From a virus (Duplodnaviria > Caudoviricetes), in IMG/VR virus record IMGVR_UViG_3300033463_000012: a stretch of 64,000 bases of DNA, one strand, 5' to 3'. Under the pieces are notes generated by a model. The model saw only the letters and a list, made by a program, of their open reading frames with translations, was not told the origin of the DNA and ran no database searches. Shown here in pieces: positions 1 to 64,000 of the stretch. A program made the position numbers and the translations under genes. How positions within the stretch are numbered: position 1 is the first letter of the stretch; every line of letters starts with the position of its first letter.

Positions 1-1
1 A

Positions 2-364
2 GCAGATTATGAATTCGAAGACGAAGATGCAGATACCATAGATTTTGCATACAATTATGTTAAGACTGGAGATAATGGACACTATGGCAATGACCCCGAT
101 GCAGAAGGTTATGCTTATGCAAAGTTGAACATAGATGGAAATATCAATATAGAGGATTACATTATTCCGGTGATTGAAGGCGCTTTGGGCATAGTGAATG
201 ATCCTAGCAATGGCTTTATTGACAAAGATGCTAGTTTAAGTGAAGATGAACTTCTGTCTGCAGAAAATATCTTCATCGATGCACTTGTCAAAACATATAA
301 TTCAAATGGATATGACAAAGAATTGAACGATTTGGATGGAAAAGAATTCGAGGAAAATTTTTAA
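2..364 (+). CDS. acidic hypothetical protein, 5' truncated by window edge
   Basis: Frame is open from base 2 (ADYEFEDEDADT...) to TAA at 364; very D/E rich. Confidence 0.7.
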   Translation, partial: ADYEFEDEDADTIDFAYNYVKTGDNGHYGNDPDAEGYAYAKLNIDGNINIEDYIIPVIEGALGIVNDPSNGFIDKDASLSEDELLSAENIFIDALVKTYNSNGYDKELNDLDGKEFEENF

Positions 365-387
365 GGTAGTCAAAAGATGATAAATAC

Positions 388-421
388 AAACCCTGCCCCT
401 CAAAAGGCAGGGTTTTCTTTT
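388..421 (+). terminator. intrinsic terminator
   Basis: AAACCCTGCC-loop-GGCAGGGTTT followed by T-rich tail. Confidence 0.8.
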
Positions 422-452
422 GACCCTTCATCCAAATTTTTATTATATTATA
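420..452 (+). promoter_or_regulatory. early sigma70-like promoter
   Basis: TTGACC...TATTATATTATA upstream of GGAGG and the RNase H ATG. Confidence 0.7.
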
Positions 453-477
453 CTCAGGAAAACCACTCGGAGGTTCC

Positions 478-1353
478 ATGACTCTATTTCTTGACTGGTC
501 AAACTACATGTATCGGTGCCTGTTCGTCTCCCGAAATCAGGATCCTTTTGACGATGAGTTCAAACTTTGGCGCCATATCATTTTCCGCTGCCTCATGGAT
601 GAAATCAAGTCATTCAATCCCGACGAGGTGGTGATCGCGGGGGACGGCAGAAATCCTTGGAGAAAGGCGATTTATGCAGATTACAAGGCCGGCCGAAACA
701 AGGGAAGGGAGGAATCCCCAGTTGATTTCGACAAATTCTTTCAGGTTGCAGAAGAGTTCTGGCTTGAATTGAAGGAATCTTTCCCCAACATCAAGTGGCT
801 CAAAAAGGAAAGAATCGAAGCCGACGACATCGTGGGGGTTCTGGTGAAGAATCTGCATAAAGATTGCATGGCCATTACCACGGACAAGGACTACATTCAG
901 CTCCTCAAATACCCGGGCTTCAGACTGTTCAACCCGATCAAACGGGAAGATGTGAAATCCTTGAATCCCAAAATGGATTTGGATGTCAAGTGCATCTGCG
1001 GAGACGGGTCGGACAACATCTCCGGAATCAAGCGCGGAATCGGTCCTAAACGTGCGGAGAAGTTGCTGACCGAAGGAAAGCTGGACGAATTTCTGAACAA
1101 GGACGAAGAAGCGAAAAATTCCTATGTTCGCAATCGTCAGCTGATCGACATGGACAACATTCCTCAGGACATTCAGCTGGAAATCCTGAACGAATACAAG
1201 TCCTATCCAGTTCAGCGGTTCGACACGGAAAGGTTCAAGAAGTTCATTATGAAGAACAGCCCAAGCATGATCCTTGAAACATCCTCCCTCGCAGCCAGTC
1301 TTTCCAAGGTCGGCAGTGTTCCGATATCCAATATAGACAGTTTCATCCAGTAG
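478..1353 (+). CDS. rnh: T4-like RNase H / 5'-3' flap exonuclease
   Basis: LFLDWSN, PWRK..Y..YKAGR, EADDI, TTDKDYIQL, GDGSDNISGI..GIGPKRA motifs of the FEN/T4 RNase H family. Confidence 0.92.
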   Translation: MTLFLDWSNYMYRCLFVSRNQDPFDDEFKLWRHIIFRCLMDEIKSFNPDEVVIAGDGRNPWRKAIYADYKAGRNKGREESPVDFDKFFQVAEEFWLELKESFPNIKWLKKERIEADDIVGVLVKNLHKDCMAITTDKDYIQLLKYPGFRLFNPIKREDVKSLNPKMDLDVKCICGDGSDNISGIKRGIGPKRAEKLLTEGKLDEFLNKDEEAKNSYVRNRQLIDMDNIPQDIQLEILNEYKSYPVQRFDTERFKKFIMKNSPSMILETSSLAASLSKVGSVPISNIDSFIQ

Positions 1354-1460
1354 GCTCCCTGGCTGTCTAGGAGCCACTCAGGGGCCATTTCTGATGAGGT
1401 AGCTATAACTTACTAGCTCTCGAACAAATGAATCCTAGACCATCCTGGAAGCTGTAGGAG
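1352..1460 (+). repeat. dispersed ~110-bp quasi-palindromic element, copy 1
   Basis: Core GGTAGCTATAACTTACTAGC at 1398-1417; arms colinear with copy 2. Confidence 0.85.
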
Positions 1461-1468
1461 AGTTGTAG

Positions 1469-1780
1469 ATGATAGCAGAGCCATTTGAGCAACAATTGTT
1501 TGTAAAAATCATTTCAAAGAAATTGGAAGAGTTCGGAATATCGCTTGTTAGTTGTCGCTATGAGTATGACTCGATTACTTCTACTCCTGTGAAGTTTAAT
1601 AATTTCATATATTTTATAGATTTTAGTGATGAAGATGAATTAAAGGTAGTGCACATCACCTACCCCAATTTTCCAGTTCCTATGCAAATTTCGTCTTTTA
1701 AGGAAAAATCAATGAAAGAAATAATCGAAAAGGTGACTAGATTCTTTGTAGAACATAAAGACGATTCCAGGTTGATCTGA
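1469..1780 (+). CDS. shared-helix-motif family protein (N-terminal motif FEQQLFVKIISKKL)
   Basis: ORF with GGAG upstream; family motif. Confidence 0.75.
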   Translation: MIAEPFEQQLFVKIISKKLEEFGISLVSCRYEYDSITSTPVKFNNFIYFIDFSDEDELKVVHITYPNFPVPMQISSFKEKSMKEIIEKVTRFFVEHKDDSRLI

Positions 1781-2130
1781 TGAGTTTCCAAACTTCACTG
1801 CTAATCAACATTCTGCAAAAGAAATTGGCAGAACATGGTTGGGAAATCGACATCAGTTTTGATTCAGTGGTTCCCGGTTGCACATTCTTTTATGTCTGGA
1901 CAAAAGATGATAAAATAATGTTCCGGATTCATGTGGAATTCAATGGAGATATCGGCCACGTGTTCATCAGAAAAATATGGAAGGACGGTGTATCTCATAA
2001 AATTCCTGACATCTGGTCCAAAGAGGAAAGCGAGCTGATCAACAAGACAATCGAAGCGATGGAAAACGAAAAACATCTCAAGACAAGGGTGAAGAAGAAG
2101 GATGTCTTGAATAGGATAAAGGGGAAATGA
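1780..2130 (+). CDS. shared-helix-motif family protein (FQTSLLINILQKKL)
   Basis: Overlapping stop/start with the previous gene; family motif. Confidence 0.75.
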   Translation: MSFQTSLLINILQKKLAEHGWEIDISFDSVVPGCTFFYVWTKDDKIMFRIHVEFNGDIGHVFIRKIWKDGVSHKIPDIWSKEESELINKTIEAMENEKHLKTRVKKKDVLNRIKGK

Positions 2131-3149
2131 TAGCTGCACAGGCATTCTTCACTCGCAGCAATGGTGGTGTTCGTGGGGACATGACACAGGACTTTTGGTT
2201 TCATGTCGGATTCAAGGACACTGACATAAAGATGATACAATATGCTAAGGACAATCCTGATGACGTGGACTTTGTCCTTTCTGGTCGGTCTCCTTTCCTT
2301 GACGATTTCATAGCCAGGGACATGATGGAATATCTTGACAAACGACCTGGCTGCAAACTCATCTTGATCGAAGGTGGTCGTTTCCCTGAATATCATTTTC
2401 CTGAGTCTGGACCTTGTCGTGAAATTCTGTCCCGAGTCAAGTTGTTTCTGCACAACTCCGAATTTCTGTCAGAAGATTGGGACGTAATTTCTCATACAGT
2501 GAAATCGAGTCAGATAAAGATGACAAATCTCAATGTATTCACTCCGAGTTTCCCTGACATCATTCCATTGGAAGAACGCTTGCCTAATGTGTTCATGTTC
2601 GGAGCGGTTTCGGAATACAAGGGAACATTGGACTTTTGGCACAACTTTGATTCCTACAAGAATGACAAATATGCCTTTGGTTCCGCAGGTTCAGTTGGTC
2701 CTCATGTCATGATGCAGAACAAGATTGAATATGTCAAGGCGCAGATGAATCAGCCACTGAACAAAAACATATTCAATTTCGTCGGTGCATACGAGAAGGG
2801 ATGCAAATGGATTGAATGGTTCCTTCCTCATACTCGGTTCGCATTGTTCGGTTGGAAGCCAAGGCCTTGTATGATCGAGGCACCTGAGTATTCCTTTCTT
2901 GAATGCATTGACAGAGGAGTTCCGGTTGTGGTCAGGAAGGACTGGTTGGACTCGATCAAGGTATTCGGGCGGAAACCTGACATTCAGAATTCGGGAATCA
3001 TCACCTTTGAAGATTGGTCAGAGTTGAAGGACTTGGACAAATACGAGCCAGACTACACTGACATCATTCAAAAACAGCGAGACTTCCTTTCCAAATGGTG
3101 GGGAAAATCCGTAGCGGAAAACTTGGAAAAACTGTTCAGCGAGGCATAG
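2127..3149 (+). CDS. GT-B glycosyltransferase, T4 alpha-glucosyltransferase-like
   Basis: FGAVSEYKG and APEYSFLECIDRGVPVVVRK resemble the T4 Agt GRTTTWKG and SLEYTHLELGACGTIPVFWK segments as recalled; lies among replication genes. Confidence 0.6.
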   Translation: MIAAQAFFTRSNGGVRGDMTQDFWFHVGFKDTDIKMIQYAKDNPDDVDFVLSGRSPFLDDFIARDMMEYLDKRPGCKLILIEGGRFPEYHFPESGPCREILSRVKLFLHNSEFLSEDWDVISHTVKSSQIKMTNLNVFTPSFPDIIPLEERLPNVFMFGAVSEYKGTLDFWHNFDSYKNDKYAFGSAGSVGPHVMMQNKIEYVKAQMNQPLNKNIFNFVGAYEKGCKWIEWFLPHTRFALFGWKPRPCMIEAPEYSFLECIDRGVPVVVRKDWLDSIKVFGRKPDIQNSGIITFEDWSELKDLDKYEPDYTDIIQKQRDFLSKWWGKSVAENLEKLFSEA

Positions 3150-3185
3150 AATAGTTATATTTGGCCTATAAGGAGAAAATCATAG

Positions 3186-4142
3186 ATGAGTGCTTCTGAC
3201 ATCTGGGTTGAAAAGTATCGCCCGTCTCACGTGAAGAATGTCGTCATGCCTGAACAATATCACAAGTTCTTTCAGGACATGGTGGACGAAGGTACATGCA
3301 AGAACGTGTTGCTTTACAGTTCCACCCCTGGTTCCGGGAAGACTTCTTTGGCCAAGGCGATTGTGAATGACCTCAAAGCCGACTGCAAATACATAAACAT
3401 TTCGGCTCAACGAGGCATCGATGTCCTAAGAGATGAAATCACCACCTTTGCGACCACCCAGTCATTTGTGGCCGATGGAAAGAAAATCATCATCTGTGAT
3501 GAGTTCGATGGAGCTACGGTCGCACTGCAGCAGGCACTTCGTGCAGCCATTGAAACCTACGAGAAGAATTGCAGATTCATTCTCACCTGCAATTACGTGG
3601 AAAAGATCATCCCGGCTCTGCGTGAAGGTCGACTGCAGATGTTCGACTTCAATTTCCAGGACGAGAAGTTCAGGAAGGAATTGCGGCCGAAGATGATCGA
3701 ACGTGTTTCCGGAATCCTCAAGCACGAGAATGTCGAATTCGAGCAAGAGGCAGTGAACGAGATAGTGGACAAAAACTATCCCTCGCTCAGAAAGATGTTG
3801 TCCATGGTTTCCAAGGTAGCCAGCATGTACGGGAAGGTTACCCTGGAGAACATATCCACATCCGAGACACTTCGACAGCAGTTGTACAAGTTGATCGAAG
3901 ACAAGGATTTGACGGGCGCGCGGAAGTTCGTCATAAACAACTCCTTGGACGTCGGCGAGCTGTATTCCCAGATGTGGCGGGAATGGGTGAACGACATGGA
4001 CATTCAAGTTCAGGCGGTGTTGATCCCGAAGCTGGCTACCTATCAGTATCAGCACAACTTCGTCTTGGACCCTGAGTTGAATTTCACCGCTTGCATCCTG
4101 GAAATCATCAGTGCACTCTGCGAGGTCAACGACAAGCAATGA
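3186..4142 (+). CDS. sliding clamp loader AAA+ subunit (T4 gp44 / RFC small-like)
   Basis: WVEKYRP, Walker A PGSGKT, Walker B IICDEFD, QQALR, RFILTCN. Confidence 0.93.
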   Translation: MSASDIWVEKYRPSHVKNVVMPEQYHKFFQDMVDEGTCKNVLLYSSTPGSGKTSLAKAIVNDLKADCKYINISAQRGIDVLRDEITTFATTQSFVADGKKIIICDEFDGATVALQQALRAAIETYEKNCRFILTCNYVEKIIPALREGRLQMFDFNFQDEKFRKELRPKMIERVSGILKHENVEFEQEAVNEIVDKNYPSLRKMLSMVSKVASMYGKVTLENISTSETLRQQLYKLIEDKDLTGARKFVINNSLDVGELYSQMWREWVNDMDIQVQAVLIPKLATYQYQHNFVLDPELNFTACILEIISALCEVNDKQ

Positions 4143-4666
4143 CCAGTTATGAGGTCTTCAAGATAATTCTCAACTTCAGAGCCAAGCACTGTGGTTGTGG
4201 AATCAGACTTCCTATTTGCGACAAGTGGGAAAGGGAAAACAGAAACCCGAAGTCGAGCATAATCTTCATCTGCAATCAATTGTCAAACTTGTCTCAAACC
4301 AAGGAAGACATTGAATTTTTCGTGGGTTTGGCTCATGTGAAGTTCGGTGATCCTTGGGAAAATATGAAAAAATTTCTTGAAAAAAACACTCCACTCTCCC
4401 TCAAGAAAGAGCTATATTTAAGAACAGAACAGGACAACAAGTCCTTGGACAAACTTCTGAAAACCTCCAATATGTCCCTGTATGACCTCTTCAAATCTCC
4501 TCCGGGTGGAAACTCGATAGCGACCGCCCTGCTGAGGAATTTGTTGATAAACCCGTGGTGCTACGTCAATCACCTCAACGTAGTGGACGGACTCAAACTC
4601 AAAAAGGATGAGGTGAAAACATTGCGCATAGTAAAGGAGATAACACATGCCAAGAAACAACATTGA
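4139..4666 (+). CDS. putative helicase loader (T4 gp59-like)
   Basis: Likely start MTSYEVFKIILNFRAKH resembles gp59 N-termini; sits directly upstream of gp32 as in T4. Confidence 0.5.
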   Translation: MTSYEVFKIILNFRAKHCGCGIRLPICDKWERENRNPKSSIIFICNQLSNLSQTKEDIEFFVGLAHVKFGDPWENMKKFLEKNTPLSLKKELYLRTEQDNKSLDKLLKTSNMSLYDLFKSPPGGNSIATALLRNLLINPWCYVNHLNVVDGLKLKKDEVKTLRIVKEITHAKKQH

Positions 4667-5516
4667 TTTTTCGTCCCTCAAAGCCCAGATTGACCAGATG
4701 TCGCATCGTGGTCCGAAGCGTCAGCCGTCAGACCCTCGCTTCTACGATCTCACTTTCCCTGAAGGCGAGACTCGTGCCACCGCGATCATCCGTTTCCTTC
4801 CTTCCAAGATTGGCGATCCTAACTGCTTCGTCAACGTGAAGTCGCACTGGTTCAAGTATTCGACCCCGGAAGGAACCCGCAACTTCTATGAACCCTGCCC
4901 TCGCACCATCGGTCATAAGTGCCCCATTTGTGACTACGCCTTCGCCCACAAGGACGACAAGGGGAAGATGGCCGGCGACGCCTTCATCACCAACATCATG
5001 GTGATCAAGGATCCCAACAAGCCCGAGAATGAAGGCAAGGTTTTCCTGTTCCGTTTCAAGAGGGACGTCTGGAAGAAGATTCAGCAGGTGATTTCTCCTG
5101 AAGACGGCATTGATGAACCCGCGAACATCTTTGACTTGGAAAGCGCTCCCAACCTCAAGTTGGTTTGCACCAAGCGTTCCGTTCCTGGTTTCGTCCGCCC
5201 TGTCGCTCGCTACGATGAATCCGCTTGGACTTCTCCCACCCCGATCATCATCAAGGGCGAGAAGATGTCCGAGGAGTTCTTGGACAGCATCAACGACAAG
5301 GTCTATTCCCTGGAAGAATTCATCGCTCCTGACAAGTTCAAGAGCTATGAAGAATTGCAGGGCAAGTTCGACCTCGCCGTGAACACCCTCTCGGAAGTTC
5401 CCAATGAAGCCGAAGCGCCTTCTGCAGAAATTCCGGAATCCTCCCCCAAGACTGACTCCAACAAGTTCGTGAAGGGTCAGGACACCGTCGGGGAAGATTT
5501 CTTTGACAACCTTTAG
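4647..5516 (+). CDS. single-stranded DNA-binding protein (T4 gp32-like)
   Basis: DPRFY, AIIRFLP, HWF, CPRTIGHKCPIC zinc site, NIMVIKDP..PENEGKVFLFRF, YDESAW, acidic tail ending DFFDNL. Confidence 0.93.
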   Translation: MPRNNIDFSSLKAQIDQMSHRGPKRQPSDPRFYDLTFPEGETRATAIIRFLPSKIGDPNCFVNVKSHWFKYSTPEGTRNFYEPCPRTIGHKCPICDYAFAHKDDKGKMAGDAFITNIMVIKDPNKPENEGKVFLFRFKRDVWKKIQQVISPEDGIDEPANIFDLESAPNLKLVCTKRSVPGFVRPVARYDESAWTSPTPIIIKGEKMSEEFLDSINDKVYSLEEFIAPDKFKSYEELQGKFDLAVNTLSEVPNEAEAPSAEIPESSPKTDSNKFVKGQDTVGEDFFDNL

Positions 5517-5539
5517 TGTGTAAATCCTCTCACACCGTC

Positions 5540-5570
5540 GGGGGCTCCTAACTGAGCCCCCTTTTCTTTT
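5540..5570 (+). terminator. intrinsic terminator after gp32
   Basis: GGGGGCTC-loop-GAGCCCCC then TTTTCTTTT. Confidence 0.85.
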
Positions 5571-5590
5571 GTCTCCATTATTCAAAAGAA

Positions 5591-5700
5591 AGGCTCCCTG
5601 ACTGCACAGGAAAGTCAAGGAGCCACTTTCTGATGATGCTAGTATAAACTACTAGGCCTATGTACAAATGGCCTAGGACTCATCCTGGTCAGTGTCAGAG
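5591..5700 (+). repeat. dispersed ~110-bp element, copy 2
   Basis: Core GCTAGTATAAACTACTAGG (CTAGTA-N5-TACTAG palindrome) at 5638-5656; between convergent genes, overlapping the end of the 5673 ORF. Confidence 0.85.
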
Positions 5701-6170
5701 AATTTCTCCCTGGACTTGCGAACATTCTCGTCCAGCTTGCGGATGCATTCCCAGTTGGCCATGGGGACGATGGTGTAATTTCCGAGACAGGGAAGACTTT
5801 TCTTTTTCGACTGAGGAAAAACCTCCTGTCCGATGAGGAAATTCTTGATGAGTCCTTCGACGGAAATGTCCAGAGAGGGATCAATTTCCTTGGCTTCGTT
5901 CAGGATTCGGTCGACCTTCGCTTCAATCCACGGGGTCAACTTGAAATACTTCCCGCGGCCCACCTGCTTGTAGACGAAAAAGCCACCGCTCACCATGGCG
6001 GCGACCAATTCATTGCAGGAAATGTAGCCCTTGGACTTGAACATGATGGAATCCGCGTTCACCCCTTCCGGAAAGCAATAGGGGACGAAAAGCATCTTCA
6101 TGTAGGTGGAAAATCTCACCTTGCCGTTTTTCACGGTATATGGCGTCTTGAAAGTAGGAACATTGACCAT
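5673..6170 (-). CDS. hypothetical protein
   Basis: Start reassigned to ATG 6170 (CAGGAGG RBS; early promoter at 6201). Confidence 0.7.
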   Translation of the reverse strand: MVNVPTFKTPYTVKNGKVRFSTYMKMLFVPYCFPEGVNADSIMFKSKGYISCNELVAAMVSGGFFVYKQVGRGKYFKLTPWIEAKVDRILNEAKEIDPSLDISVEGLIKNFLIGQEVFPQSKKKSLPCLGNYTIVPMANWECIRKLDENVRKSREKFSDTDQDES

Positions 6171-6200
6171 AGTGGCCTCCTGACATAGTGTGGTTCTATG

Positions 6201-6238
6201 TATAATATAATAACTTTTCGGCCAAATGGTATACAAAA
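6201..6238 (-). promoter_or_regulatory. early promoter
   Basis: TTGTATAC...TATTATATTATA on the minus strand. Confidence 0.7.
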
Positions 6239-6259
6239 TTTGAAGAAAATTCACCTGGA

Positions 6260-6266
6260 CTAAATT
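6260..6266 (+). promoter_or_regulatory. late-type promoter box CTAAATT
   Basis: Recurs upstream of structural genes; analogous to T4 TATAAATA. Confidence 0.55.
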
Positions 6267-6305
6267 GACCAGGAAAAGGATCAAATCGTATTCAGGGTAG
6301 GATAT

Positions 6306-9300
6306 ATGGCCAATTCATACGATTACAACGAAGTTCAGCCGGGTGCATCTGACATTGACCGTGAGGCTTGGCCCGTCATGTATGACCCCTATGGGGACGA
6401 TGACGGGTTGAAGGAAGTATCAACCAAAGACACGAACACGGTGGACTTGTCGGGGAAGGGGACATCCAACAGCAAGTTGTCCGCGGACGTGAAGGTGAGC
6501 AAGCAGGAAAACAATGCCTTGAAGGCCTTGTCCGATGGCTTGTATGTGGCGGACAAATCACCTGTCCTGTCGATCAAAGGTTCAGAATTCATTGACGTTT
6601 CCTCGGCGGAGCCACAGCGTCCAGTCATTTCATTGAAGAAATCCGAAGATGAATCCAATGACCTCGTGGACAATGGTGGGCTTTATGTTCATGTTCCGGT
6701 GAAGGAAATTCAGGGTTCCGACACGGTGGACGTTTCCAAGGAAGATGACACTTGGTCAATAGATGTGAAACTTGACCCGAATCAAGGAAATGTCATTCTG
6801 TCCACCGAAAATGGACTGAAGGCGGAGATAGCTTCCGGGGTGATCACAGAGGTCGAGGGTTCCAATTCAATCTCGGCCACAAAAAGCGGGAATGTCTACA
6901 CTCTTGACACACTGATTTCGACCGCAACCGACAATGCCCTTCAATCCACGGAAAACGGGTTGTATGTTCCTAATACCGTGGTCCCTGAAGATTTCATCAA
7001 ATCCGTGGACGACACCGACTCGATCACCCTCACGGTTGACGAGAATGCAAAATTGACTGCAGATGTCAAGGTGGACAACACCAATCCTGGAAACGTGACT
7101 TTCTCCTTTACTCCGAATGGTTTGAAAGGCGAAGTCGAAATTCCTGCGGATTATGTCACTGGAGTTCAGGACACGGCCGACGTCAAGTTGTCAGTGAATG
7201 AAGGAATCCTGAGTGCAGAAATCGCTTCAGGGGTGATTCCTGAAATTCGTGGTTCTGAGTCAATAGACGTTCAGACTTCTGGGAACGTGAATGTAATCAC
7301 GACCAACATATCCAGTGCAGCTGACAATATGATTTCAGTTGCAAGTGGTGGCCTGTATGTTCCTCCGACCGAAATCCCAGATGTTCCTGTGAAGAGTTTG
7401 GTCGAAGGCAATTGTATTGAAATAACTGAAAATCCTTCTGGAACATTTGAAATAGGAACGAAAGTTTCAGAATTTTATGACAATGACCTGACAACCAAAT
7501 CCGATGGACTTTATGTAAGGGTTCCTGTAAAGGAATTCACCGAAGGAAATGGCATAGAAATCAATGACTATGGTGGTGAAGGGAATTTCACCATTGGACT
7601 CAAGGGCTATTCAATAGAAAACCTTGATGGTGAAAATGGCGTAAATGTTCAATCTGATGTCGATGAAACCAGTTGGACAATTTCAGCCAATATCTCGGAA
7701 GACGAGGGAAACAAGGTCGAAATCAGTGAAAATGACCAAGGTCTTTATGTAGGTCCAGAACTTCCCTCTGGTGGTTCAGTCGGCCAGGTGCTGAAGAAAA
7801 CCGCAAATGGTTCCGAATGGGGAGATGAACAAACTCAGTATGTCTCGGGAATCACAGACTCCAACACAATTTCCTTGGCTGTTGATCAAGGTCAGCTTTC
7901 CGCCTCTGCAAACATTTCCAATGAATCCGGAAACATCCTTGAGGACAGAAACGGTCTTTATGTTCCGAATTCAGTGATTCCCCAGGACTTCATTCGGTCG
8001 GTCGGAAACACTGATTCAATTTCCCTGAATGTGGATGCAAATGGGGAACTTACAGCTTCGGCCAGAATAGACACCAACAACCCCGGTAATGTTCACCTGA
8101 GCATCACTGAAGATGGCTTGGTGGCTTCTGCAGACATTCCCGAGGACTACATCAACAACGTGGTCGATTCGGAAACCGTTCATCTTTCAGTGGATGACGG
8201 GGACCTCTCGGCTTCGGCAAAGGTATCTTCAAAGGGAGACAACCAGACTGATCCCGCGAATGCCCTGGAAATCGAACAGGACGGCCTTTGGACTCCCACC
8301 CTCTACCTTGGACCATTCGATTCCTCGGCTCGTCCTTCTGAAGCGATAACTGGTCAATACATTTTCGACACTGACCTTGGATATTGTCTCTATCGTCATG
8401 GAGGTGCATGGGTCAACTCAACCGGCGCCATAGTCGAAGGAAACGTTGAACCCACAGGTCAGGCGGTGGATTGGCTGGTGAATCCGATGACCGCCTATGG
8501 AGACTTGCTCGTGGGTGGACCTAGCGGAACTCCAAGTGCAATGCATGTCGGGCCTTCTGGAGCCTATCTCAAATCCGGTGAAAATGGTCTTGAATGGGGA
8601 GAAGTGAATTCCCTGGTCCTTTCCGACCTGGCCGACAACACAGCCACCGTGATTGAGGATGGACAACATGATGGCCTCTATGTTCCTCCTAGCTCACTTG
8701 AAGGAATGATAACCACTGCAGGTGATTTGATTGCAGGTGACGCCAGTGGTGAACCTGATACATTGTCCAAGGGAACAGTCGGGCAAGTCCTTACCTCGAC
8801 CCAGAACGGAATTGAATGGCAAACCGGTATCCATGCACCCAATGTGGAAATCGCCTCAACCAACAGCACTGACTTGACCTTGTCCTCCCGTAACGCCAAG
8901 TGCCAAATCTACACTGACTCCTCTGAATCCATTTACATAAAGACTTCGGACGATGCACTTTCGGCCAAGATGATCAACATCATCTCCGAACAGGAATATG
9001 GCGACCCGGACCAGTATGGAAACAGGGCCCGGTATCAGTCCTATGTGCAAATTCTGGACACTTATGGCGTCTACATGGCGACGAACAATGGAACCATTAA
9101 CATTTCCAATTACTCGAACAACCTCAACTCCTACATCCAGATAACCAACCAGGGCTCGTCCAATATCAAAATCTACGGTCAGAACGGGTTGACTATCGGT
9201 GCTTTGAACGATAACTGCAAGACCTACTATGGCTGGAGCGACACCCTGATGGAAGGCGGTTTGGTCAACGTCAAGTCGAAGAGCAACACGATGACCATAG

Positions 9301-10370
9301 ACGGATACAGCAACACCTTCATTTACAGCCGAAACGGATATGTTCGTCTGGAAGGCAAAAACGGTATTTATCTGAACCCCAACACCAATGCCGGGGTATA
9401 CGCCAATACCAACAATGGAGGAAACCCGAACACCTCCTACTACGGCGCCTCGTTCTCTTTGACCACCTCCTCGTTCAACACGCAGACGATGTATATGGCC
9501 AACCACGGAACGGCGAGCGAAATCAGCTCCTCGATCGTGGTTTCACAGTCTTACGCCGGGGTTTCCATAGTATCGCAGAACCCCTATGATGGGACGTTCG
9601 TTGCGAAAATGACATACTCCTCGGAAGGCAGTCTCCAATTCGACAACTATCCTTCCGAATACGACGACACAAAGACCTACGAATTACTGGGTATTCAAAC
9701 CGACGATGGAACGGTCGACAAGGTATCCATGACGGATGCCTTCAACTCCGGTTCTCCGATTACCTCTTACGGCGACCTGATCTACGGCGACGCTTCGGGT
9801 ATCGCTTCGGCTCTCCCGATAGGAACCGAGGGGCAGGCTCTTGTTGTGGACTCCTATGGTCAAATCGCCTGGGAAGACAAACCCCGTTCTTGCCAGGAAA
9901 ACTATGCTTTCGTCAACTCCACCAACATCGAAAGTGCAGATGACTACAAGGGAAGATTGTTTGTTTCCCGGGTAATCTGCAACCACGACGGGAACTATTC
10001 GGAACTCGGGTTTGCCCTGAAATCTGGCACCACGGGCAAGGTAGGCATGGCGATATACGACGTGAACAGTGATCTTGTGGCACGGACGGAGCTGATCGAA
10101 ATTTCCAACCCGACAATAGATGGATATATCTACTGGCATGAAACCGAAAACGAATACGTTTTGCATGCCGGGGAAGAATACTACTTCGCGATATGGTTTG
10201 GTGATTACCCATATTCCAATACATTGCAGGTGTTCGCAAAGGTGGTCGACAGCTCCCTTGATGCCTTAATGATGGGGACGGTAATCGGTCAACAGTCGAT
10301 AACGGAAATGCCCACAACTCTTGGAACGCTGAACTATGAACGGTATTGCTTCCACATGTCAGCGAGGTAG
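6306..10370 (+). CDS. large fibre/virion protein 1 (1354 aa)
   Basis: Repeats of the type DSITLTVD..LTADVKVD..GLYVP; MT..GDL..G..G.P..L..G..GQVL modules; S/N/T-rich central region. Confidence 0.8.
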   Translation: MANSYDYNEVQPGASDIDREAWPVMYDPYGDDDGLKEVSTKDTNTVDLSGKGTSNSKLSADVKVSKQENNALKALSDGLYVADKSPVLSIKGSEFIDVSSAEPQRPVISLKKSEDESNDLVDNGGLYVHVPVKEIQGSDTVDVSKEDDTWSIDVKLDPNQGNVILSTENGLKAEIASGVITEVEGSNSISATKSGNVYTLDTLISTATDNALQSTENGLYVPNTVVPEDFIKSVDDTDSITLTVDENAKLTADVKVDNTNPGNVTFSFTPNGLKGEVEIPADYVTGVQDTADVKLSVNEGILSAEIASGVIPEIRGSESIDVQTSGNVNVITTNISSAADNMISVASGGLYVPPTEIPDVPVKSLVEGNCIEITENPSGTFEIGTKVSEFYDNDLTTKSDGLYVRVPVKEFTEGNGIEINDYGGEGNFTIGLKGYSIENLDGENGVNVQSDVDETSWTISANISEDEGNKVEISENDQGLYVGPELPSGGSVGQVLKKTANGSEWGDEQTQYVSGITDSNTISLAVDQGQLSASANISNESGNILEDRNGLYVPNSVIPQDFIRSVGNTDSISLNVDANGELTASARIDTNNPGNVHLSITEDGLVASADIPEDYINNVVDSETVHLSVDDGDLSASAKVSSKGDNQTDPANALEIEQDGLWTPTLYLGPFDSSARPSEAITGQYIFDTDLGYCLYRHGGAWVNSTGAIVEGNVEPTGQAVDWLVNPMTAYGDLLVGGPSGTPSAMHVGPSGAYLKSGENGLEWGEVNSLVLSDLADNTATVIEDGQHDGLYVPPSSLEGMITTAGDLIAGDASGEPDTLSKGTVGQVLTSTQNGIEWQTGIHAPNVEIASTNSTDLTLSSRNAKCQIYTDSSESIYIKTSDDALSAKMINIISEQEYGDPDQYGNRARYQSYVQILDTYGVYMATNNGTINISNYSNNLNSYIQITNQGSSNIKIYGQNGLTIGALNDNCKTYYGWSDTLMEGGLVNVKSKSNTMTIDGYSNTFIYSRNGYVRLEGKNGIYLNPNTNAGVYANTNNGGNPNTSYYGASFSLTTSSFNTQTMYMANHGTASEISSSIVVSQSYAGVSIVSQNPYDGTFVAKMTYSSEGSLQFDNYPSEYDDTKTYELLGIQTDDGTVDKVSMTDAFNSGSPITSYGDLIYGDASGIASALPIGTEGQALVVDSYGQIAWEDKPRSCQENYAFVNSTNIESADDYKGRLFVSRVICNHDGNYSELGFALKSGTTGKVGMAIYDVNSDLVARTELIEISNPTIDGYIYWHETENEYVLHAGEEYYFAIWFGDYPYSNTLQVFAKVVDSSLDALMMGTVIGQQSITEMPTTLGTLNYERYCFHMSAR

Positions 10371-10372
10371 TA

Positions 10373-10792
10373 ATGATAGGTTATCATCTTTCACTGGTTC
10401 CGAACATTCGCAAATTCCAATCTTCAAAGAGCGGAAGCGGTTTTGGGACGAATTTCTATGGTCCGGGACTCTATGTGGCTTTGGACACGGAGCCAATAGA
10501 AAACTGGGCCGAAATGATGGATGCTGATACATACTACGTATATGAAGTTGAAATCCCCGATACAGCCAACATACTGGATGACGAGAACAAGTATTGGGAC
10601 GTTGTGGCCAAATACGTTGATTTTGACAAAGAGGAGCCAAGCAACGAGGATTTGCGAAGGGCTTCCAACTATATGGTCAGAAAACTCGGCTATGAAGGAC
10701 TGAATTATTGGAATGAAGAGGACGGAAATGCAATAGTCCTTTGGAAGCCTTCAGTCGCTAGGATTGTTTCAATGAAAGAACACAGAAACTAA
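10373..10792 (+). CDS. ADP-ribosyltransferase-fold protein (ART-PolyVal-like)
   Basis: GYH..S, FYGPGLYVA, VYEVEI, LGYEG, IVLW pattern; start at ATG 10373. Confidence 0.5.
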   Translation: MIGYHLSLVPNIRKFQSSKSGSGFGTNFYGPGLYVALDTEPIENWAEMMDADTYYVYEVEIPDTANILDDENKYWDVVAKYVDFDKEEPSNEDLRRASNYMVRKLGYEGLNYWNEEDGNAIVLWKPSVARIVSMKEHRN

Positions 10793-10834
10793 ATTGAACA
10801 AAGCCAAACAGAAGAATCGATTTGGACAAGGAAG

Positions 10835-11656
10835 ATGAATATGTTCGTAATGAATGATTTGACGAGAAGAGCCATTGTCGAGGCCATAAGGAAATATGGT
10901 CTCACCAGGTGCTACGAGGAAGACCTCCACAAGGGTTCGGCGCTCTACTGCTATTGGGTGAACAACAACTTCTTCCAGTCCGAGGCTTACAAGGTCCTAA
11001 TGGACGTCGAGAACAAGTTCGGTGCACATGGTGTTCTGGGCCGTCCTCGTGACCATTTCTCCCAGACCGTCGTGGAAAGAACCGAGGAGCGGATGTTCAA
11101 CTATGGTTTTCGCGGTGGACGTGTCCTATACATCGTCGACCCACTTTCATTCGAGATTGACTCCTATCTGGACAAGAACAACATCCCATCAAAGGAAGGG
11201 GAATATCTGAAAGCCGTGGAAGAAATAGACCGCGAAGATGAATCCAGAAACTACAGAGGCAGTATGCTGAAAGAGTCCTCCGATAGCAAATACGAACTGA
11301 CCGATGAGACGATGAAGTGGAAAGGTTGGTTGGTTTTATATCGTATTCGTGCACTTCGTTCCTTTGGAGATGTGAAGAAGGGAGACAAGGGCGGCTGGGT
11401 CGAAAGAATCGGCAATCTTTCTCTCAGTGGTGATTGCTGGATATACGACGATGCAAAGGTGTTTGGACCGGCAAAAGTATGTCATGATTCCCAAGTTCGA
11501 GATGAAGTCGAAATTCAAGGATATACCGGAATATACGGAAATTCCAAGATATGTGGAAACACCACAATAGGTGGGCGATCATCGTTGACAGATGTCGAGG
11601 TTCGTGGGAGAGATGTCAAATTATATGACGTCACATTACAAGGTGTGCGAAAATAG
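10835..11656 (+). CDS. late protein with C-terminal phage LYRIRAL/GDKGGW plus hexapeptide-repeat (LbetaH-like) domain
   Basis: KYELTDE...LYRIRALRSFGDVKKGDKGGWVE..NLS.SGDCWIYDDAKVFG; CTAAATT at 10789. Confidence 0.7.
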   Translation: MNMFVMNDLTRRAIVEAIRKYGLTRCYEEDLHKGSALYCYWVNNNFFQSEAYKVLMDVENKFGAHGVLGRPRDHFSQTVVERTEERMFNYGFRGGRVLYIVDPLSFEIDSYLDKNNIPSKEGEYLKAVEEIDREDESRNYRGSMLKESSDSKYELTDETMKWKGWLVLYRIRALRSFGDVKKGDKGGWVERIGNLSLSGDCWIYDDAKVFGPAKVCHDSQVRDEVEIQGYTGIYGNSKICGNTTIGGRSSLTDVEVRGRDVKLYDVTLQGVRK

Positions 11657-11680
11657 ATGTTCTGCAAGGAACTGTTTTCA

Positions 11681-11718
11681 AGACCCGTCCCCCACAAAGG
11701 AGCGGGTTTTCTTTTTTC
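11681..11718 (+). terminator. intrinsic terminator
   Basis: ACCCG(T)CC...GG(AG)CGGGT followed by TTTCTTTTTT. Confidence 0.65.
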
Positions 11719-11768
11719 AGGGGCTAAATTGATCAAAGAGGGTGGTCCATGAAGCAGGAGGACGGCCA

Positions 11769-14747
11769 GTGAATTTTTACAAGGTTCAGACAGGTTTTCA
11801 GATAGTGGATCCTAGTGGTGTTCCTGGGACCCCGATTGATGGCATTTCGACCACATTGACGGATTCGGTTTCCAAACTTCCCACTGACAAGGCAGTCTTG
11901 GATGCAATCGAAGTAGCCAAGGAAGAGGCGGAGGCCAGCGGAATATCGAAGGACATTATCACTTCCTACGGCGACCTCATCCAGGGTAATGCCTGCGGGG
12001 AACCTGAAACGCTGGGAAAGGGAACAAAGGGCCAGGTCCTCACTTCAACCGAAAACGGCCTTGAATGGCAAACGGGGATACATTCGCCCAATACCGAAAT
12101 CGCGGCGACCGATGACACGACCCTGGTTCTGACCGGCAAAAACCTGGAAATCGGACAGCTCACCCCCTACGGACAGCAGGGCATCACCACCATGGACATC
12201 GAAATGAAGTCGGCTGGTATGGTGACCCTCTATTCAGAATCGTCAGGGGTAGTCGCATCCGCTCCAGCAGTCGATCTCATGGGTAGTGTATACGTCAACA
12301 CCAAGGCAAGCTCGATAACCAACACCTCCGACACCAACATAACGTCGTTTGCCAATTCCGGTCGTTTTTCCGTATTGACCAACAAGAGCCCTTCCACCGG
12401 CGAATACACCGACGCCATGGAAATCGGCATAACTGGTTTCCAGGTCCGGTCCAGTTCCTACAACAAGCAGGAATCGAACGGTCCCCTCACGATAAAGGCG
12501 CAGGCGCAGGGCGAAATCTACACGGCCTCGACCTTGACCATTCACTCCGGAAACCCGATTTACATCAAGACGGACACCGGGGCGCCCATAAAGTTGTCCA
12601 CCGAGTCTTCCGGCTCCGCTCTCGCATATGTTCAGATACAGGGAACTTCGATTTCCTTGAGGACCAACACCGACGCAACTCATTACGGGGAAACGACTTA
12701 CGCTCCCACTTCGATTTCCACCGGTTTCACGGGCGCCTCCTCTCCGACCGCTTTGACGGTATACAGCTCCTCGAACATAGTCGGTAGCGCAAAGTCGATT
12801 AGTTTCATTTCGGCGGTGGGTTCCGGTGACTCAGGGACGGCTTCGTTCAATGCAGGTGCAATCGGAGGAACGACCACAATATCCGGTTCCACCATCCAGT
12901 TGATCGGTGCTCCAAATGGCGCCATGTACATAGACTCGAATGGCATCAGAATTGTAGATGTGCAACATCCGGTTTCAGTGAACTCCGCTGGCTTTGGTGT
13001 AAACAGCTATGGTGAAGTAAACATAAAGACGGCGGACGGGGACAACATCCTGGTTGAAACCTATCCTGATGGTGGATTGATCACCCTGAAGGCAGCGTGG
13101 GAAAACGGAGACGGGGACGTTGTTCATTCCACTATGGTCTTGGATGGGGAAAATGGAATAAATCTCACCACCCCGTCCGTAATTGAACTTGAAGCCGAAG
13201 ACACCATAGCGCTCACTTCAGAATCCGCGATTGAATTGGAATCGACCGGTGGACAAATAAACATCAAGGATTCCGGTGGGTCGGACATCACAATTCTCTG
13301 CAAACCCACAAATGCTGCCTGTGAAGGCAAGGTATTGGCTGGTTCCTATTATGTTGAACTGGATAGCGTGGGAAATGCAACAAACAAATCGTCCCTTAGA
13401 CTTGAACCAAATACCGTGATCGGCACTGTGAATGCATCTGGTCCCGGTGCCAGTATGGAATTCACCGCAAGATCAGACCAGGAAACAAGCGGGACGACTG
13501 AAACAAGAACTTCCTACTTCTCGATACATGACACTAATGGCATTACGGCCAGCACGTCCTATGGTCCTATCTCGTTGAGCACTCCCGGACCAATCGCTGT
13601 TCTTGCTGGTCCTTCCATATTCCTCAGCACCACGGCATTGTCTCCCACGAACATCAACATAAATGGCTCCACCGCCAACCTGTCTGCAAGTGCGAAATCA
13701 ATTTCAATGATCGCCGCTGTTGGGTCGAATGACTCTGGCACCGCTTCATTCAATGCCGGTTCGATAAATGGCACTACCACGATTTCCGGTTCTTCGATAA
13801 GTTTGATTGGTGCACCTAATGGAACATTGAGCATCAATTCAACCGGGATGAACATCATTCTTCCGACATTGCCAATAATGATTTCAACAACGGCTGTTAG
13901 GATTCCTGTCTACAATCGGCCTTATGATTCCACTCGGACATACGAGTTGATGGCCAGGGACACCACGGAAGGATATATTGACAAGGTTCCGATGGCAGAC
14001 GTGTTCGCCGCCGGGTCTCCCATGACTTCCTACGGGGATTTGATCTATGGTGGTGCATCGGGAACTCCTTCCAGACTTGCAATAGGATCCACTGGACAAG
14101 TCTTGACAGTGAATGCTTCCGGTGTTCCCGAATGGGCGAATGGAGGTGGTGGAGGAGCGGTTCAGTCAGTTTCGGACACTGATTCCATTTCCTTGACTCT
14201 TGACCAGAATGGAGATTTGACAGCTGACTTGAATGTGGACAATTCTTCCGGAAACGTCTCGCTTACGGTTGGCAATGATGGCCTGTATGGTGAAGTCGAA
14301 TTCCCTGTAGCGGCACTTGATTCCGGAAGCCCTGGCATTCTGGTCACCGGAAACATTGTCAATGAATACAGTATCGGTATTGTAATATCGAACAGACAGG
14401 ACAACATCCTTGAAGAAGTGGATGATGACCTAAACAATGGCCTGTATGTTCCTCCGAGTGAATTGGATGGATTGATCACAACTGCAGGTGACCTGATAGT
14501 CGGCGGAGCCAGTGGCGAACCAGAAGCGCTATCAGCCGGGACGGAAGGACAGGTTCTGACCATAAATGCCTCGGGTGTTCCTTCATGGGGAAATGCAGGA
14601 GGAACCAATTGGTATTGCGGTTCCTTCACAACTGCAAACAGACCAGCCAACCCGACCGAAGGCCAATATGGATACGATACCACGATAGATTGTATCATCT
14701 ATTACATCGGCAATTATTGGAGAACTGCAGCCGGAGCCATAGTTTAA
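11769..14747 (+). CDS. fibre/virion protein 2
   Basis: Likely GTG start after GGAGG; shares modules with fibre genes 1 and 3; internal ~46-aa duplication; CTAAATT at 11724. Confidence 0.8.
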   Translation: MNFYKVQTGFQIVDPSGVPGTPIDGISTTLTDSVSKLPTDKAVLDAIEVAKEEAEASGISKDIITSYGDLIQGNACGEPETLGKGTKGQVLTSTENGLEWQTGIHSPNTEIAATDDTTLVLTGKNLEIGQLTPYGQQGITTMDIEMKSAGMVTLYSESSGVVASAPAVDLMGSVYVNTKASSITNTSDTNITSFANSGRFSVLTNKSPSTGEYTDAMEIGITGFQVRSSSYNKQESNGPLTIKAQAQGEIYTASTLTIHSGNPIYIKTDTGAPIKLSTESSGSALAYVQIQGTSISLRTNTDATHYGETTYAPTSISTGFTGASSPTALTVYSSSNIVGSAKSISFISAVGSGDSGTASFNAGAIGGTTTISGSTIQLIGAPNGAMYIDSNGIRIVDVQHPVSVNSAGFGVNSYGEVNIKTADGDNILVETYPDGGLITLKAAWENGDGDVVHSTMVLDGENGINLTTPSVIELEAEDTIALTSESAIELESTGGQINIKDSGGSDITILCKPTNAACEGKVLAGSYYVELDSVGNATNKSSLRLEPNTVIGTVNASGPGASMEFTARSDQETSGTTETRTSYFSIHDTNGITASTSYGPISLSTPGPIAVLAGPSIFLSTTALSPTNININGSTANLSASAKSISMIAAVGSNDSGTASFNAGSINGTTTISGSSISLIGAPNGTLSINSTGMNIILPTLPIMISTTAVRIPVYNRPYDSTRTYELMARDTTEGYIDKVPMADVFAAGSPMTSYGDLIYGGASGTPSRLAIGSTGQVLTVNASGVPEWANGGGGGAVQSVSDTDSISLTLDQNGDLTADLNVDNSSGNVSLTVGNDGLYGEVEFPVAALDSGSPGILVTGNIVNEYSIGIVISNRQDNILEEVDDDLNNGLYVPPSELDGLITTAGDLIVGGASGEPEALSAGTEGQVLTINASGVPSWGNAGGTNWYCGSFTTANRPANPTEGQYGYDTTIDCIIYYIGNYWRTAAGAIV

Positions 14748-14761
14748 GAGAGGTATAGAGT

Positions 14762-17014
14762 ATGTTCAAGATAAAAGACGCGTGGCAGATAGTTGAGAAT
14801 ACTCAGGGTGTTCAGCTTTGGACGGACACCCGAGATGGCCAGCAATACAGATACAAGCAGTTCGGCAATCAGATTTGGATGATAGACAACTGGAACTACG
14901 GTGGTTTGGAAAGTGATTTTAGACCAATATCTAGTTCTATGTCATCCGGTCACGCTTGGAGATATGAAAACGTTTTGGATTACCAAAACTGGGAATCTGA
15001 ATATGGCATGAAACGAGGTGCTTTGTATAGCGATGGCACCTCATATATGGGAATACCAAGTGGATGGCACCTAGCAACAAAAGCAGAGTGGGACGCCCTT
15101 ATTGCATGGGCACAATCTGAATATGTTGGTTTTGGTATTCAGGCGCTAATGGCAAAAACAACATTTTGGTGCCCGAATAATCCTTCTTCCGATGTTAATT
15201 TTGAAAACTACAACAAATCCGGTTTTAATCTTGTTCCGGCAGGTCACGCTTCATGGAGTAACTACAACTTTGAAAAATCCGATAAGAACTACAACTGCAT
15301 AGCTAGTTTTTATACTAGATCTGCTTCTGGTTATAGGAGATACTATACGTTCCAACAGGATGAAAATAGTTTGCCTACAGCCGAAGAAAAGATATTTGAT
15401 TCGGGTAAATGGTGGGCTTCCTCAGTCCGTCTAATCAAGGACGGCTCTATCCCCGCTCCTCAGCCAATCATCACCGAGATAACCACTTCTCTTGACTCCA
15501 CTGGTTCGGACAACAAGATCGCCACGGAAAAGGCAACTCGCACGGCCATCACCAACGCGACTTCCTCCAAGATGTCCAACCCGATGACAACCGCAGGAGA
15601 CGTGATTGTCGGCGGTTCTTCCGGAACTCCCGCCAGACTCGCCATAGGAACAAACGGACAGGTTCTCACATCCAATGGGACTACAGCATCTTGGGCAAAT
15701 GTTCCTGCACAAGACGGCGACCACAAGGTGGCCACTTCCTCCTCTGATACCACACCAGATTATCTCATAGACAAAATCGGTGCAGGCAATGGCATACAGT
15801 TGACTGAAATCGTTTCGGGTTCATCTCGCTACATAGAAATTGAAAACACTGCAATGGAAGGTGACCACCAGGTGCAGGTTTCAATATCTGACGACTCCGC
15901 CGGATATCTGGAGGACAAGATAGTCGCAGGCACAGGTATAACCATAAACGTCTTGTCCGACAGCTCCGGTGTAGAAACCCTGGAGATTTCGTCATCCGGT
16001 GGCGGTGGTGGCATGGTCAACCCCATGACGACCGCAAACGACATCATCATTGGTGGTTCAAGTGGGACACCGACCAGATTGGGTGCAGGTTCCGACAAGC
16101 AGATTCTGACCAGCAACAACGGTCAAGTCAGTTGGGAAGATTCCTTGTATGCACTTGGGGTGGACAATACGAATGACACCTATATGTTCTACACCCAATT
16201 CGTAGATTCCAATACGAGAGCCGGTGGCGGATACGAAAACGAGCTGAAGACTCTTGGGATGAATTCGGCTTCAGTCGGCGGAATCCTTTCACTTCGAGCC
16301 GGAACACCCGTTGAAAGCGGATTCATAACCCAGAACGAACCCTACTGGAGAACGGAAACCGACGTATTCAATGCCGGACACCCGATGACTGATCAGGGTG
16401 ACTTGATCGTGGGATCGGCCAGTGGTGTTCCGATGAGATTCGCGGCCGCGGGTGATGGCTCATTCCTCAAGACCACCACGGTTTCTGGAATAGGCAAGGT
16501 CCTTCAATGGGCACCGCTCCCCGCTCCTTCGATTCAGAACTATTCGCTTTCCTTGTCCGACAGCACTTCTGAATCTTCTTCGGAATTGGAAAACAAGGTT
16601 CACTTCTCCAAGGTATTCTGCCCCAGTGCGAAGACAGTTTCTCGAATGGGCTTCTTCCATAAATCGGGAACACAGGGTGTTGTGGGCATGGGCATATACG
16701 ACGCATCCGGTTCGGCTCTTGCAAGGACCGCGGTTGCTGGGGTGACATCTTCGACACAGGGGCATGTTTGCTGGATGGATTTGGCCAGCTCAATAACCTT
16801 GGAAGCCGGGACTGAATACTGGTTCGCATTCTTTGAAGGTTGGGCTTCCGGTGAATGGAACTGCGGCATTAACTTCGCCCGGAACACCAACATAAACGGC
16901 GCCGGAAACACCATAATAATTTCATACAGCTTGGGTTCGGGAACGACTTCAATGCCCGCTTCCATATCCAGCACAATCGAAGGTCAATTCACTCCGTGGA
17001 TAGTAGCGGACTAG
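14762..17014 (+). CDS. fibre/virion protein 3 with N-terminal Fib_succ_major (FISUMP)-like domain
   Basis: TDTRDGQQY...GNQIWM..NWNY...GALY...PSGWHLAT..EW...SGFNLVPAG...SVRLIKD, followed by fibre modules. Confidence 0.8.
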   Translation: MFKIKDAWQIVENTQGVQLWTDTRDGQQYRYKQFGNQIWMIDNWNYGGLESDFRPISSSMSSGHAWRYENVLDYQNWESEYGMKRGALYSDGTSYMGIPSGWHLATKAEWDALIAWAQSEYVGFGIQALMAKTTFWCPNNPSSDVNFENYNKSGFNLVPAGHASWSNYNFEKSDKNYNCIASFYTRSASGYRRYYTFQQDENSLPTAEEKIFDSGKWWASSVRLIKDGSIPAPQPIITEITTSLDSTGSDNKIATEKATRTAITNATSSKMSNPMTTAGDVIVGGSSGTPARLAIGTNGQVLTSNGTTASWANVPAQDGDHKVATSSSDTTPDYLIDKIGAGNGIQLTEIVSGSSRYIEIENTAMEGDHQVQVSISDDSAGYLEDKIVAGTGITINVLSDSSGVETLEISSSGGGGGMVNPMTTANDIIIGGSSGTPTRLGAGSDKQILTSNNGQVSWEDSLYALGVDNTNDTYMFYTQFVDSNTRAGGGYENELKTLGMNSASVGGILSLRAGTPVESGFITQNEPYWRTETDVFNAGHPMTDQGDLIVGSASGVPMRFAAAGDGSFLKTTTVSGIGKVLQWAPLPAPSIQNYSLSLSDSTSESSSELENKVHFSKVFCPSAKTVSRMGFFHKSGTQGVVGMGIYDASGSALARTAVAGVTSSTQGHVCWMDLASSITLEAGTEYWFAFFEGWASGEWNCGINFARNTNINGAGNTIIISYSLGSGTTSMPASISSTIEGQFTPWIVAD

Positions 17015-17022
17015 GAGGCATC

Positions 17023-17202
17023 ATGAAAGTAGTCAGACAACGTTATTATATTGATGGAAAAACCTACGAAGACTTGTCCACCCTTCAAGACCTCAAGGAA
17101 GGAACAGTGATCGAAACCGTCCTTGTGGTCGAAGAATTGAAGGAAGAGGACAAGTCAGGAATCAAACTTGGTGGAAAGGGCGAAGAACCTAAGGAAAAAT
17201 AG
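17023..17202 (+). CDS. small hypothetical protein downstream of fibre gene
   Basis: AGGAGG RBS, ATG 17023. Confidence 0.65.
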   Translation: MKVVRQRYYIDGKTYEDLSTLQDLKEGTVIETVLVVEELKEEDKSGIKLGGKGEEPKEK

Positions 17203-17231
17203 GACTAAATTATTCACAAAAGGAGATCACT

Positions 17232-17591
17232 ATGCGCAGAAATGACATATTGGGCCTTGATGAATCATACGACCTTGTTGGTCAAGACGGAAATGCCTAT
17301 GCACTCATGGGCTACACTTCTCGTGCAATGAGGGATGCCTATCGGGTTGCAAGACAGGCCGGTGACGAGAAGGCCATGGAAGATTTCGGAGAAGAGGCAC
17401 GAAAGGCCACGATGAACAAGGCCATGTCAGGTGACTACAACAATCTTCTGGTCACCCTGGACGACATGATTCGAAAGGTGAATGCATATATGTTCCCGGA
17501 CGAAATGAACGAGGACGATGACTATGACTGGGAACAGGACGACAAGGAACTTGATTCTGCAGTCGACCCAGAAGAGGAAAACATCCAGTAA
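17232..17591 (+). CDS. late acidic protein with LVGQDGNAYALMG motif
   Basis: AAGGAG RBS; CTAAATT at 17205; DGNA[FY]..MG is a common small phage domain. Confidence 0.7.
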   Translation: MRRNDILGLDESYDLVGQDGNAYALMGYTSRAMRDAYRVARQAGDEKAMEDFGEEARKATMNKAMSGDYNNLLVTLDDMIRKVNAYMFPDEMNEDDDYDWEQDDKELDSAVDPEEENIQ

Positions 17592-17602
17592 AGGACACCA
17601 AT

Positions 17603-17935
17603 ATGAATGATGATGAATTGGAAAACATCTTGATGGACATTGTCAAAGAGGTTGGTGTTGAATCTTCATTCGGTTGCATTGACCCAAACAGCATGGAAGC
17701 CACAAGAGCTGACGAATGGTTCACTGATTGCTATTATGAACTTGAAGATTTCGTCAATGACAATGGAATGGAAGCGCTCGAAACTCCTGATGGCAGAGAC
17801 ATGCTGAAACGATTTGAACGTGACCTCAAGAAAAAATTGGATTGGTTGATTTATGACGAAAATCATCCATACGACCTTGAAGACAAAAAGGATCTCAATT
17901 TCAAAGACACTTTCAAAATGTTGGATGACCTTTGA
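17603..17935 (+). CDS. acidic hypothetical protein, homologous to C-terminus of 54466..55173
   Basis: LMDIV.E.G...IDP..EA....WF.D alignment. Confidence 0.7.
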   Translation: MNDDELENILMDIVKEVGVESSFGCIDPNSMEATRADEWFTDCYYELEDFVNDNGMEALETPDGRDMLKRFERDLKKKLDWLIYDENHPYDLEDKKDLNFKDTFKMLDDL

Positions 17936-17953
17936 TTTTGAAATTCAAGAAAT

Positions 17954-17986
17954 AGGAGAGGACTATGAATCCTCTCCTTTCTTTTT
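17954..17986 (+). terminator. intrinsic terminator
   Basis: AGGAGAGGA-loop-TCCTCTCCT then TTCTTTTT. Confidence 0.8.
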
Positions 17987-18023
17987 GTCTAAATTCTACA
18001 GATGTACAGCATGAGGAATCTTT

Positions 18024-18197
18024 ATGTACGATATCATTGTCGGGATCCTTACAATAATCTTTTGGATTTTGACGGCGGCGTTCATAAAGAAGTGGCCGGA
18101 AAGCAAACACGAAAATCTGACAACTTTCCTATACTTCACTTACGCTATCATCTACATAGTTTTCATCTATTTTATAGGAGCAAATCATGGTAAATGA
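18024..18197 (+). CDS. 57-aa two-TM membrane protein (holin-like candidate)
   Basis: MYDIIVGILTIIFWILTAAFIKKWPESKHENLTTFLYFTYAIIYIVFIYFIGANHGK; GAGG RBS; below the ORF-track cutoff. Confidence 0.55.
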   Translation: MYDIIVGILTIIFWILTAAFIKKWPESKHENLTTFLYFTYAIIYIVFIYFIGANHGK

Positions 18198-18492
18198 AAC
18201 ACTTGAAACCAATGGACTGAAAGTGACTGACGTTCATGTCTTCATCGTGGACAAGAAGAACAGCGACAGTGGCATCCTCGCAATCGCCGAAGTCGAGTTT
18301 AACAACATTCTGATGGTCGGAAGCCTCAGATTGTTCAAGTCCCGTGAAGGTGAACTATACTTCAATTTCCCCCGCAACCCTCAGTCGAAGCGTGGTCGTT
18401 CATATTCCTTCCTCAAGGACGACAAGGCCCGTGCTGAAGTTCTGGCCGAAATCGTGAAGGAATACGAAAGAGTCATCAAGGAACAGGGCTAA
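18187..18492 (+). CDS. SpoVG-like nucleic-acid-binding protein
   Basis: KVTDVHV...LAIAEVEFNN...V.SLRL...GELYFNFP...R.EV...IVKEY. Confidence 0.7.
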   Translation: MVNETLETNGLKVTDVHVFIVDKKNSDSGILAIAEVEFNNILMVGSLRLFKSREGELYFNFPRNPQSKRGRSYSFLKDDKARAEVLAEIVKEYERVIKEQG

Positions 18493-18508
18493 AATTTCTA
18501 AAACAAAG

Positions 18509-18537
18509 AATCGGGGGCTTCAATGGTCCCCGATTTT
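18509..18537 (+). terminator. intrinsic terminator overlapping next promoter
   Basis: AATCGGGG-loop-CCCCGATT then TT; TATTATATT follows at 18537. Confidence 0.65.
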
Positions 18538-18562
18538 ATTATATTTCTCCTAGAGGTACAAG

Positions 18563-18850
18563 ATGACCAAACCTGACATCCATTCCATTTTCGGTGATTG
18601 TGATCCTGTATTCGAAAAACTCGTTCAGAAAATCTTGAATTTGATAGACTTGTCTGGAAAGAGTCGAGATGCATACAATCTTTCCTGTGACGCCATGGAA
18701 AAAATACACTACGAGGACAATGAAGAGGAATGCTGGGCAATTCTCAAACATTATGAACACCCGACGGAAGTGGATTGGGATGACGCTGAATACAGATTCC
18801 TCCACGATTTCATGAGGTGGACGAACAAGGCACTGGAGGGAAAGAATTGA
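18563..18850 (+). CDS. hypothetical protein
   Basis: GAGG RBS; coupled to the UvsW start. Confidence 0.65.
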   Translation: MTKPDIHSIFGDCDPVFEKLVQKILNLIDLSGKSRDAYNLSCDAMEKIHYEDNEEECWAILKHYEHPTEVDWDDAEYRFLHDFMRWTNKALEGKN

Positions 18851-20367
18851 ATCTCGAAAAGTTGAGCGAGGTATTCTACCGTGTCCTTGGGCCTATGAAT
18901 GAATTGGCTCAGCTGAAGAAGGACATGTCGTTCATGGTCCCCGGTTCCCAATTCTCCCCTGCATTCAAGAATCACACGTGGGACGGCAGGGTTTCCTTCT
19001 TTGATGCGAGACGAAGGACAATACCAGCCGGGCTCTATCCAATGGTGTACAAGATTTGCAAGGAAAGGAATTTCGACCTCAGAGTGGACGACTTCGTCAA
19101 AGCTGACCAAATCAATGATCCCAAACCTGACACTGAAGCGTTCATAAAGTCCCTGAATCTTCCCTTCGCCCCACGTGAGTATCAGATCCAGCAATTCGAG
19201 AAGGCAATAACTCATCGTCGGGGAGTCATCTGTTCACCCACTGGTTCCGGCAAGTCCTTGGTCATCTATCTCTGCGTTCGCTGGCTATTGGAAAACATGT
19301 CAGGAAAGATCCTCTTGGTCGTTCCCACTGTTTCCCTGGTTGAACAGATGTGGAGTGACTTCAAGGACTATGGTTGGACCGACGTGGACGAATACGGTGA
19401 ACAGCTTTATTCGGGAAAGGAGCCTACGTTCAAGAAGCGGTTCCTTTTGACCACCTATCAGTCAATCATGAAGAAGGACATGGACTTCTTTGAATCCTAT
19501 ACGACCCTGATGAACGATGAAGCGCATTCGGTCAAATCCGCCATGCTGATGAAGATCGCCAAGATGTGCCAGAACGCCAGATATCGCCTGGGCTTCACAG
19601 CCACTGTCCCCAATGAGCCAATTGACTATCTGAACATCTACGGCATGCTAGGTTGGAAAATCTATGACCTGAAGTCCTATGAGTTGATCGACCAGGGCTA
19701 TTTGTCCAGAATCAAGGTGGTCAATTTGTTCTTGGAATACTCGGAAGCCACCAGAAAGAGAGGTTCAGGCCGGAGCTATGCAGAGGAAGTGAATCTGCTC
19801 GAAGACAGTGACGAGAGACTTCAAGGTTTTGCCTACATTCTTGACAATCTTCCGGAAACTCAGAACACCTTGATCCTCGTGAACCATATCAGGCACTTGA
19901 AGAAAATGCAGAAATGGCTGGAGGAAACATACAAGGACAAATTCAAAATCCATGTCATTCAAGGTGCAACTGACCCGATCGCCAGAGAAGGCATCAGACA
20001 AGGCATGGAAAATGAAAAAGGTTCCGTCCTTCTGGCCACCTATGGCACGATGTCCACAGGCATCAACATCAAGAGGATACACCACATCATCTTCGGCGCC
20101 TCGTCCAAATCCCCCATTCGAGTCCTTCAGTCAATAGGTCGTGGACTCAGACTTCATGAATCGAAGGACAAGTTGATTCTATGGGACGTGGTCGATGACC
20201 TTTCCACGAAGACGAAGCGGGGAAATCTGAAGCTGAACTACATGATGAAGCATTGGAACGAAAGGTTCACGGAAATCTACGGGCCGCAGAAATTCGAATG
20301 CCTGAAAAAGACACTGAATCTAAATGTAGAAACTGAGGAGAACGCAAATGCTCAAGCCGATAAGTGA
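18847..20367 (+). CDS. uvsW: UvsW-like SF2 DNA helicase
   Basis: WDGRV, PREYQ, SPTGSGKS, VPTVSLVEQM, DEAH, TAT, STGINIK, LQSIGRGLR; probable TTG start after GGAGG. Confidence 0.93.
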   Translation: MNLEKLSEVFYRVLGPMNELAQLKKDMSFMVPGSQFSPAFKNHTWDGRVSFFDARRRTIPAGLYPMVYKICKERNFDLRVDDFVKADQINDPKPDTEAFIKSLNLPFAPREYQIQQFEKAITHRRGVICSPTGSGKSLVIYLCVRWLLENMSGKILLVVPTVSLVEQMWSDFKDYGWTDVDEYGEQLYSGKEPTFKKRFLLTTYQSIMKKDMDFFESYTTLMNDEAHSVKSAMLMKIAKMCQNARYRLGFTATVPNEPIDYLNIYGMLGWKIYDLKSYELIDQGYLSRIKVVNLFLEYSEATRKRGSGRSYAEEVNLLEDSDERLQGFAYILDNLPETQNTLILVNHIRHLKKMQKWLEETYKDKFKIHVIQGATDPIAREGIRQGMENEKGSVLLATYGTMSTGINIKRIHHIIFGASSKSPIRVLQSIGRGLRLHESKDKLILWDVVDDLSTKTKRGNLKLNYMMKHWNERFTEIYGPQKFECLKKTLNLNVETEENANAQADK

Positions 20368-21130
20368 AAACGCAGAACCTGTCAAGGAATCCGTAGTCGA
20401 AGAAATCCCGAAGGGTTGGTTGTACATTGACTGGCTTCCTTCCAATTTCAAGTGCTACCCCAAGGGCACGAAGATCCTTTCTCGTCCACTGAAGGTCCTT
20501 GAATTGAAGCATCTCGCCACGATGACGGAGAAGACATCCGACATGGTGATCGACAATGTCCTCAAGGACTCGATCATGGGAATCAACTACGAGGACCTGA
20601 TCATCGCCGACAAGCTGTTCATCATCATGTGGCAGCGGGCGAATACCTATCAGGGTGACCAGTTCTCCATTCCGTTCACTTGTCCCGAATGCGAGAAGGA
20701 AGGCAAGTATCTGTTCGATCCTTCCAAGTTGTCCTTCAGTGACATTCCTGAGGACTATTCGCCTGACAAGGAATACGACATCGGTGGACACAAGGTTCAG
20801 CTGGATCAGTTCAGGGTCAAGACCAAGGCATTGATGACCGCATTCGTCCAGGAAAATCCTTCGGTCGACGTGGACATTCTTGCCTCCAATGCAGTGAGAA
20901 TCGGAAAGCTGGATGGACAGGAAGTCGACATCGCTACTGCCTACAACTTCGTGATCAACATGCCTCCGGCCGACTTCATCAAGCTGAATGGCATCTGCGA
21001 AAAGACGGCGATCAAAGTGTTCCCCATCGTCGAAGTCAAGTGCGAATCCTGTGGAAAGGAGGTGCCCGTGATGGTTTCTTTCACGAGCGAATTTTTTCTA
21101 CCCTCCTATTCCGTCGGCGACACTGATTGA
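20348..21130 (+). CDS. baseplate hub assembly protein (T4 gp26-like / tail assembly chaperone)
   Basis: RPLKVLE, D..FI...RANTYQGD, CPEC and CESC zinc motifs, FF near the end; CTAAATG at 20320. Confidence 0.7.
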   Translation: MLKPISENAEPVKESVVEEIPKGWLYIDWLPSNFKCYPKGTKILSRPLKVLELKHLATMTEKTSDMVIDNVLKDSIMGINYEDLIIADKLFIIMWQRANTYQGDQFSIPFTCPECEKEGKYLFDPSKLSFSDIPEDYSPDKEYDIGGHKVQLDQFRVKTKALMTAFVQENPSVDVDILASNAVRIGKLDGQEVDIATAYNFVINMPPADFIKLNGICEKTAIKVFPIVEVKCESCGKEVPVMVSFTSEFFLPSYSVGDTD

Positions 21131-21131
21131 A

Positions 21132-21314
21132 ATGGAATATGGCCTGATGCGAACACTGGGCATGAGCTACAGTGAAATCGAGCAATGTCCTTTTGACGAG
21201 ATTCAGGCCTTCCTTGAACTTCATCGCAGAGAAGTCGAGAACAGACAGAAGGCAAGAGAGGAAGCCAAGTCCGGCAGAAAGATGGTGGACCTCAAGTCGG
21301 CTATGGGTCTCTAG
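21132..21314 (+). CDS. gp51-like baseplate hub assembly / chaperone C-terminal part, possibly a frameshift product
   Basis: YGLMRTLGMSYSEIEQCPFDE resembles gp51-like LM....SL.E.E.M.P.E; no RBS. Confidence 0.6.
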   Translation: MEYGLMRTLGMSYSEIEQCPFDEIQAFLELHRREVENRQKAREEAKSGRKMVDLKSAMGL

Positions 21315-21315
21315 G

Positions 21316-21424
21316 ACTGTTCCTCAGCTCCAGGGAACCACTCAGGGACATTTTCTCCAAGGGTAGCTATAACTTATTAGCTCTTGATTGAATGGACAGG
21401 AATGGCTCCTAATCAGCCAGGAGC
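21316..21424 (+). repeat. dispersed ~110-bp element, copy 3
   Basis: Core GGTAGCTATAACTTATTAGC at 21362-21381; fills the gap between convergent genes. Confidence 0.85.
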
Positions 21425-21426
21425 AT

Positions 21427-22209
21427 TTACCAATCTATCCCGAAATCGTCATTGTTCCGCGGTGGATATACCTGCGGGGTCTGTTGTTCCCCGTTCTTCA
21501 GTTTCCGCAGGTCATAGTTCTGTGCCAAGGCATCGGAACCACCTTCAAGATATTGCTTCATTGGCTGAAGTTTTTCGGGTGATTCCTCGACTATGGCATT
21601 TTCATGGTCAGTGGTTTCCTTGACTTCCTCTCCAATGTCATCATAGCTCCTCAACATTGGATTTTCCCAAACACGGGCGATCATTATCCAGGAGTGTTGA
21701 GTGTTCAGAAATTGCGAGTCAGTGTCCTTCACGTCGACCACTTCGTAGAATATGCCGGAATAGTGAGGTCTGAACACGTCCCCGTATTTCGGCTGATATC
21801 CTTCGAGATCAGCTTTCTTTGCATAGGAATCCCAGGCCAGCTTCCCGATGTAGACTTGAAAATTGTCAAGACCTTCAATGCCGAACTTGGTGTATTGTCT
21901 GTTGTCCGAGGGAAGTTCAAAATACAACTTGACCCTGAACACCTTCCTGACTCGCCTGTCATTGTCCTCGCCGAAGATGCGTTCATTGTAGAGCGAGTAG
22001 TCGATTTGATACCAGTCGCAGACTTCTCCCGCCATGTCCAAGGATTCCGACGTAAGTTGGTCGGTCAACTTCTTTTCCGAGTCATAGCAGGAATTGTTGG
22101 TGTTGAACCACCCATTGACGAAATTGTAGCAACCGTTCAAAGCGAACACCCTCTGCGAGTCATCCGCTTCGAAGTTCATTTCCGGTGTTTCCAATACCTG
22201 AATTTCCAT
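21427..22209 (-). CDS. neck protein (T4 gp14-like)
   Basis: LTSES...G, IFGED, YTKFG...D.F...I, P.YGD.F, YEVVDV. Confidence 0.75.
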   Translation of the reverse strand: MEIQVLETPEMNFEADDSQRVFALNGCYNFVNGWFNTNNSCYDSEKKLTDQLTSESLDMAGEVCDWYQIDYSLYNERIFGEDNDRRVRKVFRVKLYFELPSDNRQYTKFGIEGLDNFQVYIGKLAWDSYAKKADLEGYQPKYGDVFRPHYSGIFYEVVDVKDTDSQFLNTQHSWIMIARVWENPMLRSYDDIGEEVKETTDHENAIVEESPEKLQPMKQYLEGGSDALAQNYDLRKLKNGEQQTPQVYPPRNNDDFGIDW

Positions 22210-22229
22210 CTACGAATTTAGACAAAGAA

Positions 22230-22258
22230 AAAGGAGAGGATTTCGGTCCTCTCCTTTT
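22230..22258 (-). terminator. bidirectional intrinsic terminator
   Basis: AAAGGAGAGGA-TTTCGG-TCCTCTCCTTTT. Confidence 0.8.
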
Positions 22259-22277
22259 CATTGTTCATTTGGTTCAT

Positions 22278-22871
22278 CTACAGCTTTCTGAACCTTGATT
22301 CATAGCGTCCCATCTCGGTTCTCGCGATGATGTAGGGACCTTCCTTGACGATTTCACGAAGGAAGTCGGGTTCGTCCTCTTCAATCTTCTTGATCAGATT
22401 CTTCACTTCCTCCGGAGTTTCGATCATTTCCCCGTTTTTCATATCGGACATTCCACCGAAGGCAGAGAAACCGAAGTATTTACGAGCAGCTTCTTCGTCC
22501 TTTGCAATAACGGAAACGATTTCAATTTCCTTGTCTTCCTCATTGCGGAAAGTGAAGACTTCACCAGGAACGGTCTTGATCACACCTGGGGCGACGAATT
22601 CAATGTATCCATCATCGAAGGTATGCTCATTCCAGAACTTGATGAACTCGTCATTGTCCATGAGGTAGACAGTGCTCCGGGTGTTTCCTCGTTCACCCCT
22701 GCACTTCTCCATCACGACCTGGGTGTTGTTGTTCACGAACCAGAAATACCAGTCCTCGTCCCGTTCACCGGTCGAGAGATCAAAATTCCCGGTCTTGTCC
22801 TCGGCCACTCCCAATTTGACCAGAATCTTGGCGACTTCATCTTCGGTCAATTCTTCTGCTATGACTTTCAT
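22278..22871 (-). CDS. late acidic hypothetical protein
   Basis: GAGG RBS; CTAAATT at 22897-22903. Confidence 0.7.
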   Translation of the reverse strand: MKVIAEELTEDEVAKILVKLGVAEDKTGNFDLSTGERDEDWYFWFVNNNTQVVMEKCRGERGNTRSTVYLMDNDEFIKFWNEHTFDDGYIEFVAPGVIKTVPGEVFTFRNEEDKEIEIVSVIAKDEEAARKYFGFSAFGGMSDMKNGEMIETPEEVKNLIKKIEEDEPDFLREIVKEGPYIIARTEMGRYESRFRKL

Positions 22872-22908
22872 GAACTACCTCTGTACAACTTTGCGAAATT
22901 TAGAGTTC

Positions 22909-23040
22909 TCAGAATTTGTCGGACTTGTTTCCGAACACCGCTTCGTCCACCTGACATAAAAACCAGTGAATCGCAAAGAGTGCAAATGTGGTGAGAACGA
23001 CCAGACCCATGGCGATCAAAATGATCCTCAAGAAAATCAC
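22909..23040 (-). CDS. small membrane protein
   Basis: GTG start overlapping the UvsY stop; hydrophobic 43 aa. Confidence 0.4.
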   Translation of the reverse strand: MIFLRIILIAMGLVVLTTFALFAIHWFLCQVDEAVFGNKSDKF

Positions 23041-23450
23041 AGGCCGAATCCTCCCTGATACTGAAGGAATTGCAGATAGTTCTTGATCGAGAAACTCATG
23101 CGGTTGATGTTCCCGAGTGTTTCCTGAAGATAGTCGACCACCAACTTCTGCTTCGCCATGTCAGATGCAAGTTTCAACCAGTCAGGGTCGCACTTGATCT
23201 GGGAATCAATCTCCTTGGTGGAATCCCACTTGTAGTCGGTTTCGAAGTGGTATTTCTTGTAGAGTTCACCGTAGAGCTTGTCCTGTGACAGCTGCAGCTT
23301 CACGAGAATGGCCGACTGATTGTTGAAGATGTCAAGCCAATGTTGATAGAGACTCGGGATTCCTTGACATTTCTCCATCGCATTGGACTTGTCGAATTTC
23401 AAATCTTCGGTGGCTTGTGCCTTGAGGGCTTTGAATTCCTCTCCAGTCAT
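23037..23450 (-). CDS. uvsY: recombination mediator UvsY-like
   Basis: DLKFD, IPSLYQHWL, I..D.D, DYL......I..MSFSIKN...F..YQGG. Confidence 0.8.
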   Translation of the reverse strand: MTGEEFKALKAQATEDLKFDKSNAMEKCQGIPSLYQHWLDIFNNQSAILVKLQLSQDKLYGELYKKYHFETDYKWDSTKEIDSQIKCDPDWLKLASDMAKQKLVVDYLQETLGNINRMSFSIKNYLQFLQYQGGFGL

Positions 23451-23459
23451 GTGATTCTC

Positions 23460-23846
23460 CTAGTGAAAGGAATTTTCCAAAAGGATCTGAATTTCAATGA
23501 CGGCCTGATTGTCTTCATAGGCCTCAGGACCCCAAACCGACACGCGGACAAAACCCGTCTCGGAAATCCAAGGATTGAGATTGGGATCCTTCTTCTTGTT
23601 GTTTTCCATCCACTGACGAATGGCGGAATCTGTGCAAGAGCGAACGGTGTCCTTGAGATTGTCCACCATATCGTCCACCTGTTCATCGTCGGCTGGGTCG
23701 CTGTTGTCCTTGAATTTGATGTTCTTGTAGAGCAGAACCGCCTTGGCGCAGGTCTCGAAGTCAATCTGGTCATAGGCCTCAAGGAACGGCTGATGCCAAA
23801 TGTTCCAATCCATTTCAGTTTCCTTGGCAGCTTTCTTCGCAGTCAT
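23460..23846 (-). CDS. hypothetical protein
   Basis: AAGGAG RBS. Confidence 0.7.
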   Translation of the reverse strand: MTAKKAAKETEMDWNIWHQPFLEAYDQIDFETCAKAVLLYKNIKFKDNSDPADDEQVDDMVDNLKDTVRSCTDSAIRQWMENNKKKDPNLNPWISETGFVRVSVWGPEAYEDNQAVIEIQILLENSFH

Positions 23847-23905
23847 GTGGTTTTCTCCTTTACTGCAAATATAGAAAATTCCAGCTAGGTCGGAGTGACT
23901 ATTTC

Positions 23906-24751
23906 CTAGTTTTGCTCATCACGACAGAGCTGTTCAAGAATGTGCAGACAGTTCGTGATGAATTCATATGCCTTCTGATTTTTCATATCAATTTCAGAAA
24001 GCGCAAGGTGACAGTATGAAATCGCCTTTTGAATGGACTCTTTCATTTCCGATTCATTGGTTGCAGGTTCTTCTTCACTCATTCTGCAACCAAGCAAATC
24101 ATGACAAGCGACTAGAGTGTCTTTGACGTCTCCAGGTTTGTCACTAGGAGCCGGATGAATCTTTTCTTCCAGTTTCTTCTTGTCCAAATCCGCCATGGCT
24201 TTCATCAACTTTTCGATGTGATCAGTAACGAACGTCTTGGTTCCTTCAACCAACCTGTTCATTTCCTTGGACAGTTCCATCTCACATGCCTTCTTGTAAC
24301 GACTGTAAAATTCTTCCAAGGAGTATTCTCGATTGACGTCCATAGCGTCGGCCAAGCTGAAAACTTTGTTACCGAGTTTCCTTTTGATTTCCTCTTGCTG
24401 TTCATCTTCTTCGGATTCGGCCAGCTTCATCAATGGTTCACAAAATTCCACAAATCCGCAGAAAGTTGCATCGGCGTCGACATTCCAATCGTGGACATAT
24501 CCTTTGCCATCAAATCCACAGCCCCTGCACCTGAATTCCGTGAAGTGCTCGTCAAAGTTCACATAAGGAACAACAAGGTCCTTATGACATTGTGGACAAA
24601 TGGCCGGAATCAGCCAATCGTTGGTTCCTTCCTTCTTCCACCAAAAACTTGTTTTCGGTTCATTGAGATCACTCTTGTACAAATGAAATTCAACACGTTC
24701 CATTTCCTTGACAGACTTGGGACGAGATGTTTTTGCTTCATTGTTTTCCAT
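23906..24751 (-). CDS. hypothetical protein with zinc ribbon (CPQC...CRGC)
   Basis: Start reassigned to MENNE at 24751 (GGAG RBS). Confidence 0.65.
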   Translation of the reverse strand: MENNEAKTSRPKSVKEMERVEFHLYKSDLNEPKTSFWWKKEGTNDWLIPAICPQCHKDLVVPYVNFDEHFTEFRCRGCGFDGKGYVHDWNVDADATFCGFVEFCEPLMKLAESEEDEQQEEIKRKLGNKVFSLADAMDVNREYSLEEFYSRYKKACEMELSKEMNRLVEGTKTFVTDHIEKLMKAMADLDKKKLEEKIHPAPSDKPGDVKDTLVACHDLLGCRMSEEEPATNESEMKESIQKAISYCHLALSEIDMKNQKAYEFITNCLHILEQLCRDEQN

Positions 24752-24752
24752 G

Positions 24753-25016
24753 CTAGTTCTCCTTTGCCAGGTCATTCCAAATTTCTTCACCGACTTCTCC
24801 GCCATCCATCGTCTTCGTGTCGAATGGATATGTCTTGCACCCTCCCCGGAAAAGCATAGTCGATTTCCACAGAAGCAGGTTGTCACCAATCCACTCGACT
24901 ACATAGGTGCCATCATTGTGTTCAAACTTGAGGTAGTTCGCCCCACGTTCCCAATGTTCAATTCCCTTGTTGATCAGGGTTCCGAACAATATGTCGAGGT
25001 CCTGTGGCAATCTCAT
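24753..25016 (-). CDS. hypothetical protein
   Basis: GAGG RBS; operon context. Confidence 0.6.
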   Translation of the reverse strand: MRLPQDLDILFGTLINKGIEHWERGANYLKFEHNDGTYVVEWIGDNLLLWKSTMLFRGGCKTYPFDTKTMDGGEVGEEIWNDLAKEN

Positions 25017-25024
25017 GTTCTACC

Positions 25025-25237
25025 TCAATATCCACAAACTCGTCCAGCCCAGAAGTCATATTGAATCGAGGAAGGACACCAGCCGTTGAAGTTGAACGTC
25101 CTGTATCCATGGCCATAGAAATAATAGACACCTTCATAGTGCCCGCCATAAACCTGGCAGTGCTTCAGGGATCCATATTCGCAGAAACCGAACGAGGTTG
25201 CGGTCAAAAGCGCCACCAGGCAGATGAGTTTCTTCAT
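25025..25237 (-). CDS. small exported/membrane protein with signal peptide
   Basis: MKKLICLVALLTATSFGFC then a Cys/Tyr/Gly-rich region. Confidence 0.6.
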   Translation of the reverse strand: MKKLICLVALLTATSFGFCEYGSLKHCQVYGGHYEGVYYFYGHGYRTFNFNGWCPSSIQYDFWAGRVCGY

Positions 25238-25410
25238 TTCAAGTTCTCCTTCAGGAATTTCTTGTAATAATAGTCACTGGTCGCCTTTTCCATGTAGGAT
25301 GCGTAAATCTTTTCGGAGATGTCCAATACGATCCCCGACAACCATTCAAACTTCAGGTGACGAAGTTTGATCGAAAGGTTGAGAAGAGCGCAAGCGATGT
25401 TGACTCTCAT
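25234..25410 (-). CDS. hypothetical 58-aa protein
   Basis: MRVNIACALL...; stop overlaps the next start. Confidence 0.45.
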   Translation of the reverse strand: MRVNIACALLNLSIKLRHLKFEWLSGIVLDISEKIYASYMEKATSDYYYKKFLKENLK

Positions 25411-25417
25411 TTACAAC

Positions 25418-25639
25418 CTACTTGAAAAGTTCCAGCTGTTCAAGTCCGCAGCAGGTCTCTGGTTCCGGCTTGAGAATCTGGTCAATCATGGGTTCGAGTT
25501 CCTTCTTCCCCTTGACCAGTTCTCCGACCGTCTTGTCCATGATGCAGCACGACTTGAATCTGCAGTTCTCGCACTTCTTGTCGCACTTCTTGGTGACTTC
25601 CCAAATGGCGTCACAAACCTTTGCCATCCACTTGTCCAT
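25418..25639 (-). CDS. small Cys-rich protein
   Basis: CDKKCENCRFKSCC; TGATG coupling. Confidence 0.55.
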   Translation of the reverse strand: MDKWMAKVCDAIWEVTKKCDKKCENCRFKSCCIMDKTVGELVKGKKELEPMIDQILKPEPETCCGLEQLELFK

Positions 25640-25767
25640 CACTTGGCTTCCTTGACCTTCTTGTCCAGTTCAGTGAGAAGGACTTCGGCTCGTTCCGCCG
25701 GATTCTTCCCGATCATGAAGAGGTTGAAGACTTCATTGAATTCCTTGTCGATTTCGTTCATTTCCAT
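25639..25767 (-). CDS. hypothetical 42-aa protein
   Basis: AAGGAGG RBS directly after the tRNA. Confidence 0.55.
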   Translation of the reverse strand: MEMNEIDKEFNEVFNLFMIGKNPAERAEVLLTELDKKVKEAK

Positions 25768-25798
25768 GTTGGACCTCCTTGGTTGTGGTTCTGGTTCC

Positions 25799-25882
25799 TA
25801 CCGAGAGAGGGAATTGAACCCTCACGTCCTTGCGGACAGCGGATTTTGAGTCCACCGCGTCTACCTATTCCACCATCTCGGC
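25799..25882 (-). tRNA. tRNA-Leu(CAA), no encoded CCA
   Basis: GCCGAGATGGTGGAATAGGTAGAC...CTCAAAA...long variable arm...GGTTCAATTCC...TCTCGGT-A. Confidence 0.93.
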
Positions 25883-25891
25883 TTGTCTGGT

Positions 25892-25927
25892 TATAATATA
25901 ATAAATTTGTCCTGAAAGTGGTCAAAC
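25892..25927 (-). promoter_or_regulatory. early promoter driving the tRNA operon
   Basis: TTGACC-N16-TATTATATTATA, 9 nt before the tRNA 5' end. Confidence 0.75.
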
Positions 25928-25950
25928 TTTTTGCAATTATTTGTCACTTC

Positions 25951-26058
25951 ACTGCACTGATTCCTAGGTATGCAGAGGCCATTTGTTCGAGAGCTGGTAG
26001 ATTATAGCTACCCTTGCAGAAAATGGCTCAGAACTCATCCCTGTAGCTGAGGATCAGT
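25951..26058 (-). repeat. dispersed ~110-bp element, copy 4
   Basis: Minus-strand core GGTAGCTATAATCTACCAGC at 25993-26012; AGCTCTCGAACAAATG identical to copy 1. Confidence 0.85.
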
Positions 26059-26446
26059 TCCAGCTGAACCCCTGATCCTCTCCATCCTGGTCATCGTCCT
26101 CGGAAACATAATAGTCCCATTCCTCGAACAGTGACTCGATTGTGTCAGGTTCGAAGTGGACATAGTTGGAAAGATCGCCGGCATAGACGCACTTGCAGTT
26201 CCCGACATTGTCCACCCGCTTCCAAATCTTTATGAGGTAGTTGTTCGCGTGACAAATTCCTACAAGTCCCACGAGCTGATCCCACGTGGTTTTAATCCAA
26301 GCGTTCAGTTCGGAGATTTTGAAGAAACCGCCGGACATCGAGTATTTCTGCGGTATCTCGGAGATTTCACCTGTCTGAAGTTTGATCACTTCCTGTGGTG
26401 TCAGCTTTTCCACTATCACGGCATCGAATAAGGTAGGTGAGGACAT
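26054..26446 (-). CDS. hypothetical protein
   Basis: Start reassigned to MSSPT; CTAAATG at 26475-26481. Confidence 0.6.
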   Translation of the reverse strand: MSSPTLFDAVIVEKLTPQEVIKLQTGEISEIPQKYSMSGGFFKISELNAWIKTTWDQLVGLVGICHANNYLIKIWKRVDNVGNCKCVYAGDLSNYVHFEPDTIESLFEEWDYYVSEDDDQDGEDQGFSWN

Positions 26447-26486
26447 AAGTTTTCCTTGTTGAATTTGAATATTCCATTTAGCCCTC

Positions 26487-26514
26487 AAAAAGAAAGGGAG
26501 CCCGAAGGCTCCCT
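26487..26514 (-). terminator. intrinsic terminator
   Basis: AGGGAGCC-TTCG-GGCTCCCT then TTCTTTT on the minus strand. Confidence 0.85.
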
Positions 26515-26534
26515 GTTCCTCGTTCCGGTTTCCT

Positions 26535-26876
26535 CTAGAAGGAGGGGTCCCGATAGTAGCAGGCGTGGCCGAGGGACCAACGTTCGTATTTCGAGTCCAG
26601 CCGGCGACGGGGGTAGGCCGAGTTCCCACGCCAGCGACCATAGCGGAAGACCACGTGGTTGGTGCGGTTGTTCGGGTTGGAAGTGTATTCGTATTCCTGG
26701 TCTTCACTGAGGATTTCGCCCCTGACCAGCTTGGCGTCCAGCTCCCGAACGATCACGTGGCGGGGATTGATCACCTTAATGACTTCGTAGGCGTAGCAAT
26801 CCGACCCGACCCCCATGCTCGCTCCCATTCCGACTTCGGGCTTGACCTTGGGTTCCTTGAGGATGTTTCTTTTCAT
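26535..26876 (-). CDS. conserved phage protein ending YYRDPSF
   Basis: PEVGMGAS..VGSD.YAYEV...G....YRDPSF motif; own promoter and terminator. Confidence 0.75.
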   Translation of the reverse strand: MKRNILKEPKVKPEVGMGASMGVGSDCYAYEVIKVINPRHVIVRELDAKLVRGEILSEDQEYEYTSNPNNRTNHVVFRYGRWRGNSAYPRRRLDSKYERWSLGHACYYRDPSF

Positions 26877-26912
26877 GGCTGCCTCCTGGATAGTGGTTCT
26901 TGTCTCTACCCT

Positions 26913-26950
26913 AATAATATAATATCTTTTTGGAGGAAGCGTATCAACTT
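26913..26950 (-). promoter_or_regulatory. early promoter
   Basis: TTGATA-N17-TATTATATT. Confidence 0.75.
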
Positions 26951-26978
26951 TTTTGCAATTTTTTCAGAACGAATTCCT

Positions 26979-27500
26979 CTATCTGGTCAATGGTCTCGGA
27001 ATCATAGTTTTTCCATCTATTGCACAACTTGTTTTCTTGTCCGATTCGTCTTTCAGCCAGAAAAAGATTTCATTGGGATTGAAAGCCAAGAGTGATTTCC
27101 TGGCCAAATCCAAAAGGTCATTCTTTCCGAAGACAATGCCGAGACAATATTTGTTCAAATCCTTGTAGATGTAGTTTTTGACTCCGTGACTGTTGAATTT
27201 TCCATTGAGGATTTTTACAAAAAGATGCACCTGAAACATCTTCTTGTCCAACTTTTGTTTTTTCTCATCTATGAATTTGATTATTTCATTTGTGTCATTC
27301 AGACCGATGAATACTTTTCTGTCGCAGAATTTCAGGTTCACTTCCCAATTGTAGGTGTTTGGCAGATGACTGACACGCAAGTTGAGGTCTGCACTCTGAA
27401 GGATGACTTCACCAAAGTTATTTTGTCTTGTCGGAAGAAGAGGAGCGCTGTATGCATTCCTCACCTCCTCAATGAACATTGGATTCAATGTGTATTCCAT
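26979..27500 (-). CDS. shared-helix-motif family protein (FQVHLFVKILNGKF)
   Basis: Internal family motif. Confidence 0.65.
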   Translation of the reverse strand: MEYTLNPMFIEEVRNAYSAPLLPTRQNNFGEVILQSADLNLRVSHLPNTYNWEVNLKFCDRKVFIGLNDTNEIIKFIDEKKQKLDKKMFQVHLFVKILNGKFNSHGVKNYIYKDLNKYCLGIVFGKNDLLDLARKSLLAFNPNEIFFWLKDESDKKTSCAIDGKTMIPRPLTR

Positions 27501-27503
27501 AGT

Positions 27504-28319
27504 TCACTTCATCACGAACAGGATTTCCACCTTGTTCTCGTCCGCGGTGTAATAGATGTCACCGGTCGGGATGAAGTTCCATTCGGCCTGGGTGTATTTG
27601 TCCACGGGGCGAGCATAGACCGCGGCGATTTTCTCGGAGAAGTTCCTGTCGTCGAACGGATTGCCCTTGGTCGGTGGCACGTTGTTCAGTTCTTCGATTC
27701 GCCCGTGGAAGATCGGGAATTTGTCCATGTTGGGCGCATTGGGATCGACCTTCTGCATCATGACGATTCCGTTGAATTTGTAGAAGGTGTAGTCGTATTC
27801 CTCACCGTCGTCCCGGAACCATTCTTCATGGGCTCGCTTCAGAGCGGACTTCGTGGTGTCGATGTAATACTGGTCAATGCGAATACCAGTGCGCTTGTAG
27901 ATCATCGTGGACAGGCGCTTCCAGAGACCATCGTGGTTCCCATGTCCGTGGGAATTCGACTTCTTCGACCGAACGTCCACCCCGTGCTTGATGTCCTGCA
28001 TGTGGCAGAGGCAGTGGAGCATTTCGTGGCAGACACAGTTCTTCAACATCCGGTCCATGATGTCCTTGGAAACCAGGATGCAGGAGCGTTCCACGTGCAT
28101 GATGTTTTCGGGGTCCATGCAGTAGCCACCCATGGCGCCCTCGATCCCGACGATTTCTTCAGCCCAGGCGATCGGGATGTTCGGAATCTTCCCGCCATAG
28201 ACCTCTGCATTGATCTCGTCGAAGAGGGCCTTCAGCTTCTTGTCGCTTTCCTTCGGGACCAGCTTTTCGAAGTCGGGGCTGGGCTTGATCTCGTCTTTGG
28301 TTTCCTGAGTTTCTGCCAT
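27504..28319 (-). CDS. SprT-like zinc metalloprotease
   Basis: F...N...YGG.IP, HEMLH, H...WK motifs. Confidence 0.75.
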   Translation of the reverse strand: MAETQETKDEIKPSPDFEKLVPKESDKKLKALFDEINAEVYGGKIPNIPIAWAEEIVGIEGAMGGYCMDPENIMHVERSCILVSKDIMDRMLKNCVCHEMLHCLCHMQDIKHGVDVRSKKSNSHGHGNHDGLWKRLSTMIYKRTGIRIDQYYIDTTKSALKRAHEEWFRDDGEEYDYTFYKFNGIVMMQKVDPNAPNMDKFPIFHGRIEELNNVPPTKGNPFDDRNFSEKIAAVYARPVDKYTQAEWNFIPTGDIYYTADENKVEILFVMK

Positions 28320-28344
28320 ATCTGCCTCCTGGGTGGTGTCTAGG

Positions 28345-28378
28345 TATAATATAATATCTTTTTGGCCCCAGCGTATCG
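28345..28378 (-). promoter_or_regulatory. early promoter
   Basis: AAAAAGATATTATATTATACCTAG, then CAGGAGG. Confidence 0.75.
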
Positions 28379-28379
28379 A

Positions 28380-29102
28380 CTATTTCTCATTTTTTTCATT
28401 TTCTTCCGCAGGATTCTTCCCGAGGTAGGCATACTCGTAGGCCTTGAATGACCTGGAAATGAAGTCCTTGACACTGAAGCCGTCACCCCATTTGTTCGTG
28501 AAAGTCATCCGCCTATGAGTTTTTCCGATTCCGAGATCAATGATGAAGTCCTTCCCGTAGTTGACTCTATGCCAACCGATTTTCACAGGGATGTCATTCA
28601 GATTGCCGCGAACGGTGATTTCGTCTCCGTTCTCGTGTCGCTTTATATTGGTCAAACTGTTGGCGGTTTCATTAACAATCCCGTTCATGATATTCTTCAC
28701 AAGTTTCCGTCGGCAATCTTCCTTTGCGATTTTGGAAAGATATGCTCTGAATCCTTCGAACCAGTCGAAGGCTCGCTGAACGAAGGGTTCCACCTTTTCA
28801 CCTTTGTTCGGAAAGTTCAAGACCCTCCACCAATCATCCATCTTTTCCACAGGTTCACATTTGACTTTGGTCTGATAAGCGACGAAGTCATTGTTGTGCG
28901 GATTCCAGTCGTCGTCCCTGTAGATGACACTGAAAAGTTCTCCATCATTCACGGCGAATCCGAAGATGAATTTCTTAGGTTCACACCAATATCCACTCAG
29001 TCCTGCCTTGCCGGAAACTTCAGTGACATCGATCCTTCCTCTGATGCGATTGAATGGAATGTTCCTCTTGGTCAGTTCTTTCTGAATTGCATTGAGGTCC
29101 AT
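28380..29102 (-). CDS. shared-helix-motif family protein, tandem paralog of 29164..29880
   Basis: CRRKLVKNIMNGIV; full-length similarity to the neighbour. Confidence 0.75.
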   Translation of the reverse strand: MDLNAIQKELTKRNIPFNRIRGRIDVTEVSGKAGLSGYWCEPKKFIFGFAVNDGELFSVIYRDDDWNPHNNDFVAYQTKVKCEPVEKMDDWWRVLNFPNKGEKVEPFVQRAFDWFEGFRAYLSKIAKEDCRRKLVKNIMNGIVNETANSLTNIKRHENGDEITVRGNLNDIPVKIGWHRVNYGKDFIIDLGIGKTHRRMTFTNKWGDGFSVKDFISRSFKAYEYAYLGKNPAEENEKNEK

Positions 29103-29132
29103 AGTTCCTCCTGGTTCTGGTGGTCTGATCAA

Positions 29133-29165
29133 AATATAATATCTTTTCGGTCAAAGTGTACAACT
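29133..29165 (-). promoter_or_regulatory. early promoter
   Basis: TTGTACAC...AAAAGATATTATATT. Confidence 0.7.
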
Positions 29166-29880
29166 ATTTTTCCATTTTTTCGGTATTGTCATTTTCATTA
29201 TTGGAGAATTCATAGAATTTGATGGATTTGGAAATGAAGTCCTTGACGTTGAATTTGGTTTTCCACGTGTTCGAGAATATCATCCTGCTATGAGTTTTGC
29301 CTATTACAAGAGTGATGATGAAATCCTTTCCACCATTGATCGAATGCCAACCGAGTTTCACGGGAATATTGTTCAACTCCCCGGAAACGTCCAAATGATT
29401 TATGTCATTTTCCTTCCTTACCTTTTTCATGTCCTTGGAAAATTCTTCGATGGTTCCGTTCAGGATGTTCCTCACCAGCTTGCGCCGACATTCTTCCTTG
29501 GACACTTTCAGAAGATGATTGCGAAATCCTTCAAACCATTCCATTGAACGTTGGACAAACTTTTCGACGCTTTCCTTTTCCTTAGGATTGTTCACCACCC
29601 TCCATAAATCTCCCAACTTCGTCACAGGTTCGCAGACATCAGTTGAATGAAGGAAGAAATCGTTTCCTTTCTTGAGAATGTTTTTTTGATAGATGACACT
29701 GAAGATGTTCCCGTTGTTCACTGCAAAGGCAAATGTGTATGTCCTCGGCGTGTTGTATTCGGCCCAGTAGTGATTCAAGCTAGGCTTTCCAGAAACAGTA
29801 GCTACATCGATCCTTCCCCTGATGTGTTCGAAAGTGATGTTTTTCCTTTTCAGTTCCTTTTTAATGTCATCTAGGTTCAT
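29164..29880 (-). CDS. shared-helix-motif family protein, tandem paralog
   Basis: CRRKLVRNILNGTI; IRGRIDV..VSGK and IPVK.GWH shared with neighbour. Confidence 0.75.
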   Translation of the reverse strand: MNLDDIKKELKRKNITFEHIRGRIDVATVSGKPSLNHYWAEYNTPRTYTFAFAVNNGNIFSVIYQKNILKKGNDFFLHSTDVCEPVTKLGDLWRVVNNPKEKESVEKFVQRSMEWFEGFRNHLLKVSKEECRRKLVRNILNGTIEEFSKDMKKVRKENDINHLDVSGELNNIPVKLGWHSINGGKDFIITLVIGKTHSRMIFSNTWKTKFNVKDFISKSIKFYEFSNNENDNTEKMEK

Positions 29881-29903
29881 GATGTCTCCTATATGGTTTA
29901 ATC

Positions 29904-29935
29904 AATATAATATCTTTTCGTCCGAGGTATACAAA
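29904..29935 (-). promoter_or_regulatory. early promoter
   Basis: TTGTATAC...AAAAGATATTATATT. Confidence 0.7.
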
Positions 29936-29955
29936 GAAAATGATAAATATGCAGA

Positions 29956-30068
29956 TGCTCTGTCAGCTCCAGGGATGAGTTCCTAGACAGTTTTGCAGCT
30001 GGCTAGTAGTTTATAGCTACCTCACATGAAACTGGCTCTGAGTGGCTCCCTGGAGATGTGGGACAGTG
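29956..30068 (-). repeat. dispersed ~110-bp element, copy 5
   Basis: Minus-strand core GGTAGCTATAAACTACTAGC at 30002-30021. Confidence 0.85.
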
Positions 30069-30083
30069 CAGCACCTATACAGT

Positions 30084-30112
30084 AAAAGGGGACCCTGGTT
30101 GGAGGGTCCCCT
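30084..30112 (-). terminator. intrinsic terminator after MoxR ATPase
   Basis: AGGGGACCCT-loop-AGGGTCCCCT then TTT. Confidence 0.8.
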
Positions 30113-30138
30113 GCTGTGGGTAGGAGGCGATATGGAAA

Positions 30139-31230
30139 CTACAGGGTGTCCTTGATGTGTTCGAAGGCGAGGTTGTAGATCCTTTCATCCAGGACAATCC
30201 AGTTGGTGTGCTGGAGGAAGTAGGTCATGAGATGACCGATCGCTTCGTTCTGCTTGGCGTCCTTCAGGTATTCGAGATACTTCTTGAAGTTCACCGTGAT
30301 GACTTCCTTCTGTTCGGGAGTGAAGTCCTTTTCCATGTAGCGCTTGATCTGGTCATTGACCCCGACGATTTCGTGCAGCTTCAGGGACTTGAGTTCCTTC
30401 TTGCTCTTTTCGAAGTCGCCCTCGAGCAGCTTGGCCACATCGATCGTCTTCTGCTTTTCGAGATAGCGCTGGAAGGCGCCGGTGGCTTCAGGCCCCACGA
30501 AGGAGGCGACCATCTTGCTTTCGACCGGGTCGAGGGTGCGACCCTTGAAGGCCGCAATGGTTTCAGAGACGGCTTCCCAGGAGCGGCGAGAGGGAGTGAT
30601 GTCCATGGGGTCCTCGGTTTCAATCTGATCCCCGTCCAGCCATTCCGGTTCAGCGGTGATGAAGTCGATCACGCGTTCGTCGATCCCGCTCTTGGAGCCC
30701 CAGGTGAGCCATTCGTCCACGGTGGGCTTGAAGATCGAGGGAGCGAAGCGGTCCAGCAGGGCCTTGTCGAGGTCCTGAATGGTGTAGCCGTCCCCGACAT
30801 TCGCCGCGGCGACGATCACGGAACCTTCAGGCAGCTTGCGGTTGACGAGTTTCTTGTTGAGGGTGAGGTCCATCACCACGTTCAGGATTTCGGGACGACC
30901 GCGGTTGATCTCGTCCAGGAAGAGGCAGAAGGGCTTGTCTTCCTGCCACCAAGCGGGAGGGAGGAAGTCCATGACCTCGGTCTTGGTCCCGTCGGCGAGA
31001 GTGATCTCCTTCTTGCAGGGAAGACCGATGAGGTCACCCGGGTCGCTCATCTGACCGAGGAAGAGAGGGACCACCTTGTAGCCCTTCGATTCGTAAAACT
31101 TCGTGACAATCTGGCTCTTGCCGAGGCCGTGGCCCCCGAGGAGCAGAAGGTTGCGGGTCTTGGGCATGTGTTCCAGGGTGAAGAGGAGTTCCTGGATGTT
31201 GACTCGGGCGATCTTCTTAGGTTCGTTCAT
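30139..31230 (-). CDS. MoxR-like (AAA_5) ATPase
   Basis: GGHGLGKS, DLIGLP, LFLDEINRG, IVAAAN, LDKALLDRF, PSRRSWE. Confidence 0.9.
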   Translation of the reverse strand: MNEPKKIARVNIQELLFTLEHMPKTRNLLLLGGHGLGKSQIVTKFYESKGYKVVPLFLGQMSDPGDLIGLPCKKEITLADGTKTEVMDFLPPAWWQEDKPFCLFLDEINRGRPEILNVVMDLTLNKKLVNRKLPEGSVIVAAANVGDGYTIQDLDKALLDRFAPSIFKPTVDEWLTWGSKSGIDERVIDFITAEPEWLDGDQIETEDPMDITPSRRSWEAVSETIAAFKGRTLDPVESKMVASFVGPEATGAFQRYLEKQKTIDVAKLLEGDFEKSKKELKSLKLHEIVGVNDQIKRYMEKDFTPEQKEVITVNFKKYLEYLKDAKQNEAIGHLMTYFLQHTNWIVLDERIYNLAFEHIKDTL

Positions 31231-31286
31231 GGTTGCCTCCTGGCTGGTTCTTGTGGTTCTGTTCTACCCCGCTCTTGGCTGGGCTC

Positions 31287-31688
31287 TTATAATATAATAT
31301 CTTTTTGACCAAACGGAACCAACTTTTTTGCAAAAAATGCATTTTTTTCGGAAATGGCCGTTTCTGCAGTCAAAAAGCCAACTACCCTCTCGCAGATGTG
31401 GGCGGCAAACTGTTCTTCACCGTAGCGGGAAATGGCTTCGTCCATCCAGATTCTCATTTCCCCTTCCATGTGTCTATCCCCCTGTCGGCCCAGTTCAATG
31501 CTCACCCCGCACTTCCCGTTGGTCTCGTTGTCGATCACCCTCGCGAAGTAGGCCTGTCCACCCTGACGTTTGGCCACGAGTTTGTTCTGACTCATTTCCA
31601 ATTCCAAGTCGGGGTTTTCCTTCAACTTGGTTGCGGCCATGTTCAGGATGTATTTGGCCATGTAGAGGATGCCGGTATCGTTCATCAC
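31287..31688 (-). CDS. hypothetical protein (weak family-motif match)
   Basis: LYMAKYILNMAATKL; C-terminus runs through the downstream promoter. Confidence 0.55.
   Translation of the reverse strand: MMNDTGILYMAKYILNMAATKLKENPDLELEMSQNKLVAKRQGGQAYFARVIDNETNGKCGVSIELGRQGDRHMEGEMRIWMDEAISRYGEEQFAAHICERVVGFLTAETAISEKNAFFAKKLVPFGQKDIIL
31288..31341 (-). promoter_or_regulatory. early promoter (long conserved version)
   Basis: TGCATTTTTTGCAAAAAAGTTGGTTCCGTTTGGTCAAAAAGATATTATATTATA, near-identical to 36217-36269. Confidence 0.8.
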
Positions 31689-31876
31689 TGCTCCACGATA
31701 TAGAAGTCATCGCGTTCGGGCTGGACAGCGAGACCGCCCCATGTCCCATGAAGCTGACCCCAGTCGTCCACTAGTTCGACGATTCCTTCCTTGTCGGCGT
31801 ATCGGGGTTCGTCCACCATGACATTGATGTGAATCTTCTTCCCGATGAGGTGTGCGTATTTTTCTCTGTTGTTCAT
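31685..31876 (-). CDS. DUF4314-like small protein
   Basis: G.V..VDD.GQLH..WG.LA...P..D.F. Confidence 0.7.
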   Translation of the reverse strand: MNNREKYAHLIGKKIHINVMVDEPRYADKEGIVELVDDWGQLHGTWGGLAVQPERDDFYIVEQ

Positions 31877-31891
31877 GCTGACCTCTTTGGT

Positions 31892-32008
31892 TTAGCGTTT
31901 TCTTCTGAGCTGGTCGTCTATGGATTCGAGGATGAGCAGTATGTCACGGAGTTTGCCAAGAATCACGAACAACATGATCGATACCGCCATCCCGAAAATC
32001 CATAGCAT
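31892..32008 (-). CDS. small membrane protein
   Basis: MLWIFGMAVSIMLFVILGKL...; AAGGAG RBS. Confidence 0.55.
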   Translation of the reverse strand: MLWIFGMAVSIMLFVILGKLRDILLILESIDDQLRRKR

Positions 32009-32015
32009 ATCTCCT

Positions 32016-32933
32016 TTACACCGCCTCCCTGTTGAACCGGAAGGCGACGCGCGAGTTGTGAAGTTCCTTGAGGGTCTTGAAGATGTTCTGGATGTAGACC
32101 TTCGCTTCCTCGGAATTGTCACGATTGATGAAGAATTCGTATTCCGCGTTGTTGTCGTAGTCGATGTAGGTCTGAACATTGATCCTGGAGCAGTTCGTGC
32201 ACTTGGTGATAGCTGCCTTGAAGGTGGGGCGATAGTCACCGCTCGTGGCGTAGACGCAGGCGCCTTCGTTCTCGTTGAGCATGGAGATTTCCTTCCCGCC
32301 GATGCGGTTCTCGATTCCCTTGAGGGCTTCGACCACCATCGTCTTGACCATGTTGAACTGCATGTCGTTCGCGAAGTTGGCCAGGATGTTCTGCTTGCCC
32401 TTGGCCTCGTATTCCTTCTTCTTTTCCAGGACCTTGTCCACGAAACCTTCGATGTCGATTTCGCCGTTCGCGTCCTCGTCCACGTAGGAGTAGAGCTGGT
32501 CATCAGTCCCGATCGAGTTGCTGTCCTTCATCATGTCATACTTGCCGGGGCAGTGAAACTTGAAGTTCCGAACCAGAACCTCGTCCCCGATGCAGGCGAC
32601 CAGACCAGCTCGGCAGTTGTAGGTCACGCGGGAATTGGCGGCCGTCTTCACGTGGAAATAGACCGAGTAGTGCTTGGTTCGACTCCAGCTGATCTTGTCG
32701 TTCAGGGTGATCATGGTGTGACCGTCCAGAACCGACTTGTAGGGAGTGACGTAGGCGTTGTAGAAAGGAGAGGTGAGGGAGGTCGAGAGGTTGTCGACCG
32801 AGTATTCGACCCCGCGATTGTCGAGGACCCTCTTCAGCTCCGCCATGATTTTGTCGTGGCGGATGCGGAGGCGACCCGAGTTGAAACCGGTGTGAGTTTT
32901 CTGGTTGGGGTGTCCGTAGATTTTGATTTCCAT
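32016..32933 (-). CDS. shared-helix-motif family protein (FANDMQFNMVKTMV)
   Basis: CAGGAGG RBS; promoter at 32966. Confidence 0.7.
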   Translation of the reverse strand: MEIKIYGHPNQKTHTGFNSGRLRIRHDKIMAELKRVLDNRGVEYSVDNLSTSLTSPFYNAYVTPYKSVLDGHTMITLNDKISWSRTKHYSVYFHVKTAANSRVTYNCRAGLVACIGDEVLVRNFKFHCPGKYDMMKDSNSIGTDDQLYSYVDEDANGEIDIEGFVDKVLEKKKEYEAKGKQNILANFANDMQFNMVKTMVVEALKGIENRIGGKEISMLNENEGACVYATSGDYRPTFKAAITKCTNCSRINVQTYIDYDNNAEYEFFINRDNSEEAKVYIQNIFKTLKELHNSRVAFRFNREAV

Positions 32934-32965
32934 AGGTGCCTCCTGGCTGGTTCTTGGTTTCTAGG

Positions 32966-33000
32966 TATAATATAATATCTTTTTGGCCAAACGGAACCAA
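32966..33000 (-). promoter_or_regulatory. early promoter
   Basis: TTGGTTCCGTTTGGCCAAAAAGATATTATATTATA. Confidence 0.8.
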
Positions 33001-33050
33001 AAATCTTCAGGGATATGCACTTTTTAGTTTCTACAGAAATTCTAGAAAAT

Positions 33051-33446
33051 TTAGCCCTTGAACCACAGGCCCTCTATTTCCTCCAATGCTTGCTCTATGC
33101 ACGTTTTGAAGGTCTTGGACTTGTCCTCGTAGTATTCCAGAATCTTGACGGTTTTCGGCCCATCATAGATTTCCGCTCTGAACAAGGAAAGGATCGCCTG
33201 AATGGAGCCATCCTCGTTTCTCGCGATCGCCATGCCGGGAACGAAACAGACTCGCTTGTCCTCAAGGGTAAGTGTCATCTTGTCCTTCCAATCAGACCCG
33301 TAGAGAAATTGAACCTCGGTGTGTTTCTTCACGAAGTCGATCAGAAAGTAGGACAACGTGTAGCCAGTGCGACGGCAATGGATGTCAGGGTTGAATTCCT
33401 GTCCTTCCTGTTCGTCGCCGTAGCTGTTCCATTCAGGTTCATCCAA
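33051..33446 (-). CDS. hypothetical protein
   Basis: GGAGG RBS; operon. Confidence 0.6.
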   Translation of the reverse strand: MDEPEWNSYGDEQEGQEFNPDIHCRRTGYTLSYFLIDFVKKHTEVQFLYGSDWKDKMTLTLEDKRVCFVPGMAIARNEDGSIQAILSLFRAEIYDGPKTVKILEYYEDKSKTFKTCIEQALEEIEGLWFKG

Positions 33447-33822
33447 CGCTGTATCCTCCGAACGATGCCCTCATCTTCTTCAGTCTTTCCTCGCGGAGCG
33501 CCTGATGCATCTTTCGCTTCTCCGCCATCTTGTCTTCAAAGCGACGGCGTTCAGTGATGTATTTCTGCAAGAAGCGCGCTTCCTTCTTCGACTCGGATTC
33601 CTCGGTATCGACTTCTTCCGATTCCTTCTTCACTGGCTTCGGCTTGAATTTGTTTTCATACCGAACGACTATGGCAAGGTTGGTGTGCGTGTCGAATTTT
33701 TCCCTGAACATCATGGGAAGGTCTTTGGTCAAGGTGAGGCTTTGCGCCAACACCTTGTCCCCGCATTCCTTCAGCCACGCGTCCTCTTCGGACGTCCAAG
33801 TCCTCACTCCGGAAGTGTTCAT
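33439..33822 (-). CDS. protein with one Myb/SANT-like repeat (WTSEEDAWL)
   Basis: Start MNTSG, GGAGG RBS. Confidence 0.6.
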   Translation of the reverse strand: MNTSGVRTWTSEEDAWLKECGDKVLAQSLTLTKDLPMMFREKFDTHTNLAIVVRYENKFKPKPVKKESEEVDTEESESKKEARFLQKYITERRRFEDKMAEKRKMHQALREERLKKMRASFGGYSVG

Positions 33823-34214
33823 CAGGCGACCTCCATCCCTTCGGTCTTGGCGGTCTTGTTCATCTCCCGCTTGATCTGCTCCCGGATTTCTTCCTTGTCG
33901 AAGCAGTAGTCGGAAGCGGTGAATCCTTCCTTGATCGAGCACAGCTTGGCGGACACCTCGTCAATGAGGACATCCTGATGACTGTACACTTCCCACCACG
34001 CGGTAGCCCGAATGAACACCTCGTCGTCCACCGCTTCGTTCAGCATGTTCGGGTCGCACGGAGTGGCGCCCCCGTCGGTGCCCACATAGTCGAGTTCAAA
34101 GTTGACATCCCCTTCCTTGTGATACTTCTTCGCTTCAGTGTTGATGATCTGAATGAATTCCTTGTAGCGGGAATCGAGAAGTTCCTTGGTCTGCGTTTCG
34201 GTGTTGGTGGTCAT
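33822..34214 (-). CDS. hypothetical protein
   Basis: AAGGAG RBS, start MTTNT. Confidence 0.65.
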   Translation of the reverse strand: MTTNTETQTKELLDSRYKEFIQIINTEAKKYHKEGDVNFELDYVGTDGGATPCDPNMLNEAVDDEVFIRATAWWEVYSHQDVLIDEVSAKLCSIKEGFTASDYCFDKEEIREQIKREMNKTAKTEGMEVA

Positions 34215-34216
34215 GA

Positions 34217-34672
34217 CTAGTTCTCCTTCATCATGCTTTGTTGTAGAATTTCCAGTTTGTCCTTCGTCTTGCTGAGTTCTTCGTCGTTCACTGTGGTATA
34301 GGTCCAACCTCCGAAGTTGATGTGTCTGTCCTTGAAAAATCCCGACGCACGTTCCACGTCAGATGCCTTGTTCCAAACTCGCATGTCGGTCACGAGAAGG
34401 GAAAAGCCGTAGAGTGATCCCCACGTCCTTCCGCCTGCGCCAATGCGAATGTTGAAATATCCATAGCTCCAGACCTTGTACATCAGGGTCGAGTCGCTCT
34501 TGATCTCGTTCCATCCGTGGGTGTAGGCGTAGTCGGATATGTAGTTCTCCAGCTTCGCATACTGCTCCCTGATCTTCTCTGGATCCTCCACCGCGGCCGT
34601 CTCGTAGATAAGATAGCTCGGGGTGGAGGACTTCTTGGACACGAGGTCCTTCAGTCTGGAAAGAAGTCCCAT
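34217..34672 (-). CDS. hypothetical protein
   Basis: AGGAGG RBS; amphipathic N-terminus MGLLSRLKDLV. Confidence 0.65.
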   Translation of the reverse strand: MGLLSRLKDLVSKKSSTPSYLIYETAAVEDPEKIREQYAKLENYISDYAYTHGWNEIKSDSTLMYKVWSYGYFNIRIGAGGRTWGSLYGFSLLVTDMRVWNKASDVERASGFFKDRHINFGGWTYTTVNDEELSKTKDKLEILQQSMMKEN

Positions 34673-34681
34673 GGTTTCCTC

Positions 34682-36163
34682 CTAGGCGTCTTCGTCTTCG
34701 CTCTTCACGTAGGCGACTCGACCGACCTTGGAAAGATTGTCTTTGCAGTAGTTGTAATGGTTCTCGGAGTCGATCAGCCAGCAGACATCCGCGGGATTGA
34801 TCCCCTTGAGATTCGGGGTGTAGCATTCTCCGTCGGTGAAGACGATGATTCCGTCGTAGGAGGAATCCGCCTTTTCCAGGAAGTCAAAGACGACCTGGAA
34901 ATCCGTGCCTCCGCGACCGGCGGGCTTGTATTCCTTCATCGCCTTCTTCAGCTGAATGGGCTTGTGATTCTGAATCTGAGCGTCGAAGAAATAGACGTCC
35001 AGCTCCTGAATCCCGTAGGCGAAGATGTTGTTGATCGAGCCGAAGCAGTCCGCGAGGGCCTTGGAGGAAACCGACCCGGAAGTGTCGATGAACCAAGCCA
35101 GCTTCGTGGTGTATTCATGCTTTCGACCGGGGAAGCCGAAGCCGAAGCGGCGGTTGGGGCGCATCCGGTTGAGAGTCGTGTTGGAGGAGAGGACTCGCTG
35201 ACGGAATTGCTTGAGGATGCTCTTGTAATTCACCTTGGGCTTCAGCGAGGCGAGCAGCGTTTCCTGATAGCCACCCGTGACCGAGCCCCACTGACCGGTG
35301 ATCTGCGCTTCGCGAATGGCGTTCTCGATTTCGTTCTCGATGATAGGGTCTTCATCCCAGTTTTCGGAAAGTTCGGTGGGGTTCTGCGGATTGTTGTAGC
35401 GGTCCATCCCCTTGCGTTCCTTGCCGGAGCCGGAGCCGGAACCTTCCTTCTTTTCGTCCTGCTTGCCTTCACCGGAACCAGAGCCGTTCTTGTCTTCGCC
35501 CTTCTTCCGGCGACCGCGCTTACCCTGACCGTTCTGACCTTCGCCGGAATCTTCACTGCTTTCTCCGCCAGTGGGACCGGGGTTGATGTGAACCTTGGCG
35601 TCGATCATTTCGATGTAGCGGTCGAGCAGGTTGTAGTAGTATTCCATGTGCCGCTTCTGCATGGTTTCGAGATCGGGCAGCTGGATTCGTCCCACGACCT
35701 TCTCCAGCTTTTCGCGAGTGAAACCAGTGCGGCGCTTCAGCTCTTCGTCCGAGAGGGCCTTGACCGACTCGTACAGCTTCATGAACTTTTCCTGGTCCTC
35801 GGAATAGCCCTTCTTCTGGATGTAGTCGTAGAGGTCCTTCACCTTGGCCTGACCGAGGTTGCGACCGTGTTCCGCAAGGGTGAGGTTGGAGGCGTTGTAG
35901 GAGGCGACCGGATTTTTCTTCTTCCGTTCGTAGGGGTGACGGAGGAGAATGCGGTCGAGTTCGTTGAAGAGGACGTTCTTCAGAGCCCCGTCGGAAAGTT
36001 CGGAGATGAAGTCGGGGTTGTAGTGGATTTCCTTCTTCCAAACCCCAATGGTTTCAATCTTCTTGTCGATGACCAGCTTGTGAGTCAGGGAAACCATCTG
36101 ATAAAGGGGTTCATCCAGATAGAGTTTCCCGAAGATGTCTCTGATTCGTTCTTCTGCGGTCAT
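34682..36163 (-). CDS. VWA-like domain protein with DUF2201-type N-terminal domain (MoxR partner)
   Basis: IHYNPDF, G/S/E-rich linker, RPNRRF, FIDTSGS (MIDAS), GRGGTDF, VFTDG; start MTAEE. Confidence 0.88.
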   Translation of the reverse strand: MTAEERIRDIFGKLYLDEPLYQMVSLTHKLVIDKKIETIGVWKKEIHYNPDFISELSDGALKNVLFNELDRILLRHPYERKKKNPVASYNASNLTLAEHGRNLGQAKVKDLYDYIQKKGYSEDQEKFMKLYESVKALSDEELKRRTGFTREKLEKVVGRIQLPDLETMQKRHMEYYYNLLDRYIEMIDAKVHINPGPTGGESSEDSGEGQNGQGKRGRRKKGEDKNGSGSGEGKQDEKKEGSGSGSGKERKGMDRYNNPQNPTELSENWDEDPIIENEIENAIREAQITGQWGSVTGGYQETLLASLKPKVNYKSILKQFRQRVLSSNTTLNRMRPNRRFGFGFPGRKHEYTTKLAWFIDTSGSVSSKALADCFGSINNIFAYGIQELDVYFFDAQIQNHKPIQLKKAMKEYKPAGRGGTDFQVVFDFLEKADSSYDGIIVFTDGECYTPNLKGINPADVCWLIDSENHYNYCKDNLSKVGRVAYVKSEDEDA

Positions 36164-36216
36164 GTCTGCCTCCTGGCTAGATTTTGAGAGGTTGTGGTTT
36201 TCTAGGCCTCTCTGGG

Positions 36217-36269
36217 TATAATATAATAACTTTTGGCCAAAACGGAACCAACTTTTTGCAAAAAATGCA
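36217..36269 (-). promoter_or_regulatory. early promoter (long conserved version)
   Basis: TTGGTT-N17-TATTATATTATA with upstream A-tracts. Confidence 0.8.
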
Positions 36270-36275
36270 GATACC

Positions 36276-36452
36276 CTAATCTTTCTTAATATGCTCCAAT
36301 TTCTCAAATTTCTCTTTTGCTGCAGTATATGAGTAAGTTCCGAACACCTGGGCTTTCGTGTCGGCGGTCAGGATTCGGTAGCAGTAGAGGTCCTTCCTGA
36401 GGATGAAGTGTTTCCCAGTGGCCAAATCTTCGGGCTGTTCTTTTTCTTCCAT
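36276..36452 (-). CDS. hypothetical 58-aa protein
   Basis: MEEKEQPEDL...; coupled start. Confidence 0.45.
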   Translation of the reverse strand: MEEKEQPEDLATGKHFILRKDLYCYRILTADTKAQVFGTYSYTAAKEKFEKLEHIKKD

Positions 36453-36643
36453 TAGTCGTATTCTCCCAAGTCTGCAAGCGCTTGAAACATATTCTCGTAG
36501 TCAGAGTCTCGCCCCTCGGATATCCGCTTGTCGCATTCATTGCAGATTTCCAAGTGCCTATGGGAAAAGTTGTATTTGATCAGGGAAGTTTTCGATTCCC
36601 CGCAAATCATGCAAGACTTGAGGTCTTGAATTCTTTCCTCCAT
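36452..36643 (-). CDS. small zinc-finger protein (CMIC...CNEC)
   Basis: GGAGG RBS. Confidence 0.6.
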   Translation of the reverse strand: MEERIQDLKSCMICGESKTSLIKYNFSHRHLEICNECDKRISEGRDSDYENMFQALADLGEYD

Positions 36644-36656
36644 ATCCCACCTCCGA

Positions 36657-36830
36657 CTAGTCGATTCTCTTCTTCCTTGTTTTCTTTTCCTGTTCAAGCA
36701 GGATGACCTTCGTTGGCTTCTCGCGCTTCGGCTTGTTCCTGAGGAGGATCCAATTCGAAATCGAGAAATACAACAGTAGGCACATGGCTACTGTCATTAC
36801 CATCTGAGTGACTATGAACAAAGTGTCCAT
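36657..36830 (-). CDS. small membrane protein
   Basis: N-terminal TM, basic tail. Confidence 0.55.
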   Translation of the reverse strand: MDTLFIVTQMVMTVAMCLLLYFSISNWILLRNKPKREKPTKVILLEQEKKTRKKRID

Positions 36831-36840
36831 CTTTTTCTCC

Positions 36841-37392
36841 TTATTCGACTCGCAGTCCCATCCAAGTTCTGTTGTCATCCAAGTAGGCATCGTGTGTCAA
36901 CCAAAAACCATAGAGGAAACACGCGGCTTGATATTTATATCTTGCACCGAATGAATCACTATCGAACATTTCCGTGGCTTCATTCAGTTCTTCCCTTACT
37001 GAATCCTTTTGCTCTTGTGTTAGTTTCATGTATTCAGTGGTGTCCATGTATTCCTTGATCTTGGACAGACGAAGGAACCATCTCTGATATTCCTGTTCCA
37101 TCCGCTCAAGGATTTTCTCGCAATCCTTTTTGGTGTAGTAGTGCCATTTCTCGCTCCACTCCAAACCACCTGGATGCACTTCGTCCTTTCGGTGAGTGAT
37201 CTCGAACAATGCCCTGGCATCGTCGGGCATTCCCAATTTCGATGCAGTGGAGAATTCGCAAATGGTTTCGTCTATTGGTCCTGAACCGGAACAAAGCCAT
37301 TTGAGCTCGTCATACCAATCATCCAGGACAACATGACATGTTCCGTCTTCGTTGTCCTTCTTCACCATTCTGACGTAGACAGTCCAAGACAT
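36841..37392 (-). CDS. hypothetical protein
   Basis: AGGAG RBS. Confidence 0.7.
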   Translation of the reverse strand: MSWTVYVRMVKKDNEDGTCHVVLDDWYDELKWLCSGSGPIDETICEFSTASKLGMPDDARALFEITHRKDEVHPGGLEWSEKWHYYTKKDCEKILERMEQEYQRWFLRLSKIKEYMDTTEYMKLTQEQKDSVREELNEATEMFDSDSFGARYKYQAACFLYGFWLTHDAYLDDNRTWMGLRVE

Positions 37393-37419
37393 TTCAGTTC
37401 TCCTAGATGAGAATATAAC

Positions 37420-38046
37420 TTATTTCAAACAATTCGAGAATATCTCCTTGATCCTCGTCTCCAGTTCTTCGATAGTTCCATTGTTGTCGATTTCGTAGTC
37501 GAAGACAAAGTGGTCAAGAGCTGTTTCCGAATCATGTGTCTGCGTGCTGTCATTGGTGTCCACGAAACCTTCCTTGTTCCCTCTCCAGATTCGCAGGGTG
37601 CTGGTTTCCGGGAATGCCTTCTTCAAATCATGATATTCAGAAGGGAAACGGAAGTCAGTGACCAGGACGACGTCGGCCTTGTTTTCCTTGACTCTTTTGA
37701 CCAATTGTTCAGTCCACCAATTCTCGGCCACGTTCTTGCGGAAGATTTCTGTCCCATAGGTCTGCAGAAGGATGCGGGTCAAAGCCGTCTTGTCTTCATA
37801 CCAGTTTTCGTCCTTGATATGCAGAAGGTCAGCCAGCATGTCATTTCCTGACCGTCTTGCTTCCTGTGAAAGTTCATTGAGATAGCTGGCCAGGACTGCA
37901 AAATCTCGCTTGCATCCATCCTTCACTCCCTTGGCCAGCATCTCGCAGTCGACCTTGAGTCCCTGAGATTCAAGCCATTCCTTGGCGATCTTCGCGGCCA
38001 GGTTCTTTCCAGAGTGAATTTTTCCACCGAGCATCCATAGTTTCAT
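37420..38046 (-). CDS. deoxynucleoside monophosphate kinase (T4 gp1-like)
   Basis: GGKIHSGK P-loop, R.LLQ.YGTE..R, VTDFRFPSE, HDSETALD, IDNNGT. Confidence 0.88.
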   Translation of the reverse strand: MKLWMLGGKIHSGKNLAAKIAKEWLESQGLKVDCEMLAKGVKDGCKRDFAVLASYLNELSQEARRSGNDMLADLLHIKDENWYEDKTALTRILLQTYGTEIFRKNVAENWWTEQLVKRVKENKADVVLVTDFRFPSEYHDLKKAFPETSTLRIWRGNKEGFVDTNDSTQTHDSETALDHFVFDYEIDNNGTIEELETRIKEIFSNCLK

Positions 38047-38843
38047 AGAGCGTTCTCCTTTTGCTTCAATATAGTTTTGTCACTGAAATCGAACAAGCGA
38101 TCAAAGTGTCTAGGTCTCGCTTCAACGGAATCCAGAAAATCCCTGAAGCATTCGTTCACTGCTTCCTTTATCCTCGGATACTGTTCTTCCTTTATTTCGT
38201 AGAAAGCGAGCATCCTGTCTACATTTCCTGTGTTAGGCGCCGAAAAGGTGATCCTCATTTGAAAGAGGTTGACGTTTATGGTCAATATTCCTTGAATGAA
38301 AAAAGCGGCCATTGTGTCAGCTCGCTTCACCCAATGTTCAGCTGAAATGATCTCGTCAACGTGATTTATCATGATGTTCAAGGCGAGTTTGTCCTTGAAG
38401 TCAGTTTTCCTGAATTCACTTTTCAGCTTCTCGACTTGTTCATAGACATAGTCAACCAGTTCTTCAAATGACCTTCCATTCTTTGGATAACCTACCACAT
38501 GTCTTTCATAAAGCAGTTCAATAGGTTCATCTTCTGTTGGTTCATGAAGGCATCCGCCTGCATCATTGATGAAGAATGCATAGTCACCATTGTCGAGGTA
38601 GGTAAAGAAAAGTTTGTATTCCTGTCTGCCCCACTTTCCAAGGCGACCATTACCAATGTCGACCATCAGCATGTTTCTGAGTTCTTCGTTCCTGTCCATC
38701 CACCTGATGTCCCAAGGACCAGCATGGATGTATTCTTGAACAAGAAACACTGAACCTTCCCCGAATCGTTCTTGAATCATATCACGAACAATATGATATA
38801 CAGCTCGATTCTTTTCGGTAATGGCGCCAATCGTTATAGGCAT
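38043..38843 (-). CDS. shared-helix-motif family protein (FKDKLALNIMINHV)
   Basis: Internal motif. Confidence 0.7.
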   Translation of the reverse strand: MPITIGAITEKNRAVYHIVRDMIQERFGEGSVFLVQEYIHAGPWDIRWMDRNEELRNMLMVDIGNGRLGKWGRQEYKLFFTYLDNGDYAFFINDAGGCLHEPTEDEPIELLYERHVVGYPKNGRSFEELVDYVYEQVEKLKSEFRKTDFKDKLALNIMINHVDEIISAEHWVKRADTMAAFFIQGILTINVNLFQMRITFSAPNTGNVDRMLAFYEIKEEQYPRIKEAVNECFRDFLDSVEARPRHFDRLFDFSDKTILKQKENAL

Positions 38844-39160
38844 GCGTTCACCGTTTTCAGGACGAAGTCGACTATTTTCTTCAATGACTCTTGGTCAAAG
38901 TTGTATCTTCCGGCTAATGACTGATGAGAAAGGACCTTTCCTTTTTTCTTTATCGAAAGCGTGACGACCATGTTCCCTTCATTCACGCGCATGAACCTTA
39001 TGATCACGCACCTTTCGACCACATAGTATTTGTCGGACATTCCATCCTGAACGACTACAATTGGCTGATCATCGGCATATTTGACTATGTTTTCCCAGCC
39101 GAGTTGATCCTTCAGCTTTTCCGCCAACAGGTTTATGAAGAATTCCTTTTGAAAGTTCAT
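38834..39160 (-). CDS. shared-helix-motif family protein (FQKEFFINLLAEKL)
   Basis: N-terminal motif; AGGAG RBS. Confidence 0.75.
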   Translation of the reverse strand: MNFQKEFFINLLAEKLKDQLGWENIVKYADDQPIVVVQDGMSDKYYVVERCVIIRFMRVNEGNMVVTLSIKKKGKVLSHQSLAGRYNFDQESLKKIVDFVLKTVNACL

Positions 39161-39174
39161 GTGGTTCTCCTAGA

Positions 39175-39225
39175 CAAAATATAATCAATTCTTTGTACTC
39201 TTGACCAAAAAATTTATTATATTTT
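39175..39225. promoter_or_regulatory. divergent overlapping early promoters
   Basis: ATTATATT on minus (39178-39185) and TATTATATT on plus (39215-39223). Confidence 0.6.
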
Positions 39226-39229
39226 TCTC

Positions 39230-39748
39230 ATGAAACAGAGACATGTTGACCAATTGAAGCTGATATTCCCGGAGACCCCTGACCATTGCGGACAGGAAGG
39301 CACGGGGACATTTTATGCCTTCAACAAGCAACTTCGGTTCGGCCATGTCGGTGAGGAGTATTTCCTTGACCGGTGGGAACACGGATTTGACTACATCCGG
39401 TGCAGAAATTTCAAGGTGTTTCTGAAAAAGCTGGAAGCGCTCAGGAAGACCTTTGAACGAGAACAGTTCAGAAAGAATCTGACCGCGAACATCCTCTGCA
39501 AGAAGTTGGAGGAAAAGGGTTTCGAAGCAAAGGTAATAAAAGAGCTGGACCGCGATGACGTCAAAATCCGTGCAACACATCCGAAGCATCCTCCATTGAG
39601 CAAGTTCTCGTTCAGGGTTGGCTCGGATTTCATTGATGCCTATCACGGAGTGGTTCGAATCTACTTCATGGGCGGTGATCCTAAGTTTACAATTCCTGGG
39701 GCAATGGAAGCTGTCATAAAGAGGGCCAAATGGAAAAAGCTGCTATGA
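39230..39748 (+). CDS. shared-helix-motif family protein (FRKNLTANILCKKL)
   Basis: Two-part architecture. Confidence 0.75.
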   Translation: MKQRHVDQLKLIFPETPDHCGQEGTGTFYAFNKQLRFGHVGEEYFLDRWEHGFDYIRCRNFKVFLKKLEALRKTFEREQFRKNLTANILCKKLEEKGFEAKVIKELDRDDVKIRATHPKHPPLSKFSFRVGSDFIDAYHGVVRIYFMGGDPKFTIPGAMEAVIKRAKWKKLL

Positions 39749-40305
39749 CCAAAGACCAGCTGAAACAGGTCAAGGAGATATTCCCGGAGATACCTGATGA
39801 TCTGCTGGATTATCCTACAACTTCATTTTATGTTTTCCGTAATTGGTGTTGCATGAGTCACATCAACGGGGAATACGAGATGAACGAATGGGGGACAACC
39901 AATTTCTATGCTCGTTCCGAAAATTTCGACGTGTTTCTGAATCAACTGAAGGAAGTGAGAAAGCGGTTTGATCAGAAAGAGGAGAAAAGAAAACGGGAAA
40001 AGGTCGCGAGGAATTTCATATCGAAAATCCTTTGCACCAAGCTGAACAAACTCGGATTCACGACGGAAGTTCATGAAGACGATGTATTGGAACATCTGAC
40101 GATAGATGCCTTCTTTCCTCCGCCTTTGATGTCCGGGTCCCTTGCGCAGATTGATGTTTGGGTTGGACGCGTTCAGGTATATTATATGTACAACATCTTG
40201 TTCGACCGGAGGGAAGAACAGGGAAATATGGTGGAAGGCGCCGTAGAAAGGATCGCTGAACTTCAAAAGGACGAGCTGGAGAAGTATCATCATGAGCTAC
40301 GCTAG
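39745..40305 (+). CDS. shared-helix-motif family protein (VARNFISKILCTKL)
   Basis: Paralog of 39230 (IFPE.PD, NF.VFL..L). Confidence 0.75.
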   Translation: MTKDQLKQVKEIFPEIPDDLLDYPTTSFYVFRNWCCMSHINGEYEMNEWGTTNFYARSENFDVFLNQLKEVRKRFDQKEEKRKREKVARNFISKILCTKLNKLGFTTEVHEDDVLEHLTIDAFFPPPLMSGSLAQIDVWVGRVQVYYMYNILFDRREEQGNMVEGAVERIAELQKDELEKYHHELR

Positions 40306-40801
40306 ACTGAAACCGATAACCAAGTGGCTGAACGACCATAACATACCTTATGTGGGTACCAGTTCACCGAATGGCCACGATGAGGTGTTCGATTGGAAGG
40401 GAAACACTTGGTGTGTGGGCAGCTTCAAGATGTACAAAAAGAACCTGATGCTGTCAAAAGTCAATTGTCAGATCAATCTGATCTTCCCCAAGTCCAGGAT
40501 GGTCTACGAATACTTGGAGAACATGGAAAAGATTGACTACGAGATGAAATTGGCCTACAGAATTCTGAGCAAGAAGTTCCAATCAGATAAAAATTTCTTG
40601 TGGGAATATCATGGAAACATCATATGGAAGGATTGGGACATCGCTATCGAGCCGTTTAAAGTGGTGGTCTACAATAATATCGATGACCCTAGCAAGCATG
40701 TATGCAAGAAATGGACATGGGGATGGTCCAGGGGCATCAAGGTTCAAACCATGATCAAACGGGTGATCAAGTTGGTTGAGGAATACGAAAGGATCGTTTG
40801 A
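40292..40801 (+). CDS. shared-helix-motif family protein (YEMKLAYRILSKKF)
   Basis: Internal motif. Confidence 0.7.
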   Translation: MSYARLKPITKWLNDHNIPYVGTSSPNGHDEVFDWKGNTWCVGSFKMYKKNLMLSKVNCQINLIFPKSRMVYEYLENMEKIDYEMKLAYRILSKKFQSDKNFLWEYHGNIIWKDWDIAIEPFKVVVYNNIDDPSKHVCKKWTWGWSRGIKVQTMIKRVIKLVEEYERIV

Positions 40802-41536
40802 TTACTTGTTTCCTGTAAGGCCAGGCGACATCGTGTGCGGCTGACCAGTGAACGGGCAAACAGGGATGCAGTTCGGCTGCCAGAAGTTTGAAGTTCCTGT
40901 GGGCGCCGACAACTTGATTTTTCCCATGGTGTTCAATTCAATGTCACCCTGAGATTGGAAGCGGATGTTTCCCTTGATGTTCAAGTCAAATCCACCGTTT
41001 TCCGTATTGGCGTTGTCTATTACAATGTGACCGGACTTGGATATCATTATGGACGCGCCTGACCTGTGGTTGAAGGTCAGTTCCCCTGTCTGCCTGTTCA
41101 TCTTCAGATAGTCGCCTTCGTCCGTCTCGAAGAAAACCATCGTATGGGGATAGTCACCCAGAGGATTGGAGACCATTCCCTTGAGTTCCTTTTTCGTCAG
41201 GGAGACCTTCGTCGTGTATTTCGGCATGTAGAGGTCATCGTTGTCGAAATAGACGTTGACCAGTGCATCCACCGGAGGAACGACGAAATTGCCAACCTTT
41301 GATCCAGTGAAACCAATGTCGGGAAGAGCCCACGGAAGGTCTTGGTCGGGAATGGATTCGGAGAAAATGCCGAACACGCGAATTTGACAACGGCCTAGTT
41401 TCTCCGGGTCATTGTTGGACACCACCTTTCCAGGATAGAACGTGGCGGTGACCTGTGGTGATTCCCTCTCGACCTGCTCCTTGAGAAGTTCAGTCAGGTC
41501 AAGGCCTAATGTCTTTTCTGAATCTTTGGTGTCCAT
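40802..41536 (-). CDS. baseplate central spike/hub (gp5 N-terminal OB / gpV-like), no lysozyme domain
   Basis: GKVVSNNDPEKLGRCQIRV, LPWA, VPPV..LV.V.F..DD...P; CTAAATT at 41543-41549. Confidence 0.82.
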   Translation of the reverse strand: MDTKDSEKTLGLDLTELLKEQVERESPQVTATFYPGKVVSNNDPEKLGRCQIRVFGIFSESIPDQDLPWALPDIGFTGSKVGNFVVPPVDALVNVYFDNDDLYMPKYTTKVSLTKKELKGMVSNPLGDYPHTMVFFETDEGDYLKMNRQTGELTFNHRSGASIMISKSGHIVIDNANTENGGFDLNIKGNIRFQSQGDIELNTMGKIKLSAPTGTSNFWQPNCIPVCPFTGQPHTMSPGLTGNK

Positions 41537-41545
41537 ACAAAAAAT

Positions 41546-42106
41546 TTAGACCTTGTTTTGTCTGCGATATTCCTTTGAAATCAGTCGCAAAACCCTGTCG
41601 ACAGCTCCGGGTTCAGTGCATTCGACAATCAAGGAAGGATTGGTGTTCATAAAATCTTTGAAGTATTTGATATGATTGTCGTGAATTTCAATGAAGATTG
41701 AAGTTCCAGGGATTATAATGCTCCCGCCTGTTTGTAAAAAAGACCTGACATAATAGTTGATTTTTGAATCCTCCAATTTCTTTCTCAGGATGTTCAGTGT
41801 GAGTTTTCCCACGAAGGTCATCTTCTTGATCTTTTTCTCTTCCTTGATCAATCTTTCCAAAGCGATCTTGAAGTTCTTTCCCCTGTACAAGCAAAGAAAG
41901 TTGGCAGACACCGCGTATTTGTTCATATCATAGACAAGATATGAATTTCTGCAGTGTTCAATACCATAGTTGTAGTCATATCCAAAGCTGACTTTTATTG
42001 TTGGATATCTATGACCTATTCCATAGATGTCAATCATAACATCATGACCGAACAGGTCCTTGACCCTGCTGACTTGTTCGGGTGTGAAACCTTCAAGATT
42101 TTCCAT
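41546..42106 (-). CDS. shared-helix-motif family protein (FVGKLTLNILRKKL)
   Basis: Internal motif. Confidence 0.75.
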   Translation of the reverse strand: MENLEGFTPEQVSRVKDLFGHDVMIDIYGIGHRYPTIKVSFGYDYNYGIEHCRNSYLVYDMNKYAVSANFLCLYRGKNFKIALERLIKEEKKIKKMTFVGKLTLNILRKKLEDSKINYYVRSFLQTGGSIIIPGTSIFIEIHDNHIKYFKDFMNTNPSLIVECTEPGAVDRVLRLISKEYRRQNKV

Positions 42107-42560
42107 AGTGTCTCACGAAGAATTTGATCATTTCGTCCGGCGTCATTTTGATGACCTTGTCGTTGTCATTTCCATAATACAACCGAGACATAAAAACGCC
42201 GTTGTTGACAGTGATGACGAAGACATTAAACAACTTGGTCATCAAATCGTTCCCGAGTTTGTTACGAAGGATTTGCATTGTCAAATTCCAAAGATATTCG
42301 TCTTTGTCTGCCTTGATTTTATTTTCCTTGATTTTTTCCAGCACCTCTTCGAATGTTTTTGCAAATTCTGATCCTGTATGTACTATCGAACCTATTTTTC
42401 TAGGACAGATTCGAAATCGTCCAGAGAAGGTTTCCCATATAACAGGTGCCTTGAAACCTTCACGACGATATCCCACGAGATTATCAGGTGAATTATCACA
42501 GAAGAAATCCGGATAGATTTCCTTGAGCGCTTCCAGTCTTTCTTCGGTGGTCTCGTACAT
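42093..42560 (-). CDS. shared-helix-motif family protein (YLWNLTMQILRNKL)
   Basis: Internal motif. Confidence 0.75.
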   Translation of the reverse strand: MYETTEERLEALKEIYPDFFCDNSPDNLVGYRREGFKAPVIWETFSGRFRICPRKIGSIVHTGSEFAKTFEEVLEKIKENKIKADKDEYLWNLTMQILRNKLGNDLMTKLFNVFVITVNNGVFMSRLYYGNDNDKVIKMTPDEMIKFFVRHYGKS

Positions 42561-43082
42561 CTACAGGTCCTTGTAAATTTGTCTGTATTTCATGTCAGAT
42601 ATCACTGAACCGAAGAAATGCTTTGCCACGGCTTCGATGTTCTTGATCGAATATCCTTTAAATTCCTTGTAATCGTCTGTTCGTATGATGTCACGAGATA
42701 TTTCTATCCAGACCGAATTGTTCGGCTTGTAGCAGATCATATAGCCAATCGGAATGTAGAAATGCTCGATAGGGATTCCCTTTTCCTCCAACATCTTCAC
42801 CATGACGTTCTTTGCAAACTCAGCTTTGTATTTGTCTTTGTACAACTTCCTTTTGAATTTCACTAGGAAGGAAAACATCTCATCAAAGCTGTCAAAACAT
42901 GCAATGTTTTCAGGTTGATCATAACCTCGTTCCCATAACACGAAATCGGTTCCCGTTTGTTCCACTCCAAGACCAAAGTCCTTTTCCAGAATGGAAATGA
43001 GATAGGATGAATCAATTCTGTGGAAATTTCCGTCTATCTCGTTCTTTATTTTCTCATATTGTTCTTTGGTCAATGCCTTCAT
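42561..43082 (-). CDS. shared-helix-motif family protein (YKAEFAKNVMVKML)
   Basis: Start MKALTKEQ, GGAGG RBS. Confidence 0.75.
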   Translation of the reverse strand: MKALTKEQYEKIKNEIDGNFHRIDSSYLISILEKDFGLGVEQTGTDFVLWERGYDQPENIACFDSFDEMFSFLVKFKRKLYKDKYKAEFAKNVMVKMLEEKGIPIEHFYIPIGYMICYKPNNSVWIEISRDIIRTDDYKEFKGYSIKNIEAVAKHFFGSVISDMKYRQIYKDL

Positions 43083-43090
43083 GTTGCCTC

Positions 43091-43636
43091 CTATTTGCAA
43101 AGTTCACCTACGCGGGAAAAGAATTGGTCTGCATCCTTTTCCACATCGAGCAACCATTCCGTTGCACGGTTGACCGATTTGATTCCATAGTCAGGAAGGG
43201 CAAAACCACCCTCGACGTTCAATTTGATCCTCCCATTGCACAAGGAAATCGAACGTTTGAAAGGTGGAAACTCAAGTCTGATGTATGTATTCGTATGGAA
43301 ATCCTGCAATATGGGTTCGTGTCCTTTTTCCTTCAACTTCTTCACGATCACGTTGGCTGCAAAGTTCCTGGCGAATTCCTCTTTCGTGAATATCCCGTGA
43401 ACCTTGGACAACATGTCAATGAACATGTCGAAGTCAGAAAACAGATAGTGGTCTTTGAATCCTTTTGGCCACAGGTCAGGGGTTTCGATGTCCACTGAAA
43501 GTTGACTATGTTCAGTGAAGCCAAGCACCAGATGACGATGATGAAAATACACGTTGTAGAAACCGATTGCAAAAAGAAAGACATCACAACCGAATTCATT
43601 TTGCATTCGCTGTATCTGTTCTTTTGTCAGCAACAT
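43091..43636 (-). CDS. shared-helix-motif family protein (FARNFAANVIVKKL)
   Basis: Start MLLTKEQ. Confidence 0.75.
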   Translation of the reverse strand: MLLTKEQIQRMQNEFGCDVFLFAIGFYNVYFHHRHLVLGFTEHSQLSVDIETPDLWPKGFKDHYLFSDFDMFIDMLSKVHGIFTKEEFARNFAANVIVKKLKEKGHEPILQDFHTNTYIRLEFPPFKRSISLCNGRIKLNVEGGFALPDYGIKSVNRATEWLLDVEKDADQFFSRVGELCK

Positions 43637-44235
43637 TTTCTGAAACCTATCAGTCTGCACGATTCTAGGTCGACCCTGCAAGGTGAATCACCCTCTCTAT
43701 CCATCTTCAATTCCTTTTTCACCCTCTGTTCAAATTCTTCAATTGCCATCTTGAAGTTGAAAGCCGAGTATCCTTTCAATTCAATGTCATCAGGGCGAAT
43801 ATTGATTGTTCCGTTGCACAGAACGAGGCGCGCATCCACTCTCGGACACGGAGTTTCAATGACAGTTAGGTTTCCGCGATCATCTGCACCAAAACGCGAT
43901 TTAGGGTGTTTTTCGTTCATCTGGGCCAAGAGGATTTTTGTCGCCAAATTTCTCTGTGCCTTTTCCCTTACCAGAAAATCCTTGGTTTTCTTCATCCAGT
44001 CGATCATCGCTGTGAAATCACGGAAATACCTTTTCCTGATTTCCGGAAGATAGTCTTTGGTAATTTCCGGATAGACTTTGAAAAACAGACCACTGAATCC
44101 TTCCACTTTTTCCCTGACTGCATCCACCATGACATTGAACAACAGGACGCGAGTTTCATTGTCAACGATGGTGATGTCAGGATCAATTTCTTCTCTGATT
44201 TTCTGCAGCTGCTTTTCAGTCAAAGAATATATCAT
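43627..44235 (-). CDS. shared-helix-motif family protein (AQRNLATKILLAQM)
   Basis: AAGGAG RBS; LTEKQ N-terminus. Confidence 0.75.
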   Translation of the reverse strand: MIYSLTEKQLQKIREEIDPDITIVDNETRVLLFNVMVDAVREKVEGFSGLFFKVYPEITKDYLPEIRKRYFRDFTAMIDWMKKTKDFLVREKAQRNLATKILLAQMNEKHPKSRFGADDRGNLTVIETPCPRVDARLVLCNGTINIRPDDIELKGYSAFNFKMAIEEFEQRVKKELKMDREGDSPCRVDLESCRLIGFRKCC

Positions 44236-44256
44236 AGTGTCTCCTTTGGTTCTAGG

Positions 44257-44291
44257 TATAATATAATATCTTTTCTGGAAAGATGAGCAAA
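44257..44291 (-). promoter_or_regulatory. early promoter
   Basis: TTGCTC...AAAAGATATTATATTATACCTAGAACC. Confidence 0.75.
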
Positions 44292-44328
44292 AGAAATGGC
44301 CCTATTTTTGAGATAGGGCCAGAAAAAA
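44290..44328 (-). terminator. intrinsic terminator
   Basis: TGGCCCTAT-loop-ATAGGGCCA then TTTCTTTT on the minus strand. Confidence 0.75.
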
Positions 44329-44343
44329 CTGAAATTTCTAAAA

Positions 44344-45201
44344 TTACTTTTCTTCTGTCTGCTGCTGAGTTTCCGTTTTGTTTTCCTTGTCTACAGCCGA
44401 TGAAGATGAACCAAGCACTTTATTCAACAATTCTTCAAATCTTCTGTCTGACAAATTCGCCACCTTTAATGTTCCAGCGATTTCTCCAATCAATTTTTGC
44501 TGTGCCGGTGATGCATTTGATTTTTGTTGTTTGACTGTATTCATCTTTGCATTCAACAGAGATTTCATTTTCTCTACATTGGCTTCAGTTGTTATGTTAT
44601 TGCTGGCGACAACTATGTCATTCATGTCGTTTTCATTCCAATGAACCTGACCATGATATTTCTTGAGTTTTTCTATCAAAGGTTTTGGCAAATTGGCCAA
44701 AGACAGTGCATTATTGAAGGCCTTGTTGTCTTCAGTGTTGTCGTCAGTCGGTGAACCAAGCAGCAGCAATATCGTTCTGCAAACATCTTGCCAGGATGAC
44801 ATCTGTTTCTTTTCTTCCGCTTCTTCCTTCTGCGCTTCTCTTGTAGCTCTTTCCAGTTCCTTTGTGAATGTCGCATCGAACTGCTTGCGGATGTCGGAAG
44901 GGAACATCTTCTGCGCTTCTTCAGGGTCCTTCAGATTCACCTGAGTCAGAAGATTGTTGAACTCGGACTGCAGCTTCGCCTTCTGCTTGTTCAAACTGTC
45001 CTTGACGTCATTTTCCATCTTGTTGTAGTCGGCTTCGGACACCAGATTCTTGTTCACGTCGTCCATGCCTTCTGCAGTCAGTGCTTCCTTGGCCGCGGGT
45101 TCCATTGACTTTTCGAACCAACTTACGAGGACCGAAGGAGGAACTGAATTGCTGTTCAAGGCCTTTATCAATACATTCTTGATCTGTGTAGGATTAGCCA
45201 T
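44344..45201 (-). CDS. helical late protein (possible virion/internal protein)
   Basis: Last gene of a late operon. Confidence 0.65.
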   Translation of the reverse strand: MANPTQIKNVLIKALNSNSVPPSVLVSWFEKSMEPAAKEALTAEGMDDVNKNLVSEADYNKMENDVKDSLNKQKAKLQSEFNNLLTQVNLKDPEEAQKMFPSDIRKQFDATFTKELERATREAQKEEAEEKKQMSSWQDVCRTILLLLGSPTDDNTEDNKAFNNALSLANLPKPLIEKLKKYHGQVHWNENDMNDIVVASNNITTEANVEKMKSLLNAKMNTVKQQKSNASPAQQKLIGEIAGTLKVANLSDRRFEELLNKVLGSSSSAVDKENKTETQQQTEEK

Positions 45202-45811
45202 TGTTCTGTTCTCCTTCCTTGTTCTGTTCCGCGGGCTTTTCTTCCTGACCTTCTCCCTGTCCTTCTTCCTGACCTTCCTCTTCTGCGCTTCCGGGGTTAT
45301 TTGTCATTTCCAGGGCAGCTTGCATCTTGGCCACGAACTGCTTGGCGTTTTCTGGACTTTCCTTCTTTGCCTTGCTGTAGTCGAATGCATTCAATTCCTG
45401 TATCAACTTCTTTGCATACTGACGATAATAGTAGGAGGCAACCAAATACTTTTCTTGGTCTTCGGTCAATTCCCCGCCTTTGCCCATTACCTTTAGAATC
45501 GTCTCCGGGGTGATCTTGCCTACACTTGCCTCGTTCAGCTCGTTCATCCGTTCGACCATCTTCTGCACATCGGACGAGTATTTCTTTTTGTCCTTGCCTA
45601 ACCGCTTGTCGTTCAGGGACTTGAACATGAAACCGAAGATGTTGTCAACTCGGGTCAGGTCAGAGGAGGTGATTCTCGGGTTGATTGCGGCAAGGGTCAT
45701 TAGTCCCATGTAGCCGAGAACCAAAGCACCCTTGGAAAATGCACCCGTCAAACTTTCGTTCAGGGTCACTTCATTCAATCCATTCTTTTCTTCGAACAAC
45801 AATTGCTTCAT
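45194..45811 (-). CDS. late protein with N-terminal LxE repeats (possible internal head protein)
   Basis: MKQLLFEEKNGLNEVTLNES; hydrophobic segment; EGQ repeats. Confidence 0.65.
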   Translation of the reverse strand: MKQLLFEEKNGLNEVTLNESLTGAFSKGALVLGYMGLMTLAAINPRITSSDLTRVDNIFGFMFKSLNDKRLGKDKKKYSSDVQKMVERMNELNEASVGKITPETILKVMGKGGELTEDQEKYLVASYYYRQYAKKLIQELNAFDYSKAKKESPENAKQFVAKMQAALEMTNNPGSAEEEGQEEGQGEGQEEKPAEQNKEGEQNNG

Positions 45812-46272
45812 TTCATTTCCTCCGCATCCACCTTTTTGGCTTCTGCAACTTTCTTTGAATTGGCAAGGGCGAACAGGTCAGTGGAGGTCAAAGGTATGCT
45901 CGCCTTCAGCTCCACATTGGTGTTCTTCGGCTGATTCTCCATCTTCTGCACCTGGTCGTAGGCAAAAACCATTTCCCTCAATTCCTTGTAGATTTCGAGA
46001 CGGGCTTTGACAAGTTGGGCATAGACTGAATGGTAGGAGGTCTTGGCACCGATCTTGATTTCCGATTTGAGGTATTCCACTACCTGTGCAGCTTCATGGT
46101 CAAGTTCCTTCAGCTTGTTCATCAGGTCAAGTTTGTCCTGAGCCAAAGGGTGGTTCTCGGTGTCAGGGACGAATTCTGGCAGTTGTTCGACCACCGCCTC
46201 GGAACTGACGAAATTGGTTCCAAGGACTTCGTCCAGACCTTCAAAGGCATCTATCGGTTCTTGAGTGTCCAT
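45808..46272 (-). CDS. putative terminase small subunit (T4 gp16-like)
   Basis: Helical; Y.V..QL......K.L; NTNV....TSTDL C-terminal motif. Confidence 0.55.
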   Translation of the reverse strand: MDTQEPIDAFEGLDEVLGTNFVSSEAVVEQLPEFVPDTENHPLAQDKLDLMNKLKELDHEAAQVVEYLKSEIKIGAKTSYHSVYAQLVKARLEIYKELREMVFAYDQVQKMENQPKNTNVELKASIPLTSTDLFALANSKKVAEAKKVDAEEMK

Positions 46273-46278
46273 ACAAGA

Positions 46279-46758
46279 TTAGCCCTTCATTTCCTCCTCG
46301 GCTTCCTCTTCCATCTTCTTCAGCCGAGTGTAGTAGTCAGGAATTTCGTAGAGGTGGTCCATGGCTATGCGTTCCGCTATGTCCGGGTCGTTCGTATGTT
46401 CCTTCTCCACTTCCTTGCCCATTTCCAACTGGACTTCCAAATCCTTCAACTTGGCCCCGTGCTTTTCGGCGATTTCGTCCAGGGTCATTTCCTCCGCCAC
46501 ACCGCCTTCCAGAATCTTGAACTTTTCTTCCGGGGGTTCATACTTGGCGTCTTCATTGAAATTCTCCAGCACCCAGCCAATCGCCTCTCCGGTGGTCCGA
46601 TTCTTGCAGGCCAGGTCGAATATCTCGTTCAGCTGTTCATCGGTGCAATAGTCACCATAGACCATGCGCACACGCTTTTCCACCACTTCCCGGATGAGCA
46701 TGGCGTCCTTTTCCGTCTTCTGTTCATTCTTCTTCAGGTACAAATCATAATCAATCAT
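46279..46758 (-). CDS. DUF5661-like protein
   Basis: QLEMG..VE.EHT.D...A..IA.DHL.E.PDYYTRL..ME; CTAAATT at 46783-46789. Confidence 0.75.
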   Translation of the reverse strand: MIDYDLYLKKNEQKTEKDAMLIREVVEKRVRMVYGDYCTDEQLNEIFDLACKNRTTGEAIGWVLENFNEDAKYEPPEEKFKILEGGVAEEMTLDEIAEKHGAKLKDLEVQLEMGKEVEKEHTNDPDIAERIAMDHLYEIPDYYTRLKKMEEEAEEEMKG

Positions 46759-47096
46759 GATTTTACCTCCTTCTTTGCATAGAATTTAGCCATCCTGTTT
46801 TCTGCACAATTTCTGAATTCCTTGAAGTCCTCTGGTCCTTTTATTGTCCATGCCCTCCAACCTGATCTTATTCCGTTTATTGGCGGATAGTTTATGTAGC
46901 GCAACTTCACATGAGGTTCCATGAAATTGTTATAGTCGATGCAATACCATTCGGAATTGCTCAGTCCACTGTATTTGAAATCGAATCTGACTTCTTCTTC
47001 ATTGAACCAATAATGCCTTCCACTGTATTCCTTCAACTGTTCATTGAGGAATTCGACAACCATATTGAAAAGCAATCTACTTTGGAATCCTGACAT
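46755..47096 (-). CDS. shared-helix-motif family protein (FQSRLLFNMVVEFL)
   Basis: N-terminal motif. Confidence 0.7.
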   Translation of the reverse strand: MSGFQSRLLFNMVVEFLNEQLKEYSGRHYWFNEEEVRFDFKYSGLSNSEWYCIDYNNFMEPHVKLRYINYPPINGIRSGWRAWTIKGPEDFKEFRNCAENRMAKFYAKKEVKS

Positions 47097-47400
47097 ATCC
47101 ATCCAACATGTGTTCAAGTGTATTGAGGTTGTCCTTGTTTATGTACAGATGCATGCTGTAGTTGTAATAGCCAGAATGAGGAAGATGAACATGCAATATG
47201 ATGTTGTCTTTCTTCCCGGAATCGCACAGGATGTAGACGTAGTCATCTCTGGTCGCCTTTCTGACATCGGGATATTCAGCACGGAAGCAAGCATGACTTT
47301 TGTTGATATGATCGATTGTCCAACCACGTTCAATGGACCAATTCTTCATCTTGGTCACCACTATGTTGAAAACCAACTGTTGTTCAAATGTCACCGGCAT
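47077..47400 (-). CDS. shared-helix-motif family protein (FEQQLVFNIVVTKM)
   Basis: N-terminal motif. Confidence 0.7.
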   Translation of the reverse strand: MPVTFEQQLVFNIVVTKMKNWSIERGWTIDHINKSHACFRAEYPDVRKATRDDYVYILCDSGKKDNIILHVHLPHSGYYNYSMHLYINKDNLNTLEHMLDGYVRIPK

Positions 47401-47707
47401 AGGTGTCCAAAAGGTGTTCGATTTCATTCAGGTTTTCCTTGCCGATTTCGAAGATGTCTCCTTGACTACGACTGTTCGGGAATATAATGACCAATGTCGT
47501 GCGTCCAAATTCATCTGACCAGAAATTCGTTTCGATGATGACCTTTATATGACCGTCCTTGCGATATATGTCATCTTTGTCGCAAACCACATCGAACCTT
47601 GATTCCGTTTTATGAACATATCTTGTGGTCCAGCTATGATTTTCGGCCCACTGCTTCACCTTGTTTGCTGCAATCTTGTAGATCAGCTCTTGTTCAAATT
47701 CATTCAT
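47384..47707 (-). CDS. shared-helix-motif family protein (FEQELIYKIAANKV)
   Basis: N-terminal motif; paralog of 47077. Confidence 0.7.
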   Translation of the reverse strand: MNEFEQELIYKIAANKVKQWAENHSWTTRYVHKTESRFDVVCDKDDIYRKDGHIKVIIETNFWSDEFGRTTLVIIFPNSRSQGDIFEIGKENLNEIEHLLDTYAGDI

Positions 47708-48045
47708 CGCGCCCACCTGTCCAAATAATGAGGAATCAACTTTATGCTTGATTTGTCCTCAATGTAGAATATCCCGATTTTTTCATAATTTTCCGTTTCG
47801 ATCACCTTCAAATAGACACCATCGGGACAGCTGATGTAGGGGTCGGGAACAGCACCGGCACAGTCAGGGATTTCAAGGTCGGGCTTGTATTGAATCACCA
47901 CCCTCTTTTTCCTGTCCTTGTTCTCGAAAGCATAACCTACTGTTGGACACGATATGACAGATACATATTTCTTGTCCTTGTTCCATTCATCGAATTTGCC
48001 CAAGGCGATTCTCATAAGCAACTGATGTTCGTAGCTGATGCTCAT
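47704..48045 (-). CDS. shared-helix-motif family protein (YEHQLLMRIALGKF)
   Basis: N-terminal motif. Confidence 0.7.
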   Translation of the reverse strand: MSISYEHQLLMRIALGKFDEWNKDKKYVSVISCPTVGYAFENKDRKKRVVIQYKPDLEIPDCAGAVPDPYISCPDGVYLKVIETENYEKIGIFYIEDKSSIKLIPHYLDRWAR

Positions 48046-48401
48046 AGCTGCAGATTCCTCATCGTTCCCATGTAGTTTCCACCGAACGTCAACCAATGGT
48101 TTATTACAATTTCAAGTTGTTCGGCTTCACTTGGTTCCCTTACGGTGTAGAAGAAATTGTAGCAATTCATGTTCCTGTCGCAGTTCAACAAATCCTCGTA
48201 GTCCTTGAAAGTCAACTGAACGTCCACACCTTCGAGAGGATCGTTTGGTATGCACTTCAGGCACATCTTTGCATAATTGCAGAATGAGACCTCGAACATG
48301 TCTTCATAGTCATATTCGATTTCCCAGCCACCTCTGGTCGCGATGTCCTTGACTACATATTTGACCATGTTGAAAAGCAAACCAGTTCTGAACTTGTACA
48401 T
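48042..48401 (-). CDS. shared-helix-motif family protein (FRTGLLFNMVKYVV)
   Basis: Start MYKFR after GGAG and promoter at 48425. Confidence 0.7.
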   Translation of the reverse strand: MYKFRTGLLFNMVKYVVKDIATRGGWEIEYDYEDMFEVSFCNYAKMCLKCIPNDPLEGVDVQLTFKDYEDLLNCDRNMNCYNFFYTVREPSEAEQLEIVINHWLTFGGNYMGTMRNLQL

Positions 48402-48424
48402 AATAGGCAATTCTCCGTATTTAC

Positions 48425-48505
48425 AATATAATATCTTTTCTGCCATTTGACCAAGAAAAAGTTGTCAAAAGATGATACACCCTGGCCAAAGTTTATTATA
48501 TTATA
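48425..48505. promoter_or_regulatory. divergent early promoters
   Basis: TATTATATT on minus (48425-48433) and TATTATATTATA on plus (48494-48505). Confidence 0.7.
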
Positions 48506-48529
48506 TTTATGAACCGCTAGAGGCATTTT

Positions 48530-49180
48530 ATGTTCAAACACCCGTGGCACCCGAATATGGACAAACTCCTTGATATGTTCAAGGAAGTTGGAATCAGCAC
48601 ACAGTGGTCTGTTCAGTTTTATACAAATGACGAAAGGAAACAATTCATAACCCTGATCAAACCTTATTCTAAAAATCGATCAGTTTTTCCTGGCGTGAAC
48701 ATGGTATACATGATAGGCAAAAAATCAATTGTCTTCGAAAGAATACCATTCAGAATATGGAACCGTGACCCATTCGCGAAATTGAAAATGAGGATCATCA
48801 GGAAGTATTACAATTTTGCCCTGGACAGAATAAACTATGAATTTTCTGGCCCTCATTTCTCTGAAAATCTTTTGATGAACATGATAAGGTCCGAACTGTT
48901 GAACAAATATGGACTCAAAACCAGTTTCATTCCGAACAACAACTCATCGTCCTGTTCGAAAATTGTCTTCAATGAATCTCGCTTGAACAAAACTGACATT
49001 TGGGGAACTGGCTATTTGGTCTATTTTGAGCGGAGCTGGTTCAACCTCGGACACTTTCCTATTTGCAAGATAGTGACTGATCGCAAGGAATTCACCTTCA
49101 AACCGAACATGAACTTGAAAAGAAACGTCAAGAAATTCGTAAAATGGTTGAACAACACGTCTGAAAAGGATTTTGTATGA
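48530..49180 (+). CDS. shared-helix-motif family protein (FSENLLMNMIRSEL)
   Basis: Tandem paralog of 49177 (RIW..DP, LV.FER, N.K.NVKK). Confidence 0.75.
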   Translation: MFKHPWHPNMDKLLDMFKEVGISTQWSVQFYTNDERKQFITLIKPYSKNRSVFPGVNMVYMIGKKSIVFERIPFRIWNRDPFAKLKMRIIRKYYNFALDRINYEFSGPHFSENLLMNMIRSELLNKYGLKTSFIPNNNSSSCSKIVFNESRLNKTDIWGTGYLVYFERSWFNLGHFPICKIVTDRKEFTFKPNMNLKRNVKKFVKWLNNTSEKDFV

Positions 49181-49842
49181 TCGTCTCGACCCAAAACACC
49201 AAGTGGCGATATTATTTCCTGCAGAGAAACGATTTCATCAAGACACAAGGTGAAATACTTCAGCGTGTTGTCAATGATATGTATGACAAATATGATCTGA
49301 TGTGCGTTTCGGTGGAATGTCATCGGTATTACAGTTTGTCATTCATGTATAGGAATCAGAAAACAACCCCACCAATAAGCTACCTTGTATTTGAAGAACA
49401 CAAGCATTCTGTCGTCTTTAATGGGTGGATCAGAATTTGGCGCCATGATCCTTTGATTTCCCTGAAGTTGAAACTGATTCAGTGGTTGATAAAGAGGAAT
49501 TTGAACTTTCAGCAGTGGAAAATAGACAGTCCTTTTTTCACCGATGAACTTCTGGTCAATATGATTCGGCTGGAAATGAAGACCAAATATGGAATAGAAA
49601 CCAGGTTCGAGCCAAAGAAGGGTGATCGCATGCATTCGATTCTTGACTACACCCTTCCTGGGAAAAAGCAAGAAGACTGGTCGCTGGTTTGGTTCGAAAG
49701 GTTTTTAGGCAAACCCGTATGCGTCATCTTCAAAGGTCAAGGAATGGTTTTGACGAAGATTCGACCTGGACGGAATTTCAAAAAGAATGTGAAGAAATAC
49801 GTTGACTATATTGTAGAATATGGAAAAACCCATAACACATGA
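49177..49842 (+). CDS. shared-helix-motif family protein (FTDELLVNMIRLEM)
   Basis: Tandem paralog of 48530. Confidence 0.75.
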   Translation: MIVSTQNTKWRYYFLQRNDFIKTQGEILQRVVNDMYDKYDLMCVSVECHRYYSLSFMYRNQKTTPPISYLVFEEHKHSVVFNGWIRIWRHDPLISLKLKLIQWLIKRNLNFQQWKIDSPFFTDELLVNMIRLEMKTKYGIETRFEPKKGDRMHSILDYTLPGKKQEDWSLVWFERFLGKPVCVIFKGQGMVLTKIRPGRNFKKNVKKYVDYIVEYGKTHNT

Positions 49843-50278
49843 GTTTGAACTGAAACTGCTGGTGAACATGATCAAGGCCAGGGTTCAGGAATTGGTCGGC
49901 GATTCTCATGTGTCGAGCTGGATGCACCAAAAAACAGTGTACATGGTGGAGTGCACATGGAACAATGGAATAGATGAATACGAAATGCTGATGTTTCTGA
50001 GAAAAACCAAGGTGGCCTATATCTTCAAAACATCGATTTCCAAAGTCATTGGATATACGGTGTACAAAGGATATTCTGGAATCAATGAAGTTTTCAAGAT
50101 GTTCAATGAGCTGCTTTCCTTGACTGTGGATTTGATCAACACTCGCAAAGACAATGAATCACTGCAGAAACAGTTGGACATACTGGTTAATGACTTCGAG
50201 CGACACTGGGAGATGATCAGATTGGAACAAGGGATTGATCTGATACCTCCGGAATGTTGTTCAGATGTCAAGGATTAG
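49820..50278 (+). CDS. shared-helix-motif family protein (FELKLLVNMIKARV)
   Basis: N-terminal motif. Confidence 0.7.
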   Translation: MEKPITHEFELKLLVNMIKARVQELVGDSHVSSWMHQKTVYMVECTWNNGIDEYEMLMFLRKTKVAYIFKTSISKVIGYTVYKGYSGINEVFKMFNELLSLTVDLINTRKDNESLQKQLDILVNDFERHWEMIRLEQGIDLIPPECCSDVKD

Positions 50279-52538
50279 GAATCAATCCAGGGTGATAGTA
50301 GAACAGCTGATGGAAACCTGAGGCATCCGGTTCGTAGCAAAGAGTGCCATAAGGATAGGTTCCGACGGATGAATTCATTATGATTGTCTTTGTGGGAATG
50401 GAGATGTGTTCATCACCAAATCTCACATTCAATAGTGCACCGCCATTGATTCCCAGAGTGAACATTCTGGCTTCTTCACCAAACCAGTGAGGAGTATCAT
50501 GCCCCAATCCAACTGAATAGTGACCAACCACAAATTCTTCGTAATCTCCAATGGTCATGCCTGAACCGAATACATATTTGTTTCTGGCGTCTTTGTTCGA
50601 TTCTGCAGTGATGGTCACGGTATTGTTCGAACCGAAGACATAAATATCCGGGAATTTTCCAACATTGTCGTCCAAACCGATATTGTTTCCAGATCCTAGT
50701 ATGTATTTGTTAGTCGGTATTTTTGACCACAAATTGCTATTGTATGCCTGCCCAATTACATTCATGTTTCCTAGAACGTAGTTTTTTGTTTGAGAATCAT
50801 GGAACAAATTGGTATCAGGTGTCAGTTCATAACCTATTGCATTGCATGAACCTAATACATAGGAATCTTCGATTTCTCCATTGATTCTTGGAACAGGTGT
50901 ACCTGGATTGCACCACGAATTGTCTACCTGATTGTTACGACCAAATATCACTGTTCTGGAGGAAAAATCATTTTCACTGGAAAATGCTTCGCCTGCATAG
51001 ATTTTGTTGTTATTTCCAACAGCTACTGTCAATTCAGGATATAGTTCAAACTCACCACTTGCATCTGTTCCAACTGGATATGCAACATTGATGGAACCGC
51101 CAATGAGCAAGGCATCTTCCAATCTTCTATGATAACTTTGAGTGGCATATTCACTCTTGTTTACGAGTGAATTCAGACCGGCTGCGGCGATCACACTCAT
51201 TACATAGTTTTCTTTATTGCAACCAGCTGTGGCTACAAGAGATTCTTCTGCATATATGGAAGATGCAGAATTACCATTTTCTGCCCAAAATGACGATTGT
51301 ATACGCAACTGATCCTTGTTTGGACCTTGATATGCAGCGAAAGCAGTATTCACATTGATGTCATTTGTGTTTATTACCGACAGGAATGAACTATTGTTTG
51401 TTATATGAAAAGTCTGACTATCGATTGAACCAGCATAAAGGTTTATTCCTAAATTTCCAGCCACCACTTCTTCTGGATTAAAAGATGAATCTGTTGTAGT
51501 TATGTCAAAAATATTGAGTGATGGCCGGCCAAAACCTGCATAAACCACTTCATTCGTGGTAGATGATTTTCCAATATATGAGAATGGTTTGAATGAACAA
51601 AGTGTATCTCTGATCTGTATTGCTGCACCATTGTCTGTGGCTATCTCATCTCCCAACACCAATCTGTTCTTGGAATACAGCCGCATATCCACTTCGTGGT
51701 CAGGATATTCCCCCACCTTCGTCCAATAGAGATTGTCAAAGGTCACGTTCTGAACTTCCGTGTCATCGGGGTTGAAACCAATCTGGAAGCTGATAGCCAT
51801 TGAATTCGACTGACCCTGATTGTTCGCGAAAAGAACAACCGGGGTGGCCAAGCAAATCATCGCCACAGGAACAGGTTCACCGCCAATATTCGTAAACAGC
51901 AGAACCTTGTTGAACCGAATGTCACCGCAAATGAAAGTGGAACTGCCCCAGGTGGATTGACATCTCAAATAGACGGTGTAATGTGCATAGGCAAGAGGAT
52001 CCTGTCCTTCTCCGGGGTCCTCGGTCGAAGTGCCGTCATAACGAACATTCTTGTACAAAAGTGATTCAGACCAAGCGGCCAAAGGCAATTGTGTTGGCTG
52101 TGTTCCACTTTCCACGAAGGAACTACCGGAAACTGATCCTAATTTGAAAGATGTGTTTCCATTCTGACCTACGACTATCGTATTTCCTACATGTGGAACT
52201 TCAGCAGTCATTGACCATTCAGGATTCTTTGCCCAACCGGATGTTTCCGTCACTGGAACATATCCTGTGGAATCCCATTGAATCAGTGAATATTTGCTTC
52301 CATTCACAAGGAAACCACCATTGAAATCCCCAGGCGCCTGCTGATTGTGGGAAGGGGTAGTCGTTCCATCGTCCATGTCGGGGCCGGGGTTGGCTTCCGG
52401 GATGGTCATCACTGTGCCGTCGGTCAGGTGGTCGTAGATCGGGAGGGACCACTTGATGTCGAATGTGGGCGTTTCACCGGAGGTCGCAATGTCGTTCAAC
52501 CCCTTGGACAATAACCAAACTAGCGTATTTTGGGCCAT
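50268..52538 (-). CDS. structural tail/baseplate-associated protein with G..N.I beta-repeats
   Basis: Repeated VLGSCNAIG/VLGNMNVIG/ILGSGNNIG/VFGSNN; CTAAATT at 52560-52566. Confidence 0.65.
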   Translation of the reverse strand: MAQNTLVWLLSKGLNDIATSGETPTFDIKWSLPIYDHLTDGTVMTIPEANPGPDMDDGTTTPSHNQQAPGDFNGGFLVNGSKYSLIQWDSTGYVPVTETSGWAKNPEWSMTAEVPHVGNTIVVGQNGNTSFKLGSVSGSSFVESGTQPTQLPLAAWSESLLYKNVRYDGTSTEDPGEGQDPLAYAHYTVYLRCQSTWGSSTFICGDIRFNKVLLFTNIGGEPVPVAMICLATPVVLFANNQGQSNSMAISFQIGFNPDDTEVQNVTFDNLYWTKVGEYPDHEVDMRLYSKNRLVLGDEIATDNGAAIQIRDTLCSFKPFSYIGKSSTTNEVVYAGFGRPSLNIFDITTTDSSFNPEEVVAGNLGINLYAGSIDSQTFHITNNSSFLSVINTNDINVNTAFAAYQGPNKDQLRIQSSFWAENGNSASSIYAEESLVATAGCNKENYVMSVIAAAGLNSLVNKSEYATQSYHRRLEDALLIGGSINVAYPVGTDASGEFELYPELTVAVGNNNKIYAGEAFSSENDFSSRTVIFGRNNQVDNSWCNPGTPVPRINGEIEDSYVLGSCNAIGYELTPDTNLFHDSQTKNYVLGNMNVIGQAYNSNLWSKIPTNKYILGSGNNIGLDDNVGKFPDIYVFGSNNTVTITAESNKDARNKYVFGSGMTIGDYEEFVVGHYSVGLGHDTPHWFGEEARMFTLGINGGALLNVRFGDEHISIPTKTIIMNSSVGTYPYGTLCYEPDASGFHQLFYYHPGLIPNP

Positions 52539-52589
52539 TTGTAGCTCCTTTGTTCCTAGAATTTAGACCTGAACATTTTTTACATTTTG

Positions 52590-52625
52590 CAGGTACACTT
52601 TGGTCAAAAAGATATTATATTATAC
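52590..52625 (+). promoter_or_regulatory. early promoter
   Basis: GTACACTTTGGTCAAAAAGATATTATATTATAC then CTGGAGG. Confidence 0.75.
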
Positions 52626-52647
52626 CTAGACCAACCTGGAGGCAACT

Positions 52648-52986
52648 ATGAAAAAGTTCATCAAAGGCATCGTGAATCTTCTGGCCCCAATAAAGCCGGA
52701 AATCTACTGCTACCTCATCTTCGCCGTCATCACATCACTTGGAATCATTGAAGTGAATGCGGCTGTTTACGCGGCACTTTTTGTCTATGCCATTGTCCGA
52801 GTCCTCAAGGTGATTGGCGCCGTGATGATGGTCATGTGCGTGAAGAATCACTACGAAGAACTCATCGAACGCTACAATGAGAAGCTGGAGGAAACTGAAG
52901 ACGAGGAAGAAAGGGAATCGATTTGCAACCTCATTGAAACCGCAAGAAAGGTGCACGAAAACTTCACCAAGAACGAAGAGGTTTGA
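52648..52986 (+). CDS. membrane protein
   Basis: Two hydrophobic segments, acidic C-terminus. Confidence 0.7.
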   Translation: MKKFIKGIVNLLAPIKPEIYCYLIFAVITSLGIIEVNAAVYAALFVYAIVRVLKVIGAVMMVMCVKNHYEELIERYNEKLEETEDEEERESICNLIETARKVHENFTKNEEV

Positions 52987-52988
52987 AA

Positions 52989-53768
52989 ATGAACCTCAAA
53001 GAAATCTCGAAAGAACTCCTCGACAACGGAATTACCTTCAAAAAGCATCGTGGAAACCTGATCACCGGCCTGTCTGTTCATGGAAAGACAAACCTGAACT
53101 TTCGCGGGGAACATGACTTCAGTCTTTCCTTCTGCAATGCGTTCGGCCATGTCTTTGCCGCCTTCTACATATCTGAATTCTTTCACGGGGTGGATCCTAC
53201 TTGCAACTTCGACGATCCTACGAATATGTATGCAAGTTGGGAAAAGTATGAAATTGACTTTTCCCTCATGAATGACGAAAACTGTCCGAGGGATTGGACG
53301 AACGGTTCGGACTGGTATTCCCTTTGGAAGGCAGAAAACACTGAAACTGTCTCAGACTTCGTCAAGAGGATTTTAGGGAAGTGGGAAGAACTCTGCAAGG
53401 TCATTCAGGAAACGAGAAAGAAGGAAGTTTCTGATCAGCTGGCCTTTAAAATCATCGAAGCCAGCGTGACCAATTTCGTCAACAAGCATGAAAATCCTGT
53501 CGTGGAAAAGGTGAATAGGAAGGCAAAGTGCAATGTTGACGGTCTGACTCTGATGTTGGAATGGACGGGATCAACTGCCAGACATCCTCTTCGTGTGGGC
53601 ATTCGGGTTTCTGACAAGGAGAATTTCGGAAATGCAGTAGAACCGTTGGAACCAAATGTCATGACGTTCAACTGGAAGTTTGATCCCAAGCGAAACGTGG
53701 AAAAGACGTTGGAAAGTGTAGTGCAGAAATACAAAGAGATGACAAATGATTTACGAAACATTCAATGA
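52989..53768 (+). CDS. shared-helix-motif family protein, distant paralog of 28380/29164
   Basis: MNLKEISKEL..NGITF...RG; VSDQLAFKIIEASV. Confidence 0.7.
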   Translation: MNLKEISKELLDNGITFKKHRGNLITGLSVHGKTNLNFRGEHDFSLSFCNAFGHVFAAFYISEFFHGVDPTCNFDDPTNMYASWEKYEIDFSLMNDENCPRDWTNGSDWYSLWKAENTETVSDFVKRILGKWEELCKVIQETRKKEVSDQLAFKIIEASVTNFVNKHENPVVEKVNRKAKCNVDGLTLMLEWTGSTARHPLRVGIRVSDKENFGNAVEPLEPNVMTFNWKFDPKRNVEKTLESVVQKYKEMTNDLRNIQ

Positions 53769-54399
53769 AATCGAAAAGATATTAAATGAATCAAACATAA
53801 AATTCCACACCGGCGGTGGACCAACTGTCGAATACTATGCATATAGTGCAGAATTGAGTGGCGACATAAAAATAGTGCACGTTGAGTTTAATGTGACCTA
53901 CTTTATGGAAATCCGATATGAACCTACAGTAGGTGGTTCCGTTCGTGAATGGCAAATAACCGCTGAATCCCTAGGAATCGAAAAGAATGGGGTAAACACT
54001 ACCATAACATTCAACGGAAAACTTGAACCGAAATACATCAATTGCAGTAAAGTCATATTTAAGTATTCATTCGGGACACCGCAACCTGTAATCGACATTT
54101 TGAAGGAATTCATCAAAAATTTCAAGCAAACAAAGTTTCAAGAGAAATTGATGTATTCCATGATGTTGAAGAAACTAAAAACCACCAACAGGTTTGCAGA
54201 GGTCAAAGGAGACAACAACAATATCATAAAATGTTACAGCAAAAACAAAACGACGGATTTGGTTGTTTTGTGCGAAATAAGGATGAACTCAATAAGGTTC
54301 ATTCGTTATGAATCCGAGAAGGAAACCGTATTCACTGGTGATTCTCAGGACATTTTGAAGAAAGCATTTGACTGCATAGACAAGCGAGAATATCTATGA
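53746..54399 (+). CDS. shared-helix-motif family protein (FQEKLMYSMMLKKL)
   Basis: Internal motif. Confidence 0.7.
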   Translation: MIYETFNEIEKILNESNIKFHTGGGPTVEYYAYSAELSGDIKIVHVEFNVTYFMEIRYEPTVGGSVREWQITAESLGIEKNGVNTTITFNGKLEPKYINCSKVIFKYSFGTPQPVIDILKEFIKNFKQTKFQEKLMYSMMLKKLKTTNRFAEVKGDNNNIIKCYSKNKTTDLVVLCEIRMNSIRFIRYESEKETVFTGDSQDILKKAFDCIDKREYL

Positions 54400-54401
54400 A
54401 A

Positions 54402-54432
54402 AAGAACCAGGGCTTTTGACCCTGGCTCTTCT
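54402..54432 (+). terminator. bidirectional terminator between convergent genes
   Basis: AAGAACCAGGG-loop-CCCTGGCTCTT. Confidence 0.7.
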
Positions 54433-54465
54433 TCCTTGTCGGGGATCCCATGAAGGGATTTTTTT

Positions 54466-55173
54466 TTAGAAACATTCTTCGATCAGGGAATTCAGCTTCG
54501 CCCTGACCTTGTCAAGAACTGCCTGACCTGATGCCTCGCTCATATCCGCGGTGTTGTGGTCATACATCCAATCGACCAAGAACTCCATTGAATCATCGAA
54601 CCAAGTCTGAACGATTCTGGCTTCTTCATTTTCTTCGTCCGGGTCAATGAAAGTGTGATACAGGCCTTTCTCCAAGATGATGTCCATTAGGTAACCTTCG
54701 GCTTCCTCTTCGAAGTCGGTGCCCTTGTCCTCGCTTTCGAATAGATCAGGTCGTTCGTCCATAAATTCTTCCTTGTCCTTTCTGTTCATCAAATACATAT
54801 AAAATTCCAGCTCGCTTTTGATCTTGTCCCGCCACTTGGAATCAAACTTGTAGTTCCTGCAGTTGGTCAGTAATTCAGAAAGCAGAGCCGAGTCGTATAT
54901 TCCGTTGTCTTCGTCCGAGGGAAAGAACTCGATGTCATCCAAGTCGGTCTGAATTTTCTCAATCCCTTCCTTCACATTCTTGTAATACCAATCTGCAAAG
55001 GGACCATATTCGATTTTTCTAGGTTCACGTCCGGTGACTTCCTTGAAGATTTCGTCCAATTCCTCTCTTGTCCGATTTTCAAAACAATCCTGAACGTCAC
55101 GCTTGGTCGCGGATTCAATGTTTGACAATTTCCCACGAACTACATGATGACCAGGAAAATATCTTTTTGCCAT
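54466..55173 (-). CDS. late acidic protein; C-terminal domain homologous to 17603..17935
   Basis: CTAAATT at 55190-55196; GGAGG RBS. Confidence 0.7.
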   Translation of the reverse strand: MAKRYFPGHHVVRGKLSNIESATKRDVQDCFENRTREELDEIFKEVTGREPRKIEYGPFADWYYKNVKEGIEKIQTDLDDIEFFPSDEDNGIYDSALLSELLTNCRNYKFDSKWRDKIKSELEFYMYLMNRKDKEEFMDERPDLFESEDKGTDFEEEAEGYLMDIILEKGLYHTFIDPDEENEEARIVQTWFDDSMEFLVDWMYDHNTADMSEASGQAVLDKVRAKLNSLIEECF

Positions 55174-55211
55174 ATAGGATCCTCCAAGTAATTTAGCCTT
55201 CTTTCTGCTGC

Positions 55212-55318
55212 ACTCTCCCTGGCTGTACAGGAGCCATTCTGAGCCAGTTTTACCTAGGGGTAGTAAGTTATAGCTACCTTTGCAGAAAATGGCTCAGAAG
55301 CCACCGCTGGAGCTCAGG
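55212..55318 (-). repeat. dispersed ~110-bp element, copy 6
   Basis: Minus-strand core GGTAGCTATAACTTACTACC at 55259-55278; TTGCAGAAAATGGCTCAGAA shared with copy 4; CTCCCTGGCTGT..AGGAGCCA shared with copy 1. Confidence 0.85.
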
Positions 55319-55704
55319 TAAGCATCTATTCTGGCCTTTGCTATCTGAGCAGTATTTTTCAGGAAGTCCAAGGCCTCTTTGATCAGAACTTTGTCATCCT
55401 GGTCGAATATAACATATTTTGACTTTGCTACCCCGTTGTCGTATCTGTAAATGAGGATAGCGGGAATTTCTCCATATTTTCCGAACATGACACTAAATTC
55501 GATGTTCAAACCACTTGCATTCGGGTATTGAAGTGGTGTTGTTTCGATTTCTATCGCCGGGTCGTTCAATACGAACACTCTCCAATCGGATTCCTTCAAT
55601 TTCTCGGCAATGATGTTTCTTGCCAATTTCATCTCAAAGGACGAATAGGAATCTATGAAAATCCCTTTGTCTTCATAGAGTTTCGGGTCGTATTTCTTGA
55701 TCAT
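55294..55704 (-). CDS. shared-helix-motif family protein (FEMKLARNIIAEKL)
   Basis: Near-N-terminal motif. Confidence 0.75.
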   Translation of the reverse strand: MIKKYDPKLYEDKGIFIDSYSSFEMKLARNIIAEKLKESDWRVFVLNDPAIEIETTPLQYPNASGLNIEFSVMFGKYGEIPAILIYRYDNGVAKSKYVIFDQDDKVLIKEALDFLKNTAQIAKARIDAYLSSSGGF

Positions 55705-56564
55705 CGTTTCTCCAGCAGTTTCAGCTTCTCGTCCTCTTCCTTGAGGATCCGTTCAGCGTTCTCGATCCACTCGTCGACGTGTTCCTTCAAGTTGTTGAAC
55801 CCATTGAACAGGGATTCCACCGTCATCGGATCCTTCTGCCTTTCGTCCAAGAGAAGGGCCGCGGGAAAATGTTTGATCATGAACTTTTCCGCTTCACTGA
55901 AAGGTTCCATTTCCCGGAATATTCCCCAACGGTTCTGCACATAGGGCTTGATGCTCGACTCGTGGCTTGCTCCCTGTGCATCCTGATAGGCGAACTTGTA
56001 TTCCCTAGGATCATTCTCCCCGGCATAAAGGGGTCCTAACTTCTCGTCCACCTTGTTCATGAAGTCAGTCCAGGACATTCCACACTTGTCGAAATTCTGT
56101 CCAGCGAGATAGATGCCCCTGTTGCAGCTCATGAACTTCTTGTCAGTGAACCATTTGATCGATTCGGGCCAGAAGTTGAGGACACGATTCTGAATGACCA
56201 ACTTTCTGATGATTCCCTTCATGCGATTCGTGGGAATACGATCAGTAGGCTTCAGGTCATTGCCGAAACCGGTGGGAAGTTTGGGGAACCTCGACTTGCA
56301 CTTGTGGTAGTAGTCATAGGAATATGCGCCTTCCGTCTTCTGACTCTGGTTCCACATGTACTCGGCCAGCTTCATTCCTTCCAAGGCATATTCTTCGGCC
56401 GTGTTGAATTGTCCAGCGAAAGTGGCTATGTCTTCATTGTCCTTGTCAGTGAAGAATTCCTTGGCCACTTCCATGAACTCCGCCTGATTCCACCAAAGGG
56501 AATACCAGGTCAACTTGTTGGCCAATCGATAGGACAACTGCTTCAAGATATAGTTCGTGTCCAT
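55701..56564 (-). CDS. hypothetical protein
   Basis: GGAGG RBS; early promoter at 56597. Confidence 0.7.
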   Translation of the reverse strand: MDTNYILKQLSYRLANKLTWYSLWWNQAEFMEVAKEFFTDKDNEDIATFAGQFNTAEEYALEGMKLAEYMWNQSQKTEGAYSYDYYHKCKSRFPKLPTGFGNDLKPTDRIPTNRMKGIIRKLVIQNRVLNFWPESIKWFTDKKFMSCNRGIYLAGQNFDKCGMSWTDFMNKVDEKLGPLYAGENDPREYKFAYQDAQGASHESSIKPYVQNRWGIFREMEPFSEAEKFMIKHFPAALLLDERQKDPMTVESLFNGFNNLKEHVDEWIENAERILKEEDEKLKLLEKR

Positions 56565-56596
56565 CAAAACCTCCGAACATAGTGGTTCTTTCTAGG

Positions 56597-56630
56597 TATA
56601 ATATAATAAACTTTTGGGTGAATGGTCAAG
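56597..56630 (-). promoter_or_regulatory. early promoter
   Basis: TTGACC...TATTATATTATACCTAG. Confidence 0.75.
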
Positions 56631-57330
56631 AAAAATGTGGATTTCTGACGTCGAATTTGTTTTCCAGAATGGTTGATTTCTTCTTCTTTCCGAACACCAC
56701 TCTGTCATTTTCGTCCAAATCTTCCATCTTCAGGATTCCCGTTCGTAGCTTCAATTCTTTTTGAAGCAGAAGGGCCAGGGCATATGCGTCCACAATGTCA
56801 GATGTAGGTGAAATGCCCTTTGCTGTTTCTGGAATTGGATAATCGGTCAGGTCTGGTTTGATCCCTGAAATGGTCTGAAATGTCTCCCACATGCCGACCT
56901 TGTCCGCATTTCCTCTTCCGGTGAAATGCTTCTTTGAAATTCCAGGACCATACCAGCGAAGGGCAATGTTCTGTTTCCAAATTTCCCATGCAACTTGACC
57001 GACAAACTCCCCGATGTTTGCGAGCATGCCTACAGCTCCGAAGGCGAAGTCCTCGATCGCCGCATATTTGCATTTGCCGACCTTTCCGAGGATTTCATTT
57101 ATCATCATTTCGGTGATGCCGAATCTGGAAAGGTAGTCGTCCTTCTTGTAGAATGTGACATGATTGTCCTTCTGATTCTTCTTGACCTGGGTGAATCCAA
57201 GCCAATCACAGGAAACGATGTCCAAATTTTTGTCAAGGTCAAGGACGCAGATGCCTGATCCATTCATTGACAAGTCACAGCCACAAATGGAAATGCCTTC
57301 ACCAACAGAGAAAGGCATGTCCAGCTTCAT
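56626..57330 (-). CDS. RuvC-like Holliday junction resolvase
   Basis: CGCDLSMNGSG, AIEDFAF, E..G, KK.FTG.GNADK..M, SDIVDAYALA; start uncertain (57318 or 57330). Confidence 0.8.
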   Translation of the reverse strand: MKLDMPFSVGEGISICGCDLSMNGSGICVLDLDKNLDIVSCDWLGFTQVKKNQKDNHVTFYKKDDYLSRFGITEMMINEILGKVGKCKYAAIEDFAFGAVGMLANIGEFVGQVAWEIWKQNIALRWYGPGISKKHFTGRGNADKVGMWETFQTISGIKPDLTDYPIPETAKGISPTSDIVDAYALALLLQKELKLRTGILKMEDLDENDRVVFGKKKKSTILENKFDVRNPHFS

Positions 57331-57544
57331 CAATGGCGATGAAGTCTTCGAATTTGAATTGGGTGTAGAGGTAGAGTGCGACTTCGTTGATTTGTTTGAA
57401 GTGTCCTTGGATTTGGAAGATTGTCTTGTTTTCTTCGAGGTTTCTTTCATAATCGATTGACTTGTATTTAAGATAATCTTCGACCCGATCTTCCTGTCCT
57501 TTCAACTTCAGCGTGACTTTCACTTTTCGCGCTTTCTTCCCCAA
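57299..57544 (-). CDS. hypothetical protein
   Basis: TTG start after GGAGG; CTAAATT at 57585-57591. Confidence 0.5.
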   Translation of the reverse strand: MGKKARKVKVTLKLKGQEDRVEDYLKYKSIDYERNLEENKTIFQIQGHFKQINEVALYLYTQFKFEDFIAIDEAGHAFLCW

Positions 57545-57673
57545 ACGTCCTCCCCGACAAGCCGTTTGATTTCCTTTTTGATGTAATTTAGAACAGCGAC
57601 GACTTCAGGAAGCAAAAGTCCGACCAGTATCAAATAGCTGATGAGGATCTTGGTGTCCGAACTCATATTCACC

Positions 57674-58045
57674 TCAGAAATGCTCTATCTTGATCGTTCT
57701 AGGTAAATATAGCTCCGCGACATAATGTTCAATTGTGCAACCCCGAGCGATGTTCCAACCCGGGGCGAAGTAGATGATGTCGGCTCCTTCCATCAGCTTC
57801 AGGGATTCGGCCAGGCACTTGATTGGGGTCAGGGCAGTGCCTTGGAAAGATGAATTGATCGGGCTCTGCGTAGCGCCTTTGAAAAATGAATCAATGAGTT
57901 CAACGTCCGGGTATTTCTCCTTGACTTCATCCAGGATTCGGTCTCGTTCGGCCTGGATTTCCTCATCGGTCCGGTCTCGCATTGGCTGGGAAATGAACAG
58001 TCTTTTCGCTTCGGTGTTCTTCTTCATAGAATAGTTCTCCATCAA
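57674..58045 (-). CDS. DUF4406-like (nucleoside deoxyribosyltransferase-like fold) protein
   Basis: LFISQPM, AD.IYF..GW..ARGC.IEH. Confidence 0.75.
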   Translation of the reverse strand: MMENYSMKKNTEAKRLFISQPMRDRTDEEIQAERDRILDEVKEKYPDVELIDSFFKGATQSPINSSFQGTALTPIKCLAESLKLMEGADIIYFAPGWNIARGCTIEHYVAELYLPRTIKIEHF

Positions 58046-58052
58046 ATGTGTA

Positions 58053-58265
58053 TCAAATGTACGGAATAATGGATCCGGTTAGAAAAACAAGTGCGGTGGA
58101 AACGAAATAAACGACTATAGGAATGGCTGGTGGAAATTTCCCTTCAAATACTCCTTTTTCCTCGGCCGCGTTCACCACATAAAGCAGCACCACAATCTGA
58201 AGTGCTAGCATGAATCCGCAAAAGAAAATTATTAGACACATATCTGCCTCACGGTTCGCAATCAT
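58053..58265 (-). CDS. two-TM membrane protein
   Basis: Hydrophobic pattern; start uncertain. Confidence 0.55.
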   Translation of the reverse strand: MIANREADMCLIIFFCGFMLALQIVVLLYVVNAAEEKGVFEGKFPPAIPIVVYFVSTALVFLTGSIIPYI

Positions 58266-58521
58266 CTCCCCACTTCTCGTGGCGTTTCTTGTTCAACTCA
58301 TCGTACAGTTTCTGGTATTCTTCGGCCATTGTCTTGTGGTCCTGGATTGTTCCCCATATTCCATCAAGAACCCAATAGGCGTCGAATTTGTCGTAGGAAC
58401 CAAAGTTGTCTATGGCTTCCCGGTATGCATTCAGCTTTTCCATCTCCTGCTCGCAATCCTTCTTGATCCCACTCGTTCCGAATATGTGCAGGAGTTTCTT
58501 GTAGAGATCTTCCGGTATCAT
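58249..58521 (-). CDS. hypothetical protein
   Basis: Start MIPEDL at an ATGA junction. Confidence 0.55.
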   Translation of the reverse strand: MIPEDLYKKLLHIFGTSGIKKDCEQEMEKLNAYREAIDNFGSYDKFDAYWVLDGIWGTIQDHKTMAEEYQKLYDELNKKRHEKWGDDCEP

Positions 58522-58760
58522 TCCTCGTTCTCCTTGACTGGTGCGTTTGCCCATTCATTGAACAGGTTTTCACAGGAACCAAGCCCAACCATATCGGCAA
58601 TATCGCTAAACTCCTCATACCATTCATCGCAAAACCTCTGCGCGGGGCATACAGAGCACGATTTGAAAATGGGTTGCTTATAGTTGGAGCTAGATTTTTC
58701 ATCGTCCCTGAGCAAGTCTTCTGGTTTCAGCCCTTCTTTCCACTTCTCAAAGTTCGTCAT
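58518..58760 (-). CDS. MTNFE-type small Cys-containing phage protein
   Basis: C..CPA...C...C...F.EWAN. Confidence 0.65.
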   Translation of the reverse strand: MTNFEKWKEGLKPEDLLRDDEKSSSNYKQPIFKSCSVCPAQRFCDEWYEEFSDIADMVGLGSCENLFNEWANAPVKENEE

Positions 58761-59179
58761 TCTTCATTCTCCTCGGCTTCCTGCTTGCTCTTCTGACCAA
58801 TAAACTCCACCGTCATGCTTTCCTTTGTGTCGTATATCTCAATAGACGGATCACCATACAACTCCATGTCGTTCAATCTTTCTACTTCCTTTCTGGCGTC
58901 TTCAATGTTGTCATATTCATAAGTAGTCGGGCTATTGTCTATCAAAATCACGTATCTCTTAATATCGTCACCTCCATTCTTTGGTGCTACGTTTGCAAAG
59001 AAGATAGAGAATATTAAGGCACTTCCTACAGCAGAACCTAATCTATATTCGGGTGCGACCCCAAAGAATGTGGAAATAAGCGGAATGGCAATAAGGATTA
59101 TGGTATTGGATAGCAGGAACATGAAAAGTCTCAGCTCTCCCGGCTTCATGTTTTCTTTCCACTTTTCAAAGTTCGTCAT
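58757..59179 (-). CDS. membrane protein with duplicated MTNFEKWKE N-terminus
   Basis: Two TM segments. Confidence 0.6.
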   Translation of the reverse strand: MTNFEKWKENMKPGELRLFMFLLSNTIILIAIPLISTFFGVAPEYRLGSAVGSALIFSIFFANVAPKNGGDDIKRYVILIDNSPTTYEYDNIEDARKEVERLNDMELYGDPSIEIYDTKESMTVEFIGQKSKQEAEENEE

Positions 59180-59188
59180 TATCATCTC

Positions 59189-59563
59189 CTAACGAAACAA
59201 AGATAGAAAATCTATTTCTTCCCGTCGCAAAGCGGTTTCTTTCAAGAACACCGTTTCCTTGTCGAACTCGTGAAAATCAGTCGCGAGATACCGTGTGAAA
59301 ACGAACCTATTAGACATGAGAAATTCAGCATCTTCCTTGCTATACCAATGCAGCAAATCTTCGGCACGAGAGCAAGAGGAAAACCAATTCTTTCCGTCGA
59401 TATGATACCTTTCATCAAACCCCATCGGCAAATTCTTCGCTTCACCTTTGCAGTCCTTGCAACCCCAAACATACTCGTTGCGAGAATTATACCAAAGGCC
59501 GTTCCCGGGTTCCTTTGCTTCAAGTCTGTAAAGCCACTTCTTTGCCAGCTTTTGATTGTTCAT
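59189..59563 (-). CDS. hypothetical phage protein
   Basis: LYRLE....GLWYN, WFSSC....L..W. Confidence 0.65.
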   Translation of the reverse strand: MNNQKLAKKWLYRLEAKEPGNGLWYNSRNEYVWGCKDCKGEAKNLPMGFDERYHIDGKNWFSSCSRAEDLLHWYSKEDAEFLMSNRFVFTRYLATDFHEFDKETVFLKETALRREEIDFLSLFR

Positions 59564-59853
59564 AGATTCGCTCCCATGAGGTTCGCCACGGCCTCGAACT
59601 TTCCGAAAATCTCCTCTATGTCGATTTCCTTGTTCTGGTCGTTGAAGGTAAAGATGAATGTGGAAAGTTGGTTGCCCCTCCTCACATGTAGAATGGCGTT
59701 TATTTCCTCGTCAAACTCGTCCGTGGAAACATAATACAACAACTCGACCCCATCCTTCTCCAGCTTCTGTTCAACGAATCCGTATTGGGCACCCCACTTG
59801 TCAAGGTGTTCTTGAAGATAGGTGGTTTTAGTTTCATATTCTTCGTTGGTCAT
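59560..59853 (-). CDS. hypothetical protein
   Basis: Coupled starts. Confidence 0.55.
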   Translation of the reverse strand: MTNEEYETKTTYLQEHLDKWGAQYGFVEQKLEKDGVELLYYVSTDEFDEEINAILHVRRGNQLSTFIFTFNDQNKEIDIEEIFGKFEAVANLMGANL

Positions 59854-59960
59854 TCCTCATTCTCCTCTCTTTCTGCGTTCCTCCCACATTTTATGCAGAA
59901 TTGGTCTTCGTTTTTTTCCAGTAGTCAGTTTCCCACAGGTTTATGTCTTTCATATTTCGT

Positions 59961-60158
59961 TTACTCCGCTTCTTTGTTTTCCCATTCGAGACATTTCTTG
60001 GCAAACGCTTTGGCTATGTCGTTTGCCAACTCTTCTGCGGTGTAGTTGCTTACATCTGTTGCATCCGCTACAGTGATGGACACATTAGAACAAACCAAAT
60101 TCAAATCAATCTTTTCTCCATTGAGCATCTTTTTGTGCAACATTTCAAAGTTGGTCAT
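59961..60158 (-). CDS. hypothetical protein
   Basis: AAGGAG RBS. Confidence 0.5.
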   Translation of the reverse strand: MTNFEMLHKKMLNGEKIDLNLVCSNVSITVADATDVSNYTAEELANDIAKAFAKKCLEWENKEAE

Positions 60159-60709
60159 TTGTCAGTCTCCTTTTGGTTCGGGGTGTCAATAAAAGTGTTC
60201 TCGTATCCACACTTTACTGCCTTCAACAAGGAATACACACGCCAGTTGATCAGCTCAGTAATGCATGGATTTTCCTGCCTGGTTTCCCAATCATGATCGG
60301 GGTAGAAATCGAGAATGAACCGGACAACCGCCTGGCTCCGACTTTTCCCGGCATGGCAATGGATGTAGAAGTCCTTGTCGATATTCTTGTCAATGAAATC
60401 CACAATCTGTTTGGCCTGATCTACGTTCATGCCCCAGGCGAATTTATCTTCTCCTATAGACGTCACGGATTCAGTAATGTCATCAAAGTTCAGCTTGAGG
60501 ACGTTTTCCGGAACCGGGCCAAAACTCTTTCTGTTCAAAAACCAGGGTTTGTCATCGATGGAAAATAGTTGGCCATAGTAATCCCTGACATCCGGCGTTG
60601 CGCAAATTTCAATACAGGCGACACAGGATGGCAAAGTCTTGTTCATCCACTTGTTGTCGTCCATTACCTGTTTAAACGTCTGAGCGCTGTAGCAGTATAG
60701 CTTTTGCAT
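60155..60709 (-). CDS. protein tyrosine/dual-specificity phosphatase-like
   Basis: L.FDDI, IHCHAGKSRS (CX5R). Confidence 0.85.
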   Translation of the reverse strand: MQKLYCYSAQTFKQVMDDNKWMNKTLPSCVACIEICATPDVRDYYGQLFSIDDKPWFLNRKSFGPVPENVLKLNFDDITESVTSIGEDKFAWGMNVDQAKQIVDFIDKNIDKDFYIHCHAGKSRSQAVVRFILDFYPDHDWETRQENPCITELINWRVYSLLKAVKCGYENTFIDTPNQKETDK

Positions 60710-60736
60710 ATTCCATTTCCGTGTAAAGGTCCTAGC

Positions 60737-60760
60737 TATAATATAATAACTTTTCGACCT
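60737..60760 (-). promoter_or_regulatory. early promoter
   Basis: AAAAGTTATTATATTATAGCTAGG. Confidence 0.65.
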
Positions 60761-61148
60761 ATACGCTCTGATATTCCAAACTTTCCATGGCCGCGATGTT
60801 CTTTTCTGACGGTTCGATTCCTAGTCGTTTGCACAGAAGCACTCGCAACTTATGTTTCAACAGGGTAAATAGGTAGTTCGCAATACAACTGCAAATGGAA
60901 TTCACCACAAGCACGACCGCAATCATTATGGATTCCGGCAACTTGATGGCGGACACTATGATCGCACTGGCTATCAAAAAGACACCAGACAATGTATCCC
61001 TAGGCAAGGTCTCGTACATCGTCGTCCTGGCCGAACGCAGTTCACTGAAAACCGGTGTCTTTCCGGCTTCCATTGAAGACAATACCCTGTCGAGTTCCTT
61101 TCGGTATTTCTTCAGGTCATCTTGTTTAGTCATGAACAAATAATACAT
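60759..61148 (-). CDS. two-TM membrane protein
   Basis: Hydrophobic central helices. Confidence 0.6.
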   Translation of the reverse strand: MYYLFMTKQDDLKKYRKELDRVLSSMEAGKTPVFSELRSARTTMYETLPRDTLSGVFLIASAIIVSAIKLPESIMIAVVLVVNSICSCIANYLFTLLKHKLRVLLCKRLGIEPSEKNIAAMESLEYQSV

Positions 61149-61183
61149 GGCCTAGGTGTTCCCTGTCTGGCTTCCGCCGAATT

Positions 61184-61888
61184 TTACATGAATTCTTCCC
61201 ATTGCACTATCTTGTTGTAGACCTTGTTCATGGCTTCGAACTGATCGACATCTTCATTCACTGTGACGCCGAATGATGCCCAAACCTTTCCGTCCTTTTC
61301 AATCTTGGCGGATACATGCCTTTCCCAGATGTACAATGTCAGGAAATTGTCAGAATTTTCGAGCACCTTCACGAGTTCAAACTTGTTCGGGATGTCCCTG
61401 ATGAACTTCCACTCATTTTCACCATTGTGAAATTTCGAGAGTTTGTTCACCAATCTGTTCATAACTCTTTCCGACCTGTATTGAATTCCGTCGGCCTCAT
61501 TGAACAGTTGACCTAATGTCTGCATATAGGTTTTCACATTGTCAAACGCAATAGTGCCGACCTTGTCGCTGTCCCTGTGAATTTCCACCAGTTCGATGTC
61601 ATTTACATATAGATAGAAATAGAATCCCTTGTAGTAGAATCTGCATCTTGTGCTGTAATCATCTCGTGTGACGCTATCGTCCGTGATGTCCTTCCACTTC
61701 TTCTTCATTTCCTCAATGGCCAATGGAAACAACTCGGCCAACTTGTCGTTCGCTTTCTTCCTGTTCTCAGCTCGTTCCTTGTCGCGCTTTCTGTTCCATC
61801 TCTTTTCGAGAATCATTGGGGCGAACATGAACGACAACACGCCCAAAAGGACGATGATGAGCCAAATGACAAACACATAGTCTTTCAT
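61184..61888 (-). CDS. membrane-anchored protein, weak family-motif match (YRSERVMNRLVNKL)
   Basis: N-terminal TM; start MKDYV. Confidence 0.6.
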   Translation of the reverse strand: MKDYVFVIWLIIVLLGVLSFMFAPMILEKRWNRKRDKERAENRKKANDKLAELFPLAIEEMKKKWKDITDDSVTRDDYSTRCRFYYKGFYFYLYVNDIELVEIHRDSDKVGTIAFDNVKTYMQTLGQLFNEADGIQYRSERVMNRLVNKLSKFHNGENEWKFIRDIPNKFELVKVLENSDNFLTLYIWERHVSAKIEKDGKVWASFGVTVNEDVDQFEAMNKVYNKIVQWEEFM

Positions 61889-62289
61889 AGATTTACCTTC
61901 TTGAACCCTTCCGGGGTTGAATAGACCACCCATTTTCCTCCAAGGGACTTCAGCATCCTTCTGCAATTTTGACAAGGTGCGGAATTCATCAACTTCAATC
62001 CCTTGGACAACCTGACATTCACCACGCCGAACTCCCTGTCCCTGAGGAGACCGGATGCCTTCATGTATGCAGACAATTCAGAATGCACACCCTGAAAGTC
62101 CTTGTATCCCCAGTGGACAGGAGGAACGTTCTTCGTCAAGTTTCTGCCCCCTTCGATCACCTCGTTCCCCACGACCACATAGGAATAATGGTCATAGTGG
62201 GAAACTCGTTGCTCGTTCGTCTTGGAGTGTTTGGCCGAGACGATCATAGACCTAGTGAGCAGAGACTTGAGAAGATTGCGTGCGACCAC
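61885..62289 (-). CDS. zinc-dependent nucleotide/nucleic-acid deaminase-like
   Basis: HSE ... SAPCQNC (HxE / PCxxC), VVYST. Confidence 0.75.
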   Translation of the reverse strand: MVARNLLKSLLTRSMIVSAKHSKTNEQRVSHYDHYSYVVVGNEVIEGGRNLTKNVPPVHWGYKDFQGVHSELSAYMKASGLLRDREFGVVNVRLSKGLKLMNSAPCQNCRRMLKSLGGKWVVYSTPEGFKKVNL

Positions 62290-63125
62290 TACTTCGCCTT
62301 CTTATACCACCAACGATGAGCATTGATCTGCTTGTCGGTTCGCTTGTGGAATCCGGGCTGCTTGTTGTATGCCTTGGTGAGTTCGAACAGCTTCATCGTC
62401 TTGTTCTTCATGACGAAATCGTGTTCTGCCTTCGACCAACGAGTGTGCTGAAGATTGCTGACAAGGCGCTTCTGCAGCTTCTTGTATTCCAGAGTGACCT
62501 TGTCGTAGCCGAGATTCTTCTGCTTGCGGATGCAATAGATCCTCTGCTGAATCACGTGGCCAGAGACGCTGAAGTCGGCTCCGATGTCCGCCTGAGACTT
62601 GCCGGACAGATATGCCTTCATGAGTTTCACGTCGTCCTGCATGGTCCAGCGCTTGTAGCGAATCTTCTCACTGTTGCCATGGGAAAGATCGCGGTAGCAC
62701 TGATAGAAGGACCAAAAGGAAACAGGACGGAAACCGGCGTTGCGGAATTCGACGTAGAGGTCATCACGGCTCTTTTTGATGTTCGCCTTGATGAAATCCA
62801 GTTCATTCTTCGTCCAATTGTTCCAGGGCCTCGTCTTGAGAACGGAATTCACTTCCTTCAGCATCTGCTTGATGTTCGGAGGAAGGACATTGCACCCAAT
62901 CCTCTTGTTCCCGTATTCGTTCAGGGTCTTGAGGCGCATACGGGTGGAACCGGCGTGGCGCTTCATGTACCTGTCGCACTCGGACTGAGAATGATCGAGA
63001 AGATACTTGAGCATCTTTTCGTCCTCTTCCGACGTCCAACGACGAGCACCGTTCGCCTTCACGAGGACTCGCGGAATTTCATCGTAGTCGAGGGCATGGT
63101 AGTTGTAGACGTAAGGTTTCTTCAT
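62289..63125 (-). CDS. multi-repeat Myb/SANT-like HTH protein
   Basis: RWTSEED, NWTKNEL, RWTMQDD, RWSKAEH repeats; start MKKPY. Confidence 0.7.
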   Translation of the reverse strand: MKKPYVYNYHALDYDEIPRVLVKANGARRWTSEEDEKMLKYLLDHSQSECDRYMKRHAGSTRMRLKTLNEYGNKRIGCNVLPPNIKQMLKEVNSVLKTRPWNNWTKNELDFIKANIKKSRDDLYVEFRNAGFRPVSFWSFYQCYRDLSHGNSEKIRYKRWTMQDDVKLMKAYLSGKSQADIGADFSVSGHVIQQRIYCIRKQKNLGYDKVTLEYKKLQKRLVSNLQHTRWSKAEHDFVMKNKTMKLFELTKAYNKQPGFHKRTDKQINAHRWWYKKAK

Positions 63126-63150
63126 GTGGTTTTCTCCTTTGGTTGGTTGT

Positions 63151-63471
63151 TTACTTACGATTCTTTGGCTTACGACCCCGCTTGTGGGCTTCGCTCTTCC
63201 ACTGGACAGCCAGACTGCGGATGTCCTCAGGCAGCTTGCGGCGCCCATTGTATCGGTTCTCGTAGTTGCAAAGGGTATGAAGGCGCTGGTACATGGAAGC
63301 CACCGTGCGCCCAAGTTCCTCGCTCAGCTTCTTCATCGTGCTGGTTCCCGTGGCGGTCAACAGCAGCTTCTTGTCCTCTTCCGGTGTCCATAGGCGTCGG
63401 CCATTCGCTCGGACCTTGACCTTAGGATCCTCTCCGTAAAGGACAATCTTGGTTTCTTCATTCTTCTCCAT
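63151..63471 (-). CDS. single Myb/SANT-like HTH protein, paralog of neighbour
   Basis: P.V.V.ANG.R.WT.EED shared; LGRTVASMYQRL. Confidence 0.7.
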   Translation of the reverse strand: MEKNEETKIVLYGEDPKVKVRANGRRLWTPEEDKKLLLTATGTSTMKKLSEELGRTVASMYQRLHTLCNYENRYNGRRKLPEDIRSLAVQWKSEAHKRGRKPKNRK

Positions 63472-63593
63472 TGCAGTTCTCCTTGTTGAGTTTGTTTTTT
63501 GAATCCCGTTTTTTGTTGGGAACGACACGCTGAAAATATCGGCGGCCATTCTCAGTCTCCTTTATTCTCCAATCACGTTCCGCTTTCGTCTCC

Positions 63594-63788
63594 TTATTCT
63601 TCTTCATCTTCGTATTCCTTGCTTTTCAACTTCATAATGCACCAGAAAGGCATGATGAGCGCCCAAGTGAAAAGGACACCGACCAGAAAGCTGAAGATGA
63701 CCGACAGGGTGATTCCGACGTTGGAGCCGAAATGTCCAACGAAAAAGTTGCAGACCACCTTGTTCGTCGTGTTCAGGATGTCAATCAT
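63594..63788 (-). CDS. small membrane protein
   Basis: One TM, acidic tail. Confidence 0.55.
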   Translation of the reverse strand: MIDILNTTNKVVCNFFVGHFGSNVGITLSVIFSFLVGVLFTWALIMPFWCIMKLKSKEYEDEEE

Positions 63789-63999
63789 GGTTCCTCCACT
63801 TGGTTCCAGGTTTCCATGTGTCCTTCATGGCGAGCGCTTCTTCGATTCTGGTGAAGACCCAATCCAAGCGCTTGGCCCAGTTCCCCCATCCACTCCCGTC
63901 GCACAAATGCTGATAGCCGACATAGGGCTGGGAATTGATGTCGATTTTGAAGAAAGGATAGCCATCACCCAAGATGTTTAGGTAGTTGAATTGAATAAA
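63781..63999 (-). CDS. hypothetical protein, 5' truncated by window edge
   Basis: Frame open to the window end. Confidence 0.5.
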   Translation of the reverse strand, partial: FIQFNYLNILGDGYPFFKIDINSQPYVGYQHLCDGSGWGNWAKRLDWVFTRIEEALAMKDTWKPGTKWRNHD

Positions 64000-64000
64000 C

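Follow-up and report, generated by a model that had tools for sequence, protein, structure and literature searches.

The 64,000-nucleotide stretch of phage DNA analysed here (the window) carries an undescribed and unusually large protein family. About 24–26 of its genes are paralogs of one domain of about 100 residues that is confined to a single phage lineage, and the 26 genes, marginal members included, occupy 21% of the window. From our analysis, the family most likely represents diversified early host-interaction proteins built on one scaffold.

A sequence-only reading of the window had proposed a large set of proteins sharing a 14-residue helix motif. In its strict form ([FY]x3[LF]x2[NK][IM][ILVM]x3[LVMF]) the motif occurs in 13 of 426 window ORFs, all of them already listed in that reading, as opposed to a mean of 0.33 and a maximum of 3 in 200 composition-preserving shuffles; a loosened pattern yields 37 matches in 34 ORFs versus 13.5 matches in shuffles. 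A seed HMM built only from the 13 strict-motif ORFs recovers four more of the listed ORFs (38834, 47384, 29164, and 43091) with E-values of 5.5e-5 to 4e-3 (best decoy 0.12); all four lie outside the seed and outscore every decoy. With iteration, the HMM searches settle on one family of 20 window ORFs, whose scores and those of the decoys (reversed or shuffled) lie many orders of magnitude apart. Subfamily links add four members, where phmmer connects 39730, 42561, and 43627 to 39230/43091 and 52983 to 29164. A helix-only HMM derived solely from genes of relatives places 18 window ORFs above the best decoy, including 42093 and 53746, which are regarded as marginal members. The proposed family is thereby corroborated and most of its listed ORFs are retained; membership of 32016, 31287, and 61184 is unsupported, as every test failed (the latter two had already been marked as weak). 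The starts given earlier at 39745 and 52989 correspond to ATGs inside longer ORFs (39730 and 52983) and agree with public gene calls. The members are as follows:

1469-1780, + strand: single-domain member in the RNase H operon, 103 aa, motif at residue 6 (strict motif; pooled HMM E 7.1e-15; relatives' helix-only HMM E 2.3e-4)
1780-2130, + strand: single-domain member, 116 aa, motif at residue 3 (strict motif; pooled HMM E 6.6e-16)
26979-27500, - strand: member of 173 aa, N-terminal extension plus family domain, motif at 89 (strict motif; pooled HMM E 7.6e-6)
28380-29132, - strand: two-domain member, subfamily B, motif variant CRRKLVKNIM at 140 (pooled HMM E 2.6e-5; 2.7e-77 to 29164)
29164-29880, - strand: two-domain member, subfamily B, motif variant at 131 (seed HMM E 5.3e-4 though outside the seed; pooled HMM E 1.1e-4)
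38043-38843, - strand: member of 266 aa, 145-aa N-terminal region plus family domain (strict motif; pooled HMM E 1.1e-9)
38834-39160, - strand: single-domain member, 108 aa (seed HMM E 5.5e-5, outside the seed; pooled HMM E 1.7e-12)
39230-39748, + strand: member, subfamily A, N-domain of ~80 aa plus family domain (strict motif; pooled HMM E 2e-10; N-domain HMM E 1.1e-19)
39730-40305, + strand: member, subfamily A, probable start ATG 39745 (phmmer 8.9e-19 to 39230; pooled HMM E 1.8e-3)
40292-40801, + strand: member of 169 aa, motif YEMKLAYRILSKKF at 83 (pooled HMM E 9e-7; helix-only HMM E 1.5e-6)
41546-42106, - strand: member, subfamily A (strict motif; pooled HMM E 1.4e-9; N-domain HMM 2.7e-32)
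42093-42560, - strand: marginal member within the subfamily A array, short tail of 67 aa (loose motif; helix-only HMM E 0.058, above all decoys; pooled HMM only 0.59)
42561-43100, - strand: member, subfamily A (phmmer 1.4e-6 to 43091; N-domain HMM 2.9e-27; pooled HMM 0.047)
43091-43681, - strand: member, subfamily A (seed HMM E 4e-3, outside the seed; pooled HMM 3.8e-8)
43627-44235, - strand: member, subfamily A, degenerate motif without aromatic residue at the first position (phmmer 2.2e-7 to 43091; N-domain HMM 4.9e-25)
46755-47117, - strand: single-domain member, probable start MSGFQS (strict motif; pooled HMM 1.6e-10; ortholog in relatives 51-56%)
47077-47427, - strand: single-domain member, probable start MPVTFEQ (strict motif; pooled HMM 3e-19)
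47384-47716, - strand: single-domain member, AF2-modelled as helix-5 strands-helix (pLDDT 78, pTM 0.74; pooled HMM 1.6e-20; dN/dS 0.18)
47704-48096, - strand: single-domain member, probable start MSISYEH (pooled HMM 5.6e-16; ortholog 81-85%)
48042-48446, - strand: single-domain member (strict motif; pooled HMM 1.3e-17), start probably at MYKF (48401), given that the long ORF includes the promoter core at 48422-48432
48530-49180, + strand: member, subfamily D, 105-aa N-region plus family domain (strict motif; pooled HMM 8.3e-8)
49177-49842, + strand: member, subfamily D (strict motif; HMM 3.8e-7; phmmer 1.9e-18 to 48530)
49820-50278, + strand: member of 152 aa with the longest tail, 144 aa (strict motif; pooled HMM 1.1e-9)
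52983-53768, + strand: member, subfamily B, probable start ATG 52989 (phmmer 6.3e-5 to 29164; window HMM E 2.1e-3; N-domain HMM 3.4e-54)
53746-54399, + strand: marginal member, motif FQEKLMYSMMLKKL at 131 (helix-only HMM E 0.062, above all decoys; pooled HMM 0.097)
55294-55704, - strand: single-domain member with 22-aa leader, AF2-modelled with the topology of the 47384 model (pLDDT 64; strict motif; pooled HMM 4.3e-12)

The absence of a described counterpart, as stated in the earlier reading, is confirmed: no consistent match is found in Pfam, PHROGs, PADLOC or PDB sequences, and a profile search of 1.84 billion representative proteins reveals matches only in one lineage of 180–193 kb phages from ruminant gut metagenomes. 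The phage is T4-like and belongs to the ruminant gut. One interval, bounded by two shared anchor genes, holds five members in one direction plus three on the opposite strand in the window, and 7, 11 or 12 in a single direction in the relatives. Whole member cassettes are present or absent among relatives, copy number differs between close relatives, and the 48530 cassette has no ortholog in the relatives L001, L002, and L008. The dN/dS values of members amount to 0.17–0.35 as compared to 0.04–0.19 in neighbouring genes, and synonymous codons are free to vary at conserved motif positions. The proteins are under purifying selection and change several times faster than the products of neighbouring core genes. 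That an ordinary amphipathic helix recurs by chance across unrelated small ORFs, as the shuffle background of the loosened pattern and the three rejected ORFs might suggest, is extremely improbable and is refuted for the core member set by the strict-motif enrichment, the separation of HMM scores from decoys and the purifying selection on orthologs. The member arrays adjoin structural genes, namely those of a 756-aa protein and of a baseplate-hub (Phage_base_V) protein.

As noted from the sequence, the motif lies either at the N-terminus (11 members) or internally (15 members), and an extra N-terminal domain is found in subfamilies A, B, and D as well as in 38043 and 26979. The distance from the motif start to the C-terminus is 67–144 residues in all 26 proteins (median 105), and the motif is the first helix of a domain of about 100 aa that ends every member protein. 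The second conserved element is a C-terminal helix with an aromatic residue, mostly Trp; no alignment column carries more information than that of this residue (4.06 bits versus 3.9 for the motif Phe). An HMM of this helix built from relatives scores members above non-members (P 4e-6), and still does so when only the 14 members that have no orthologs among the training sequences are considered (P 3.8e-4). Paralogs share 27% identity in the motif helix versus 12% elsewhere, and orthologs 87% in the helix and 76% in the tail. The members had been called unalignable outside the motif, and indeed tail-only profile-profile comparisons (hhalign) between subfamilies show no excess over reversed controls, while a tail-only HMM reaches decoy level only. 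Since no sequence similarity between subfamilies can be shown beyond the two helices, a common origin of the sheets rests on the architecture, the gene order and two structural models.

The two AF2 models represent distant members, 47384 and 55294, that come from the two largest clusters. Both were built from alignments mixing subfamilies, and that of 55294 is poor (pLDDT 64). They exhibit the same order of helix, five strands and helix, in agreement with the earlier description of a helix followed by an alpha/beta region as the common plan. The domain is predicted to form a two-layer sandwich of frataxin-like topology, where the motif helix, among the most confident parts, lies beside the amphipathic C-terminal helix on one face of a five-stranded antiparallel sheet. 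A helical-wheel reading of the alignment columns assigns about 220 degrees of the motif helix circumference to hydrophobic residues, which fits burial between the sheet and another helix. Polar residues are conserved at positions +7 (Asn/Lys/Arg) and +12 (Lys), which core packing alone does not explain. The median net charge is +2 in the helix versus -2 in the tail, and the pI of the proteins ranges from 4.5 to 9.7. Both models share their nearest solved folds, which are frataxin/CyaY, the Med17 C-terminus and the T4 MotA C-terminal domain (CTD), with Z 7–9, a non-diagnostic range given by the tool as typical for models without a true match. The better model matches frataxin best (Z 8.1, rmsd 2.5 over 87 residues), and the second model reaches Z 7.1–7.7 with it. 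Frataxin has the same secondary-structure order, with an N-terminal helix, a five-stranded sheet and a C-terminal helix, but no sequence match is found. The first helix of frataxin carries an acidic ridge, whereas that of the family is net basic.

The sequence-only reading took the motif for a docking or oligomerisation helix shared by otherwise varied domains, which would bind one phage or host partner or each other as an adaptor set. The helix is by far the best kept part among paralogs, the tails lack significant profile similarity between subfamilies, and the polar +7 and +12 residues and positive net charge of the helix could mark a common surface. Still, we consider such an adaptor set unlikely. 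Arguments against a tag on unrelated domains are the fixed distance to the C-terminus, the co-conserved C-terminal helix, the compact modelled domain of which the motif is the first helix and among the most confident parts, the common structural neighbours, and the mostly hydrophobic circumference expected of a buried helix, as read from alignment columns. Moreover, the arrangement of equal-sized genes in tandem is more simply accounted for by whole-gene duplication. Beyond proximity, the analysis finds nothing that connects the members to the MoxR/VWA or SprT genes, which had been suggested as partners.

Most members had also been placed in operons behind early promoters. A promoter core, ATTATATTATA, is found at 15 sites with at most one mismatch (2.3 expected), and an exact 23-mer promoter-like element at eight sites (0 expected). 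All 15 sites are compatible with a -35/17 nt/-10 arrangement, and RNase H lies behind one of them. Judging from these patterns, the element upstream of the operons is real and putatively of sigma70 type, so that this part of the claim stands; that the promoters are early we infer. The early promoters of T4 are of the strong sigma70 kind, and many of its early genes are non-essential and functionally uncharacterised (PMC2988021). The baseplate-hub gene (40802-41536) is preceded by CTAAAT instead. The following elements accompany the member operons:

442-452, + strand: same-type promoter in front of RNase H (478-1353) and members 1469 and 1780 (core search; RNase H by Pfam)
28339-28361, - strand: promoter-like element leading 27504-28319 and member 26979 (23-mer and core searches)
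44251-44273, - strand: promoter-like element leading the subfamily A array (exact 23-mer)
44297-44321: terminator-like hairpin ending the operon before the subfamily A array
48422-48505: divergent promoter pair with the same core, 48422-48432 (- strand) for the 48042-46755 array and 48495-48505 (+ strand) for 48530-50278
52608-52630, + strand: promoter-like element leading 52648, 52983 and 53746 (23-mer and core searches)
56591-56613, - strand: promoter-like element leading 55701-56567 and member 55294 (23-mer and core searches)

A lineage-specific family of paralogs of one domain, diversified as an early set for host or competitor targets, is in our view a reasonably probable explanation as a whole. 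The family would have grown by duplication and divergence in plastic regions of a 180–193 kb T4-like ruminant-gut phage, and would be transcribed from strong sigma70-type promoters like the one in front of a replication gene. The two helices may provide a constant scaffold, while the sheet and loops may form a variable surface. Soon after infection, each paralog would then engage its own host or competitor target in the service of host takeover or counter-defence.

Two other functions can be envisaged, both of which appear quite improbable. The domain could be a very distant relative of the DNA-binding "double wing" CTD of T4 MotA, which would make the family phage transcription or DNA-binding factors. 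T4 and the phage analysed here belong to the same broad group, and both models have the MotA CTD as one of their top structural neighbours, one with Z 7.7 (rmsd 3.6 over 86 residues) and the other with Z 7.3–7.4 (rmsd 2.5 over 84); in addition, subfamily A resembles MotA in size and two-domain plan, and the motif helix is basic. However, Z scores of this size are typical of models lacking a true match, and frataxin, Med17, and others score equally well. No MotA sequence match is found in Pfam or PDB sequences even at permissive thresholds. The MotA CTD consists of three helices interspersed with six strands (PMC2988021) as opposed to two terminal helices and five strands here, the N-terminal five-helix domain of MotA is not evident in members, and the broad pI range is at odds with a uniform DNA binder.

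An equally doubtful role is that of virion-associated or chaperone-like accessory proteins, akin to type III secretion chaperones or YbjN, in which the members would escort other phage proteins rather than target host factors. Here, the similarity to type III chaperones (Z 5–6) and to a YbjN cluster (TM 0.57), together with the adjoining genes of the 756-aa and baseplate-hub proteins, is countered by the weakness of these scores and by promoters of the RNase H type instead of the CTAAAT type found before structural genes. Copy-number turnover between close relatives would also be unusual for assembly factors.

T4 itself is not known to have a comparable family expansion, and the sequence searches reveal no relation of the members to any T4 early protein. 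Tandem immunity or inhibitor arrays likewise consist of small alpha+beta proteins that are diverged tandem paralogs, with the TriTu immunity protein reaching Z 6.0–7.5 to the models, but the members have no accompanying toxin genes and no sequence relation to these proteins, and the likeness is limited to the general fold and to genomic behaviour. In T4-type phages, the plastic (hyperplastic) regions, like those described here, harbour small, functionally uncharacterised genes behind strong sigma70-type promoters, lie between conserved core and structural genes, and vary in content between close relatives (PMC2988021). Unlike in those regions, about a quarter of the genes in the 64 kb belong to one paralogous family.

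The phage from which the window derives is T4-like, and Pfam identified the following genes in it:

478-1353, RNase H
3186-4142, clamp-loader gp44
4647-5516, gp32
18817-20367, UvsW
30139-31230, minus strand, MoxR ATPase
34682-36307, minus strand, DUF2201/VWA protein

The contig measures 182,555 bp, and its relatives, of 180-193 kb, come from ruminant gastrointestinal metagenomes. The nearest UvsW proteins, in pelagiphage and cyanophage T4-likes, are only ~35% identical. The INPHARED phage records, searched for near-identical DNA and for proteins, gave zero matches for the array of small genes or for the adjacent 756-aa protein (50268-52538, minus strand), and a scan of IMG/VR with the same protein found no relatives. 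Literature searches returned no description of the gene family or of the phage lineage. The 756-aa protein has no Pfam match and is the anchor of the variable array in every relative. Its identity is 81% in one relative and just 44% in two others, which suggests a structural or host-recognition protein that evolves fast.

The family consists of paralogs, named here by the lower coordinate of their ORFs, that share a domain of ~100 aa ending the protein, whose first helix carries the 14-residue motif [FY]x3[LF]x2[NK][IM][ILVM]x3[LVMF]. This strict pattern is real: of 426 ORFs with 45 aa or more, 13 contain it, every one of them listed by the sequence-only reading, against a mean of 0.33 and at most 3 in shuffled proteins. 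A seed HMM, built from the 110-residue segment starting just before the motif in the 13 strict-motif ORFs, scored four further ORFs on that list above every reversed or shuffled decoy and converged on iteration at 19-20 window ORFs, and a pooled HMM of 74 distinct sequences, with genes of related contigs added, again recovered 20 (E <1e-3). Searches with phmmer add 39730, 42561 and 43627 via their subfamily and 52983 via 29164, while a helix HMM trained on relatives only places 18 window ORFs, the marginal 42093 and 53746 among them, ahead of the best decoy. Taken together, the motif, HMM, phmmer and helix-HMM results therefore give 24 firm and two probable members, which span 13.6 kb, or 21% of the window. 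Three other listed ORFs (32016, 31287 and 61184) found no support in the motif or profile tests.

For five array genes on the minus strand (46755-48446), the longest ORFs overstate the true size. Their likely starts are motif-proximal ATGs (MYKF, MSISYEH, MNEFEQ, MPVTFEQ and MSGFQS), which match the gene calls in relatives; the long ORF 48042-48446 encloses a promoter core. Some members carry additional N-terminal regions. In subfamily A, a second domain of ~85 aa, without known family, is common to six window genes (39230-44235; HMM E 1e-19 to 1e-32), and the three members of subfamily B (28380, 29164 and 52983) share a different one of ~130 aa. Longer, fused forms of the family domain were absent among 8000 candidates, which is weak evidence. 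Gene lists for 10 kb on each side of the window on the contig contain no further arrays of ~100-aa genes.

The family is undescribed, restricted to its lineage and unusually expanded. The sequence-only reading had recognised no described family, and the database searches agree. Pfam, PHROGs and PADLOC yielded no recurring family for 10 full-length members and all 74 domain sequences, the best single Pfam matches lying under the curated cut-offs and PADLOC matching only one of the 74 (best E 2.1e-4); PDB sequences likewise showed no relation to the family. Among 1.84 billion cluster representatives, a profile search matched nothing beyond the window phage and close relatives except a single unrelated repeat protein, and two word-index searches concur.

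The motif had been read as a docking or oligomerisation helix attached to diversified domains. One part of this interpretation holds, in that little aligns outside the helix: paralogs are 27% identical there versus 12% elsewhere, an HMM of the tail (the residues after the motif helix) reaches other subfamilies at decoy level only, and tail-only profile-profile comparison of ten subfamilies gave no excess over reversed controls. The other part, a tag on unrelated domains, is not supported, as four observations favour a single domain. First, the distance from the start of the motif to the C-terminus is 67-144 residues (median 105) in all members, with or without an N-terminal domain. Second, the alignment column with the most information is not the motif Phe (3.9 bits) but an aromatic in a C-terminal amphipathic helix (4.06 bits); of the 74 aligned sequences, 71 have a residue in this column, and in 48 it is Trp. 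When an HMM of this helix is trained on relatives, the C-termini of window members outscore both the C-termini of non-members (P 4e-6) and shuffled versions of themselves, and the result persists for the 14 members that have no ortholog among the training sequences (P 3.8e-4). Third and fourth, AlphaFold2 models of 47384 (pLDDT 78, pTM 0.74) and 55294 (pLDDT 64), which represent the two largest sequence clusters, share both their topology of helix, five strands, helix and their nearest solved structures, the alignments behind both models mixing subfamilies. The hydrophobic columns of the motif helix span ~220 degrees on a helical wheel, an arc that would suit a helix packed between the sheet and the second helix. 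A T4 internal-protein capsid targeting sequence, a short N-terminal tag common to unrelated proteins, was rejected as a model, the motif being internal (residues 80-149) in 15 of 26 members.

An adaptor role is nevertheless retained as an unlikely alternative, mainly because polar helix positions are conserved (Asn, Lys or Arg at +7 and Lys at +12). Through the basic helix, all members would then contact the same partner, which might be host RNA polymerase, the ribosome or a phage hub, and the variable sheets would bring different targets to it. If true, this would be a combinatorial adaptor system with ~25 members in one phage, a mechanism for which no phage precedent is described.

The nearest solved structures of both models are frataxin/CyaY, the Med17 C-terminal domain, the T4 MotA C-terminal domain, Nqo15, the TriTu immunity protein and type III chaperones. 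The match to frataxin/CyaY (Z 8.1, rmsd 2.5 over 87 residues, and Z 7.1-7.7) lies in the Z 7-9 range reported by the tool as typical of models without a true match; no relation to it appeared in Pfam at E up to 1 or among PDB sequences at E up to 10. The first helix of frataxin/CyaY bears an acidic surface, whereas the family helix has a median net charge of +2. A MotA-like DNA-binding role is a weaker reading, drawing on Z 7.3-7.7 over 84-86 residues, again in the range typical of no true match. The MotA C-terminal domain is saddle-shaped, with three helices interspersed with six strands (PMC2988021), in contrast to the two long helices and five strands of the family models; MotA is absent from the Pfam matches of the 74 members and its chains from the PDB sequence search. 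A chaperone-like role is similarly weaker, the likeness to type III secretion chaperones and YbjN-like proteins amounting to Z 5-6.2 and TM 0.57 to a YbjN cluster, with no sequence match. Foldseek found nothing better than E 0.02 in the PDB, and BFVD matched uncharacterised phage proteins only (best E 2.6e-3), including phage G gp573. By shape, the ESM Atlas returned unnamed clusters followed by DUF7674, DUF2510 and YbjN at TM 0.53-0.58; by sequence, unnamed clusters only. For the 47384 domain, homodimer prediction from the 74-row alignment gave a score of 0.01 and a mark of 0.42, and counts neither for nor against a dimer.

A generic sigma70 consensus scan of 36.5-56 kb gave no enrichment (30 sites versus 32 expected); the promoter motif specific to the phage emerged from inspection of its intergenic regions. 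This 23-nt element occurs at eight sites with up to three mismatches (0 expected), and its core at 15 sites with up to one mismatch (2.3 expected):

442, 6201, 18533, 25892, 26913, 28345, 31288, 32966, 36217, 44257, 48422, 48495, 52614, 56597 and 60737, promoter core sites

The plan comprises an A-rich upstream stretch, a -35 TTGAYM, a spacer of ~17 nt and TATTATATTATA(CCTAGA), the aligned sites having TTGACC/TTGATA/TTGGTT at -35 and TATTAT at -10, and by its sequence the element is probably a strong sigma70-like promoter family. RNase H and members 1469 and 1780 stand behind one of the sites, and a site or a looser copy lies upstream of all 26 members; upstream of a baseplate-hub gene (40802-41536) the sequence is instead CTAAAT. 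Since in T4 the early promoters are of the sigma70 type and very strong, and the early regions are rich in non-essential genes of unknown function (PMC2988021), the family genes are, by analogy, presumably pre-replicative.

Codons vary freely at conserved motif positions (Phe TTC 9/TTT 8; Leu TTG 9/CTG 6/CTT 4/CTC 2), and conservation therefore acts on the protein; DNA-level homogenisation or a recombination site is ruled out. Twelve ortholog pairs have dN/dS of 0.17-0.35 (dN 0.04-0.34), compared with 0.04-0.19 for seven non-family neighbour genes. Between the 756-aa protein and a DUF5661 gene, relatives hold 7, 11 or 12 members in a single direction, while the window holds five and an opposite-strand three-gene cassette missing in relatives. 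The cassette 52648-54399 is also specific to the window, and the single member 55294 occupies the place of five in relatives.

Presumed pre-replicative promoters, plastic location, copy-number turnover, relaxed purifying selection, a pI spread of 4.5 to 9.7 and constant helices with a variable sheet fit best with a diversified set of putative small binders of host or competitor factors, in which a helical layer would stay constant as the sheet varies. The family is a variant on a known theme, early genes in plastic regions. If its members act on host factors, they are a self-contained collection of natural variants of a single small scaffold, and an unusually large one; the ~25 copies in one genome, with different sets in relatives, would offer a comparative series on how phages diversify host-takeover or counter-defence proteins. 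With only the two terminal helices still alignable, the family also illustrates how quickly sequence similarity is lost, which bears on annotating the large unknown share of phage genes. The value of the family is limited by its confinement to one uncultured rumen phage lineage.

Other repeated elements were seen in the window. Three very large plus-strand paralogs (6306-10370, 11742-14747 and 14762-17014; 1354, 1001 and 750 aa) are mutually similar (phmmer 1e-63 to 1e-16), the 1354-aa protein having no Pfam match. Two small paralog pairs, 17603-17935 with 54466-55173 (phmmer 1.6e-5) and 58518-58760 with 58757-59185 (5e-4), have no relation to the family. Downstream of the promoter site at 25892 is a tRNA-like sequence (25800-25900, minus strand) rather than an ORF. 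The stretches between operons at ~1354-1460, ~29900-30100 and ~55180-55290 contain a repeat of ~100 nt that has nested inverted repeats and GGTAGCTATAACTTACTA as its core.
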